Program-made: the position numbers and the translations under genes
The notes under the pieces: generated by a model
The model's database searches: none
The model's input: the letters and a program-made list of their open reading frames with translations, nothing else
What the model was told of the DNA's origin: nothing
Part shown: piece after piece, positions 1-64,000 of the stretch
Layout of the letters: each line of letters opens with the position of its first letter
Position numbering within the stretch: the stretch's first letter is position 1
NCBI RefSeq assembly: GCF_006345805.1
Contig: NC_043022.1
Span: forward strand, 14,012,001-14,076,000
Reading direction: 5' to 3'
Origin: Octopus sinensis
Lineage: Eukaryota
Length of the DNA: 64,000 nucleotides

Positions 1-601
1 CACCAGCACGGAAGCCAGTCGAGGCGGCACTGGCTTCGGCCACGATTCGGATAGTGCTTTTTACGTACTACCAGTCCAGGGGTCCTGGCATCGGCCGGGT
101 GCCAGTCATAGGATTGGTTCAATTTCAATTCCGATTTCGATTTCGGAATTGAAATTGAACCACTGAACAATTGGACGACTGGCTTCCTTTGTAACAATTT
201 AGAAAGAAGAATGTAGTAAAATAATTTTGGTCATTATTAAACTGGAATTTGGAAAATAAATTAACATGAAATTTTGATGACAGAAGGTTTGAATTCAGAT
301 CATTTTAGAACAGGAAGTTTGGTATTATACAACTAGGGATGGTCATGGACAGACTGGTGTGAAAAGGATTAATATATATCATCCAATCCAGTTGGTAACT
401 TTTCACAGATCACAAGGATATTTAACGCCAGCACTAAACCTTGCTTCCCATGTCATTAAAAAAAATTAGATACGCTTCTTCCTCCGGGAAAGAACATAGT
501 CTTCAGCAGGGTAATTTTCTTAACAGATAATTCAGTACCTACTTTGGTAATGCTACTGGAACTAAGTCCGTGTTTCACTGACTCTTGTGGTAGATTCAAA
601 T

Positions 602-3600
602 TCAAGAGTCGTTGGGAGTAATTGATTCAGCCTCGCTATCTTCATGTTCAGTTGGTTGTCTTCTGACTGTTTGAGATTGTTCAGAGGGTCTGTTATATAT
701 CATCAACTGTTCAGGGTGCCTTGTGTATGTCGCCAAGTGACTCTGGTACCCTGTGTCTGTCTGAAAATGTCCAGATTCTCTCTGCATCTGTTCAGGGTAC
801 CTTGTGTATGTCGCCAAGTGACTCTGGTACCCTGTGTCTGTCTGAAAATGTCCAGATTCTCTCTGCATCTGTTCAGGGTACTTTGTTTGTATTACTGAGT
901 GTCTCTGGTAACCCATGTCTGTCAGAACCTGTCCAGATTCTCTCTGCATCTGTTCAGAGTACCTTGTGTGCATCACCAAGTGACTCTGGTACCCTGTGTC
1001 TGTCTGACACTGTCTAAATTCTCTCTGATCTTTCGGCATCTGTTCAGGGTACTTTGTGTATGTCGCCAAGTGACTCTGGTACCCTGTGTCTGCCTGAAAA
1101 TGTCCAGATTCTCTTTGCATCTGTTCAGAGTACCTTGTGTGTGTTACCGAGTGTCTCTGGTACCCTGTGTCTGTTGGAACTTGTCCAAATTCTCTCTGAT
1201 CTTTCGGCATCAGTTCAGGGTACTTTGTGTATGTCGCCAAGTGACTCTGGTACCCTGTGTCTGTCTGAAAATGTCCAGATTCTCTCTGCATCTGTTCAGG
1301 GTACCTTGTGTATGTCGCCAAGTGACTCTGGTACCCTGTGTCTGTCTGAAAATGTCCAGATTCTCTCTGCATCTGTTCAGGGTACTTTGTTTGTATTACT
1401 GAGTGTCTCTGGTAACCATGTCTGTCAGAACCTGTCCAGATTCTCTCTGCATCTGTTCAGAGTACCTTGTGTGCATCACCAAGTGACTCTGGTACCCTGT
1501 GTCTGTCTGACACTGTCTAAATTCTCTCTGATCTTTCGGCATCTGTTCAGGGTACTTTGTGTATGTCGCCAAGTGACTCTGGTACCTGTGTCTGCCTGAA
1601 AATGTCCAGATTCTCTTTGCATCTGTTCAGAGTACCTTGTGTGTGTTACCGAGTGTCTCTGGTACCCTGTGTCTGTTGGAACTTGTCCAAATTCTCTCTG
1701 ATCTTTCGGCATCAGTTCAGGGTACTTTGTGTATGTCGCCAAGTGACTCTGGTACCCTGTGTCTGCCTGAAAATGTCCAGATTCTCTTTGCATCTGTTCA
1801 GAGTACCTTGTGTGTGTTACCGAGTGTCTCTGGTACCCTGTGTCTGTTGGAACTTGTCCAAATTCTCTCTGATCTTTCGGCATCTGTTCAGGGTACTTTG
1901 TGTATGTCGCCAAGTGACTCTGGTACCCTGTGTCTGCCTGAAAATGTCCAGATTCTCTTTGCATCTGTTCAGTGTACCTTGTGTGTGTTACCGAGTGTCT
2001 CTGGTACTCCGTGTCTGTTGGAACTTGTCCAAATTCTCTCTGACCTTTCGGCATCTGATCAGAGTACTTTGTGCAGGTCACCAAGTGTCTCTGGTTCTTT
2101 GTATCTGTCAGAACCTGTCCAAATTCTCTCTGATCTCTTAGCATCTGTTCAGGGCACCTTGTATCTTTTTGAAACAATTCTGAGTTTTCCTGATACCTCA
2201 GCAACTGCTCAGGGCCTTTACTGCCTGTCATAAACTGATAGCAATTTGTGCTTTTCGGAAACACTCTGGAGTCTTCCTGATGCCTCAAGTGCTCAGGGCC
2301 TTTACTGCCTGTCATAAACTGATAGCAATTTGTGCTTTTCGGAAACACTCTGGAGTCTTTCTGATGCCTCTTCAAGAGCTCAGGGACTTCCTCCTCTGTC
2401 ATAAACTGCTCATAGCACTTTGTGGAAGTCTGAGACAACCCAGAGTCTCTTTGGTCACTCTGTGATTGCTCAGAGTGTTTCTTGTCTGTTTGAAATAGTT
2501 CATCATGTTGGCAAGCTCCTCTACTGCTGAGCGAATCTGCACTTCCAAGCCATGTTCTATCATTTTCTGAAGAGCCTGACTTCCCAAACTTGTCAGGGAA
2601 CCAAGAGCAAGCGGAAGAAGAATAACCTCTCCCTGTTTGTAAAGAAGTTGACAAATCAGAGTTACTGCAAAATAAGGAATCATCAAATGTTTCATCAGGA
2701 CTTGGAGTGGGATTCCTTTTTACCAAAGCCCCAAACCCAGCAGAGGGGGTGTCACTAAGGTTTGTAACAGGCACGTCATTATGATCCCTGTCGCCCATTG
2801 TCCGACTAGGGAGACCTGAGTTGCTATTCAGACGCCTTAGCAGCTTCAAGGGATCTGGGGCCTGATGTTTAATAGGGGATTTCTTATCGTTCATACTGCA
2901 CTGCCGAACATAATCCCTAACAGGATCAAAAACTGTTCCTAAACTCCTTAAAGTTTCTTTTAAGGCATCTAGTTGCAGTGTTGTATCATAACCATTTTCT
3001 TCAATGTTTTTAAGCAACAATGTACATGTGGGTTTTACCCTTGTAAAAGAACTTTCACGTGTATCAAAATGCAGAGGATCAACAAGGCTTCCTTCTGATT
3101 TCCTTTCCATTGGATTACATAAAACTGAACTGAAATTCTCTCCATTTTTAGCCTGTCTTTTAGAAAAACTTTGAAATGTCAGGCTTCCAAGAAGTGAGAC
3201 ATTGGGCAACGTTGTATCTTGTCTTAAACAATCTTCTTCTCGCTGACTTGAAGACGTGAATGTCTGATTCACCGGATCTGAAGAAGGGAAAATGCTTTCT
3301 CCTCTGTCTTCAGTTAAAGACACTGAATTCAAAAGTAAACTTAACTTGGGCATGTTTCTGTCATGTTCGTAATTATCTGTGTCGGAAGCAATGTTTCTGA
3401 ATTCATTCAAACGAGCAGTATAATACTGGGATCTTGACAGTTGGTATTCAGGTGAAGAAGGAGGCAATCCATAGGGGGCTGAATGCTCTGTGGAAACATT
3501 CTGTGAATTAATATTGCAAAGACTTTCCACATAAATTTCTTCCTTGGTCATTTTAAACTTAATGACTTCTTTACAAGCGAGACAAGTGAAAGGTAAGCTC

Positions 3601-3764
3601 AGCAAATCGTGCCGAAATGGAAGGTTTCTTTTTAGATTATTCTCAATTTTGATATACCAATGGTAGAGTTCTTTGTAGTCCGTTCGTACTCCATTGCTAA
3701 TTGAATGGAAATGGTGCAGCCTCAGCAACTCGGAATGCAGTTTGGTTAAGTATTCTTGACATTT
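602..3764 (-). CDS. Coding exon 10: helical segment, Ser-rich linker and coding tandem repeat; ends at TGA 604-602
   Basis: Acceptor ttttcttatccag|AAA TGT. ORFs 1476..3911 and 602..1372 become one frame if one C is restored at 1585-1586 and one at 1416-1417. Confidence 0.85.
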
Positions 3765-6700
3765 CTGGATAAGAAAAAATATAACAGGCCTTAAATGAGG
3801 AGAAAAATAGGGGTTAGTGATATTTATGATGATGGTGGCGGTGGTGGTGGTGGTGGTGGTAGTGGTGATGATGATGATGTTGGTGGTGGCAGCCGTGATG
3901 ACAACAAACAAAATATGATGGTAAAGATAATGGCAGTGATGACGAAGATCGAGGTGGTAGGAGGGGTGATGGATAATGGTGGTGGTGATGGTGAGAGTGA
4001 ATTTTAGGGCTTATGAATCTAAAATTTTATCTTCTCTTAAGATCATCATCATCATCATCGTTTAACGTCCGTTCTCCATGCTAGCATGGGTTGGACGGTT
4101 CGACCGGGGATCTGGGAAGCCAGGAGGCTGCACCAGACTCCAGTCTTATCTGGCAATGTTTCTACAGCTGGATGCCCTTCCTAACGCCAACCACTCTGTG
4201 AGTGTAGTGGGTGCTTTTTTACGTGCCACCCGCGCAGGTGCCAGGCGAGGCTGGCAATGGCCACGGTCGGATTGGTGCATTTTACGTGCCACTGGCATGG
4301 AAGCCAGTCGGGGCGGCACTGGCTTCGGCCACGATTCGGATGGTCCTTTTTACATGCCACCAGCACGGAAGCCAGTCGAGGCGGCGCTGGCATCGGCCAC
4401 GATTCGGATAGTGCTTTTTACGTACCACCAGTCCAGGGGTCCTGGCATCTGCTGGGTGCCAGTCATAGGATTGGTTCAATTTCGATTCCGATTCCGATTT
4501 CACTTGCCCCAACATGGGTGCCTGTCGTCGGATGAGGTTCGATATCGACTTCGCTTGCCTCAACAGGTCTTAGTGTGTCCAAGGGAGGAAAGGCATGCAT
4601 AAGATATTTGACTAAATACTACATTATTTTCAAAATAAAGTGAAACAAACACAATATATTTTAGGGTAACAAAAGAGTTAAAGTGATCCATACTAAAAGC
4701 TTCCATTAAAACTCCCACGTTAATTAATGTTCTAAATACCAGCTTAATAATGACCAAGTTATTTCAGTAAATTCTTCCTTATTTTCAAAATTAATTGAAA
4801 CAAAGGCTTTTATAATTTTATTCTTTTACTTGTTTCGGTCATTTGAATGTGGCCATGCTGGAGCACCGCCTCAAAGGGCTTTTTTAGTCAAACAAATCCA
4901 CCTCGGGACTTGTTTTTATTTTTTTTTAAAGCGAGTACTTATTCTATTGGTCTCGTTTGCCAAATTGCTAAGTTACGGGGATGTAAACACACCAACACCA
5001 GTTATCAAGCAGTGATGGGGTGAGGGTAAAGACAAACACAAAGACACACACACATATACAACAGGCTTCTTGCAGTTTCCACCTACCAAATCCACTCACA
5101 AGGCTTTGGTTGGCCTGAGGCTATGGTAGAGGACACTTGCCCAAGGTGGGACTGAACTTGGAACTTTGTGGTTGGGAAGCTGTTAATGTTTATATCTGCT
5201 TCTAAGACACCAATTTTGCAGGCCCAAGTCTAAATTAAATCCTTCACACATGTGGATCAAACGACTTCAAATCCCTAGCAAAAGTAGACCCCCATTTCAC
5301 CTAGAGGTGAGGAACACATTTGGCCACAGAATAAATATCTATTTCTTTACTACCCACAAGAGGCTAAACACAGAGAGGACAAACAAGGACAGACAAATGT
5401 ATTAAGTCGATTACATCGACCCCCAGTTCATAACTGGTACTTAATTTTTCATTTAAGGGCTGGTATTTATTATTACATTTGGACACTCTTATTTCTTTAC
5501 TACCCAGAAGGGGCTAAACACAGAGAGGGGACAAACAAGGACAGACAAACGGATTAAGTCGATTACATCGACCCCAGTGCGTAACTGGTACTTCATTTTT
5601 CATTTAAGGGCTGGTATTTATTATTACATTGGACACTCTTATTTCTTTACTACCCACAAGGGGCTAAACACAGAGAGGGGACAAACAAGGACAGACAAAC
5701 GGATTAAGTCGATTATATTGACCCCAGTGCGTAACTGGTACTTATTTAATCAACCCCAAAAGGATGAAAGGCAAAGTTGACCACGGCGGAATTTGAACTC
5801 AGAACGTAGCGGCAGACGAAATACCGCTAAGCATTTTGCCCGGCCTGCTAACGTTGCTGCCAGCTCGCCGCCTTTTGGCCACAGAATAAATATCATCAAT
5901 TGCTTACCTGTCGGTTACCTATGTTCAGTCTGACAAGATGCTCAAGGGTACAGCTGACAGCTTCACTCTGTGGACAGAGCGACAAATACCTGTCCTTGTT
6001 CACCAAAGCCTCCAACAGGACCCTCTCTGCTTCTGATTTATCACCTACTAAATGCAAGCAGTGCGCCAGCCAAATCTTCACCTCTGCATTGACATAGTGG
6101 TTTGGATGCACCTGGTTGTACAAACTGTTGGCTTCGCAGAGGAATGGAAGAGCCTCCTCACAGCAGCCTCTGCAATATGGACAGGTGAAACTTACAGTTA
6201 ATTATTACATCATCATCATCTTTTAACGTCCGTTCTCCATGCTAGCATGGGTTGGACGGTTTGGCCGGGGTCGGGGAAGCCAGGAGGCCTCACCAGGCTC
6301 CACTCTGATCTGGCAGTGTTTCTACAGCTGGATGTCCTTCCTAACGCCAACCACTCCGTGAGTGTAGTGGGTACTTTTTATGTGCCACCAGCACAGGGGC
6401 CAGAGCACGCTGACAAACAGCCATGATCGGTTGGTACTTCTATGTGCCACCAGCACAGGGGCCAGAGTACGCTGACAAACAGCCATGATCGGTTGGTACT
6501 TTTATGTGCCACCAGCACAGGGGCTAGAGCATGCTGACAAACAGCTATGATTGGTTGGTACTTTTATGTGCCACCAGCACAGGGGCCAGAGTACGCTGAC
6601 AAACAGCCATGATCGGTTGGTACTTTTATGTGCCACCAGCACAGGGGCCAGAGCACGCTGACAAACAGCCATGATCGGTTGGTACTTCTATGTGCCACCA

Positions 6701-8414
6701 GCACAGGGGCCAGAGTACGCTGACAAACAGCCATGATCGGTTGGTACTTTTATGTGCCACCAGCACAGGGGCCAGAGCATGCTGACAAACAGCTATGATT
6801 GGTTGGTACTTTTATGTGCCACCAGCACAGGGGCCAGAGTACGCTGACAAACAGCCATGATCGGTTGGTACTTTTATGTGCCACCAGCACAGGGGCCAGA
6901 GCACGCTGACAAACAGCCATGATCGGTTGGTACTTCTATGTGCCACCAGCACAGGGGCCAGAGTACGCTGAGAAACAGCTATGATCGGTTGGTACTTCTA
7001 TGTGCCACCAGCACAGGGGCCAGAGTACGCTGACAAACAGCTATGATTGGTTGGTACTTTTATGTGCCACCAGCACAGGGGCCAGAGTACGCTGACAAAC
7101 AGCCATGATCGGTTGGTACTTTTATGTGCCACCAGCACAGGGGCCAGAGCACGCTGACAAACAGCCATGATCGGTTGGTACTTCTATGTGCCACCAGCAC
7201 AGGGGCCAGAGTACGCTGAGAAACAGCCATGATTGGTTGGTACTTTTATGTGCCACCAGCACAGGGGCCAGAGCACGCTGACAAACAGCCATGATCGGTT
7301 GGTACTTCTATGTGCCACCAGCACAGGGGCCAGAGTACGCTGAGAAACAGCCATGATTGGTTGGTACTTTTATGTGCCACCAGCACAGGGGCCAGAGCAC
7401 GCTGACAAACAGCCATGATCGGTTGGTACTTCTATGTGCCACCAGCACAGGGGCCAGAGTACGCTGAGAAACAGCTATGATTGGTTGGTACTTTTATGTG
7501 CCACCAGCACAGGGGCCAGAGCACGCTGACAAACAGCCATGATCGGTTGGTACTTCTATGTGCCACCAGCACAGGGGCCAGAGTACGCTGAGAAACAGCT
7601 ATGATCGGTTGGTACTTTTATGTGCCACCAGCACAGGGGCCAGAGCATGCTGGCAAAAGGCCACGTTCGGATGGTGCTTTTTACGTGTCACCAGCACGAT
7701 TTACATTGTTCGTTATTAATTTTGACACAAGGCCAGCAATTTCAGGGGATGGGGTAAGTCAAGTGCATTGTTCAACTGGTACTTATTTCATTGACCTCGG
7801 AAAGGATGAAAGGCAAAGTGGACCTTAACGGAATTTGACCTCAGAATGTAAAGACAGACAAAATAATAATAAAACAACAACAACAATAATAATGATGTTC
7901 AGGGACCTTTCGAGTGGGATGGGTTACTTGACCAGAAGAAAATTCTAACTGGGTCCCACCTGCAAGGTCACGCTCTGTTTATCTTGATATGAGACCACCA
8001 TGTCTCGCACGTATGGTTGTGATGTATGTGCCTGGTGTACCCTTATCAGACGGGTAGTCATGATGGGTATACTGGGCTTTGTATATTTTACCCCAGTGTC
8101 ACTTTGATGGCATGAACTGCTCTCTCACTCAATAATAATAATAATAATAATAATAACAACAACAACAACAATGGTTTAAAATTTTGCCAGAAGGGCAGCA
8201 GTTTTGGGGGAGAGGGTGAGTCAATTACATCAACCCCAGTGTTCAACTGGTACTTATTTTATTGACCCCGAAAGGGTGAAAGGCAAAGTCAACCTCAGTG
8301 GAGTTTGAACTCAGAATGTGAAAACAGATACAACACTGCTAAAGGGAATCTAGCACCCCAACTCAGCAGGTTAACGATTCTTCCAGCTTGCCACCTTAGG
8401 TGGTAATAATAATA

Positions 8415-8445
<31 letters not shown>

Positions 8446-8450
8446 TAATG

Positions 8451-8530
<80 letters not shown>

Positions 8531-9187
8531 CCTTTCTATTTTAGGCACAAGGCCTGAAATTTGGGGAAGGGGAATAGTCGATTACATTGATACCAGTGTT
8601 TTACTGGTACTTAATTTATTGACCCTGAAAGGATGAAAGGCAAAGCTGGCCTTGGTGGAATTTGAACTCGGGATGTGAAGATGGACACAATGCCACTAAG
8701 TATTTTGACTGGCAGGTTAACGATTCTGCCAGCTTGCCACTGTCTACAGAGTTTTAATATTGTTTTCACTTCCCAAGTTCTCTCCCAAGGTATTAGTTAG
8801 CCCAGGGCTATAGCAGAAGACACTTGCCCAGGGTACTACACAATGGGGTTGAACCTGGAACCATGTGGTTGGGAAGCAATCTTCTTACCAAACAGCCACA
8901 TCCTCATAACCACACACAAATATACACACATGCACATATAAACATATATATACACACACATACATATAAACATATATATATAGACATACATACACATAAG
9001 CACACGCACACACACATATATATACACACTCGCACATATACATACATGGACATATAAACATATACACACACACATACATGCACATATAAATACATACACA
9101 AGCACACATAAATATATATACACACACACATATATATATATACACTCACACACATATACATACACACATGCACATATAAACATATAC

Positions 9188-9222
<35 letters not shown>

Positions 9223-12200
9223 CACTCACACACATAAACATAGATACATGCACATGTAAACCTACACACACACACACACGTGCAACATACCACACAGCCA
9301 CAGAAACGAAGATTGCTGACTCGTTCATCGAGCATCTTTCACCCCCCAGCAGCAGCATCAACAGAATCTACACGCAGGGACTCCAAACGAGGTAAAACAA
9401 ACAACCCACGAACACACAAACAATACATGAAAAAAATTTTACGTAATATAATCCAGTGACCTCTTAACAACATTTGCAACTTAGGACGAGGTCGACTTTG
9501 CCTTTCATTCTTTCGGGGTCGATAAATTAAGTACCAGTTGCGTATAGGGGTCAATCTAATCGACTGGCCCTCTCTCCCAAAATTTCGCGCCTTGTGCTTG
9601 GTGTAAAGAATTACTGTTATATACAGACAGAATTAAATGTTTAAATAAAGATAAAATATATTTTAAAAAATCAAAAATTATTTACCTATAGAGATTAATA
9701 AATAAGCCAGAGTTATTCACGAATTTGATTTGGAACCACCACAGAGGAAATTTTTATAGAATAAAATATTTACAGCTTACAAAAATTACTTCAAGACAAT
9801 TAGAGACAGTCTATACGTTTATGTGATTGGAAATGACTTTTTAGTTCAGCTAAATATTTATAAATTTTTCCATAGATTTATATTATGTAACTGGAAATTT
9901 TTGAGTTCAGCTAGAGACTTGTAGATTTTGACATACATAGTTTTAGGCCATGTAACTGGAAATGACTTTTTAGTTCAGCTAAATATTTATAAATTTTTCC
10001 ATAGATTTATATTATGTAACTGGAAGATTTTGAGTTCAGCTAGAGACTTGTAAATTGTGACATACATAGTTTTATGCCATGTAACTGGAGATGACTTTTA
10101 GCTCAGCTACAGACTTACAAATTTTTTTTATATTTGTGCCACAAAAACACTGAATTTACTTGTGAAAGCTGACACATTTTTGTGCGAGCAACTCAACCCA
10201 TATTTACTTTTGCTGATCATGTTATAAACAGAGTGAAATAGTTTGATAGAGAGTAAGTGTAACTGGAGAGAGTAGGGAAGGGCTAAATAAGTGCTTCTCT
10301 TTGTGACTAACTCTCTAGCTTGGGAGAGACAAATGAGGTTATAAGCATCACAAACATGGAGGCAAAGATCGTCGGCCACAAGCAAACACTTTCTTGCCTC
10401 TCTTTTTGTCACTGCATATTTCTGCTTGATATCTTCAAATAAAGCAGCACCTTTGTAGTAAAAATTATTTGCCAACATAACATGGCAGTCCTGGTTTAGG
10501 ACGAATGTTGCTGTAATTTAGCCCCAGGAGACATTGTCTCCAGTTGGCTATATGACACGATCTGTCATCATCATCATCATCATCGTTTAATGTCTGCTTT
10601 CCATGCTGGCATGGGTTGGACGATTTTGACTGAGGGCTGGCGAACCAGATGGCTGCATCAGGCTCCAATCTTGATCTGGCAAAGTTTCTACAGCTCAATG
10701 CCCTTCCTAACGCCAACCACTCTGAGAGTGTAGTGGGTGCTTTTACGTGCCACCGGCACAGGGGCCAGTCAGACAGTACAGGCGGCGAGCTGGCAGAAAC
10801 ATTAGCACGCCGGGCGAAATGCTAAGCGGTATTTCGTCTTCAGCTATGTTCTGACATCAAATTCCGCCGAGGTCGACTTTGCCTTTCATCCTTTCAGGGT
10901 CGATAAATTAAGTACCAGTTACGCACTGGGGTCGGTATAATCGACTTAATCCGTTTGTCTGTCCTTGTTTGTCCCCTCTGTATTTAGCCCCTTGTGGGTA
11001 GTAAAGAAATAGGTACTGGCAATGACCTCGCTCGAATCTTTTTACACATGCCGCTGGCACAGGTGCCAGTAAGGTGACGTTGGTAATGATCATGCTCGAA
11101 TGGTGCCCTTTTACGTGTCCTTATATTTTCGAACAAGGGAATCTAGCACCCAAACTCAGCTCAAAACAATATCTGTGTATCGCAATTTCTGGGTTATTTC
11201 CCTTCAGCAGCACAGAATAATTGTTCGGCTAGAGGTGACGCTGCCAAGTTCCTGTTCGAAATATATAGTTTTCAAAGTGACAACCAGTCACTGATCCCTC
11301 TTTCCCTCTTTCGGAGAGGCACTGAGCAGCTAAACGCACATATACACACACGGCAGCAACTTCCACCTACCAAATTCAATCACAAAGCTCCGGTCGGCTC
11401 AGGGCTATAGTAGAAGACACGTGCCCAAAGTGCCATGCAGTGGGACTGAACCCGAAACCATGTAGCTAGGAAGCAAGCTCCCTAACCACACAGCCATGCC
11501 CGTTGTGAGATTTACAAATAGTAATTTTCTGAAACAGCACCTTTTCGGATTTTACTCCATTTTTGCTGATTCGTTGCATGTAAACTCTCCCAGTTTATAT
11601 GCATCATTTCAAAGTTCTTTAGAAAGCTACTTTCCCAATCTTTAAAACATATATTTTGGTTTACACCGAGACCCCAGTATGAAGAAGAAGAAGAAGGTGG
11701 CAAAATCCATTGAGACTCTTGCTAACAGAATTTGGATCTTTTCGGTTTGAACGGCAGTTTTTTCTAGCGGTGTCATATGAAATTGTCACCCATAATTATG
11801 ACCCCAGTATCGATCTATTGCATTTCAATCTGGGTTAGGGTTAGGGGTGGGGGAAGGGTATCTTTTTTTCTTCGCAAATGTAAATACACCCAATCTGTTT
11901 CTTAAACGAGGAACATATTCATACGGCACAGAATGTTTTTAACCTCAATAGATGTCAGTGATTGGTTGAAATTGCAGAAAAATAAAACAACAAATATCTT
12001 ACAAACTATAGAATTTTCTCAATAAAGCCAAGAGAAAAAGATGTTTTATAAACACATTCTACCAGTATACGAAGTTTAACATTTTTTAGTTACCTAGAAA
12101 TTATGTTAAAAACTGCCGTTCAAACCGAAAAGATCCCAGAATTTTTATCTTGTACACCAATAACAAATACTGTCATTACAACAAACAACAAAAATGTTGA

Positions 12201-15200
12201 GAGAGTTTGAATGTTGTTGTTCTTGGTGTAATTGTAATAGCAGTCAGAGCGTTAGCTGCCGTCGATCATTTGCTATGATTGATGTCAGCTTGGGTCAGCA
12301 TCTGTTTGCCATATATCTGCTCTCTCTGCTGCATCCCAAAGCTCTCTGGTTAAGTAGCCAAGGTGTGCTGAATTTATACAGGTGTTTAGGCTCAGACGGA
12401 AAGGTGCAAAAAAGACGGGATTATTTGCTGGAGTCAGTTCTAGGCGGAGTTGTGATTGGTTAGATTTTATTTTTAATCATTTACTCTTTACTCTTATACT
12501 TGTTTCAGTCATTTGACTGCGGCCATGCTGGAGCACCGCCTTTAGTCAAGCAAATCGACCCCGAGACTTATTCTTTGTAAGCCCAGTACTTATTCTATCG
12601 GTCTCTTTTGCCGAACCGCTAAGTAACGGGGACGTACACACACCAGCATCGGTTGTCAAGCAATGCTAGGGGGACAAACATATACACACAAACACATACA
12701 TACATATATATATACATATATACGATGGGCTTCTTTCAGTTTCCGTCTACCAAATCCACTCACAAGGCTTTGGTCGGCCCGAGGCTATAGTAGAAGACAC
12801 TTGCCCAAGGTGCCATGCAGTGGGACTAAACTCGGAACCATGTGGTTGGTAAACGAGCTACTTACCACGCAGCCACTCCTGTGCCTATATTTGGGTAATA
12901 TTCTAGCAAATTTCAATCTCAGGTGATTGCTGAATATTCCTACCACTGCCACCCTCTTCCCCCATTGCTGCAATGCACCCAGCTCCCACCCTCCAACTTG
13001 CCTTCACCACCACCTCCACGACCTGCCCACACAGTAACCCCCACCTCTTCACACCAACAGAAATGAGATGAAAGTCTTACTTTCTCATGGTCACCATGCC
13101 GATATTCCACATCACAAGTGCCGTGTAGGGGTGAACCCAGCCAGTTCGTGTGCGGATCTCTTTTGCTTCGTGTAAGAAGTTCAGAGCTAAATCTAGTGAA
13201 AGAGAGAGAGAAAGAGAGACATAAAAATAGATACAGAGAGAAATAAAGATAGATCAAGAGGGAAATAGAGAGAGAGACATTGAGAGAGAGAGATACATTG
13301 AGAGAAAGATACATTGAGAGTGATAAAAATAGAAACAGAGATAAAGAGAGAGAGAGAGAGATTGGGAGAAAGAGAAGATACATTGAGAGAGATAAAAATA
13401 GAAACAGAGACAAAGAGAGAGAAAAAGAGAGATAAATAGAAAGAGAGAGAGACATAGATAGATAGAGACAGATAGATGGGTAGAGATAGATGGATATTGA
13501 GAGATAAAGATATAGAGATAGAGAAAATGATAGATAAATAGAAAAAAGAGAGAGAGAAGGACTTAGAGACAGGTAGATGGATGGAGATAGATAGAAGGAC
13601 ATTGAGAGAGAGATAGATAGATGGATAGAGATAAATAAATGGATGGATAGACAGACAAATAGACAGAGAGATAGATATAGAGATAAAAGAAACAATAAGA
13701 TATAGATAGATAATTAAGTTAAGTTAAGTTAATTTTTTGGCTCAAAAAGCAAAAAGCAAGGCCATGTAGGGGGGGGGGGGGACATGGAGTTATGTACAGG
13801 GAGGGTGTTCATGCAAAGAGTTCAGGCCATTTCTGGTCAAGAGAGACTTTGAACCGAGCGGTCGTCGGCATCTTCACTATCTCGTCCGGCAGTTTATTCC
13901 ACGGATCCGCAACCTGGACGGAGAAAGCCCCTCTCCTTCGATTGAGATGAAATCGTCGCAGATAGAGCTTTTCGGAGTGACCCCGCAGCCAACGCTCTTA
14001 AGTCGAACCATCATGTTAAGTTAAGTTAATTTTTTAGCTCAAAAAGCAAAAAGCAAGGCCATGTAGGGGGAGATGGAGTTATGTACAGGGAGGGTGTTCA
14101 TGCAAAGAGTTCAGGCCATTTGTGGTCAAGAGAAACTTTGAACCGAGCGGTCGTCGGCATCTTCACCATCTCGTCCGGCAGCTTATTCCATGGATCCACA
14201 ACCCGGACGGAAAAAGCCCCTCTCCTTTGATTGAGATGAAATCGTCGCAGATAGAGCTTTTCGGAGATAGAAATATAGAAAGGTAGATATACAGATACCA
14301 CAGGGAAATAGAAAGAGAGAGAGAGAGAGAGAGAGATCTTAGTACACATGATAATCAGATTGGTGTGAGCGGAGAGTTAGAAAAAAAGGGTGAGAAGGAG
14401 GGGGAGGAAAAGAGAAGATAAAAAAAAGGAAAAACAGGAACATACAAAAAAAAACCCAACAAAACGCTGCAAACTGTGATGGGTTTAATAAGATTAATCA
14501 AGTGAGTTATGCAAATAATTAGTTGACAATTAGTTGGGGTCATGGAAAACAATTAGCTGACAGTGATGGTTTGAAATCACAAAAATACCAAGCAAGGCAG
14601 ATAAGGCCAAATTGATTAATTAATCCGTCTGTTATCTTTTCCCTTTTACTTGTTTCAGTCGTTAGGCTGCGGCCATGCTGGAGCACCACTTTGAGGAGTT
14701 TTTACGTGAAGAGGAAGAGGGGATGAAGTGTGTGTGTGAGAGAGAGAGAGAGAGATATGGATATGGAGAAATAAAAACGAGAGTGGCGTGTAAAGGGAGA
14801 TAAATCTGTTATTCTCTCTTTTTACTTGTTTCAGTCATTTGACTGCGGCCATGCTGGAGCACTGCCTTTAGTCAAGCAAATCGACCCCAGGACTTATTCT
14901 TTCGAAGCCTAGTACTTATTCTATCGGTCTCTTTTGCTGAACCGCTAAGTTACGGGGACATAAACACACCAGCATCGGTTGTCAAGCGATGTTGGGGGGA
15001 CAAACACACACACATATAATATATATACATATATACGACAGGCTTCTTTCAGTTTCCGTCAACCAAATCCACTCACAAGGCTTTGGTAGGCCCGAGGCTA
15101 TAGGAGAAGACACTTGCCCAAGGTGCCACGCAGTGGGTCTGAACCAAGAACCATGTGGTTGGTAAGCAATCTACTTACCACACAGCCACTCCTGTTGATA

Positions 15201-18200
15201 ATGGAAAATAAAAAAGAAAAGAACCAACAAAAAAAAACAAGGAAACTGCAGCCAAGTTGCATGATAGTGGTGTCAGACATGGTATGCAGACCTATTTCTT
15301 TACTACCCACAAGGGGCTAAACACAGAGAGGACCAACAAGGACAGACAAACGGATTAGGTCGATTACATTGACCCCAGTGCGTAACTGGTACTTAATTTA
15401 TTGACCCCGAAAGGATGAAAGGCAAAAATCGACCTCGGTGGAATTTGAACTCAGAACGTAATGGCAGACGAAAAACGGCTACGCATTTCGCCCGGCGTGC
15501 TAACGGTTCTGCCAGCTTTCCCCGATGGTATGCAGACCATCACATAACTTGTTTGACAGGCACACAGCGGTTTTATTCTCTTCTGCCATTTTATGACTCC
15601 CAGTGGGTCCATGCAGATCGAGTGTTCATACTTCTCTTTCTTGTTTCTACTTGAAACAATTTACAGATCATAACCATCTGTAGGCGCAGGAGTGGCTGTG
15701 TGGTAAGTAGCTTGTTTACCAACCACATGGTTCTGGGTTCAGTCCCACTGCATGGCACCTTGGGCAAGTGTCTTCTACTATAGCCTCGGGCCGACCAAAG
15801 CCTTGTGAGTGGATTTGGTAGACGGAAACTGAAAGAAGCCCGTCGTATATATGTATATATATATATATGCGTGTGTGTGTCTGTGTTTATCCCCCTAGCA
15901 TTGCTTGACAACCGATGCTGGTGTGTTTATGTCCCCGTTACTTAGCGGTTTGGCAAAAGAGACCAATAGAATAAGTACTGGGCTTACAAAAGAATAAGTC
16001 CCAGGGTCGAGTTGCTCGATTAAAGGCGGTGCTCCAACATGGCCACAGTCAAATGACTGAAACAAGTAAAAGAGTAAAGTGTATCTCGCACGACTCTGTG
16101 GTCATGAGGAGTGCTTTGCATCCTGATCGTCACCATCATCATTTAATGTCCGTTTTCCATGCTAGCAGGGGTTGGACGGTTTGACTGAAAACTGCTAAGC
16201 TCGGCAGGCTGCACCAGGTTCCAGTCTGATTTGGCATGGTATCTATGGCTAGATGCCCTTCCCAATGCCACCAACCACCACAAGAGTTAAGTTAAGTTAA
16301 GTTAATTTGGCTCAAAAAGCAAAAAGCAAGGCCATGTAGGGGGACAGGGAGGGTGTTCATGCAAAGAGTTCATCCATTTCTGGTCAAGAGAGACTTTGAA
16401 CCGAGCAGTCGTCGGCATCTTCACTATCTCATCCGGCAGCTTATTCCACGGATCTGCAACCCGGACAGAGAAAGCCCCTGTAGTGTTAGCTTTTTATGTG
16501 CCACCGGCACGGATGTCACTGACGTGACACTGGCATCGGCCACAACTACGATCATACTTGGTTTGACAGTTCTTCACAAGCACGACTGTGAAAAAAATCT
16601 TGAGTCACCATTTTAACTTTTCACACACTGCATATTCTCCAGAGCTGGTTCGCCTGCCACTACAGGGGAGATAACTCATACCATGACATGATGCACCTAC
16701 ACCGTGCTAGAGGTTAGAGGTTGTATTGTGAAGGTGTTGCCGAAGGGTAAATGGGGTATGTAGCATGATGCATTACTGCCACTTACTTCCGTCACGTGTT
16801 GTTTAAAACTGTGAACCCCAACAATGTGAGATCAAATCTCTTTACCGCTTCCTATGTATCATTTGATCTTCCTCTGTCAAAATGGGGTCAGGGAAAACAA
16901 GGAGCTACACACACACACAGAGTATGGGATATTTCTTTGATGTTGCTAAGACTTGGCCATTTTTCTCTTTTCGTGCTAATTGACACTGCCATGTCTAATC
17001 AACATCCCCATGTTTCACTAGCAAGCAATTACAACAGTAATGATGATGGTGATGACTTGACAACCATGATGATGATGATGATGATGATGAGGATGAAAAT
17101 GATGGAGGAGGAGAATGGGTGGAATGACGACGACAATATTGACATTCATGATGATAGTGATGCTGATGCTGACGGTGATGATAATGATGATGACGACTAT
17201 AATAATAATGGCAATAATGATGCTGAAGATGTTGGTAGTAATGATGATGATGATGTCGACGATGATGGTGGCAATGCTGATGATGTTGGTGATGATGATG
17301 CTGACGGTGATGACAATGATGTTGATGGTGACGACAACGATGATAATGATGCTGACGATGTTGATAGTGATGATGATGACGACGTTGATAGTGGCGATGA
17401 TGATGATGCTGATGATATCGGTGATCATCATGCTGATTGTGGTGATGACGACGACGGCGATGGCTTTGATGACGATGATGTTAATGATGATGATGATGAG
17501 GAGAAGGAGTGGGAGTGGGTTGCAGGAATAAACTTATGACAAGCAAAGCAAGAAGCAGCAGCAGCGGTGGTGCCATCTAACCAGTGACTTACCATGTCGA
17601 AGTTTGTTCTTGGAAAACTGTCCGGCAACATTGCACAGCGTCGGAACGAGAATGTGCTCTTGCACGCAAGAGATGCTTCTTTTGCTGAACAGAGAAGACA
17701 GATAGAACTGCAGCGCCAAATTCGGTAAACCACCAGCTGCGAAGAGTACAAGAAAGAAAGGAAGAAAGGAAAAAAACCATGGTTCAATACTCGTTAATGT
17801 TGAGAGAAGAATCGGATGCTGTGAATAAAGATTATTGCTTTTTCTCAAACTAATTGATCTCATCTCTAGGGATGAAACAACAAGCAACATCCTTTTCCCG
17901 CCCACCCACCCACCCACTCGTTCTCCCCACCACCACCACCACCACCTCTCTCATCCTCTCCACCGCTACCACTCTCTCAGACCATTGCCGTCTCCCTCAC
18001 CACCACCACCACCACTGCAGGCATTTTAAATCTTTCTCTCATCCAGAGAAGGGATCCCTGACTGATAGGCATTCAAGCCCTAACGGTCCCTCATCTTCCA
18101 GCCCCTGATACCCAGTCTTTTCTGTCTCTCCTATAATGGCCCCCGTTCCTCAGAGCTGGCTGGCTGGTCTATCACAGGATAATTCATTATAATTCATTGA

Positions 18201-21200
18201 AACCACAATCTTATGATCACAAGTCGAACATCCTAACCCACACCTCTAGAATTGGTGTATGAGTGACTGAGATTACAACCCTCACTGACATGCGATTGCT
18301 GGTCTGTCATTGGGTTAATTTCCTAGCTACGGCTGGGACCCTGTTACAGCTAGGGTCCTGTTACAGCTGGGGCCGTTACAACTGGGGCTCTGTTACAGCT
18401 GGGGCCCTGTTACAGCTAGAACCCTGTTACAACTGGGGCTCTGTTACAGCTAGAACCCTGTTACAGCTGGGGCCCTGTTACAACGGGAACCCTGTTACAG
18501 CTGAGTGGACTGGAGCAACGCACTGCTTGGTCCATAGGCAGAAAAATAGTCGGAAACCACTAGTTGGGAAGTGAACTTGTTCACCCCAGAGTTGTGTCTG
18601 GACTGGGCCTATCATGTTGACCCCCCCCCCAAAAAAAAAAAGCCATCAGGTTCTTACAGCGTTCAATATTAAGTCCAACGTTGTTTAGCATATAACAGAC
18701 GGCTGGATGTCCAGATTCTCCGACCAGGGTCAGTTGTTCGTGCAGCACTTGCCCAGCTTTGGAATGGTTTCCTGAGGGAAGAAAGGAAGAGAAAAGAAAG
18801 AATTTAGAAAAATAGAATAAAACACAATATGATTGTGTGTGCATGTGAATGTATGTGTGTGTGTGTGAGCGAAGTGTGTATGTGTGTGTATTCTAACTGG
18901 GCTCCACCTGCAAGGTCATGCACTGTATATCTTGATATGAGATCACCATGGTGCGCATATTTGGCTGTAAGGCATGTGCTTGGTGCACCCTTAAAGACGG
19001 GTGGTCACGATGGGTATGTTCGTTATGCGTGTCTTTTCCTTCCTTTCCTCCAGCCGTCGAAGCGTTACTAATCAAGCGAGACAACTGTATTAAACTCACC
19101 CGCCATAAAGAACACAGCTCCTTCTTTCCACCAGACTGCATAATAAAGAAAATAAAAATCAAAGATAGGTGCAGGCATGGGCGTGTGGATAAGAAACTTG
19201 CTTTGCAACCATATCATTTTGGGTTCAGTTCTAATGCATGTGTCATCTATCATAGCTCCAAGTCAACCAATACATTGAGAATGGATTTGGTAGACAAAAT
19301 CTGTGGAAGCATGTTGTATACATTAATTATAAAATGTCGAAAAGAATAAGAGTTATGCGGTCATTTTCATTAGCTGACAGCTGTTTCAGTTATAAGAGGC
19401 AATGCACTCAGAGATGGGTGCTTGTGCAACATTAGATAGCTTCTTCGGAGCCATTAAAATGAAATTTATTTCTGAAAGCATATATATACAGAGAAAAGAT
19501 TACTTTGTGTGTGTGTGTGTGTGTATGCATCTCCCCCACTGCCCCAACTCCATTGTTTGACAAATGATGTTGGTTTGTTTATGAACCCACATGACTTAGT
19601 GGTTCAGCAAAAGAAACCAATACAATAAGTACCAGACTAAAAAAAAAAAAGAGAAACATTTGTATTGGGATCGGTTTATTTGACTAAAACCTTTCAAGGT
19701 ATTGCTCCAGCATGGCCACAATCTAATGACTGAAATAGATAAAAGACAAATACCATGTGGCATTTAGTATAGTTTGTAACCCAAGAATGTTGCTGCCAAT
19801 AGTATAGAAAAGGTTTGACCGGCAGTTTTTTAAAATAATTTCCACGTAACTAAACACTTTTAAACTTCATATACTGGTAGAATGTGTTTATAAAACATCT
19901 TTTTCTCTTGGCTTTATTGAGAAAATTCTATAGTTTGTAAGATATTTGTTGTTTTTCTTCTTCAATTTCTGCAATTTCAACCAATCAATGACGTCTATTG
20001 AGGTAAAAAAACATTCTGTGCCGTATGAATATATCCCTCGTTCAAGAAACAGATTGGGTTTATTTACATTTCTGAAGAAAAAAAGATACCCTTCCCCCAA
20101 CCCTAAAACAGATTGAAATGCAATAGGTCGATACTAGGGTCATAATTATGGGTGACAATTTCATATGACACCGCTAGAAAAAGCTGCCGTTCAAACCGAA
20201 AGATCCGAAAAGGGCAAATATGCCCAACATTCCGTGTTGATTCAACCCCCTTTTCTGCAGAAATATATCATCATCGTTTAACGTCCGTTTTCCATGGTAG
20301 CTGGGTTGGACAGTTCGACCGGGGTCTGGGAAGCCAGGGGCTGCACCAAGTTCCAGTCTGATCTGGCAGTGTTTAAAAAATGGCCTAATTATCCAAAAAG
20401 AAAAAGGAGTAACATGACTAGGTAGAGCGAAAAACGGGTTTTAAAATGATATATAAACTCAAAGTAATTTAACGAAAATTAATTTGAAAATACATCATTT
20501 AAAACCAAAATTTAAAATTCTGCAAGAACATTCTTGACAACCTAATACGTCAATTACTGCTTCCCATTTGCTTGGCAGGCGGTCAAACCGTCATTTAAAG
20601 ATGTTTTTGTTAAATAGTTATTGTTTTCGTTGAAAAAAAGCCGCAATAACTATGCACCAACCCAATATTTTTCTGTTTATTAACCCTTTCGTTACTATAT
20701 TTCTGACCAAAATACACCCCTCATGAGTTTCAATTAAATTCTAAAATAATCATGAATCTAGGCTTGTTTCATTAAATAGCTGTAACTTTTTTACTTATCA
20801 ACATATTAATGTGATATTTGGAACATAATTAAAGAAAGGGTTCTTAATCAATTTTATTGCATAACTTTTGTCTCAAAGTGACTTTAATTACAGGTAAATC
20901 CAGGTAAATTGAGCAAAAGGTAAAAATATTAAAATTTTAAATTGAGCAAAAGGTAAAAATATTAAAATTTTGTTTAAACATCACCATAGAAAATGAATCA
21001 TCAGCTAATATTCAAATGGGTATGCAACAAAATTTTGATAAAGAAGAAATGTGCACATCACTATATCATCAGTTGAATTTAATGCACAACAGGTGTACCA
21101 TAAAGCCGTAAGTTTGACCGAACTAAAGAAATCGGTCAAAAAATAATATACAGCCCTGGTTATGGTATGGAAGTGATAAATTCCAGACCACATCGTTCCC

Positions 21201-24200
21201 TAGGCCATGCTGACTAACATTATTTTCCCTGTATAAAAACTAAATCCACGCAGTACCCAGTATTTGCTTCACAAATTTTCCGAAATTTGAACTCCCATTT
21301 TGTGTTTGTTTACAATCTGCGTAAGTTTGTTTCCGCATTGATCGCTTCAAACAATAACTTCCAGACCACATCATACCCTAAGCCATGCTGACTAACATTA
21401 GTTTTTCTGTATAAAAACTAAATCGACAACAGTACCCAGTATTTGTTTCACAAATTTTCCAATTCAGAATCAATGCTTGATAACATGAAGCTCCTATCCA
21501 TTTTCAAAGTTGAAGAAATATCGATGCCGAAAAAAATGTAGAAAAAAATCTCCCAAAATTCAGGGAATTAAAATTACACGTCGATCGTTGTACAAAACTG
21601 TAGATTAACTGTTTACGAAGCATAATCACATGTTTTCATGAATGTACTAAAGAGATTTGCTCTGATATTCTCATTTAAATATGAATAGGTAAATTTGGGC
21701 GGTTTGGTCACATTAACCAAAATTTTTTTCAGGCGGCTTAGTAACGAAAGGGTTAAAATAATGTGATTCGCAGAAAAATACAAATTCTATTTTTTTAATT
21801 TTCTAATTTTTATTTTATTTATTTTTTTGGTAGATAGTTAGCATAATTACTGGAATAACAACGAGACTTAATTTTGCAGTTAAATGGTAAACATTTTTAT
21901 AGCAGAAATCAGATCTATCCACCACTCAAAATGTCATTACCCTTAACTACAGAAAGTAGTTTTATATGCCAATCATCATCATCATCATCATCCTTGTTTA
22001 ATGTCCGTTTTCCATGCTAGCACGGGTTGGACGGTTCGACCGGGGTCTGGGACGCCAGGGGCTGCACCAGGCTCCAGTCTGATCTGGCAGAGTTTCTACA
22101 GCTGGATGCCCTTCCTAACGCCAACCACTCCACGAGTGTAGTGGGTGCTTTTTATGTGCCACCTGCACAGGTGCCAGGGGGGTCCGGCATCGGCCACGAT
22201 CGGTTGGAGCTTTTAACGTGCCACCGGCACGGAAGCTAGCCAAGGCGGCGCTGGCAACGGCCACGTTCAGATGGTGCTTTTTATGTGCCTCCGGCACTGG
22301 AGCCAGTCAAGTTGCTGAGGAATGGTCATGTTTGGAACTATTTTCTGTTGAAACATGTCAAGTTTATTGAAACAACGTGACTTGCAGAAAATATTTTTCA
22401 GAAGATATTTAACACCATAACTGCAGAAATCAGATATATCCATTCAAAATTTCATGGGAGAAGGTCATGTTTGGAACAATTTTCTGTTGAAACATGTCAA
22501 GTTTATTGAAACAACGTGACTTGCAGAAAATATTTTTTCAGAAGATATTTAACACCATAACTGCAGAAATCAGATATATCCACTCAAAATTTCATAGAAG
22601 AAGGTCATGTTTGGAACAATTTGCTGTTGAAACATGTCAAGTTTATTGAAGGAATGGGATTTGCAGAAAATGACAATTCTATTTTTTTAGGAGATATTTA
22701 ACATCATTACTGAAGTAACCATGAAACTTAATTTTGCAATTAAAGGGTTAATAATATATAATTATAATGCACTCCCCCCAGAACCAGCACTGTTGCTGTC
22801 ACTCCCCCACCCCACCAATGTACTGGTACCAAGGTAATTAACATAATTAATCAACTGATAATACACGAAAGCAATTAAGACTCACCAGCAAAGATAAGGT
22901 TGTGTGTCAGGTGCACATAAGAGTAGATCTTAGCGTGCTCAACATCGGCTCTATCTCGATCAAAGACAGTGGTTTCTAGAGCTTTCTCTGCAGCCCTTAA
23001 TGAAGAGTAAAAAGATAAAATAATTAAACGAACATCAACTAATGTATTTCATCATCATCATCATCATTTAATCATTCAGCTTTCCATGCTGGCATGGGTT
23101 GGATGGTTTGATACGAGCTAGCAAGCCAGAGAGGAACCTCAACAGGCTCCAATTGTCTGTTTTGGCACGGCTTCCGCAGTTGGATGCTCTTCCCATGCCA
23201 ACTACTCTACAAAGTGCACTGGGCGTTTTGTATGTAGGACCAGTGTTGGCACATTTTATATGTGACAACAGCATGGGTGGTTTTGTTACATGGCACGAAA
23301 ATGTAACATACTCGCTTCTGTGTCTTTCACAACAATGTTAATTAATGCTTTAATCTTGTAATGAAATGACAAGAAACAAAGATATTTACCTGGAAATAAT
23401 TAAATCCACATTTTTATATCTACCTAATTAACACTGACTTGTGTGTCATAAAAACACCCACAATAGCCCAAGTATGTCATAAACACCAACAGTAGTCTGT
23501 GTAAGTCATAAACATCCACAATGACCCCTGTGTATCATAAACACCAACAGTGATCTGTGTAAGTCATAGAAGCATCCACAATGATCGATGTATGTCATAA
23601 ACATCCACAATGACCCATGTATGTCATAAACATCCACAATGACCCCTGTGTATCATAAACACCAACAGTGATCTGTGTAAGTCATAGAATCATCCACAAT
23701 GACCCATGTATGTCATAAACATCCACAATGACCCCTGTGTATCATAAACACCAACAGTGATCTGTGTAAGTCATAGAAGCGCCCACAATGACTCATGTGT
23801 CATAAACATCCACAATGACCCATGTATGTCATAAACATCCACAATGACCCCTGTGTATCATAAACACCAACAGTGATCTGTGTAAGTCATAGAATCATCC
23901 ACAATGACCCATGTATGTCATAAACATCCACAATGACCCCTGTGTATCATAAACACCAACAGTGATCTGTGTAAGTCATAGAAGCGCCCACAATGACTCA
24001 TGTGTCATAAACATCCACAATGACCACTGTGTGTCATAAACACCAACAATGATCTGTGTAAGTCATAAAAACATATACAACAACCCATGTGCATCATAAA
24101 CACCAATACCATGGAAGACTGGAAACAAATGACACTGCTTCTATGAAGGTGACACTCATTTACAACCACAGCATTATCTTGAGACAAGGATGCATACACA

Positions 24201-27200
24201 CACGTGTAAAGACCCCCTTTGGTCAATCATGACCATGGGGCTGCACCTAGGAAGTTCCCCTCTGAGGCAAAAGTCCAGGCAAGGTTGTTTCTGGAAGACC
24301 AGCAGTTGCCCAGCCTTCCCTCTTCATGTCACTGATGTTATCCAAGGGAAAGGCAAAGGGGCCGATACAGCTTGGCACCTGTGACGTCGCAACTCATTTC
24401 TACAGCTGAGTGAACTGGAGCAACATGAAAATAAAATGTCAGTCATAAAAATATCCACAATGATCAACGTATATCATAAACACCAACTATGATCTATGTC
24501 AGTCATAAAAGCATCCATCATGACTCATGCATCATAAACACCAACAGTGATCAGTGTAAGTCATAAACATCCACAATGACCTGTGTCTGTCATAAAAACA
24601 TCCACACTGATCAATATATATCATAAACACCAACTATGATCTATGTCAGTCATAAAAGCATCCATAATGACTCGTGCATCATAAACACCAACAGTGATCA
24701 GTGTAAGTCATAAACATCCACAATGACCTGTGTCTGTCATAAAAACACCCACAATGACCCATGTATGTCATAAACCCGAACAGAGACCACTTCACTATAA
24801 TAATACCTTATTCCTTTCTCCAGTTTTCCCTGCCTGTAGTAGTTAAGACTCATATAGTTGTATATCAGCAAACATTGATAATCACAGCCATAATTCTGAA
24901 GAATTCTCAAAGCGCTTTTGAAATGCCATTGTGCTTCTTTCACAGCCAAACTACCTGCAAAATTCAAAGAAAAAATTATTTTTTTTACAATAAATATCTC
25001 CATCAGAATCAAATATACATGATATATAAGTGGCTTAATTTTTTGCTTGTCCTGTGTATTATCTCATTTGATGATACACAGGACACATTTCCCCGGTGTT
25101 CATACATTATATATGATACACGTTCCCAATTGCTTTTCAATCACCAGAGTAACTTTGGGCTTAGGAAAGGAAATCTTTTTATTCATCAGAACATATGAAA
25201 GAAGATAAAATTTAAAGTCTGAAAACAAGCAGGGATGTTTAGGACAAATTTAAGAAAATGCATTGGCCAGGCAAAGGATTAAGACGAGAGAGAGATTTGG
25301 TTGGTATTTCTAGCATACAAAGGTTCTCTTTTGGCTCATGCATAGTCACAAGTTCCTTAACTGTTTGCCTGTTTTGTGTTTCACATCTGACGAGACACAG
25401 GACATATTTCCCTGGTGTCCCATGTCTCATATACGATACACATTTCTATTTTTGTCTTCAGTTAGTTGAGAAATTTGGGACTTAGGCAAATTGTAGACCA
25501 CACCAGGCTATGGATTATTTAGTACCAACTCACAAAAGAAAAAATAAATGAAGAAGAAGATAGATGCTTTTGTGATGTGGATCTTTTATAGATTGGGCAG
25601 AATAAGCTGGAAAGAGAGGAACTAGAAAAGCTGAAAGTCCAATGTTACCTACTGTCGAAAATCAAGACCACAAAGTTATCATATTTTGGCAGTATAATAC
25701 ATAAAGCTGGTTTTCCAGTTTCTATAGGGACCCCCTATAGGAGGCGCAATGGCCCAGTGGTTAGGGCAGCGGACTCGCGGTCATAGGATCGCGGTTTCGA
25801 TTCCCAGACCGGGCGTTATGAGTGTTTATTGAGCGAAAACACCTAAAAGCTCCACGACGCTCCGGCAGGGGTGATGATCCCTGCTGTACTCTTTCACCAC
25901 AACTTTCTCTCACTCTTACTTCCTGTTTCTGTTGTACCTGTATTTCAAAGGGCCGGCCTTGTCACTCTCTATGTCACGCTGAATATCCCCGAGAACTATG
26001 TTACGGGTACACGTGTCTGTGGAGTGCTCAGCCACTTACACGTTAATTTCACGAGCAGGCTGTTCCGTTGATTCGGATCAACCGGAACCCTCGTCGTCGT
26101 AACCGACGGAGTGCTTCCATAGGGACCCCACCACCACCCTGGACGAGATGCCAGTCCATTGCAGTTGAGTGGACTGGAGCTATGTGAAATGAAGTGTCCT
26201 GCACAAGAACATTGCACGGTCCATCAATCGAAACCACAATCTTACAATCAGAAGCCTGACACACTAACCACTAAGTCACATGCCTCCCCATAAAGGCAGG
26301 GGATTTCAGCAGAGAAATAGTAACACAAGAGTTAATGGAACAATGTTCTATTTAGAAACTGAATGGAAAGTTTCCAGAATAAGCTTATCGTGGGTTTAAA
26401 GATCATAAAAAGTCTTTAGAAAACATATTCATAATTGGTAAGAAAGGAACTTGCACTTGTAGGCACAGGAGTGGCTGTGTGGTAAGTAGCTCGCTAAACA
26501 ACCACATGGTTCCGGGTTCAGTCCCACTGCGTGGCATCTTGGGCAAGTGTCTTCTGCTATAGCCCCGGGCCGACCAATGCCTTGTGAGTGGATTTGGTAG
26601 ACGGAAACTGAAAGAAGCCTGTCGTATATATGTATATATATATATGTATGTGTGTGTGTTTGTGTGTCTGTGTTTGTCCCCCTAGCATTGCTTGACAACC
26701 GATGCTGGTGTGTTTATGTCCCCGTCACTTAGCGGTTCTGCAAAAGAGACTGATAGAATAAGTACTGGGCTTACAAAGAATAAGTCCCGGGGTCGATTTG
26801 CTCGACTAAAGGCGGTGCTCCAGCATGGCCGCAGTCAAATGACTGAAACAAGTAAAAGAGTAAAAGAGTAACTGAAGTGAAGATGTTAACGATAACTTAT
26901 TGCACAAACACATCAATAAGTGAAGAAATAAAAACTCTGCAAAATGCATCAGGCTATCAATACACGAGCAATCAATAGTAAAAGATATAAAAAGCCAAAA
27001 CAAACTAAACTGTCTTGCTAAAACAACCACTTACATCACATTTAAGGACCACAAAAGCAAATTTGTCAAAACACCTATATATATCTCTATATATAAAGCT
27101 GAAGTTGTCTGTGTATGGCAGGTTTGGTAGCCTTCAACTAACACTATCTCCTCCGAGACCCTGCAGCGCAAGTTGACCAAAATTGAGAGTATGATAGAAG

Positions 27201-30200
27201 AAGGCTTGCTCTTCATTCCGTAGAAGAAAAAACTCAAATCGGACCATGTTAACACCAAAAATTATTTACATCAAAAAGGTGCTTTTTTTTTCCTATGAAA
27301 ATCCCTATTTTTTACGATTTTTTGACTGCTGTGTCGCCATTTTTTGGTGTATACCAACCAGAAAAATGTATAAAGAGAATAACAAGCTACAGAATGCAAA
27401 ATTTTTACTTTTCAAAAATTCCAATTCTAAAGGGTCGAAAAGAAATTAAACCCAAGCAACGCCGGGCGATACTGCGAGTGTAGGATAAATAAATTTTACA
27501 GAAATGCAAAATAAATCCAAAGCACAATTAAGAAGGCAATAGCAGATGGAATAAAGAAAGGAATCAGTTAATCCATAAAGTTAAATCACTGCGGCAGTTA
27601 TTAAGTAGGTTAATGGCAGTTTAAAGAAGAATAGCGGCAGACTCATAATCTTAGATCATTGATTATTATCCACTCCAGGCGCAGGAGTGGCTGTGTGGTA
27701 AGTAGCTTGCTAACCAACCACATGGTTCCAGGTTCAGTCCCACTGTGTGGCACCTTGGGCAAGTGTCTTCTGCTATAGCCGCGGGCCGACTAATGCCTTG
27801 CGAGTGGATTTGGTAGACGGAAACTGAAAGAAGCCTGTCGTATATATGTATATATATATAAGTGTGTGTGTATATGGTTGTGTGTCTGTGTTTGTCCCCC
27901 TAGCATTGCTTGACAACCGATGCTGGTGTGTTTACGTCCCCGTCACTTAGCGGTTCGGCAAAAGAGACCGATAGAATAAGTACTGGGCTTACAAAAGAAT
28001 AAGTCCCGGGGTCGATTTGCTCGACTAAAGGCGGTGCTCCAGCATGGCTGCAGTCAAATGACTGAAACAAGTAAAAGAGTAAAAAGAGAGAGAGTATCAG
28101 TGAAGATCTTGCAGAGCTATTTTATAAGGAAAACATGCAGACACTTAGAAAGGTGACCAGCAGATTATCATGTGCAGGTGATGCATATGGATGAGGGAGG
28201 CTGCATGAAGAAGTGCTGAGCTCTAATTGCGGAGGGAATCTGTGGAAGGGGTAGACCCAGGAAGGTGTGGGATGAAGTGGTGAGGAAAGATCTTCAGGTG
28301 ATGGGCCTCGCAAAGGAAATGATAAGGGACCAGGCGCTGTGGAGATTCGCTGTACTCGAGAAGACATGTTGAACTAAGTAAAATTGCTGTCATCCAAACA
28401 TACAAGCTTGTCCTTTAAAGATGCAGGTGGCACATAAAATGCACCCATGCAGGTGTCACATAAAATGCACCCATGCTGGTTGCACATAAAAAAAGCACCC
28501 AGCTTACTCTGTAAAGTGGTTGGCATTAGGAAGGGCATCCAACGGCGGCGAGCTGGCAGAAACATTAGCACGCCGGGCTAAATGCGTAGCCGTATTCCAT
28601 CTGTCGTTACGTTCTGAGTTCAAATTCCGCCGAGGTCGACTTTGCCTTTCATCCTTTCGGGGTAGATAAATAAAGTACCAGATGTAATCGACTTAATCCG
28701 TTTGTCTGTCCTTGTTTGTCCCTTCTGTGTTTAGCCCCTTGTGGGCAGTAAAGAAATATATTAGGAAGAGCATCAAGCCATAGAAACTATATCAAAGCAG
28801 ACAATTGGAATTTGAATAGCTTCCAGGCTGGCCAACTCCTGTCAAACTGTCCAACCCCATTCCAGCATGGAAAATGGATGTTAACAAGATAATGCCGGAT
28901 GACAACGATGACAACAGCAAAAAGATTCTTGGATTAAAAAGAGCAGAGCAGGTTTGGTAGGCAATTTGGTAGGTTACGATGGGAAGTGTTGTTGACCGGA
29001 AACCTGTGAGGTAAGGAGATAGTTCCCACTTGAGATTACAGAAAGCACAGTGTATAGGAGAGTGGTGACCTTCCTGCAGAGAGACGATGGTTTGTGATCT
29101 CTGACATTCTCTAGAGTCTCCTTTCCACCCAATGACCCAGCAGAGAACAGCTATGATGTGACAGCTGGAGTGGAGGGAGAGAGAGAGTGTGTGGGAGGGA
29201 GAGTGAATGAGAGAGAAGGGGGAGTGAGAGTGAAGAAGGAGAGAGAGTGTGTGAGGGGGAGTGAGAGTAAAGGAGAGAGTGTGTGGGTGAAGGAGAGAGT
29301 AAATGCAAGAAGGGGGAGTGAGTGAATGAGAGAGAGAGAGAGAGAGAGTGGGGGAGAATGAATGAGAGAGAGAGAGAGTGTGTGTGGGGAGGGAGAGTGA
29401 GAGAGAGAGAGAAGGGGGAGTGAGAGTGAAGAAGGAGAGAGAGTGTGTGAGGGGGAGTGAGAGTAAAGGAGAGAGTGTGTGGGTGAAGGAGAGAGTAAAT
29501 GCAAGAAGGGGGAGTGAGTGAAGGAGAGAGAGAGAGTGGGGGAGAATGAATGAGAGAGAGAGTGTGTGTGGGGAGGGAGAGTGAGAGAGAGAGAAGGGGG
29601 AGTGAGTGAATGAGAGAGAGAGTGGGGAGAGTAAGAGTGAATGAGAGAGAGAGTGTGTGTGTGGGGAGGGAGAGTGTGAGAGAGAGAGAGAGAAGTGGGA
29701 GTGAATGAAGGAGAGAGAGAGAGTGGGGGAGAGTGAGAGTGAATGAGAGTAGGTGTGGGGAGGGAGAGTGTGAGAGAGAGAGAGAGTGATGTCGACTGGT
29801 GCTCATTTTTTCCAGGTTAAGTAGAACTGGAGAAACACGAACTGAAATACTTTGGCCAAGGACATGATGCATTCTCCAATTCCACAATAGAACCCATGGC
29901 CTTATGACTGTGACTCCCAAAACCCTAACTACTGGGCCAAAGAGACTGATTGAAGCAACACCTTCCATATCCGTAAGGATTTGTGATGCTTCAGAGTAAC
30001 ATCTTGTGTATGTTCCTGCCCCATATTGACAGAGAGGAATCAGTTTTCTAAAGGGTTTGTGATCTGTAGGCTTATTGTTGTATTGAATTTGGCCCCTATT
30101 GTATCGATTTTATAAGGATGAAAGACTAAACCTCTCCTGGGCAAAAAGAGATGTAGTCAGGATGTAAATAACACTAAGTATTTTTGTTTGATGCCCCAAT

Positions 30201-33200
30201 TCTGCCAGCTCCCTGGCTGTGTGGTAAGAAGCCTGCTTCCCAACCACTAGGGTTCCGGGTTCAGTCACGCTGCGTGATACCTTGGACAAGTGTCTTCTGC
30301 TACAGCCTTGGGCCAACGAAAGCCTTGTAAGTGAATTTGGTAGATGGAACTGGAAGAAGCCTTATTTAATCGACCCCGAAAGGATGAAAAGCAAAGTTGA
30401 CCTCGGCGGAATTTGAACTCAGAACGTAATGGCAGACGAAATACCTATTTCTTTACTACCCACAAGGGGCTAAACACAGAGACGACAAACAAGGACAGAC
30501 AAACTGATTAAGTCGATTACATCGACCCCAGTGCGTAACTGGTACTTATTTAATCGATCCCGAAAGGATGAAAGGCAACGTTGACCTCGGCGGAATTTGA
30601 ACTCAGAACGTAGCAACGGGCGAAATACCGCTAAGCATTTCGCCCGGCATGCTAACGTTTCTAGCAGCTCGCCACCTTAAATGTACTAACCTTGTTATTT
30701 AACTAAATTCTTCTTTATTTTCAAAATTAATTGAAATGAACGCAAGCAGGTTATTTCAATAAAAATCATCATCATCATCATCATTTAATGTTCATTTTCC
30801 ATGCTGACATGATGTTAACAAAAAGGTTCAAATAAAATTTCATAACATGCAAATCAACAGAAAAAAAGAAATCAAATTTCAAAAATGCAAAAAGTGTTTT
30901 TTTTACTTCTGCTCTGAAGAGAATGTCCATAGGAAACCATCAACAGCGCCTTCTGCTTCTCTGTGCCTAGTTTCTTGGAGGCATCAAGAATTGCCTTGAA
31001 GAATTCTGTGGCAGCCTCAGGGTAACACAGATTGATGATGCTACGAGCTTCCACAGCAACCTATATAGGAAGATAAAAGTAATAGTGTAACAATAATAAT
31101 AATGATGATGATGATAATAATAACAATAACAAGAAGAAGAAGAAAAAGGACGATGACGACAAAGATCATCATCATCATCGTTTAACGTCTGTTTTCCGCG
31201 CTAGCACGGGTTGGACGGTTCGACCGGGGTCTGGGAAGCCAGGGGCTGCACCAGGCTCCAGTCTGATCTGGCAGAGTTTCTACAGCTGGATGCCCTTCCT
31301 AACGCCAACTACTCTGCGAATGTAGTGGGTGCTTTTTAGGTGCCACCTGCACAGGTGCCAGGGCGGGGTAGGCATCGGCCACAATCAGTTGGTGCTTTTA
31401 ACATGCCGCCGGCACAGAAGCCAGCCAAGGCGGTGCTGGCAACGGCCACGTTTGGATGGTGCTTTTTTTATGTTCCACCGGCACTGGAGCCAGTTGAGGC
31501 AGCGCTAGCATCGGCCACGTTCGGACGGTGCTTTTTATGTGCCACCGGCACAGTAGCCAGTCAAGGCGGCGCTGGCAACGATAATAATAATAATAATAAT
31601 AAGAAGAAGAAGAAGGACGACGACGATGAAGATAACAATAATAACAACAACAATAAGAAGAAGGACGACGACGATGAAGATAACAATAATAATAATAACA
31701 ACAACAACAATAATGGTTTCAAATCTTGACTCAATGGTAGCAATTTTTTGAGGGAGGGGATGAGTCGATTACATTGACCCCCCAGTGTGCAACTGGTACT
31801 TGTTTTTATTGACTTTGAAAGGACAAAAGGTAAAGTTGATCTTGGTGGAATTTGAACTCAGAACACGAAGACAGATGAAATACGGCTAAGTATTTTGCCT
31901 CACTTGTTAATGATTCTGCCAGCTTGTCACCATTTTACTAATAATAATAATAATAATATTCCGCTGAGGTCGACTTCGCCTTTCATCCTTTCAGGATCAA
32001 TAAATTAAGTACCAGTTGCATAACGGGGTTGATCTAATTGGCCGTCCCCCTCCGTCAAATTTCAGGTCTTATGCCTAGAGTAGAAAATAATAATAATAAT
32101 TTTGTTGTGTCTGGGGAGAGTCATTCTCTTTTAGTACCTTATTATTTAATACACTCACCGGTAAAATTTACACTTATTTCTTATTTTCATTTTCCTAAAA
32201 TTTTCGTTGCGTCTTGCAACCTTTTCAATAGTCTTGAAAGACTATTGAGTCAAGACTATTGAAAAGGTTGCAAGACGCAACGAAAATTTTAGGAAAATAA
32301 GAAATAAGTGGAAATTTTACCGGTGAGTGTATTAAATAATAAGGTACTAAAAGAGAATGACTCTCCCCAGACACAACAGAATATGCTTCAAACACACAAA
32401 CTCATATAAAGAATCTTGCAAACCAAATCCAAAAACGAAAAATAATAATAATAAAAAATGCTTTCTAATCAATGCATCAATGCCAACAGAAGACAACATT
32501 TCTCTAAAAGAAATGGAGAAACTCTCAAAATACAAAGACCTGGAAATAGAGGTAACCAGAATGTGGAGTTTAAAAACAGAAACAATTCCTATCATAGTAG
32601 GCGCATTAGGCATGATGAAAAAACATTCAGAGAAATACATAACAAAAACACCAGGGCTAACAAGTATATATAACATACAGGAAATAGCACAACCAGGCAC
32701 TGCACACATCCTACGCAGAACACTTTCAATACAGTGAAAATAAGAGAACCACAACAAACTACAGCACATACCCAAGGCACGTGCTTGGTCATGCAGTGAA
32801 AGCAAGTGGTGAAAATAAGACTGAAGAAGAAGAAGGAGGAGGAGGAGGTGGAAGAGAAGAAGAAGAAGAAGAGAAGAACAACAACAACACAACAAGGAAA
32901 GTAGCACTGCACACATCCTACGTAAAACACTTTCAATACAGCAAAGATAAGAGCACCACAACAAACCACAGCACATACCCAAGGCACGTGCTTGGTCATG
33001 CAGTGAAAGCAAGTGGTGAAAATAAGACTGAAGAGAAGAAGGAGGAGGAGGAGGTGGAAGAGAAGAAGAAGAAGAACAACAACAACACAACAAGGAAAGT
33101 AGCACTGCACACATCCTACGTAAAACACTTTCAATACAGCAAAGATAAGAGCACCACAACAAACCACAGCACATACCCAAGGCACGTGCTTGGTCATGCA

Positions 33201-33968
33201 GTGAAAGCAAGTGGTGAAAATAAGACAGAAGAAGAAGAAGAAGAAGGAGAAGGAGGAGGAGGAGAAGAAGAAGAAGAAGGAGAAGAAGAAGGAGAAGAAG
33301 AAGGTGAAGAAGAAGAAGGAGAAGAAGGAGAAGGAGAAGAAGGAGAAGAAGAAGGAGGAGGAGGAGGTGGAAGAGAAGAAGAACAAGAACAACAACAAGG
33401 AAAGTAGCACTACTAGGCACTGCACACATCCTACGCAAAACACTTTCTATACAGCAAAGATAAGAGCACCACAAAAAACTACAGCACATACCCAAGGCAC
33501 ACAGAGCTGGGCTTGGTAGCGAAGTGAAAGCACGTGATGAAAATAAAACTCTTTACTCTTTTACTTGTTTCAGTCATTTGACTGTGGCCATGCTGGAGTA
33601 CCACCTTTAGTCGAGCAAATTGACCCCAGGACTTATTCTTTGTAAGCCTAGTACTTATTCTATCGGTCTCTTTTGCTGAACCGCTAAGTTATTAGCAATT
33701 TAACAACCTAAAAGCAAATTTATAGATGCTACTAATGTGACAGAGGATACTAAGTAGTACCAGCATTGCTAGAAATAGGAGTTAAAGCTACTCAATAGCC
33801 ACAAAAGGACTATCTCCCCACTAGGGAGCTTGTCTTCCTTGTCAGTCATTAAGATAGTCCTTCCGTGGCTGTGTGGTAAGCAGCTTCCTTACCAACCACA
33901 TGGTTCTGGGATCAGTCCCACTGAGTGGATTTGGTAGAAGGAAACTGAAAGAACCTCGTCGCATATAT

Positions 33969-34004
<36 letters not shown>

Positions 34005-34468
34005 CTGTGGTTGCCCCCCCCACATCACTTGACAACCAATGGTGGTGTGTTTACGTCCCCGTAACTTAGCGGTTCGGCAAGAGACCGAAAGAAGTAGCTT
34101 CATATCTTTAAAGACTTTGCTGAGACATAGATGTGCTTATGTTAAAGTACACACATAGATACAGAGGGAGACAGAGAGAGAGAGAGACACAGAGGGAGAA
34201 AGAGAGAGAGGAAGAGAGGAAGAGAGAGAGAGGGAAGAGAGAGAGGAAGAGAGAGGGAGAAAGAGGGAGACAGAGAGAGGAAGAGAAAGAGGAAGAGAGG
34301 GGAGAAAGAGGAGGAGAGAGGGGGAGGGAGAGAGGAAGAAAGAGAGAGAGAAAGTGGGAGAGAGAGAGGAAATAAGAGAGAGACAGAGAGAGCGGGAGAA
34401 AGAGAGAGAGAAAGAGGGAGGGAGAGAGAGGAAGAAAGAGAGAGGGAGAGAGGAAGAAAGAGAGAAGA

Positions 34469-34500
<32 letters not shown>

Positions 34501-34639
34501 GAAGAAAGAGAGAAGAGAGAGAGGAAGAGAGAGAGAGAGACGAATGAATGGATGTCAACAGAATTAAAGTTTCAACTGACATTTCAGATTTATTTATTAA
34601 AGACCAATCTTTCTCTTCCCTCTACACACACATACACAC

Positions 34640-34692
<53 letters not shown>

Positions 34693-37341
34693 CTTATGTT
34701 AACATGGATTTAGTACACGTTTACGCATGCATAATTTCTGTTATTCGTTGCTGTTCCACTTCTTCAACGAATGATACAATTGACTCTGGGTGGGTTAGAA
34801 AAGAATGTGAGAGAGTTATGAAAAATACTCGCAAAGCATTTGGTCTGCTCCGATCCTCTCCCTCATGGTTATTGTGTCAATATGTCTGATATAGGCATGA
34901 GGCCACAAATTCATAGGAAATTGTGAATTTAATTACCCTTAGTACATAGTGTTTATTTCGTCATCGAAAAAGTTTTAAAATATACTAGCTTGGGCAGCTT
35001 TTAAGCTAGTATGTAGCTTTTAACCCTTTCGTTACTGTATTTATTTTGAGATGCTCTGTGTTTCTTTTAATTACTTTAAATATAACAAAGAATTTAGTAA
35101 AACAATTTAGTTATCATTAAGCTAGTGTTAGGAACATAAATTGTGACTAAGATTTGGTGGAAGATTTTAATTCAAAACTTATGAAAACAAGACATTTGTA
35201 CTCAGAGCCAGAATTGGTTTCAGCTGGGTTGGTATTGAAAGGGTTAAGAATTGTTTCTCTATTATATATTTTAACCCTTTTGTTACCCTATTTCTTTAGA
35301 GATGATCGGTGTTTCTTTCAATTAATTTAAAATATAATGAAGAATTTAGTAAAATAACTTAGTTATCATTCAGCTAGTTTTAGGAACATGGGGTCAATTT
35401 GCTCGACTAAAGGCGGTGCTCCAGCATGGCCACAGTCACGTGACTGAAACAAGTAAAAGAGTAAAAGATAGACACACACATACCTTGCAGTAAATCTCAA
35501 AAGTTTCTCCATCTGAAGGTGAATGAATGGCTTCTAGAATCAACTTAGCAAAATTCTCCCACTTGTGATCTAAAATCCCAGCAACATTATAGATAAGTCC
35601 TTTGTCATTGATTTTCTCTGCTTTTATGAGGGCTTCTCCTATAATATGATTAAACTTCAACCTCGTGCAGTTTTCGTGGGATATGTGTGTCATGTGATTC
35701 TGGCAGTGCTGATGCACAATCTGTGGTAACACGAACTCTGTTGAGCTGTTGTTCGTAGGCTTAATCAGGCCTTGTTTCATCAGCGGGTAAACCAGATTGA
35801 ATTTGGCTTGCTGCTCTCTTTTGCAGTTTGTCATAGCCATAATGTCATGAAGGCTGAACCTTCCAGGAAAATAACTCAGCTCAGAGAGAGCTTGCTGCTG
35901 TTCCGTGGAAAGCTGTTGGAGATATTCCTTAAAAGACTCATGAAATTGGTGCGGCAGAAAATTGTCAACATTTTGGGACTCCTGAAGAAAATCCAAAATT
36001 TCACTGGATGATGTGCCTGCTGGACATTCAGACAATTTATCACACAAGGACACAATCCTTCCAGGCACACCATTGCAGAAATTTGAGCAGAAAGATTTAA
36101 GATTCCTTGAATATTTCATATTTGCAGGTAAAGACTGTTCAACAAGGTGAAGAGAATCAAAATATTGCAGTGGTTTTAGATGAAGTGTGATACCCTGAAC
36201 GCGCTTCATTTCTGAAGGTCCACTCAGTATCAAGATGACTTTAACGTGGTTCCAGGTGATTAGTTTCTCGCAGAAATCGTCAAAGTCTTCCGTAGCATTT
36301 TTCCCAAAAATATTTTGAAAATTATCTGCGACAAGCAATGTTTTAAATCTTTCATCGGGACAGAAGAATTCTTTCTTGGGCCAGTCTTTCCGAATCACCT
36401 TATAGCAAATCCGAGGGAAATCACTCTTCATTTCATTCAAGATCTGAAACATGAGAAGAAAAGCGAAAGGTAGAATAATTGCCATCAAAAGAAGAAGCAA
36501 AAGTTTATCATCATCATCATCATTTTAATATCTATTTTTCCATGTTCAAGTGTCTTCTGCTATAGCCCCAGGCCGACCAATGCCTTGTGAGTGGATTTGG
36601 TAGATGGAAACTGAAAGAAGCCTGTCGTAGCTGCTATTTCTAATGAGTTCAGTATGCGGCAAAGTAATTTATTTTACTAAGCCCTTTTATATAATGTAAT
36701 AATTTGAATTCGCCTTAAATGGTCCCTTTGCATACTGAATACTTGGTGAAATTGATTAATTAATTAATTTTACCCTCAATTGTTGAAATTATAATTCATC
36801 TCTCTCTATATAATGCCGCGGATTTTACCGAAAAAAGCATAGTGTTTACTGATTTTAACCCACGCTGGTGGAAAGGGGAGAGCAGAAATTCTTCGCTTGC
36901 ATTTGAGTTTGTTGGCACTGTTAGTTGGGAGCAGATCTTCAGAAGCGAGAGGAAGCCGAAAGGGTATGCTCCTACTTTCAGTGTTTTCAAATCCAAACCA
37001 GGGAGTTCTGAGCTGATGATAGAAATGTCGGATTTTGACTAATCTTGAAACGTACGTTCTCAAATAACCTTTGCACTTGATTTTTAATGTCTCTACCCCC
37101 ATATTGCGTGAGTTGAGTGAGCAAACACTATATGAGAGAGGTTTTCTTTAAGTATTGGAAATAGTTTTAAAAAAGTTTTTTTAGCTGCTATTTCTAATGA
37201 GTTCAGTATGCGGCAAAGTAATTTATTTTACTAAGCCCTTTTATATAATGTAATAATTTGAATTCGCCTTAAATGGTCCCTTTGCATACTGAATACTTGG
37301 TGAAATTGATTAATTAATTAATTTTACCCTCAATTGTTGAA

Positions 37342-37383
<42 letters not shown>

Positions 37384-40300
37384 GCTGGAGTGGCTGTGTG
37401 GTAAGTAGCTTGTTAACCAACCACATGGTTGCGGGTTCAGTCCCACTGCGTGGCATCTTGGGCAAGTCTCTTCTGCTATAGCCCCAGGCCGACCAATGCC
37501 TTGTGAGTGGATTTGGTAGACGGAAACTGAAAGAAGCCTGTCGTATATATGTATATATATTTATAGGTGCTGGAGTGGCTGTGTGGTAAGTAGCTTGTTA
37601 ACCAACCACATGGTTGCGGGTTCAGTCCCACTGCGTGGCATCTTGGGCAAGTCTCTTCTGCTATAGCCCCAGGCCAACCAATGCCTTGTGAGTGGATTTG
37701 GTAGACGGAAACTGAAAGAAGCCTGTCGTATATATGTATATATATATATATATTTATAGGTGCTGGAGTGGCTGTGTGGTAAGTAGCTTGTTAACCAACC
37801 ACATGGTTGCGGGTTTAGTCCCACTGCGTGGCATCTTGGGCAAGTCTCTTCTGCTATAGCCCCGGGCCGACCAATGCCTTGTGAGTGGATGTGGTAGACG
37901 GAAACTGAAAGAAGCCTGTCGTATATATGTATATATATATGTGTGTGTGTGTGTGTGTTTGTCCCCCTAGCATTGCTTGACAACCGATGCTGGTGTGTTT
38001 ATGTCCCCGTCACTTAGCAGTTCGGCAAAAGAGACCGATAGAATAAGTACGGGGCTTACAAAGAATATTCCAGTCTTATTAGATCTCATTAGCAAAACAG
38101 ACTTCACTGTATTTACTAAACAGTGATGTGAGAATCACTAACCGTTTTATTACCATGTTTCTTTTAAAATACAATACCATTCATCATCATCATCATCGTT
38201 TAACGTCCGTTTTCCATGCTAGCATGGGTTGGACAGTTCAACTGGGGTCTGGGAAGCCGGGAGGCTGAACCAGGCTCCAGTCTGATCTGGCAGTGTTTCT
38301 ACAGCTGGATGCCCTTCCTAACACCAACCACTCCGAGAGTGTAGTGGGTGCTTTTTAAGTGCCAGGGGTGGCTGGCAACGGCCAAGATCGATTGGTGCTT
38401 TTTACGTACCAATTTTTAAAATAATGAAGAATTTAGTAAATTAACATGCAACTTAGATCCCTTAAACCCGCTCTGCCAGAGAAAATTCCACGTGAATTTA
38501 ACTTAATGATGACAAAGTTATTTTAATAAATTCATGATTTTCAAAATTAAATTAAACAAAGCCAGCATATTTCAACAGACATGTGACAACAAAACAGCCA
38601 AAATGGCCTAAACTGGACAAAGATTTCATCCTATTTTATGTTCCAAGCACCAGCTTAATAAAGATGAAGGTACTTTAGTAAATTACTCTTTCCTCTACTC
38701 TTTTACTTGTTTCAGTCATTTGATTGCGGCCATGCTGGAGCATCGCCTTTAGTCGAGCAAATCAGCCCCAGGACTTATTCTTTGTAAGCCTAGTACTTAT
38801 TCTATCGGGCTCTTTTGCCAAACCGCTAAGTTACAGGGACGTAAACACACCAGCATCGGTGGTCAAGCGATGTTGATGGGACAAACACAGACACACAAAC
38901 ACCCATACACCTATATATATGACGGGCTTCTTTTCAGTTTCCGCCTACCAAATCCACTCACAAGGCTTTGGTCGGCCCGAGGCTATAGTAGAAGACACTT
39001 GCCGAAGGTGCCACGCAGTGGGACTGAACCCGGAACATTGTGGTTGGTAAGCAAACTACTTACCACACAGCCACCCCTGCGCCTATGATTTTCATGATTT
39101 TCAAATCGTGAAATGAAGGCAGCGTATTTCAATAGAAATATGATAATGAAAGAGTGAACACAGGAAACATGTATCATGATAATAGGTGGGGGTCGGGGGT
39201 GGGGGGCATCCTCGGTAGGTTGGTATCAAAAAGGTTAAGTAGATATAAATATATAGTGTCCCAAATTTTGGCACAAGGGCAGAAATTTGAGGGAAGGTTG
39301 TAAGTGAATTACACTGACCCCAATATTGAACTGGTACTTATTTTATCGACTGCTGAAGGATGAAAGACAAAGCTGACCTCAATGGAATTTGAACTCAGAA
39401 CGTAAGGGCAATTGAAATCCCCCCCCCCCCCCCAAGTACTAACGATTCTGCAAGTTCACCACCTTAACCCTTTAGTGTTTAAACTGGCCATTTCCAGTCA
39501 AAGCAACCTACTCGTTTTATTTTCAAACTGACCAGACCTGGTCCCTTGCACCTACCCTACAATGTCATCATTATCATTTAACATCCGCTTTCCATGCTAG
39601 CATGGGTTGGACGATTTGACTGAGGTCTGGCGAACAAGGCTCCAATCTTGATTTGGCAGAGTTTCTACAGCTGGATGCCCTTCCTAACGCCAACCACTCT
39701 GAGAGTGTAGTGGGTGCCTTTACGTGCCACCAGCACGAGGGCCAGTTTGGTGGTACAGGCAATGGCTATTCCCAAATGGTGCTTTTTACGTGCCACCTTC
39801 AAAGGAGCCAGTCCAGCGGCACTGGCGACGACTTTGTTCAAATGTTTCACGTGCCAGTAAAGCGACACTGGTAATAATCACGCTTGAATGGTGTGTTTAA
39901 CGTGCCATCGACACGAAGGCCAGCTTGTTGCTCTGCCATCCATTACACATTCGGAGTGGTTGGCGTCAGGAAGAGCATCCAACCATAGAAACCATGCCAA
40001 ACCAGACTGGAACTTGGTGCAGCTCTCCGGCCATGCCAGTTCCAGTTAATCCATCTAACCCATGCCAACATGGAAAACAGACGCTAAATGAGGATGATGA
40101 TGAGGATGATGATATCATTGAAATCTCAATGACGATGATGATGATGAATATCAACAGAAAAAAAGAAAAAATAACATCAGCAAAAAAGAACACCTTAGGA
40201 ATGAGAACAGAGTACCCCTTTAGTCAAATGAAGGGTTGGGGATTGAAATTCCACCAGAGAGTACATCAGCTGAAATGTTGTGGTAACAGCAAACAAGATG

Positions 40301-40874
40301 AGGACACCTATCCTTCCATTGTAAATAATGAACACATAAATGTAAATTTAGTATCTAAAAAGAGAAGCTATAGGTTTTAAAGTTTGTGTTTTAAATATTC
40401 TCTTTGCCAGTGATTTTTAAAAGAAATATTCATATCTGAAGGCCAGATGACTTCTGAAATTGTATGTACGTGCATACATATGCATATATGTTTGTAGGTA
40501 CAAGAGATCAGCTGAGCTGCAGATGTAAATATCTATTTAAAAATCAATGAGAAAGAATATTCACAAAGAATATCTTCAAAACCTATATATATGAAGCACC
40601 AGCGCTACAAGATGATGCATGACTAATTCAAATCGATGTAAATTAACAAGCATTTGACGAAGAAATCTGAATGCTAACGAGTTAAATTGGTTCAATATTG
40701 TATATAAGACATGAAAATTAGCATTTTTTTTGTCTTTTGAGAATATCTACTTACTTCTGTAACTAAACAGGTCTTGCCCACAGACGGTTGACCATAAACT
40801 TGGAGCAGTCGGTGCTTTGATTTGAGAAAATTGCGAAGGAATGTTTTCTCTGATTCGCGTCCAATTAAATTCAT
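602..40874 (-). CDS. Multi-exon STAND (NB-ARC-like) NTPase - TPR - tandem-repeat-tail protein (NLR-like), about 1762 aa, 10 coding exons
   Basis: Exon lengths 120, 960, 154, 148, 110, 114, 144, 112, 262 and 3163(+2) nt join in one frame via GT-AG junctions (phases 0,0,1,2,1,1,1,2,0). Motifs: LIGRE pre-P-loop, Walker A GQPSVGKT, Walker B LLVADN, GxP-like CNGVP, winged-helix LSYFPGRFS and LMKQGLI, then TPRs such as HPYTALVMWNIG and HPAVCYMLNNVG. Two 1-nt deletions (1585 and 1416) interrupt the last exon in this sequence. Confidence 0.88.
700..2140 (-). repeat. Coding minisatellite: 17 subunits of 90 nt (type A, 7 copies) or 81 nt (type B, 10 copies)
   Basis: A = YPEQMPKDQREFGQVPTDTGYQRHSVTHTR; B = YSEQMQRESGHFQADTGYQSHLATYTK; counted by hand from the translation. 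Confidence 0.95.
4044..4612 (-). mobile_element. 5'-truncated RTE 3' UTR copy; related copies at about 1-135, 6208, 10565, 16135, 20267, 21975, 23050, 31165, 38184, 39570, 46630, 47215 (+) and 48418
   Basis: Matches the 3' end of the RTE at 55377-55950 (catcatcgtttaacgtcc...ggatgcccttcctaacgccaaccactc...tttttacgtgccacc). Confidence 0.85.
5908..6169 (-). CDS. Coding exon 9: last TPRs (GCCEEALPFLCEANSL...AEVKIWLAHCLHLVGDKSEAERVLLEAL...)
   Basis: Acceptor ccatattgcag|A GGC (phase 2); donor CAG|GTAAGC (phase 0). Confidence 0.9.
6381..7650. repeat. 62-bp minisatellite, about 20.5 copies, inside an RTE tail
   Basis: Unit tgtgccaccagcacaggggccagagtacgctgacaaacagccatgatcggttggtactttta; starts at 6381, 6443 ... 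7621. Confidence 0.97.
10783..11012 (+). mobile_element. SINE family B; other copies at about 5335(-), 15293(-), 28545(+), 30360(-), 41065(-), 45590(+), 53385(-), 60730(+), 62600(+)
   Basis: ggcgagctggcagaa..ttagcacgccgggcgaaatg...gttcaaattccgccgaggtcgactttgcctttcatcctttcggggtcgat... recurring many times; the 60730 copy has a 14-bp TSD. Confidence 0.88.
11734..12136. mobile_element. Merlin-like MITE; related copies at about 19810-20205 and 43445-43780
   Basis: 28-bp perfect TIR GGATCTTTTCGGTTTGAACGGCAGTTTT; 8-bp TSD CAGAATTT (11726-11733 and 12137-12144). Confidence 0.75.
13081..13192 (-). CDS. Coding exon 8: TPR (LALNFLHEAKEIRTRTGWVHPYTALVMWNIGMVTMR)
   Basis: Acceptor ctctttcactag|AT TTA; donor GAGAAA|GTAAGA (phase 2); kinesin-light-chain-like long TPR pattern. 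Confidence 0.9.
13713..14265 (-). mobile_element. Two tandem CR1-like LINE 3' ends with (CTTAA)n tails; a third copy at 16286-16480
   Basis: LYLRRFHLNxRRGAFSVRVxDPWNKLPDExVKMPTTARFKVSLD translation; ttaag repeats on the plus strand. Confidence 0.8.
15683..16078 (+). mobile_element. tRNA-derived SINE family A (octopus-type); other copies at about 12481(-), 14815(-), 26461(+), 27678(+), 37378(+), 38695(-), 49715(-), 54318(+), 63490(-)
   Basis: Head ggcgcaggagtggctgtgtggtaag...ggttcagtcccactg (A/B-box-like), ccttgggcaagtgtctt core, internal (TA/TG)n, (AGTAAAAG)n tail; more than 10 similar copies in the window. Confidence 0.9.
17040..17500. repeat. Degenerate (GAT)n tract in the intron just after exon 7
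   Basis: Direct reading; source of the poly-Asp and poly-Met ORFs. Confidence 0.9.
17593..17736 (-). CDS. Coding exon 7: TPR (GGLPNLALQFYLSSL...LCNVAGQFSKNKLRH), symmetric phase 1-1
   Basis: Acceptor tactcttcgcag|CT GGT; donor CATG|GTAAGT. Confidence 0.88.
18658..18771 (-). CDS. Coding exon 6: TPR (NHSKAGQVLHEQL...HPAVCYMLNNVGLNIER), symmetric phase 1-1
   Basis: Long polypyrimidine acceptor ttcttccctcag|GA AAC; donor CGCT|GTAAGA; typical TPR helix-A motif HP.v..mLNNvG. Confidence 0.88.
20680..21757. mobile_element. piggyBac-like non-autonomous element; shorter relatives at 35020-35247 and about 44660-45302
   Basis: TTAA-CCCTTTCGTTAC ... GTAACGAAAGGG-TTAA terminal inverted repeats with TTAA at both ends. 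Confidence 0.8.
22886..22995 (-). CDS. Coding exon 5: TPR (AAEKALETT...HAKIYSYVHLTHNLIFA); absent from the ORF track
   Basis: Acceptor ctcttcattaag|G GCT; donor GCTG|GTGAGT; phase 2 in, phase 1 out; completes GKLEKGIRAAEKAL. Confidence 0.85.
23440..24775. repeat. About 30-bp minisatellite with higher-order organisation, interrupted by a SINE fragment (about 24190-24440)
   Basis: Alternating variants cataaacatccacaatgacccatgtatgt / cataaacaccaacagtgatctgtgtaagt. Confidence 0.9.
24807..24954 (-). CDS. Coding exon 4: TPR (SLAVKEAQWHFKSALRIL...YNYMSLNYYRQGKLEKGI)
   Basis: Acceptor aattttgcag|GT AGT; donor ATAAG|GTATTA (phase 2). Confidence 0.88.
25740..26115 (+). mobile_element. tRNA-derived SINE family C (A box TGGCCCAGTGG, B box GGTTTCGATTCC) with a conserved central body
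   Basis: Head shared with 59265-59060 and 61712-61396; body shared with the palindrome arms at 51730-51927 and 52085-52265. Confidence 0.8.
27084..27478 (+). mobile_element. Non-autonomous Helitron; other copies at 50764-51162(-), 51175-51469(-), about 52320-52707(+), 59767-60165(-)
   Basis: 5' TC(T/C)TATATATAAA and 3' GC-rich hairpin (CCCG...CGGG) followed by CTAG, between A and T, no TSD. Confidence 0.75.
29170..29790. repeat. GA-rich polypurine tract with internal duplications; similar tracts at 13200-13710 and 34150-34540
   Basis: Direct reading. Confidence 0.9.
30907..31060 (-). CDS. Coding exon 3: first TPR-like helices (VAVEARSIINLCYPEAATEFFKAIL...)
   Basis: Acceptor cttcctatatag|GTT GCT; donor AGAA|GTAAAA (phase 1); phase matches both neighbours. 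Confidence 0.85.
32104..32377. repeat. Near-perfect 274-bp hairpin (about 130-bp arms, 12-nt loop)
   Basis: gttgtgtctggggagagtcattctc...gtcttga [aagactattgag] tcaagac...gagaatgactctccccagacacaac. Confidence 0.95.
32456..33550 (+). mobile_element. R4/Dong-like (restriction-like endonuclease) non-LTR 3' fragment with 4 tandem copies of its 3' end and (GAA)n tails
   Basis: KCFLINASMP...EKLSKYKDL...IPIIVGALG...GTAHILRRTL; starts immediately after (AAT)n; gcactgcacacatcctacg recurs at about 32697, 32903, 33103 and 33417. Confidence 0.8.
35484..36443 (-). CDS. Coding exon 2: remainder of NB-ARC, HD1 and winged helix (320 aa)
   Basis: Acceptor catgtttcag|ATC TTG AAT; donor TGCAAG|GTATGT; lies within the 354-aa ORF; Walker B LLVADN, GVP, LSYFP, LMKQGLI, WENF motifs. 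Confidence 0.92.
40755..40874 (-). CDS. Coding exon 1: start codon and P-loop (MNLIGRESEK...GQPSVGKTCLVTE)
   Basis: ATG at 40874; 40 codons; donor GAA|GTAAGT at 40754 (phase 0); pyrimidine-rich acceptor ...ctcttttag at 40966 for the same exon. Confidence 0.85.
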
Positions 40875-40945
40875 CCTCCTGAAGTTGATCGCTGTGTTTT
40901 GGCCATTTCAGACAAAATATTTCACAACTTTCTGTTGGGCCTCAT
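40871..40945 (-). promoter_or_regulatory. Two upstream ORFs in the 5' UTR (MRPNRKL*, 40945-40922; MAKTQRSTSGG*, 40906-40871, whose stop overlaps the main ATG as ATGA)
   Basis: Read directly: aaATGGCC...GGAGGATGAAT; an in-frame TGA (40910-40908) precedes the main ATG. Confidence 0.6.
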
Positions 40946-41015
40946 TCAAAGAGTCGAGCACGGATCTAAAAGAGGAGAAAAGTTGAGAGTGAGGAAAAAG
41001 AAAATGAAAACAAAC

Positions 41016-41056
<41 letters not shown>

Positions 41057-42582
41057 CCGTTCTTATTTCTTTATTGCCCACAAGGGGCTACACACAGAGG
41101 GAACAAACAAGGGCAGACAAAGGAATTAAGTCGATTACATCGACCCCAGTGCATAACTGATATTTAATCGACTCTGAAAGGATAAAAGGCAAAGTTGACT
41201 TTGGTAGAATTTGAACTCAGACCGTAACAGCAGATGAAATACCTATTTCTTTATTACCCACAAGGGGCTAAACATAGAGGAGACAAACAAGGACAGACAT
41301 AGGTATTAAGTTGATTACATCAACCCCAGTGCATAACTAGAACTAAATTTATCGACCCCGAAAGGATGAAAGGCAAAGTTGACTTTGGCAGAATTTGAAC
41401 TCAGAATGTAATAGCAGATGAAATACTGCTAAGCATTTCGCCTGGAGGGCTAACGTTTCTGCCAGCTCGCTGCCTTCCTACTACACTTTAATAATAATCC
41501 TTTCTACTACAGGTGAAAAGGCCTGAAATTTTGGTGGAGAGGGCCAGTCGATAAGATCAACCCCCAGTACGCAACTGGTACTTAATTTATCTACCCTGAA
41601 AGGATGAAAGGTAAAGTCGACCTCGGTGGAATTTGAACTCAGACCATAGCGATGGGTGAAATACCACTGAACATTTTGTCCAGTGTGCTAAAAGTCCTGC
41701 CAGCTAGCTGCCTTAATAATAATAATAATAATAATAAAGATAATAATAAAGATGGTTTCAAATTTTGCCACAAGGACAGTCATTTTGGGAGAAAGGATGT
41801 GCTGATTACATTGACCCCAATGTCAAACTGGTACTTAATTTATTGACCCTGAAAAGATGAAAGGCAAAGTCGACCTCAGTGGAATTTGAACACGGAACAT
41901 AACGACAGGTGAAATACCGCTAAGCATTACGCCCAGCGTGCTAGCGATTCTGCCAGCTCACCACCTTAATAATAATAGTAATAATAATTAATTCTTTTAT
42001 TGGCCACAAGGGCTGACAAACATGATTGGAAAACATAAAGGGACAAAACAGGACGAAAGGTTACAAAAGGTTTTGTCTGTTTTTTGAAAGAAAAAAAAAG
42101 GGCCGTGTAAACAAACTTTATAACAACGAAAAATCAACAATTTACAAAACTCCCAATAGAGGAAACGCTTCAAAAAAAAGAAAAGGTCTCACGTGGAAAA
42201 ACCCCATAAAAGCAACGGGAGCCTGGTCAAAAGGTGGGGTAGAGAGCCCCTTTCTCCTTTTATAATACCTTTTTCAATTACAGGCAAAACCTCAGAATTG
42301 GTCCATTTGTACTGGCCATTCTTGCACAATTCACCCACCTTTCAGAAAACTTGCCATCAGACAGCACTCTCCTCTCTAACCTCATAATAATAATGATAAT
42401 TCTCTCTACTATAGGCACAAAGCCTGGAATTTTGTGGAGAGGGGGACAACTGATCACATCGACCCCAAAAGGATGAAAGGCAAAGTCAACCTTGGAGGAA
42501 TTTGAACACAGAATGTAACGACAGGTGAAATACTGTTTAAGCATTTCGTCCAGTGTGCTAATGATTCTGCCAGCTTGCTGCC

Positions 42583-43010
<428 letters not shown>

Positions 43011-43305
43011 TACCTAACTCAGATACCAGGAAACCCCAAAATGGCAGAAATTCAAAAGATAGTGCTCATGGGAACTGCTCATATCCTACGCAAAATACTT
43101 TCTATGTAATCTCAAGGTTCAAAACACAAACATTTTTTTTTTTTTTTTTTTTAGACATCCACCAGCACAACACAAAAAAACCCCAAATATATGGCACACT
43201 AGGCATAACAACAACGTGAACTTCCAACCTGTTGTCTCTTGAGGCCTCCGGGTGAGACTTGGAGCCAACTTGTACAAATAATAAAGCAAAAGTCAAAAAT
43301 ATAAT
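43011..43305 (+). mobile_element. R4/Dong-like 3' fragment embedded in (AAT)n
   Basis: YLTQIPGNPKMAEIQKIVLMGTAHILRKILSM*, flanked on both sides by (AAT)n. Confidence 0.7.
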
Positions 43306-43799
43306 AATAATAATAATGATGATGATGATGATGATGATGATAATCTTTAATCTTTTACTTGTTTCGGTCTTTGGACTACAGCCTTGCTGGGGCACTCTCT
43401 CGTGGATTTAGTTGGGTGAACCAGTGGTTCATAAGTGGGGGTCCATATAAGATTTTTGGGGGGTCTACAAAACAAAATAGTAAACTGGAGATGCACAATA
43501 GTATTTTAAGGGTTCCTGATAAAATTTTGTTGTTTCTTAAAGGAGGGACATATTCGTACAGCACGGAATGTTTTCACCCCAAATAGACTCCAGCGATTGG
43601 TTAAAATTGCCGAAATGCTCGAAATTTCAGATAAAATATCTTACAAACTATAGAATTTTCTCAATAAAGCCAAGAAAAAAATGATGTTTTATAAACACAT
43701 TCTACCAGTATACGAAGTTTAAAAGTGTTTAGTTAACTAGAAATTATGTTGACACCTGCCGTTCAAAAGGAAAAGATCCTAATTTTTTTAAAAACAAAA

Positions 43800-44330
43800 A
43801 AAAACACAAAGTAAGGATCGACTAGTCACGACTGGCTAGAGCGGATGCGCAGGTACGCGAGTGCGCGCACCGGGACCACTCTTCTTAAGTGGTACCTGAG
43901 AATCAAAACAGAGGCAACACGTACCTGTGTTTATGGAGCGAGCCTGAAAAATGCATCCCTATAAGTTGGATAGTCCCGTTCGATCAACGTTGGTTTTAGC
44001 TCCCTATTAAAAAAACAGACCCTTGTAATCCTCAAATTCAGCGCAACTCAACGTTTTGCAAAAAAAAAAAAAAATAAAAATAATAATAAAAAAAATAAAA
44101 AGACGGACGGAAGAATCACCGTCTTCGAAAACTTCGAGCAACTTTTGTCTCTGTGTTGGTTAATCACACACCTCTCTCTCTCTCTCTCTCACTCGACGGC
44201 AAGCAAGTGTTGGTTACAAGACAAGGCTTACCTCAGTCGTGCAGCCACATGGTATACTTATAGCAAAGTAGGTTTGTGGTTATGTTTCGTCACCACACCC
44301 ACCCTCACGTGGTAGATAAACCATACTTGA
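43800..44330 (-). promoter_or_regulatory. CpG-rich candidate promoter / non-coding first exon of the STAND-TPR gene
   Basis: Local CpG enrichment (gcggatgcgcaggtacgcgagtgcgcgcaccgg) in non-repetitive sequence; strong minus-strand donors GAG|GTAAGC (44231) and CAG|GTACGT (43924). Confidence 0.45.
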
Positions 44331-46267
44331 TTAAACATCCTCTATGAATGTCTTCTGTGACATTTCCAGTTTTAATCACACTGAATAGTTCGTTAGCCAC
44401 AGAGAACTACTTGCACTAAGTGTAGCCCAGTCATTTACGGAATCGTTTGTCCATTTATTCATTCTACATGCAAATTACATGTTTGTTTCAAATAGGAATC
44501 ACTCCCGTTTACACATTAGAAATAGGTCTACATAAGTCATACTAACTACCACATTCTCTCTCTCTCACTCTCACTCACTCTTCCTTCTCACACACGAAGA
44601 GTGTCAGGGCTAAAACTCAACCAGATATTTCAAGCATTTTAATAGTAATTTTTTTTTACTGCCTTCATATCTTTTACCCACTTGTTACTATATTTCTGTT
44701 GAGATGCTCTGTATTTCTTTCAATTGATTGTAAATGTAACAAAGAATTTAGTAAAATAACTTAGTTATCATTCAGCTAGTGTTAGGAACATAAATTGTGA
44801 TTAAGGTTTGGTGGGAGATTTTTAATTCAAAACTTAGGAAAACAAGACATTTGTTACCATATTTCTGTTGAGATGCTCTGTGTTTCTTTCAATTGATTTT
44901 AAATATAACAAAGAATTTAGCAAAACAACTTAGTTATCATTCAGCTAGTGTTAGGAACATAAATTGTGATTAAGGTTTGGTGGAAGATTTTAATTCAAAA
45001 CTTTTGTAAACTTGAGAGCCAGAGCTGGTTTCAGCCAGGTTGGTAACGAAAGGATTAAGAATTGTTTCTCTATTGTATCTTTTAACCCTTTTGTTACCCT
45101 ATTTCTGTTGAGATGCTCTGTATTTCTTTCAATTAATTTAAAATCTAATAAAGAATTTAGTGAAATAAATTATCATTAAGCTAGTGTTAAGAACATTGTG
45201 ACTAAGATTTGGTGGAAGATTTTAATTCAAAACTTAGGGAGACAAAACATTTGTACTACAGAGCGAGAGGCAGTTTCAGCCAGGTTGGTATCGAAAGGGT
45301 TAAGGTGTATCTATTAGGCATCTGGTTTTCAACATTTCTGTTATGGCCTAGAAGATTTGGATGAATAGAAGAGGACTGAGACCCAAACAATGATGTACTC
45401 CTACCTGCACACTGTACTCCTTACTAAACTCTTACTAACTCTCACCTTACTGACAGCATCCTTGTACAAAGCTTGTATGGCTGTCACAAGCCATTCATCT
45501 ACCCCTAGCTACTTCAGGGATAACCTGGTCACAGACCAAAGTAACTTATTGTCATTGATTAGTTATATACATGTGAAGAAGGTGGTGAGCTGGCAGAAAC
45601 GTTGGGATGCCGGGCGAAATGCGTAACCGTATTTTGTTGGTCGTTACGTTCAGAGTTCAAATTCCGCCGAGGCCAACTTTGCCTTTCATCCTTTCGGGGT
45701 CGATAAATTAAGTACCAGTTACGCACTGGAGTTGATATAATCGACTTAGTCCGTTTGTCTGTCCCCTCTGTGTTTAGCCCCTTGTGGGTAGCAAAGAAAT
45801 AAGAAACGTAAGCACGCCGGGCGAAATGCGTAGCCGTATTTCGTCTGTCGTTACGTCCTGAGTTCAAATTCCGCCAACTTCACAGCCCTGTATTTAATAG
45901 TAAGTTTTATTTCACTGCACGAGTAATATTTAAGTTGGTCATGAATTATAAAGTTTATCCATTATCCATTCAACACAATTAAAAGAATAATTCTGTAGCC
46001 TTCCCAATCAGTTGATTACAAAAACTGTACAGAAGCTTGCCAAAACAGAAGAAAATATTCACATTAGATTCATTTGGCCAGCTAAATCCTTATCCAAACT
46101 GAGCTGACAGTTGTGGAAATGTCTATCACAAAGACAAGACAGTGTGTGTAGCAGGTTCATAGGTTAATATGCATTCGGGAAATCGGCACAAAAAGCTAGC
46201 CTTGAAGAGAAAAGCTCCAATCTTTTTTTGCCTTTGGGCCTACTTTTTATGATAAAAAATCCCACGC

Positions 46268-46750
46268 CTACTGCTGACCCTCTTCTGGAATGTAAACCCC
46301 AAGAATTAGTAATTGCTTCCACATGCCAGCTACATGTGCAGGTACAATCACTGAAAAGATTGCAACAATGTGATGAAATAATTATTTGAGAAAAAAAAAA
46401 GAAAGAAGAAATAACAACACTAACAATACTGAACAATAACAATAAAGGAGTGAACCAGTGTTCATGCGTGTGTTTATTATTGCTAGCATAATGCCCCTCC
46501 CAAAGGTTCAATAGTATTTCTTTCAACACATGACTTCACATCAGGAATCTTGCTGACTAAATACAAATGTAAATACATGCGTATATATATATACATATAT
46601 ATGTATTTGTATATATATGTATATATCATTATCATCATTTAACGTGCGATTTCCATGCATGGGTTGGATGATTTGACTGATGTCTGGCGAACCAGACGCC
46701 AATCTTGATCTGGCAGAGTTTCTACAGCTTGATGCCCTTCCTAACGCCAA

Positions 46751-46787
<37 letters not shown>

Positions 46788-46867
46788 TGTGTGTATGTGT
46801 ATATATATATATATATATAGGCGCAGGAGTGGCTGTGTCATATGTAGCTTGCTTATCAAAAACATGG

Positions 46868-46909
<42 letters not shown>

Positions 46910-47122
46910 GAACTCAAGAACTCTCCAGCCTGGCAAAACTGAGACTCTAGAAACACAATGTGTGTGTACACACACATACAGACACACATCTGTATGTATA
47001 TACACACACACACACACATATATACGCACATACACACACACACACACACACATATACGCACATATATACACACATATACATACACACACACATGCGTGTA
47101 TATATAAATATATACATACACA

Positions 47123-47188
<66 letters not shown>

Positions 47189-49666
47189 AATAAATATATG
47201 CAAATATATACACACATTCAAGCGAGTTGTTGCCAGTATCACCTGACTGGCCCTCGTGCCGGTGGCATGTAAAAGCATCCACTACACTCTCGGAGTGGTT
47301 GGCGTTAGGAAGGGCATCCAGCTGTAGAAACCCTGCCAGATCAAGATTGGAGCCTGGTGCAGCCATCTGGTTCGCCAATCTCTGTCAAATCGCCCAACCC
47401 ATGCTAGCATGGAACGCAGACGTTAAACGATGATGATGACACATACAGATACATGAACGCACACACACACCTACACCTACACCCTTCAACCAAGTTCTTG
47501 TTCAGGCTTCCCTTATCATCGATTATTTCATTATCACTCCCCCCTCCCAACATTTCCTTTCTAGCTGCAATATTCTGTCGCTGTATGGTGACCCCAATTT
47601 TCTTTCTCCCTTTCTCTCTTCACTCCACTCACATTTCACACTGATCACTCTTTTTGTGTTGCCAAATTGTCTCTCCTTGTAAACCACCATTCACCCCTCC
47701 ACCCACCCACCACCACATTATGTTGGCCCTCTCCCCTGCTCTCAACCTCCCCATGTCTACTCTATTACTTTCCGGGATACTTTTCACTCCTTTCTGTATT
47801 GTCAGTCATCACCTACTTTCCCCCCTTCTCCTCAAAGCATGCATCATCAATTACCCTCACCCTTGTTCCCTACTCACTACATCCAACCTCCAACACCACC
47901 CGATCTCTTCCCTTACCTCCCTCCATTATGCGTGTGTGTGTGTGTGTGTGTGTGTGTGACCATGTATCTCCTCATCTATTTCCAATCTCTTAACCATCCC
48001 TCACTTTCCTCGCACACTTGTAACTTCTACCTACCTCATTCCCTCTGCTTCTATCCTCACAGCAAGAATCCTCACCCTCTTTCATATGTTAACCTCACAT
48101 CTCGCATAAAGCTGTCTCCTGCTCTACTGTGACCCCCACCAAGTCAAAGGAGATCTTAGTTTTGTAAGCTGCATGGTGACCTTGTTATTGCTGGGGCCAT
48201 GAATTGGTATTAGGAAGGGCATTGAGCTACAGAAAGCCTGCTAAAGCAAACACTGGAGCACAATGCAGTCCTTAAACCCATTGGATCCTGCCAAACTATC
48301 CAGCCCATGCCGGCATGGAAGATGGACATTAAAAAATTATGGAGTTCAGTACATGTTTCTTTATTTCACAGGGTTTTCAGAGTGGGGGACACGTTGTTCA
48401 TTATCCTAAGTCTACTATCATCATCATCATCATTTAACATCCGCTTTCCATCCTAGCATGGGTTGGATGAATGATTGAGGGCTGGTGAACCACATGGCTG
48501 CACCAGGCTTCAATCTTGATCTGGCAGAGTTTCTACAGCTGGATGCCCTTTCTAACGCCAACCACTCCGAGAGTGTAGTGAGTGCTTTTACGTGCCACCG
48601 GCACGGGGCCAGTCAGGCGGTTCTGGCAACGGCCTCGCTTGAATCTTTTACACATTCCACCGGCACAGGGGCCAGTAAGGTGATGCTGGTAACGATCACG
48701 CTCGAATGGTGTTTTACGTGCCACCGGCTATCAGTATGTTAATTTTCATGTTGTGTGACAAAGCCGAGTTCCTGTGAACAGCTTCGAAATATGTTGTATA
48801 TGAGTGGTAACTTTACCAGTGAGTGTGTTAAATTATAAGGCACAAAAAGAAAATGACTCCCCCCAGACACAACAAAATATGCTTTAAGACACAAACTCAC
48901 ATAAAGAATCTTGCAAACCAAATCCCAAAACGAAATATATATATAGTGTTACTAGCTTTTAAGCTACTGACCCCGAATGGGAAGATCTGCAAACAGATCT
49001 CTGATTTGTTTTGGAGAATTTGTTATAATTGCTTCCTCCAGAGTCATATCCCAATGATGATCAAATTCGTCGCAAAAAAAATCACCGAAAATAATCGCTG
49101 GATTTCACAATTAATTTTGATTATCCCTAAAATTCATTTCCAAGTTATAAAATTTGTTATCGTACAAGAAAATTTGTTGCAAAAAAAAAAATCATGTAAA
49201 AAAAAAAGAAAGAAAAAAAATCGCCAAAAACAATCGCGGTAATGTTTTTAATTTACTCATGGAGCCAGCCTGATTCCAAAATGGTATGATATATTGGGCT
49301 ACGGCCTCTAGGAGTAAAGTTGGAAAAGTGTGACACACTGACACACACATTTATTATATTAAACATAGATATAAAAAAAATAGAGAAGAAATATAGTGGA
49401 TACTTATTTAATTATGTTCCTTTAAATTTTATTTGTATTACATTATTTGATATGTTTCCATCGTGATATAAATAAAATTAAATAAGTATCCGCTATATTT
49501 CTTCTCCATTTTCATATATTTATTTAACTCAATATTGGACAGTTTAATCCCTTTATATTGAGGAACTTCCTCACAATATATAAATCAATAACACCAGTTG
49601 ATATCTGGATCTTAAAATTCTTTAACGAGGAAATTGCATCCTCAATTTTGACAGTGTATATATATG

Positions 49667-49707
<41 letters not shown>

Positions 49708-52283
49708 TTTCCTTTTATTCTTTTATTTCTTTCAGTCATTTGACTGTGACCATGCTGGAGCACCACCTTTAGTTGAGCAAATTCGACCCCAGGACTTATT
49801 CTTTGTAAGCCTAGTACTTATTCTATTGGTCTCTCTTGCCAAACCGCTAAGTGACGGGGACGAAAACACACCAGCATCGGTTGTCAAGCGATGTTGGGGG
49901 GGGGGAACAAACACAGACACACAAACAAATATATTATATATATATATATACGACGGGCTTCTTTCAGTTTCCATCTACCGAATTCATTCACAAGGCTTTC
50001 GCCGGCCTGAGGCTATAGTAGAAGACTCTTGCCCAAGGTGCCATGCAGTGGGACTGAACCCGGAACCATGTGGTTAGTAAGCAAGCTACTTACCACACAG
50101 CCACTCCTGCACCTATATATATATATATATATATATAGTCTGTTGAGGTGTGTTCAGTGAAGAATGTATAAGAGTACAAATAGAGCACGTTCACTCTTAG
50201 AATTCCCAAATAGCCGGTAGTATTCTTATGGTATGCTACCAATTCTAGTCTTAGGTATTCCTCGTGAGTGAAAATAAAAAGTAAAAGAGTCAAAAAGTTT
50301 CAAAGAAGAAGCCATGGATGTTGTAGCATGGGAATCTAGATTGACTTACGGAGACAGCAACTGAGTATCGCCTGAGGAGACACATATAGAGCTTCTTACA
50401 CAGGTAACTCATTAAATAATTGAATTTAAACTCAACTTTAAATCCCGTATATACGAGGATCTGTATGTATCGAAACATTTGTAGCGATTAAAAAGCTGCC
50501 TAACCATACTTACTCTTCCTTTTGACTCTTTTACTTTTTACTTTATATATATATAACCGCGTGTGTACCGTTGGCGATTTTTTTCCTCTCTGTCTTCCCT
50601 TCTCTGGATCTTTCCTTCTCCTATGTTTCCGACGAAGAGCTCCGCCCAAAACGTTAAACCCTCCTTTCCTGAGCGTCCAATAATACTATATTTGTTCCAC
50701 GTCCTCGCGTTGTTGTGTTTTCTCTTTGTGTTTTCACGTTTGGATTAACTTTATATATATATACTAGCAGTATCGCCCAACATTGCTTGGGTTTAATTTC
50801 TTTTCGACCCTTTAGAATTGGAATTTTTGAAAAGTAAAAATTTTGCATTATGTAGCTTGTTATTCTCTTTAAGTGAACATTTTTCTGGTTGAATACACCG
50901 AAAAATGGCAACACAGCAGTCAAAAAAATCATAAAAAATAGGGATTTTCATAGAAAAAAAGCACCTTTTTGATGTAAATAATTTTTGGTGTTAACATGGT
51001 CCGATTTGAATTTTTTTCTTCTACGGAAGGAAGAGCAAGCCTTCTTCTATCATACTCTCAATTTTGGTCAACTTGCGCCACAGGGTCTTGGAGGAGATAG
51101 TGTTAGTTGAAGGCTACCAAACCTGCCATACACACAGACAACTACAGCTTTATATATAAAGATATATATATATACTAGCAGTATTGCCCGGCGTTGCTCG
51201 GGTTTGTAAGGGAAATAACTATATAAGCATTTTTAGAGAGTTATAGCCAAAAAATAGCGAAAAAATGCATTAAAACGGGAAAAAATGATGGTAAATTTTT
51301 TTTTAAATCGTAGACTCATCGTAGACATGCGCTAATACCCAGAAGGGCTTGATATGAATCACGACTATAAGATACCCGGTTTTGGTTAAACTGCACCGCA
51401 AAATGTGGGAGTAGTTACGAATCTAAATCGTAGGAGACAGACACACAACCTTACTTTTATATATAAAGATATATATATATATATATATATATAGAAAATA
51501 GTAAAAAGTGAAAAAACTACAGAAGGCTTGTTTTAAAAGGTTAAAAAATTTATATTTGAGTCATTATGTTTGAAGAATGTTATAAATTTTTTTCATACAA
51601 TGACATAGTTTTCTCACCTATATATATATGCTAAACTGGCAAAATGACCATTCCTAAATACAACAATATCTGTTTCAACACACGACTTCACATAAAAAAT
51701 CTTGCACAACAAACATTTAAATATATATATATATATAAAGATATATATAACTGGCACTCCTTTTGTTATGACAGTGAGTGTTCTGGTTGATGTGATCCAT
51801 GAAACAGCCTGCTTGTGAAATTAACATGCAAGTGGCTGATTACTCCACAGACACACAAAGCCTAAATGGAGTTCTAGGGGAGATTCAGCGTGGCACAGAA
51901 TGCGACAAGGCTGGCCCTTTTGAAATACGGCTGCAACTCATTTTTGCCAGCCGGGTGGAACTGGAGCATCGGGGGAAATGTGAAATAAACACAGACACAC
52001 ACAAATACACACATGTACATATACAAGACAAAATGACGACTGTCAACGAGTATACCATCACTGACAAATTAGCTTATTCCTCGTTATTTCAAAGGGCCAG
52101 CCTTGTCGCATTCTGTGCCACGCTGAATCTCCCCTAGAACTCCATTTAGGCTGTGTGTGTCTGTGGAGTAATCAGCCACTTGCATGTTAATTTCACAAGC
52201 AGGCTGTTTCATAGATCAGATCAACCAGAACACTCACTGATATAACAAAAGGAGTGCCAGTTATATATATATATATATATATC

Positions 52284-52330
<47 letters not shown>

Positions 52331-52938
52331 CTGAAGTTGTCTGTGTGTGGCAGATTTGGTAGCCTTCAACTAACACTATCTCCTCCAAGACCCTGCGGCG
52401 CAAGTTGGCCAAAATTGAGAGTATGATAGAAGGCTTGCTCTTCCTTCCGTAGAAGAAAAAATTCAAATCGGACCATGTTAACACCAAAAATTATTTACAT
52501 CAAAAAGGTGCTTTTTACTATGAAAATCCCTATTTTTTATGATTTTTTGACTGCTGTGTTGCCATTTTTCGGTGTATTTCAACCAGAAAAATGTTCACTT
52601 AAAGAGAATAACACGCTACAAAATGCAAAATTTTTACTTTTCAAAAATTCCAATTCTAAAGGGTCGAAAAGAAATTAAACCCAAGCAACGCTGGGCGATA
52701 CTGCTAGTATATATATATATATATATATAAAGTAAAAAGTAAAAGAGTTAAAAGGAAGAGTTAAGTATGGTTAGGCAGCTTTTTAAAGGCAACGGCTATG
52801 CTGAAATTTAAAGTTAGTAATTAGCTTGCCCCAAACTGCTAAAACTCTCACTTACAAAGCTAATTAGTCCAGAAACTAATGAGAGGTTTTCAGTTCCCCA
52901 ACCAGGCAAGTCTTGTTTAGCAATTTCCTTTTCATTTC
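46268..52938 (-). CDS. Candidate 3' end of a small membrane-protein gene: exons 52938-52856, 50371-50350 (22-nt microexon), 46350-46268
   Basis: Two GTAAGT donors and pyrimidine-rich acceptors join in frame as NEKEIAKQDLPGWGTENLSLVSGLISFAILSCCLLIVPAHVAGMWKQLLILGVYIPEEGQQ*; AATAAA at 45911-45906. The first acceptor is an atypical GAG and no start codon was found. Confidence 0.4.
50488..52786. repeat. 2.3-kb imperfect inverted repeat (fold-back) made of TE fragments
   Basis: Arm pairs 50488-50545/52725-52786, 50764-51162/52320-52707 and 51725-51927/52085-52270; spacer 51928-52084. Confidence 0.9.
50556..50755. mobile_element. Probable Penelope-like terminal fragment in (TA)n
   Basis: ccgacgaagagctccgcccaaaacg resembles the CTGATGA...CGAAAC terminal motif of PLEs; flanked by (TA)n. 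Confidence 0.35.
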
Positions 52939-54762
52939 CTCACACAGAAGTGGAAATGTAAATGAAGTAGTTCGTGTCATATTAGAGTTTTCCTTCCTGA
53001 GCGAGATGTCGAAACAAAGATGAGAGGCGTGGGTCTCTCAGTTTCAGCTGTTGGATGGCTATTCATCCTGAAGAGTTTATCCATCCTTTGACAGGTTTTG
53101 CTTGTCGTCCTGTAGGATGTCCAAAGAAAACCACTCTACTTTCCAAGCAGGCTTGGTAGGGTTGGGTTGCTTGCTTAGGGGACGGGACGACAGCTCAATC
53201 GTGAGACATATTACATGTTGGCAGTAGCATTAACAGGGGCCTGACCGAACACAGTTACTCGGAATAACAACACACAAAGTTGAATAAATTAAGACTGATG
53301 TGCCAAAAGAATATCGGTGGAACTTTGAAATTAAAACAACTACAAAGTTAAAACATAATTGGCCAGATATTCTTTTCTACTCTAGGCACAAAGCACGAAA
53401 TTTTTGGGGAGTTGATTAGATCGACTCTCAGCCTCAGTATACAACTGGTACTTAATTTATTGACCCCAGAAGGATAAAAGGCAAAGTTGACCTCAGAGGG
53501 ATTTGAACTCAAAACGTAAACACAGATGAAATACCACTAAGCATTTCGCCCAGCATACTAACGTCTCTGCCGGCTCGCCACCTATAAGTGCTTGGATATT
53601 GTTGTGTGGGTGCACAAGCAAATAATATGCTGTCATGGAAACCAATATGATCATTTCTACTCTGGGCACAAGGCCCGAAATTTTGGGGAAGGGAGTCAGT
53701 TGATTAGATCAACCCCAGTACGCAACTGGTACTTAATTTATCGACCCTGGAAGGATAAAAGGTAAAGCTGACCTCGGCGGAATTTGAACTCAGAACGTAA
53801 ACACAGACGAAATAATGCTAAGCATTTTGCCCTGCGTGCTAACGTCTCTGCCAGCTCACCGCCTATAGGTGACCAGATATTGTTGTAAGGGTACACAAGC
53901 GAAAAAATATGTTGTCATGGAAACCAATGCGAACGGAAATATAGAGGAAAACATATATAGACAACTGATAAGGGATTAGTAAAAGCAGTGTACCAAGTAT
54001 ACAAATATACTTTCAGTTAGATAACTATTATTATTATTATTGTTGTTGTTGTTATTGTTATTATTATTATAGGAGAAACAGGATATGTAGAAGCCTGCGT
54101 GGAGCAAAGCATGGTTAAACTGTGGTTCTTGAGAAGGCAACACAACTCCTTATTCCTTTTGTTACCAACCCACTTGAGATATATATATAGCTGTGTGTAT
54201 GTATGTGTGTGTGTGTGTATATATGTATGCATGTATATATAAATATATATACATTTATCAATATGTATATATATATATGTATGCATATATAAATATATAT
54301 ATATTTATTAATATGTATGTGGCTGTGTGGTAAGTAGCTTGTTTACCAACCTTGGGCAAGTGTCTTCTACTATAGCCTCAGGCCGACCAAAGCCTTGTGA
54401 GTGGATTTGGTAGACGGAAACTGAAAGAAGCCTGCCGTATATATGTATATGTATATATATACGTGTGTGTGTGTTTGTATGTGTCTGTGTTTGTCCCCCT
54501 AGCATTGCTTGACAACCGATGCTGGTGTGTTTATGTCTCCGTTACTTAGCGGTTCGGCAAAAGAGACCGATAGAATAAGTACTGGGCTTACAAAAGAATA
54601 AGTCCCGGGTTTAAGTTGCTTGATTAAAGGCGGTGCTCCAGCATGGCCGCAGTCAAATGACTGAAACAAGTAAAAGAGTAAAGAGTATATATATATATAT
54701 ATCTATTAGTATGTATATATATATATGTATGTATGTATGTATGTTTGTGTGTGTGTGTGCAT

Positions 54763-55064
54763 GCATGGTCTGATCAATAAGTATCCAGACTGCTGCTGCT
54801 TCTATAATACCAACCTAAAACACGCAGACTGAAGCCACTTGGAAGCACAGATTCAACTTAAGATTCTGTGGTGCTTGTGCACTAAGTTTTAGCGTCCTTG
54901 CTCACTTTCGCTGTTTACAAGCAGAGCCTGGAAGTAAAGGTGTCTGGAGCGTGATCGCAGGCACAGCAGAGTCCAAGGCCAATCTGTAACAAGAGAATTC
55001 ACTCTGCGTGCTTTAGTTTCGCTACTATAGCAACAGTTTGGACAATTAGTCATCAGACCTTGTA
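54763..55064. mobile_element. Mariner-like MITE
   Basis: Imperfect TIRs ggtctgatcaataagtatccagact / agtttggacaattagtcatcagacc(ttgta). Confidence 0.55.
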
Positions 55065-55087
55065 TAATGTGTGTGTATGTATGTATG

Positions 55088-55119
<32 letters not shown>

Positions 55120-55376
55120 TGTATGTCTCTCTCTCTCTATATATATACATATATAGTGTTTACTTTGAATAGCTACGGCAAAATGCAGCATGAAAATTCA
55201 AAATAAAGTTTTTAAAAATTGGCTAACTGTCCGACGAACGGCAGCGTGAAACTCAGAGTAACAGGTTTTGTTGAATTTTCTGCTGCTTTAAATAAAGTAT
55301 ATCACTCTACCACTGGTATTTGAGTACTCTTTTTTTCCACCTTGTTTCACATTTATGTGTTTACTCCGGTATATAT

Positions 55377-58300
55377 CATCATCATCATCATCATCGTTTA
55401 GCGTCCGTTTTCCATGCTAGCATGGGTTGGACGGTTCTACTGGGGTCTGTGAAGCCAGAAGGCTTCATCAGGCCCAGTCAAATCTGGCAGTGTTTCTACG
55501 GCTGGATGCCCTTCCTAACGCCAACCACTCCGTGAGTGTAGTAGGTGCTTTTTACGTGCCACCCGCACTGGTGCCAGACAGAGCTGGCAAACGACCACGA
55601 ACGGATGGTGCTTTTTATGTGCCACCGGCACGAGGGCCAGGCCAGGCGAGGCTGGCAACGGACACGAAACGGGGCGGTGCTGGCAATGGTCGCGAAACAG
55701 AAAGTTCTCTTACATGCCACCGGCACTGGTAACACATCTGCAATTTCCATTGATCGATTTCCATTGATCGATTTCGATTCTGATCCTCACTTGCCTCAAC
55801 GGGTCTTCACAAGTAGAGTTTCGACATGCCACCGGCACTGGTAACACATCCGCAATTTCCATTGATCGATTTCGATTCTGATCCTCACTTGCCTCAACAC
55901 GTCTTCACAAGTAGAGTTTTGTGTCCCAAGAAGGGAAGGTATGCATACGTAGGCTGGCTCCATCCCATGTAGAAGGCCACGGGTTATGGACTCACTTGTC
56001 CTGCCGGGTCTTCTCGCGCACAGCACACTTCCAGAGGTCTCGGTCTCTAGTCATTTCCTCAGTGAGACCTAAAGTTCGAAGGTCGTGCTTCACCACCTCG
56101 TCCCAGGTTTTCCTGGGTCTGCCTCTTCCACAGGTTCCCTCAACCGCTAGGGTGTGGCACTTTTTCACACACTATCTTCATCCATTCTCGTCACATGACC
56201 ATACCAGCGCAAACGTCTCTCTTGCACACCACAACTGATGCTTCTTAGGTCCAGCTTTTCTCTCAAGGTACTTACACTCTACCGAGTGTGAGTACCGGCA
56301 TTACACATCCATCGGAGCATACTGGCTTCATTTCTAGCGAGCTTACGAATATCCTCAGCAGTCACGGCCCATGTTTCACTGCCATGTAGCATGGCTGTTC
56401 GTACACACGCATCATACAGTCTGCCTTTCACTCTGTGCAAGAGGCCTTTTGTCACCAGCAGAGGTAAGAGCTCTCTGAACTTTGCCCAAGCTATTCTTAC
56501 TCTAGCAGTTACACTTTCAGCACACCCTCCCCCGCTGCTGACTTGGTCACCTAGGTAACGGAAACTATCAACTATTTCTAGTTTTTCTCCCTGGAAAGTG
56601 ACGGAAGTTGGTCTCAGAGCATTTTCAGTGTTTATTGTTCCTGAGCATCTGCCACATACAAAAACCATCTTCCTAGTTAGCCTTCCTTTGACATTGCTGC
56701 ATCTCTTATGTGTCCATAGCTTACACTTGGTGCATCTTATAGAGTTTCTACCTACACCTTTTCTACAGATCGAGCAGGGCCATCTACCTGAAGGTGTTTG
56801 TGATTTGTTTACCTTCCTACTGATTACGACTTTGGTTTTAGCTAGATTGACTCTGAGGCCCTTCGATTCTAATCCTTGTTTCCACACCTGAAACTTCTCC
56901 TCCAGTTCTGATAACGACTCAGCAATTAGAGCAAGGTCATCAGCATAGAGGAGCTCCCAAGGGCATCCTGTCTTGAATTCCTCCGTTATTGCCTGGAGGA
57001 CTATGATAAATAGGAGGGGGCTGAGTACTGAGCCTTGGTGGACCCCTACCTCTACCCGGAATTCTTCACTGTACTCATTTCCAACCCTCACCCTACTAGC
57101 AGCGTCCCTATACATGGCCCGCACAGCTCTCACTAACCATTCATCTATCCCTAGTTTCCTCATTGCCCACCAGATAAGGGATCGGGGGACCCTGTCGAAG
57201 GCTTTCTCCATGTCAACAAAAGCCAGGTACAGGGGCTTATCTTTGGCTAGGTATTTTCTCCTGCAGCTGCCTTACCAGGAATATAGCATCAGTAGTACTT
57301 TTCCCTGGCACAAACCCAAACTGCATCTCATCTAAACTAACTCTCTCTCTAATTAGTTGGGCTATGACCCTCTCCGTAACCTTCATCACCTGATCCAACA
57401 GCTTGATACCTCTGTAGTTATTTGTATCTAGGGCATCACCTTTACCTTTGTAGCAGTTGACTATTATACTGCTACACCAGTCATTGGGTATGACTCCTTC
57501 GTGTATCACCTGATTAACTATACGGGTGACTAGGCTATAGCCGACACTACCAGACATTTTGAGCATCTCTGCAGTGATTCCTGATGGGCCTGGGGCTTTT
57601 CCTGTCTTCATGCTTCTAATTGCCTTAGCTACCACGGAACTATCAACTCGGATAGCTGGTCCCTCTGTTGGGTCAACATTCGGCAGACTCTCTTTATCCC
57701 ATTCATTTTCTTCATTCAGCAACCTTTCATAGTGGCATCTCCAAACCTCTCTCTTTGCATCCTCATTTAGCGCAAGTGAACCATCTTCCATGCGAACACA
57801 CTTCTCTCCTACATCACGATTCTCTCTCACACACTGTCTTGCAACGCGAAACACCTCCAGTCTTTGGTCCTCACGGCGCAGAACATTGGCAAATTTTTTC
57901 TTATCTGCTTCCCCTCTGGCTAAATAAACCTGTCTCCTAGCTTCTCTTTTGGCAGTCTGATACAATTCCCTGCTACCCCCATTTTTCCAGACCTTCCAAG
58001 CCTGTCTCTTTTCTCTAATAGCCCTGTCTACAATATTGTTCCACCACCACGTTATTCTAGGTCGAGAGGGGACTTTGCACCAGCCACAGATCTGGTCAGT
58101 GGCTCTCAGCAGGTTGTCCCTTAGAAACGTCCAGCTGTCTTCTACCCCCTGTGACGCTCTATCCCCTTCTACTTCGTCAGAGGCTTCAAGTAATATGTCC
58201 CTAAATCTCTGTCCATTTGCAGGATCTTTAAGCTTCCAGATCCTTCTTCTCCATATTTGTCGTCTTCTGGTTGTCCTCCTAGTCCTGATCCTAAAGTCAC

Positions 58301-59265
58301 TAACTACCAGTCTATGTTGTGGGGTACATTCTTCACCTGGGAAAGTTTTGGCATTTATAAGCAGCCATCTCTCCCTTTGCCTTGCAAGGATGTAGTCAAT
58401 TTGGCTGGTATGTTGGCCGATCGGTAAGTGACTAGGTGGCTGGTAGTTTCCTGAAGTTAGTGTTGCAAATCATAAGATTATTTGCATCGCAGAACTCCAG
58501 CAGCCTGGTTCCCTCCTCGTTGCGGGAGCCATAGCCATAGCCTCCATGTACGCCATGGAAGCCCCCAGCATGTCGTCCAACGTGACCATTGAAGTCACCA
58601 GCCACAAAGATAAGGTCTCTGTTGTTCGTCAACGAGGTAGTCTGCAGTAGAGTGTCATAGAATCGGTCTTTCTGTCCATCGGGTAGCCCCGACTGAGGAG
58701 CATAGGCTGATATAATGGTTGCTAAACTATGATGAAGCACTAATCTAATCTTAAGTATTCTGTCACATACTCTGATTACCTCAATTACTTTATCTACCCA
58801 TTTCTCAGCGATAAGTATACCCACGCCACCAACCCCGTCAGTGTTCCCTGCCCAGAAAATCTCGTACCTGCGTTCCTTGCCTGTGAGGAACCTAGCTGAT
58901 CCTCCTCTCCACCTTATTTCTTGCATGCAACATATATCCACACATCTCCGTTCAAGCATCTCGACTATCTCACCAGACCTACCTTTCAGAGTGCCAACGT
59001 TCGCTGGTCACAATGCGCTTCGCATTGTTTTAGCCTTCAAATGACGCCACCCCGCTGGCTAAGCGAGCAGGTCAACAGAGGAAAGAGTGAGAGAAAGTTG
59101 TGGCGAAAGAGTACAGCAGGGATCGCCACCACCCCCTGCCAGAGCCTCGTGGAGATTTTGGTATTTCCACTCAATAAACACTCACAACGCCCGGTCTGGG
59201 AATCGAAACCATGATCCTACGACCGCGAGTCCGCTGCCCTAACCACTGGGCCATTGCGCCTCCAC
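55377..59265 (-). mobile_element. Near-full-length RTE-clade LINE (APE endonuclease + reverse transcriptase + PHD-like finger), disrupted
   Basis: ANVGTLKGR, CMQEIRW, GDFNGHVG, SQIDYIL, QHRLV (APE); GVHQGSVLSPLLF and LYADD (RT); RLRWYGHV C-terminal motif; (TGA)n tail at about 55377-55395; about 3 single-base frameshifts and one nonsense codon at 56281-56279. Confidence 0.95.
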
Positions 59266-59288
59266 ATATATGTATATATGTGTATATA

Positions 59289-59338
<50 letters not shown>

Positions 59339-59501
59339 ATAAAAAAAATAAAAAGTGATGCAGCACGAAGTTTTGTCAGTGAACAGGTCGCAGTCTCAAA
59401 GCGACGAAAATATTTTGACAAATTAAATTTAAATGTTGAAGTGAATCGAACGGTTTTTGTGTTTCTTAAATGGCTTACAAACACCCTCCACACTGCAATT
59501 G

Positions 59502-59555
<54 letters not shown>

Positions 59556-60169
59556 ACTACATATGTGGCAAATTCTGTCTGGGGGTGTGTTTGTTTCTGG
59601 CATTGTTATCTAACTCCTTCTACATTATTTTATGAATTTTTATGAAATTTGATTCGTGAGTAGAACTGGAAACCTCGTGACATACTTAGATTGTTGAAAA
59701 AAAAGTCAATAATAGGTCCCCCTGGAATTGGTCCTTATATCTACTACATATAACAAATATATTTTACTAGCAGTATCGCCCGGCGTTGCTCGGGTTTGTA
59801 AGGGAAATAACTATATAAGCATTTTTAGAGAGTTATAGCCAAAAAATAGCAAAAAAATGCACTAAAAATGGAAAACAAATGATGGTAAATTTTTTTTAAA
59901 ATCGTTGACTCATCGTAGACATTTATAGAGAGTTACTTCCCTTATATAATAGCGAAAAAAATGCATTAAAATGGAAAAAAATGATGGTAAATTTTTTTTT
60001 AAATCGTAGACTCATCGTAGACACGCGCTAATACCCAGAAGGGCTCGATATGAATCACGACTATAAGATACCCGGTTTTGGTTAAACTGCACCGCAAAAT
60101 ATGGGAGTAGTTAGGAATCTAAACCGTAGGAGACAGACACACAACTTCACTTTTATATATAAAGATTTA

Positions 60170-62410
60170 AACATCCATACAGGATAGGTTTACTGTTTGA
60201 TGAAAAGGGCTTAGTGTGACTGCACATGCCAAGAGGATAAGTGAAGCACTCAATAAACAATTCCAAAGTGTTTTCACCTCCCCACTAATCAACATGAAAA
60301 TAAGCAGACCTGGCGAGTTCTTCAACACCTCTAATCTACAAGAGAAAAAGGTAACCATCAATTACATTGACATTATAGAAGAGGATGTATTGTCGGCCGT
60401 TGACGAGATAAACCCAAACTCGGCAACAGGCCCCGATGGGCTCCCAGCTATTCTGCTAAAAACATGCAAGAAAGCTCTTGCAAAACCACTGCAAATGCTT
60501 TTCCAGAGTTCCCTTGAATGCAGTACATTTCCTTCAAACGTTAAAAGAAGGAATAATCTGCCATGTCCACAAAGGAGGAATCAGAGCAGATGTGCTATAA
60601 ACTACAGACCCATCTCTCTCTGACCTCACGTGCCAGCAAGATCATGGAACGCATTGTCAGAGAAAGACTGACCACTTTCCTAGAGGAAACTGACTAGCTT
60701 ACAGACACGCAACATGGTTTCCGTCCTGGTAGAATCGTTAGCACGCCGGGTGAAATGCTTACCAGTATTTTGTCTGTCTTTATGTTCTGAGTTTAAATTT
60801 CGCCAATGTCGACTTTGCCTTTCATCCTTTCGGGGTCGATTAAATAAGTACCAGTTACGCACTGGGGTCGATATAATCAACTTAATCCGTTTGTTTGTCC
60901 TTGTTTGTCCTCTCTGTGTTTAGCCCCTTGTGGGTAGTAAAGAAAAAGGTTTCCGTCCTGGAAGGAGCTGCCTAACACAGCTACTACAGCACTTCGACTG
61001 GGTACTAAAACAACAGCTCAACCATTCAAATGTGGATGGGATATATCTCGACTTTGCCAAGGCCTTTGACAAAGTCGATCATGGATGATATGTTACAAAT
61101 TGCATGACCTCAATATCGCTGGTAGACTGGGAGAATGGCTGCATGATTTTCTAAGGGGCAGAAAGTCAGGCTGTCACAGCAACTGGTGCTCTCTCTGAAG
61201 TGGCACCAATTTTCAGTGGCGTCCCCCAGGGAAGTGCTGAGTCCACTATTGTTTGTGATTGATCTCTCGGACATGGCCTCAGCCATAGGGTCAGCCACAT
61301 TCCCCAGGTATGCCAATGATAAAAGTATTGCTAGCAGACATGGATCCGACTGACATCCTAAGACTGCAGAATGACCTGAACGCAATATATAAGTGATTTT
61401 TTTTTTTTTATTGTTCCTTCTCGAGCCATGCCTGGCTCATAAGAGCTGGTTTCCCGGTTTCTTGGCATATAGGTTCCCCACCTGGACAGAACGCCAGTCT
61501 GTCGCAGGTGAGCTGCAAGACGCAGGAGGAAAGAGTGAGAGAAAGTTGTGGCGAAAGAGTCAGCAGAAGTTTCGCCATTACCTTCTGCTGGAGCTGCATG
61601 GAGCTTAGGTGTTTCGCTCATAAACACACACATCGCCCGGTCTGAGATTCGAACCCGCGATCCCTCGACTGCGAGTCCGCTGCTCTAACCACTAGGCCAT
61701 GTGCCTCCACATCAATATATAAGTGGGCTGATGAGAATAATATGCAGTTCAATGGTGCAAAATTCCAAGCACTCAGCTATCAGCCCACAAACTACAGCTG
61801 AAGTACACGGGACCAGCAGGCAATGTTTGAGTCAGTGCATGACCTGGGAATCCATATGAGCAACGATGCAACTTTCCAGGTACACATTGCTCAAATGGCA
61901 ATACTATGCAGTCAGTTGGCAGGTTGGATCCTTAGATCCTTCGGGACCAGGAACAGAGACACAATGCCTCTGCTTTGGAGAACCTTTGTTCTCAGTCATC
62001 TGGACTACTGCTCCCAACTTTGGTCCCCTGAGAGTGTAAAACTAACTGTGGAACTAGAAGTGATCCAACGTCACTTCACAAAGACAGACTCAGTAAAACA
62101 CATGGTCTACTGGGAGAGATTGGGGGAACAGGAACTCCTTATTTCTTTACTACCCACAAGGGGCTCAACATAGAGGGGACAAACAAGGACAGACAAATGG
62201 AACTCCTACTCCCTGGAGAGGAGTCGTGAGAGATATACAGTGCTATACATATAGAAAATAATGGACGGTCTGGCTCCAAGTTTTGGGATTGAAATCTACA
62301 ACAATCCCCAAACTGGACAGCACTGCAGAGTACCAAAGGTCCCATCTTCTCCATCGAGGATACTAACCCAATATTGTAATAACTTGGGATTCAAGGGCCC
62401 ACAAATTTAA
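60170..62410 (+). mobile_element. Degenerate CR1/L2-type LINE reverse transcriptase fragment with three nested SINE insertions
   Basis: ATGPDGLPAILLK, NYRPISL, QHGFRPG, YLDFAKAFDKVDH, SGVPQGS, DLGI, LDYCSQLWSP motifs across several frames. Confidence 0.9.
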
Positions 62411-64000
62411 CTGTATATGACACTCATCCGGGTACATGTCAGTATAAGGGTGGGGAGATATAATCAAAATATGCATTCACACCTAGAGCACGGGAAGAGT
62501 ATATGAGTCGCCAGGTGAAAATGTTAATGTACACATGACATAGTTATATGGGCCAAGAAGAAAAACCATAGTATTTAATTATTATTACTATTATTAAATA
62601 AGGTGGCAAACTAGCAAAATCGTTAGTACGCTGGACAAAATGCGTAGCCGTATTTCGCCTGCTGTTACATTCTGAGTTCAAATTCTGCCGAGGTCGACTT
62701 TGCCTTTCATCCTTTCAGGGTCGATTAAATAAGTACCAGTTACGCACTGGGGTCGATATAATCGACTTAATCCATTTGTCTGTCCTTCTTTGTACCCTCT
62801 GTGTTTAGCCCCTTGTGGGTAGTAAAGAAATAGGTATTTCGTCAGCTGCTACGTTCTGAGTTCAAATTCTGCCGAGGTTGACTTTGCCTTTCATCCTTTT
62901 GGGGGTCGATTAAATAAGTACCAGTTACGCACTGGGGTCGATGTAATCGACTTAATCCGTTTGTCTGTCCTTGTTTGTCTTTTCTGTGTTTAGCCCCTTG
63001 TGGGTAGTAAAGAAATAGGTATTTCGCCTGTCGTTACATTCTGAGTTCAAATTCTGTCGAGGTCAACTTTGCCTTTTATCCTTCCGGGGTTGATAAAATG
63101 AGTACCAGTTGAACATGGGGGGAAAGGGTCAATGTAATCGACTCATCCCCACAAGGCAAAAATTTGAAATAATTATTATCATTAAAATATTAATACTAAA
63201 TTAAGTTAATATACATGTATGTTTTAATTGTCAAATTTATTGCATAAGCATTTTGCAATGAGAAGTGGACCACTCTTCTTAAATAGTACCCTGAAAGGTA
63301 ACTGTATAAGATTTTGTGAAAAAAAAAAATTGCCATTTTTCAAAAAGTTATGAGGAAACAAAGCCAGTTTGTGTCAATTTTCCAAAACAGCGCTCCTAAA
63401 CATTGGGAAAAAATTTTTTCACAACAAATTCCAGTATAATCGACATCGGCCATCTTTCGGTTGTAGTATCTACACTATTTGAAAAGTATTTACTCTCTTT
63501 ACTCTTTTACTTGTTGCAGTTGTTCGGGACTTATTCTTTGTAAGCCTAGTATTTATTCTATCGGTCTCTTTTTGCCGAACCGCTAAGTGACGGGGTCGTA
63601 AACACACCAGCATCGGTTGTCAAGCAATGCTAGGGGGACAAACACAGACACACAAACATATACACACACACACATATATTTACATATATACGACAGGCTT
63701 CTTTCAGTTTCCGTCTACCAAATCCACTCACAAGGCTTTGGTCGGCCCGGGTCTATAGCAGAAGACACTTGCCCAAGATGCCACGCAGTGGGACTGAACT
63801 CGGAACCATGTGGTTGGTTAGCAAGCTACTTACCACACAGCCACTCCTGCGCCTAGAATATTTCCTTAAAAAATATTCATTTATCTGAAAGTCATGTGGA
63901 AACAAATTGGGATGTGGGGTGGGGGTGGGGGGTTACATTTCGTGGGTTTATGTCGAACACCTGCTGTTACCTGTAGGACATATCCGGTTATGGGTCGATT

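What the first reader, a model, noticed from the sequence alone, without database searches (positions are those of the whole stretch)
602..40874. Hidden 10-exon NLR-like gene: NB-ARC/STAND + TPR + giant repetitive tail
Seen: ten phase-compatible GT-AG exons over 40 kb give one ORF of about 1762 aa with P-loop, Walker B, GxP and winged-helix motifs, about 7 long TPRs and a roughly 1050-aa tail. Established: STAND NTPases with superstructure repeats (NB-ARC/NACHT + TPR/WD40/LRR) are switch-like sensors in bacterial, fungal, plant and animal immunity and cell death, normally ordered effector-NOD-sensor. Inference: this is a NOD-first, TPR-sensor receptor with a lineage-specific repetitive module appended after the sensor, a candidate cephalopod innate-immune or allorecognition system. 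I do not recognise it as a named gene.
Basis: partly seen in the sequence, partly recalled or inferred. Interest (0 to 1): 0.85.

Follow-up and report, generated by a model that had tools for sequence, protein, structure and literature searches.

The report
Octopus NB-ARC–TPR gene with disordered tail
The window holds a real, conserved octopus gene for a switch-type ATPase (NB-ARC-like domain plus TPR repeats) with a long disordered repetitive tail; public annotation splits and misnames it, and nothing here shows that it works in immunity.

Summary
The ten-exon gene exists on the minus strand (40874 down to 1476). Every intron is GT-AG and all phases fit. As the window stands the ORF is 1470 aa, not 1762. 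The syntenic O. vulgaris locus lacks both deletions and reads through to the stop at 602.

The N-terminal 360 aa fold as NBD-HD1-WHD. Their nearest solved relatives are plant NLR NB-ARC domains, CED-4, Apaf-1 and the archaeal STAND-TPR protein PH0952. On its own, the octopus protein stays below Pfam's NB-ARC threshold. About eight TPR hairpins follow, then a helical cap with a CxxC motif, then a tail of at least 670 aa predicted disordered, with 27/30-aa Tyr/Gln/Arg/His-rich repeats.

O. bimaculoides models join TPR to tail, and the Argonauta model joins NOD, TPR and tail. O. vulgaris annotation splits the gene into "kinesin light chain 4-like" and a separate 842-aa ORF, and leaves out the NOD exon.

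Relatives occur in molluscs, hemichordates and echinoderms. This is a new variant of the known invertebrate NB-ARC–TPR class. The immune or allorecognition role is untested.

The parts
40755..40874 (-). Exon 1 (aa 1-40): start ATG at 40874, 'LIGRE' lead-in and P-loop GQPSVGKT (40770-40793). The donor is GTAAGT.
   Evidence: It is 95% identical to the O. vulgaris P0004 N-terminus. An in-frame TGA lies 12 codons upstream.
35484..36443 (-). Exon 2 (aa 41-360): the rest of the NBD (Walker B LLVAD at 36324-36338), HD1 with GxP (GVPG at 36060-36071), the winged helix (LSYFPGRF) and the start of the helical arm. It is absent from the O. vulgaris and O. bimaculoides models retrieved.
   Evidence: 99.7% nt identity to O. 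vulgaris with no indel. P0001 is 78% identical over 322 aa with an open frame. AF2 and Foldseek.
30907..31060 (-). Exon 3 (aa 361-411): start of the TPR solenoid.
24807..24954 (-). Exon 4 (aa 412-460): TPR.
22886..22995 (-). Exon 5 (aa 461-497): TPR.
18658..18771 (-). Exon 6 (aa 498-535): TPR.
17593..17736 (-). Exon 7 (aa 536-583): TPR.
13081..13192 (-). Exon 8 (aa 584-620): TPR.
5908..6169 (-). Exon 9 (aa 621-708): the last TPRs. NCBI isoform X2 of O. vulgaris skips it, which shifts the frame.
   Evidence: paralogue P0003 aligns here. Paralogue, O. bimaculoides and Argonauta proteins run continuously across the E9|E10 junction.
1476..3764 (-). Exon 10 as it reads in this window (aa 709-1470, stop at 1476-1478). 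It holds a helical cap with the CxxC motif (to about aa 800), then the disordered tail with conserved short motifs, then the first part of the 27/30-aa repeat array.
   Evidence: The acceptor at 3764 is also used by O. vulgaris isoform X2 (E8 to E10 gives KNVKNT*). Tail pLDDT is about 30 in the orthologue model.
602..1475 (-). Continuation of the same coding repeat and the conserved C-terminus (...RRQPTEHEDSEAESITPNDS, stop at 602-604). In this window it is out of frame with the upstream ORF.
   Evidence: It is in frame in O. vulgaris. The C-terminal motif is conserved in O. bimaculoides and Argonauta.
1584..1586 (-). Frame change 1: GG here, GGG in O. vulgaris (1-nt deletion in a homopolymer).
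1414..1416 (-). Frame change 2: ATGGTTACC here, ATGGGGTACC in O. vulgaris (1-nt deletion plus a substitution in a G-run).
707..2136 (-). Coding minisatellite: 17 units of 81/90 bp (27/30 aa) forming a 171-bp super-unit. O. vulgaris has 12 units. A duplicated block of units accounts for the extra copies here, and its first copy carries both frame changes.

Best explanation
This is a genuine protein-coding gene conserved across cephalopods. It encodes a STAND NTPase with these parts:
- a NOD of the NB-ARC (AP-ATPase) type: NBD, HD1 and winged helix, with no N-terminal effector domain;
- a helical arm and about eight TPR hairpins;
- a short helical cap with a CxxC motif;
- a disordered C-terminal tail of at least 670 aa (about 960 aa in the intact O. 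vulgaris-type frame). The tail carries a few conserved short linear motifs and a copy-number-variable array of 27/30-aa Tyr/Gln/Arg/His-rich repeats.

Shown here: the exon structure, the fold class, the TPRs, the predicted disorder, the open frame kept across species, and the fragmented annotation.

Inferred by analogy with PH0952/MalT, Apaf-1/CED-4 and plant NLRs:
- At rest the NOD is closed on a nucleotide and held shut by arm and TPR contacts.
- A ligand bound by the TPR solenoid releases the autoinhibition.
- The NOD then opens and multimerises.
- There is no death-fold or TIR domain, so the output must be either the clustering of the C-terminal tails (recruiting partners through their motifs and repeats) or a partner that docks on the oligomer.

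The biological process is unknown. Immunity is one possibility and is not favoured by the data.

The two frame changes in the repeat are most simply unpolished homopolymer errors in a repeat, or else a recent truncating allele. The window alone cannot decide.
For: - Gene model: ten GT-AG exons in phase.
- Conservation against O. vulgaris: 0 indels and 0.72% substitutions in 3749 nt of exon; introns show 9.2 gap openings per kb and 2.78%.
- Selection: dN/dS is about 0.25 for the NOD and about 0.21 for the TPRs, from few substitutions.
- NOD class: a 15-sequence NOD profile hits 6mfv PH0952 (1.6e-12), plant NLR NB-ARC domains and Apaf-1 (1.7e-10, profile positions 10-337). 22 of 44 family members hit Pfam NB-ARC, best 2.4e-11.
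- Fold: AF2 pLDDT 85.5, pTM 0.79. Foldseek top hits are NRC2, ZAR1, Roq1, Sr35, CED-4 (TMq 0.61) and Apaf-1.
- TPR: TPR_12 scores 45.3 bits. The solenoid has pLDDT above 90 in the orthologue model.
- Tail belongs to the protein: the ORF runs on from the E10 acceptor in phase with E9. It is intact in O. vulgaris, O. bimaculoides XP_052832851.1 and A0A0L8GW66 and Argonauta GAB1602180.1.
- Paralogue P0003 aligns across the E9|E10 junction (E=1e-14).
- No indel occurs in 1.6 kb of non-repeat tail, where about 4.5 are expected even at the low rate of the neighbouring intron.
- Transcript-like contigs of a homologue carry NOD, TPR and a disordered tail in one 1195-aa ORF.
- Mechanistic analogy: PMC6468293.
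Against: - The window protein alone fails Pfam's thresholds for NB-ARC (12.3 against 23.5 bits), AAA_16 and NPHP3_N.
- Several catalytic or switch residues are not canonical. The second Walker B acidic residue is absent. No sensor-1 Arg is seen after the 'ILILSG' strand. The position of the MHD histidine is Pro. About 30 residues are missing between the P-loop and Walker B relative to the family. The NOD may therefore bind nucleotide but not cycle.
- No transcript evidence was available for this locus. The only NCBI model of the O. vulgaris orthologue that I retrieved skips E2 and E9 and stops six codons into E10.
- The tail's dN/dS against O. vulgaris is about 1.7 (13 non-synonymous, 2 synonymous).
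- In this window the ORF is truncated by two frame changes.
Confidence: 0.72

Rival explanations
1. One reading: the gene is an innate-immune or allorecognition receptor. Its TPRs sense non-self and its repetitive tail is a lineage-specific addition to that system.
For: STAND NTPases with repeat sensors act in immunity or cell death in plants, animals, fungi and bacteria (established knowledge; PMC6321704). The nearest solved folds are plant NLRs, CED-4 and Apaf-1. The tail evolves fast and its repeat number differs between close relatives (17 against 12 units).
Against: No expression, induction or polymorphism data were available. The family in octopus is small, with a few paralogues and no expansion. 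One orthologue each was retrieved from O. vulgaris, O. bimaculoides, Argonauta and Acanthosepion. The TPR sensor is the most conserved region, which is the opposite of what diversifying sensors show. There is no death-fold or TIR effector. PMC6321704 notes that NLR-like proteins with TPR, WD40 or ANK repeats are not thought to recognise PAMPs.
Confidence: 0.2
2. The tail is not part of the NOD-TPR protein. It is either a separate gene, as annotated in O. vulgaris (842 aa), or untranslated 3' sequence of transcripts that end early in E10.
For: The O. vulgaris record calls L001:48080-50608 as a separate gene. Isoform X2 stops six codons into E10. The tail's dN/dS is about 1.7 and its substitution rate is close to that of intron 9.
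Against: The frame is open from the E10 acceptor, in phase with E9, with no ATG needed. The first 90 aa of E10 are homologous to the C-terminus of paralogues that lack any tail and fold with the TPR domain. Three O. bimaculoides models and the Argonauta model join TPR and tail. The ORF has stayed open, and the C-terminal motif conserved, from Octopus to Argonauta.
Confidence: 0.1
3. The NOD is a degenerate pseudo-ATPase. The protein is then a constitutive TPR/IDR scaffold that keeps the STAND fold for structure only, or mainly makes NOD-less isoforms.
For: The Walker B, sensor-1 and MHD positions are non-canonical and the NBD is shortened. E2 is left out of the O. vulgaris and O. bimaculoides models retrieved. 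Skipping E2 keeps the reading frame.
Against: The P-loop is intact. E2 is kept as a 320-codon open frame at 99.7% nt identity in O. vulgaris, 78% aa identity in a further species, and about 54% aa identity in Argonauta. The AF2 model is confident throughout the NOD.
Confidence: 0.25
4. In this genome the gene is a truncated allele or an incipient pseudogene. The two frame changes are real, and the protein ends at aa 1470 without the last ~290 residues or the conserved C-terminal motif.
For: The window sequence as given has both 1-nt deletions. Both lie in one copy of a recently duplicated repeat block.
Against: They are the only indels in about 4.4 kb of coding sequence. Both are in G homopolymers inside a tandem repeat, where assembly polishing typically fails. 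The downstream repeat frame and the C-terminus are otherwise intact.
Confidence: 0.25

Closest known systems
NB-ARC (AP-ATPase) NODs of plant NLRs, Apaf-1 and CED-4
   Same: The NOD has the same NBD-HD1-WHD fold and these are its best structural and profile matches. It has a P-loop, a GxP ('GLPL'-like) motif and a WHD 'FPxxF' motif.
   Different: There is no CARD, CC or TIR effector, and TPR replaces LRR or WD40. The MHD histidine and the second Walker B acidic residue are not conserved. The protein alone scores below Pfam's NB-ARC threshold. The long C-terminal disordered tail has no counterpart.
STAND NTPases with a TPR sensor: PH0952 (6mfv), MalT, AfsR
   Same: The domain order is NOD, arm, TPR. 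PH0952 is the top sequence-profile hit over the whole NOD, and AfsR is also hit. The autoinhibition model of PMC6468293 is the best mechanistic template.
   Different: Those proteins are prokaryotic transcription regulators or orphans with DNA-binding effector domains. The octopus protein has none, and it adds a CxxC cap and a disordered tail of at least 670 aa.
Invertebrate NB-ARC–TPR proteins (placozoans, Hydra, corals) and 'NB-ARC domain-containing' proteins of bivalves, gastropods, hemichordates and crinoids
   Same: Same class. The family members found here are from Lottia, Patella, Batillaria, Pinctada, Potamilus, Solemya, Ylistrum, Glandiceps and Anneissia. The domain combination is known in non-bilaterians (PMC6321704).
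   Different: Many of the described ones carry CARD or Death-like N-termini and occur in expanded clusters. The cephalopod branch is effector-less, low in copy number, diverged enough to fall below Pfam's NB-ARC threshold, and tail-bearing.
Kinesin light chain (the NCBI name for the O. vulgaris fragment)
   Same: TPR_12-type repeats. KLC TPR structures are the best PDB matches to the TPR region.
   Different: There is no N-terminal heptad-repeat coiled coil for kinesin heavy chain; a NOD sits there instead. This is not a KLC.
Fungal NLR-like proteins (NB-ARC or NACHT with TPR, ANK or WD40) that signal through short prion-forming motifs
   Same: STAND plus superstructure repeats, with a low-complexity signalling element in place of a globular effector. 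This is an analogy only.
   Different: In fungi the amyloid motif is short and N-terminal (my own knowledge, not tested here). Here the low-complexity region is C-terminal, hundreds of residues long, and has no tested amyloid or condensate behaviour.

Membership tests
STAND NTPase, NB-ARC / AP-ATPase clade | Walker A P-loop GxxxxGK[ST] | tested here: met
   GQPSVGKT at aa 28-35. G28, G33 and K34 are invariant in the 15-sequence family alignment.
STAND NTPase, NB-ARC / AP-ATPase clade | Walker B hhhhD[D/E] with a catalytic second acidic residue | tested here: inconclusive
   LLVAD80-N: the Asp is present but the second acidic residue is Asn. The family consensus is hhhFDNxED, and some members lack even the Asp.
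STAND NTPase, NB-ARC / AP-ATPase clade | Three-subdomain NOD (NBD, helical HD1, winged helix) resembling solved NB-ARC structures | tested here: met
   AF2 pLDDT 85.5, pTM 0.79. Foldseek hits at E 1e-10 to 1e-7 are NRC2, NRC3, ZAR1, Roq1, Sr35, RPP1, CED-4 and Apaf-1, ahead of ORC/Cdc6.
STAND NTPase, NB-ARC / AP-ATPase clade | Pfam NB-ARC (PF00931) at or above its gathering score | tested here: not met
   The window protein scores 12.3 bits against a cutoff of 23.5, on the P-loop region only. By contrast, 22 of 44 family members match at E<=0.01, best 2.4e-11, and the family profile hits NB-ARC structures.
STAND NTPase, NB-ARC / AP-ATPase clade | GLPL / GxP motif in HD1 | tested here: met
   CNGVPGR. 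P167 is invariant and G165 nearly invariant in the family (consensus CxGLPLxI).
STAND NTPase, NB-ARC / AP-ATPase clade | MHD-type histidine at the end of the WHD that contacts ADP | tested here: not met
   The aligned position is Pro in 'EFVLPQIVHQH', where family members have RFxIHGILRD or MHS. It is variable (H, Q, N, P) in the family.
STAND NTPase, NB-ARC / AP-ATPase clade | Nucleotide-dependent switching and oligomerisation | not testable with these tools
   This needs biochemistry.
Animal NLR in the strict sense (NACHT-LRR) | NACHT domain | tested here: not met
   The window protein has no NACHT hit. Only 7 of 44 relatives hit NACHT, against 22 for NB-ARC. No NACHT structure is among the top 60 PDB profile hits.
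Animal NLR in the strict sense (NACHT-LRR) | C-terminal leucine-rich repeats | tested here: not met
   Only TPR families are found.
TPR superfamily | Pfam TPR model above its gathering score, and a helical-hairpin solenoid | tested here: met
   TPR_12 scores 45.3 bits against a cutoff of 30.1. The orthologue model has 16 helices (8 hairpins) at pLDDT above 90.
Kinesin light chain | N-terminal heptad-repeat coiled coil that binds kinesin heavy chain, followed by six TPRs | tested here: not met
   The N-terminus is a P-loop NOD. Similarity to KLC is confined to the TPR region.
Apaf-1 / CED-4 apoptosome proteins | N-terminal CARD (and WD40 sensor in Apaf-1) | tested here: not met
   The ATG is 4 residues before the 'GRE' lead-in of the NOD, with an in-frame stop upstream. 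No CARD or WD40 hit.
Nephrocystin-3-like (NPHP3_N plus TPR_NPHP3) | Pfam NPHP3_N at or above its gathering score | tested here: not met
   19.5 bits against a cutoff of 24.8, on the P-loop only.

The most novel reading that the evidence does not exclude
The C-terminal tail is the effector of this effector-less STAND. When the NOD multimerises, the clustered Tyr/Gln/Arg/His-rich 27/30-aa repeats (12-17 per chain, variable in number) and the conserved short motifs would drive a higher-order assembly, a condensate or a templated polymer, that passes on the signal. That would be a C-terminal, repeat-encoded counterpart of death-fold or amyloid signalling in NLRs. Repeat number would then tune the threshold and could differ between individuals.
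Probability: 0.1. Interest if true: 0.7.

Novelty: new variant of a known kind. Interest (0 to 1): 0.4.

Why it matters
- It corrects the annotation of a conserved cephalopod gene. The gene is currently split into a misnamed 'kinesin light chain 4-like' fragment and an orphan ORF, and its ATPase exon is unannotated.
- It places a small, diverged branch of NB-ARC–TPR STAND proteins in cephalopods, with relatives in other molluscs, hemichordates and echinoderms.
- The domain order (no N-terminal effector, and a long, fast-evolving, copy-number-variable disordered tail after the sensor) is unusual for STAND proteins. It raises a testable question: how does such a protein signal?
- It is not evidence for a new immune system. 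Without expression or functional data its role is open.

Tried and rejected
- A PDB sequence search with the 4-sequence cephalopod profile found nothing. It became informative only after a 15-sequence NOD profile was built from the exhaustive representative search.
- Pfam on single exons gave only sub-threshold noise.
- The bacterial promoter/terminator scan is irrelevant to a eukaryotic gene and is ignored.
- Rfam at gathering thresholds found nothing in the window.
The O. bimaculoides orthologue was used as a proxy for the TPRs and tail.
- No contig was on record for P0149, so dN/dS against O. bimaculoides could not be computed.
- The alternative N-terminal exon of the O. bimaculoides RefSeq model is not present in this window or in the O. 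vulgaris locus.
- The tail of the homologue P0008 shows no sequence similarity to this tail. 'A disordered tail' is therefore shared, but homology of the tails beyond Octopoda is not shown.
- Considered and rejected: kinesin light chain, Apaf-1 orthologue, NACHT-type NLR, NPHP3 (see the membership tests).
Absence of hits there is not evidence of absence.
Full report
**What is in the sequence.**
The feature lies on the minus strand. I started from the two long minus-strand ORFs and from tblastn of the few database relatives, and fixed ten exons:

| Exon | Window coordinates |
|---|---|
| E1 | 40874-40755 |
| E2 | 36443-35484 |
| E3 | 31060-30907 |
| E4 | 24954-24807 |
| E5 | 22995-22886 |
| E6 | 18771-18658 |
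| E7 | 17736-17593 |
| E8 | 13192-13081 |
| E9 | 6169-5908 |
| E10 | 3764-1476 |

All nine introns (0.9-6.9 kb) start with GT and end with AG. The phases fit, and the joined CDS of 4413 nt has a single stop at its end, giving 1470 aa. An in-frame TGA lies 12 codons upstream of the ATG.

Inside the coding tandem repeat the sense frame changes twice, 0 to 2 at about 1584-1586 and 2 to 1 at about 1414-1416. The ORF therefore stops at 1476. Against the syntenic O. vulgaris locus, each change is a 1-nt deletion in a G-run: GG for GGG, and GGTT for GGGGT. In O. vulgaris the frame runs unbroken to ...EAESITPNDS*, the stop that corresponds to window 602. These are the only indels in about 4.4 kb of coding sequence. 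Both lie in one copy of a duplicated block of repeat units. Unpolished homopolymer errors in a repeat are the simplest reading, but a real truncating allele cannot be excluded from the window alone.

**Is it a real gene?**
The window is collinear with O. vulgaris OX597839.1:35.17-35.23 Mb (locus L001) at about 97% identity, so it comes from a sister species or a divergent haplotype.
- All ten exons and all splice sites are conserved.
- Over 3749 nt of exon there are 27 substitutions (0.72%) and no indel. Aligned intron has 2.78% substitutions and 9.2 gap openings per kb.
- dN/dS is about 0.25 in the NOD and about 0.21 in the TPRs. Counts are small: 2 non-synonymous to 2 synonymous, and 3 to 4.
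- The non-repeat tail has dN/dS of about 1.7 (13 to 2) and a substitution rate close to that of the neighbouring intron. It has no indel in 1.6 kb, where about 4.5 are expected even at the low rate of intron 9. That pattern fits a disordered region in which the frame is kept but most residues are free to change.

**State of the annotation.**
NCBI's 'kinesin light chain 4-like isoform X2' of O. vulgaris (P0004, 306 aa) consists of E1, E3-E8 and the E10 acceptor. It skips E2, which keeps the frame, and E9, which shifts it, so that it ends KNVKNT* six codons into E10. The same record calls the rest of E10 as a separate 842-aa gene. The O. bimaculoides models for LOC106874516 (XP_052832851.1, A0A0L8GVK1, A0A0L8GW66) join E3-E10 with the whole tail but lack the NOD. 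Argonauta hians GAB1602180.1 (1677 aa, N-terminally partial) holds NOD, TPRs and a tail of about 900 aa in one protein, ending ...RREPSEHEEQP. The window's tail has the matching motif ...RRQPTEHED just before its C-terminus. Paralogue P0003 aligns without a break across the E9|E10 junction (E=1e-14) and ends about 15 residues after 'ESLCNINS'. A cephalopod homologue, P0008, is carried on 4.1-4.8 kb Logan contigs as an uninterrupted 1195-aa ORF with stops upstream of its ATG. Those contigs look like mRNAs encoding NOD, TPRs and a disordered tail of roughly 350 aa. The full model is thus supported piecewise, and in one piece in Argonauta. No transcript data for this locus itself could be examined.

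**What the N-terminal domain is.**
On its own the protein gives only sub-threshold, P-loop-centred Pfam hits: AAA_16 24 bits, ATPase_2 19.3, NPHP3_N 19.5 and NB-ARC 12.3. The exhaustive profile search found 127 relatives. They come from cephalopods, gastropods (Lottia, Patella, Batillaria), bivalves (Pinctada, Potamilus, Solemya, Ylistrum), a hemichordate (Glandiceps) and a crinoid (Anneissia). All are 'uncharacterized' or 'NB-ARC domain-containing'.
- Of 44 aligned members, 22 hit Pfam NB-ARC (best 2.4e-11), 26 hit AAA_16 and 7 hit NACHT.
- A NOD-only profile of 15 members hits the archaeal STAND-TPR protein PH0952 (6mfv, 1.6e-12), many plant NLR NB-ARC domains, and Apaf-1 over profile positions 10-337 (1.7e-10). 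No NACHT structure is in the top 60.
- AlphaFold2 on residues 1-375 with that alignment gives pLDDT 85.5 and pTM 0.79, with a five-stranded NBD, a helical HD1 and a winged helix.
- Foldseek ranks NRC2, NRC3, ZAR1, Roq1, Sr35, RPP1, CED-4 (TMq 0.61) and Apaf-1 ahead of ORC/Cdc6.

There are caveats. The second Walker B acidic residue is Asn. I see no sensor-1 Arg after the 'ILILSG' strand. The MHD histidine position is Pro. About 30 residues between the P-loop and Walker B are missing relative to the family. ATP binding is likely; hydrolytic cycling is uncertain.

**The rest of the protein.**
TPR_12 passes Pfam's threshold. In the AF2 model of the O. bimaculoides orthologue, the region matching E3-E9 forms 16 helices (eight hairpins) at pLDDT above 90. 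Four more helices follow, encoded by the first ~90 codons of E10. That cap carries a CxxC motif (LPFTCLACKE) shared with cephalopod paralogues and several gastropod relatives. Everything after it has pLDDT of about 25-35, apart from one weak helix. It is rich in Ser, Thr, Gln, Arg, Asp and Glu and poor in hydrophobic residues.

Identity of the window protein to its orthologues falls towards the tail:

| Region | O. bimaculoides | Argonauta |
|---|---|---|
| NOD | absent from this model | 54% |
| TPR | 91% | 59% |
| Cap (E10 head) | 85% | 44% |
| Non-repeat tail | 72% | 28% |

A few islands survive between Octopus and Argonauta: PKLSLLLNSVSLTED, TPSAGFGALVKR and the C-terminal RPSxQxxTxRRxPxEHE. 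The repeat array (707-2136; 81/90-bp units) encodes alternating 27- and 30-aa units such as MQRESGHFQADTGYQSHLATYTKYPEQ and MPKDQREFGQVPTDTGYQRHSVTHTRYSEQ. There are 17 units here and 12 in O. vulgaris. Argonauta has its own array of roughly 32-aa repeats. The tail of homologue P0008 shows no sequence similarity to this one.

**How it most likely works.**
Shown: the domain order is NOD, arm, TPR, cap, disordered tail, with no N-terminal effector. Inferred from PH0952/MalT (PMC6468293) and from the apoptosome and resistosome literature: a closed, nucleotide-bound resting state held by arm and TPR contacts; release by a ligand bound in the TPR solenoid; then opening and multimerisation of the NOD. 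With no death-fold or TIR domain, the output must be either the clustered tails or a docking partner. I put about 0.5 on the switch-and-oligomerise part. About 0.25 goes to a degenerate NOD that serves only as a scaffold.

**Function.**
Nothing here tests immunity or allorecognition. The pattern is low copy number, one orthologue retrieved from each of four cephalopods, and a TPR sensor that is the most conserved region. That is unlike expanded, diversifying immune NLR repertoires. The literature I read treats TPR- and WD40-bearing NLR-like proteins as unlikely PAMP sensors (PMC6321704). I found no paper on this gene. I give the immune reading about 0.2.

**Novelty.**
NB-ARC–TPR proteins are a known kind in invertebrates and prokaryotes. 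This cephalopod branch is a variant of it: effector-less, diverged below Pfam's thresholds, with a CxxC cap and a long, fast-evolving C-terminal disordered tail whose repeat number varies. The most useful concrete result is the corrected gene model. Interest is moderate.

Noticed in passing
window 56279-58959 (-), and 60216-62173 (+): There are fragments of a non-LTR (LINE-type) retrotransposon: an APE endonuclease ORF (58432-58959), and reverse-transcriptase ORFs (57237-57965 and 56279-57211, the latter with a PHD-like finger), broken into separate frames. The plus-strand ORFs at 60216-62173 gave no Pfam hit.
   Followed up: partly
window 12480-12890, 15681-16083, 26460-26875, 27677-28083, 38683-39086, 49700-50114 (both orientations): A dispersed repeat of about 400 bp (SINE-like) occurs at least six times in the introns and flanks, and many more times in the O. 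vulgaris locus (84-94% identity between copies). A partial tandem version with a ~190-bp unit lies at 37351-37940. Rfam gave no hit at gathering thresholds.
   Followed up: partly
window 6370-7697 (intron 8): A very regular 62-bp minisatellite with 21.4 copies and 93% matches. The array is also present in O. vulgaris.
   Followed up: no
window 23472-24069 and 24437-24775 (intron 4, next to exon 4): Nested tandem repeats (periods 29, 89 and 205, and 147) built on a 'CATAAACATCCACAATGACC' core.
   Followed up: no
window 3470-3560 (-), protein aa about 766-790: A CxxC motif (LPFTCLACKE...ESLC) lies about 60 residues after the last TPR. It is conserved in the cephalopod paralogues and in several gastropod relatives (CSAC, CFVC, CSLC). 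It could be a small metal-binding or redox element capping the solenoid.
   Followed up: partly
L001 (O. vulgaris) 10001-47885 and 48080-50608; O. bimaculoides LOC106874516: Public models fragment this gene. O. vulgaris isoform X2 skips E2 and E9 and stops six codons into E10, and the tail is called as a separate 842-aa gene. O. bimaculoides models lack E1 and E2, and XP_052832851.1 carries an intron-derived insert (TVWWKEGAVFFM, pLDDT below 50) and a 47-aa N-terminal exon that is absent from this window.
   Followed up: yes
window 707-2136 against L001 49469-50503: The coding minisatellite differs in copy number between the window (17 units) and O. vulgaris (12 units). The extra units are a duplicated block, which suggests it is a VNTR-like coding polymorphism.
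   Followed up: partly
window 41400-50914 (-): The O. vulgaris record has another called gene (86-aa product, running off the locus end) just upstream of this gene, in the same orientation. I did not examine it.
   Followed up: no
window 42584-43012, 34163-34540, 3833-3889: Long microsatellites: (TAA)n of about 146 copies, (AG)n of about 190 copies, and a (TGG)19 tract just upstream of the exon 10 acceptor.
   Followed up: no
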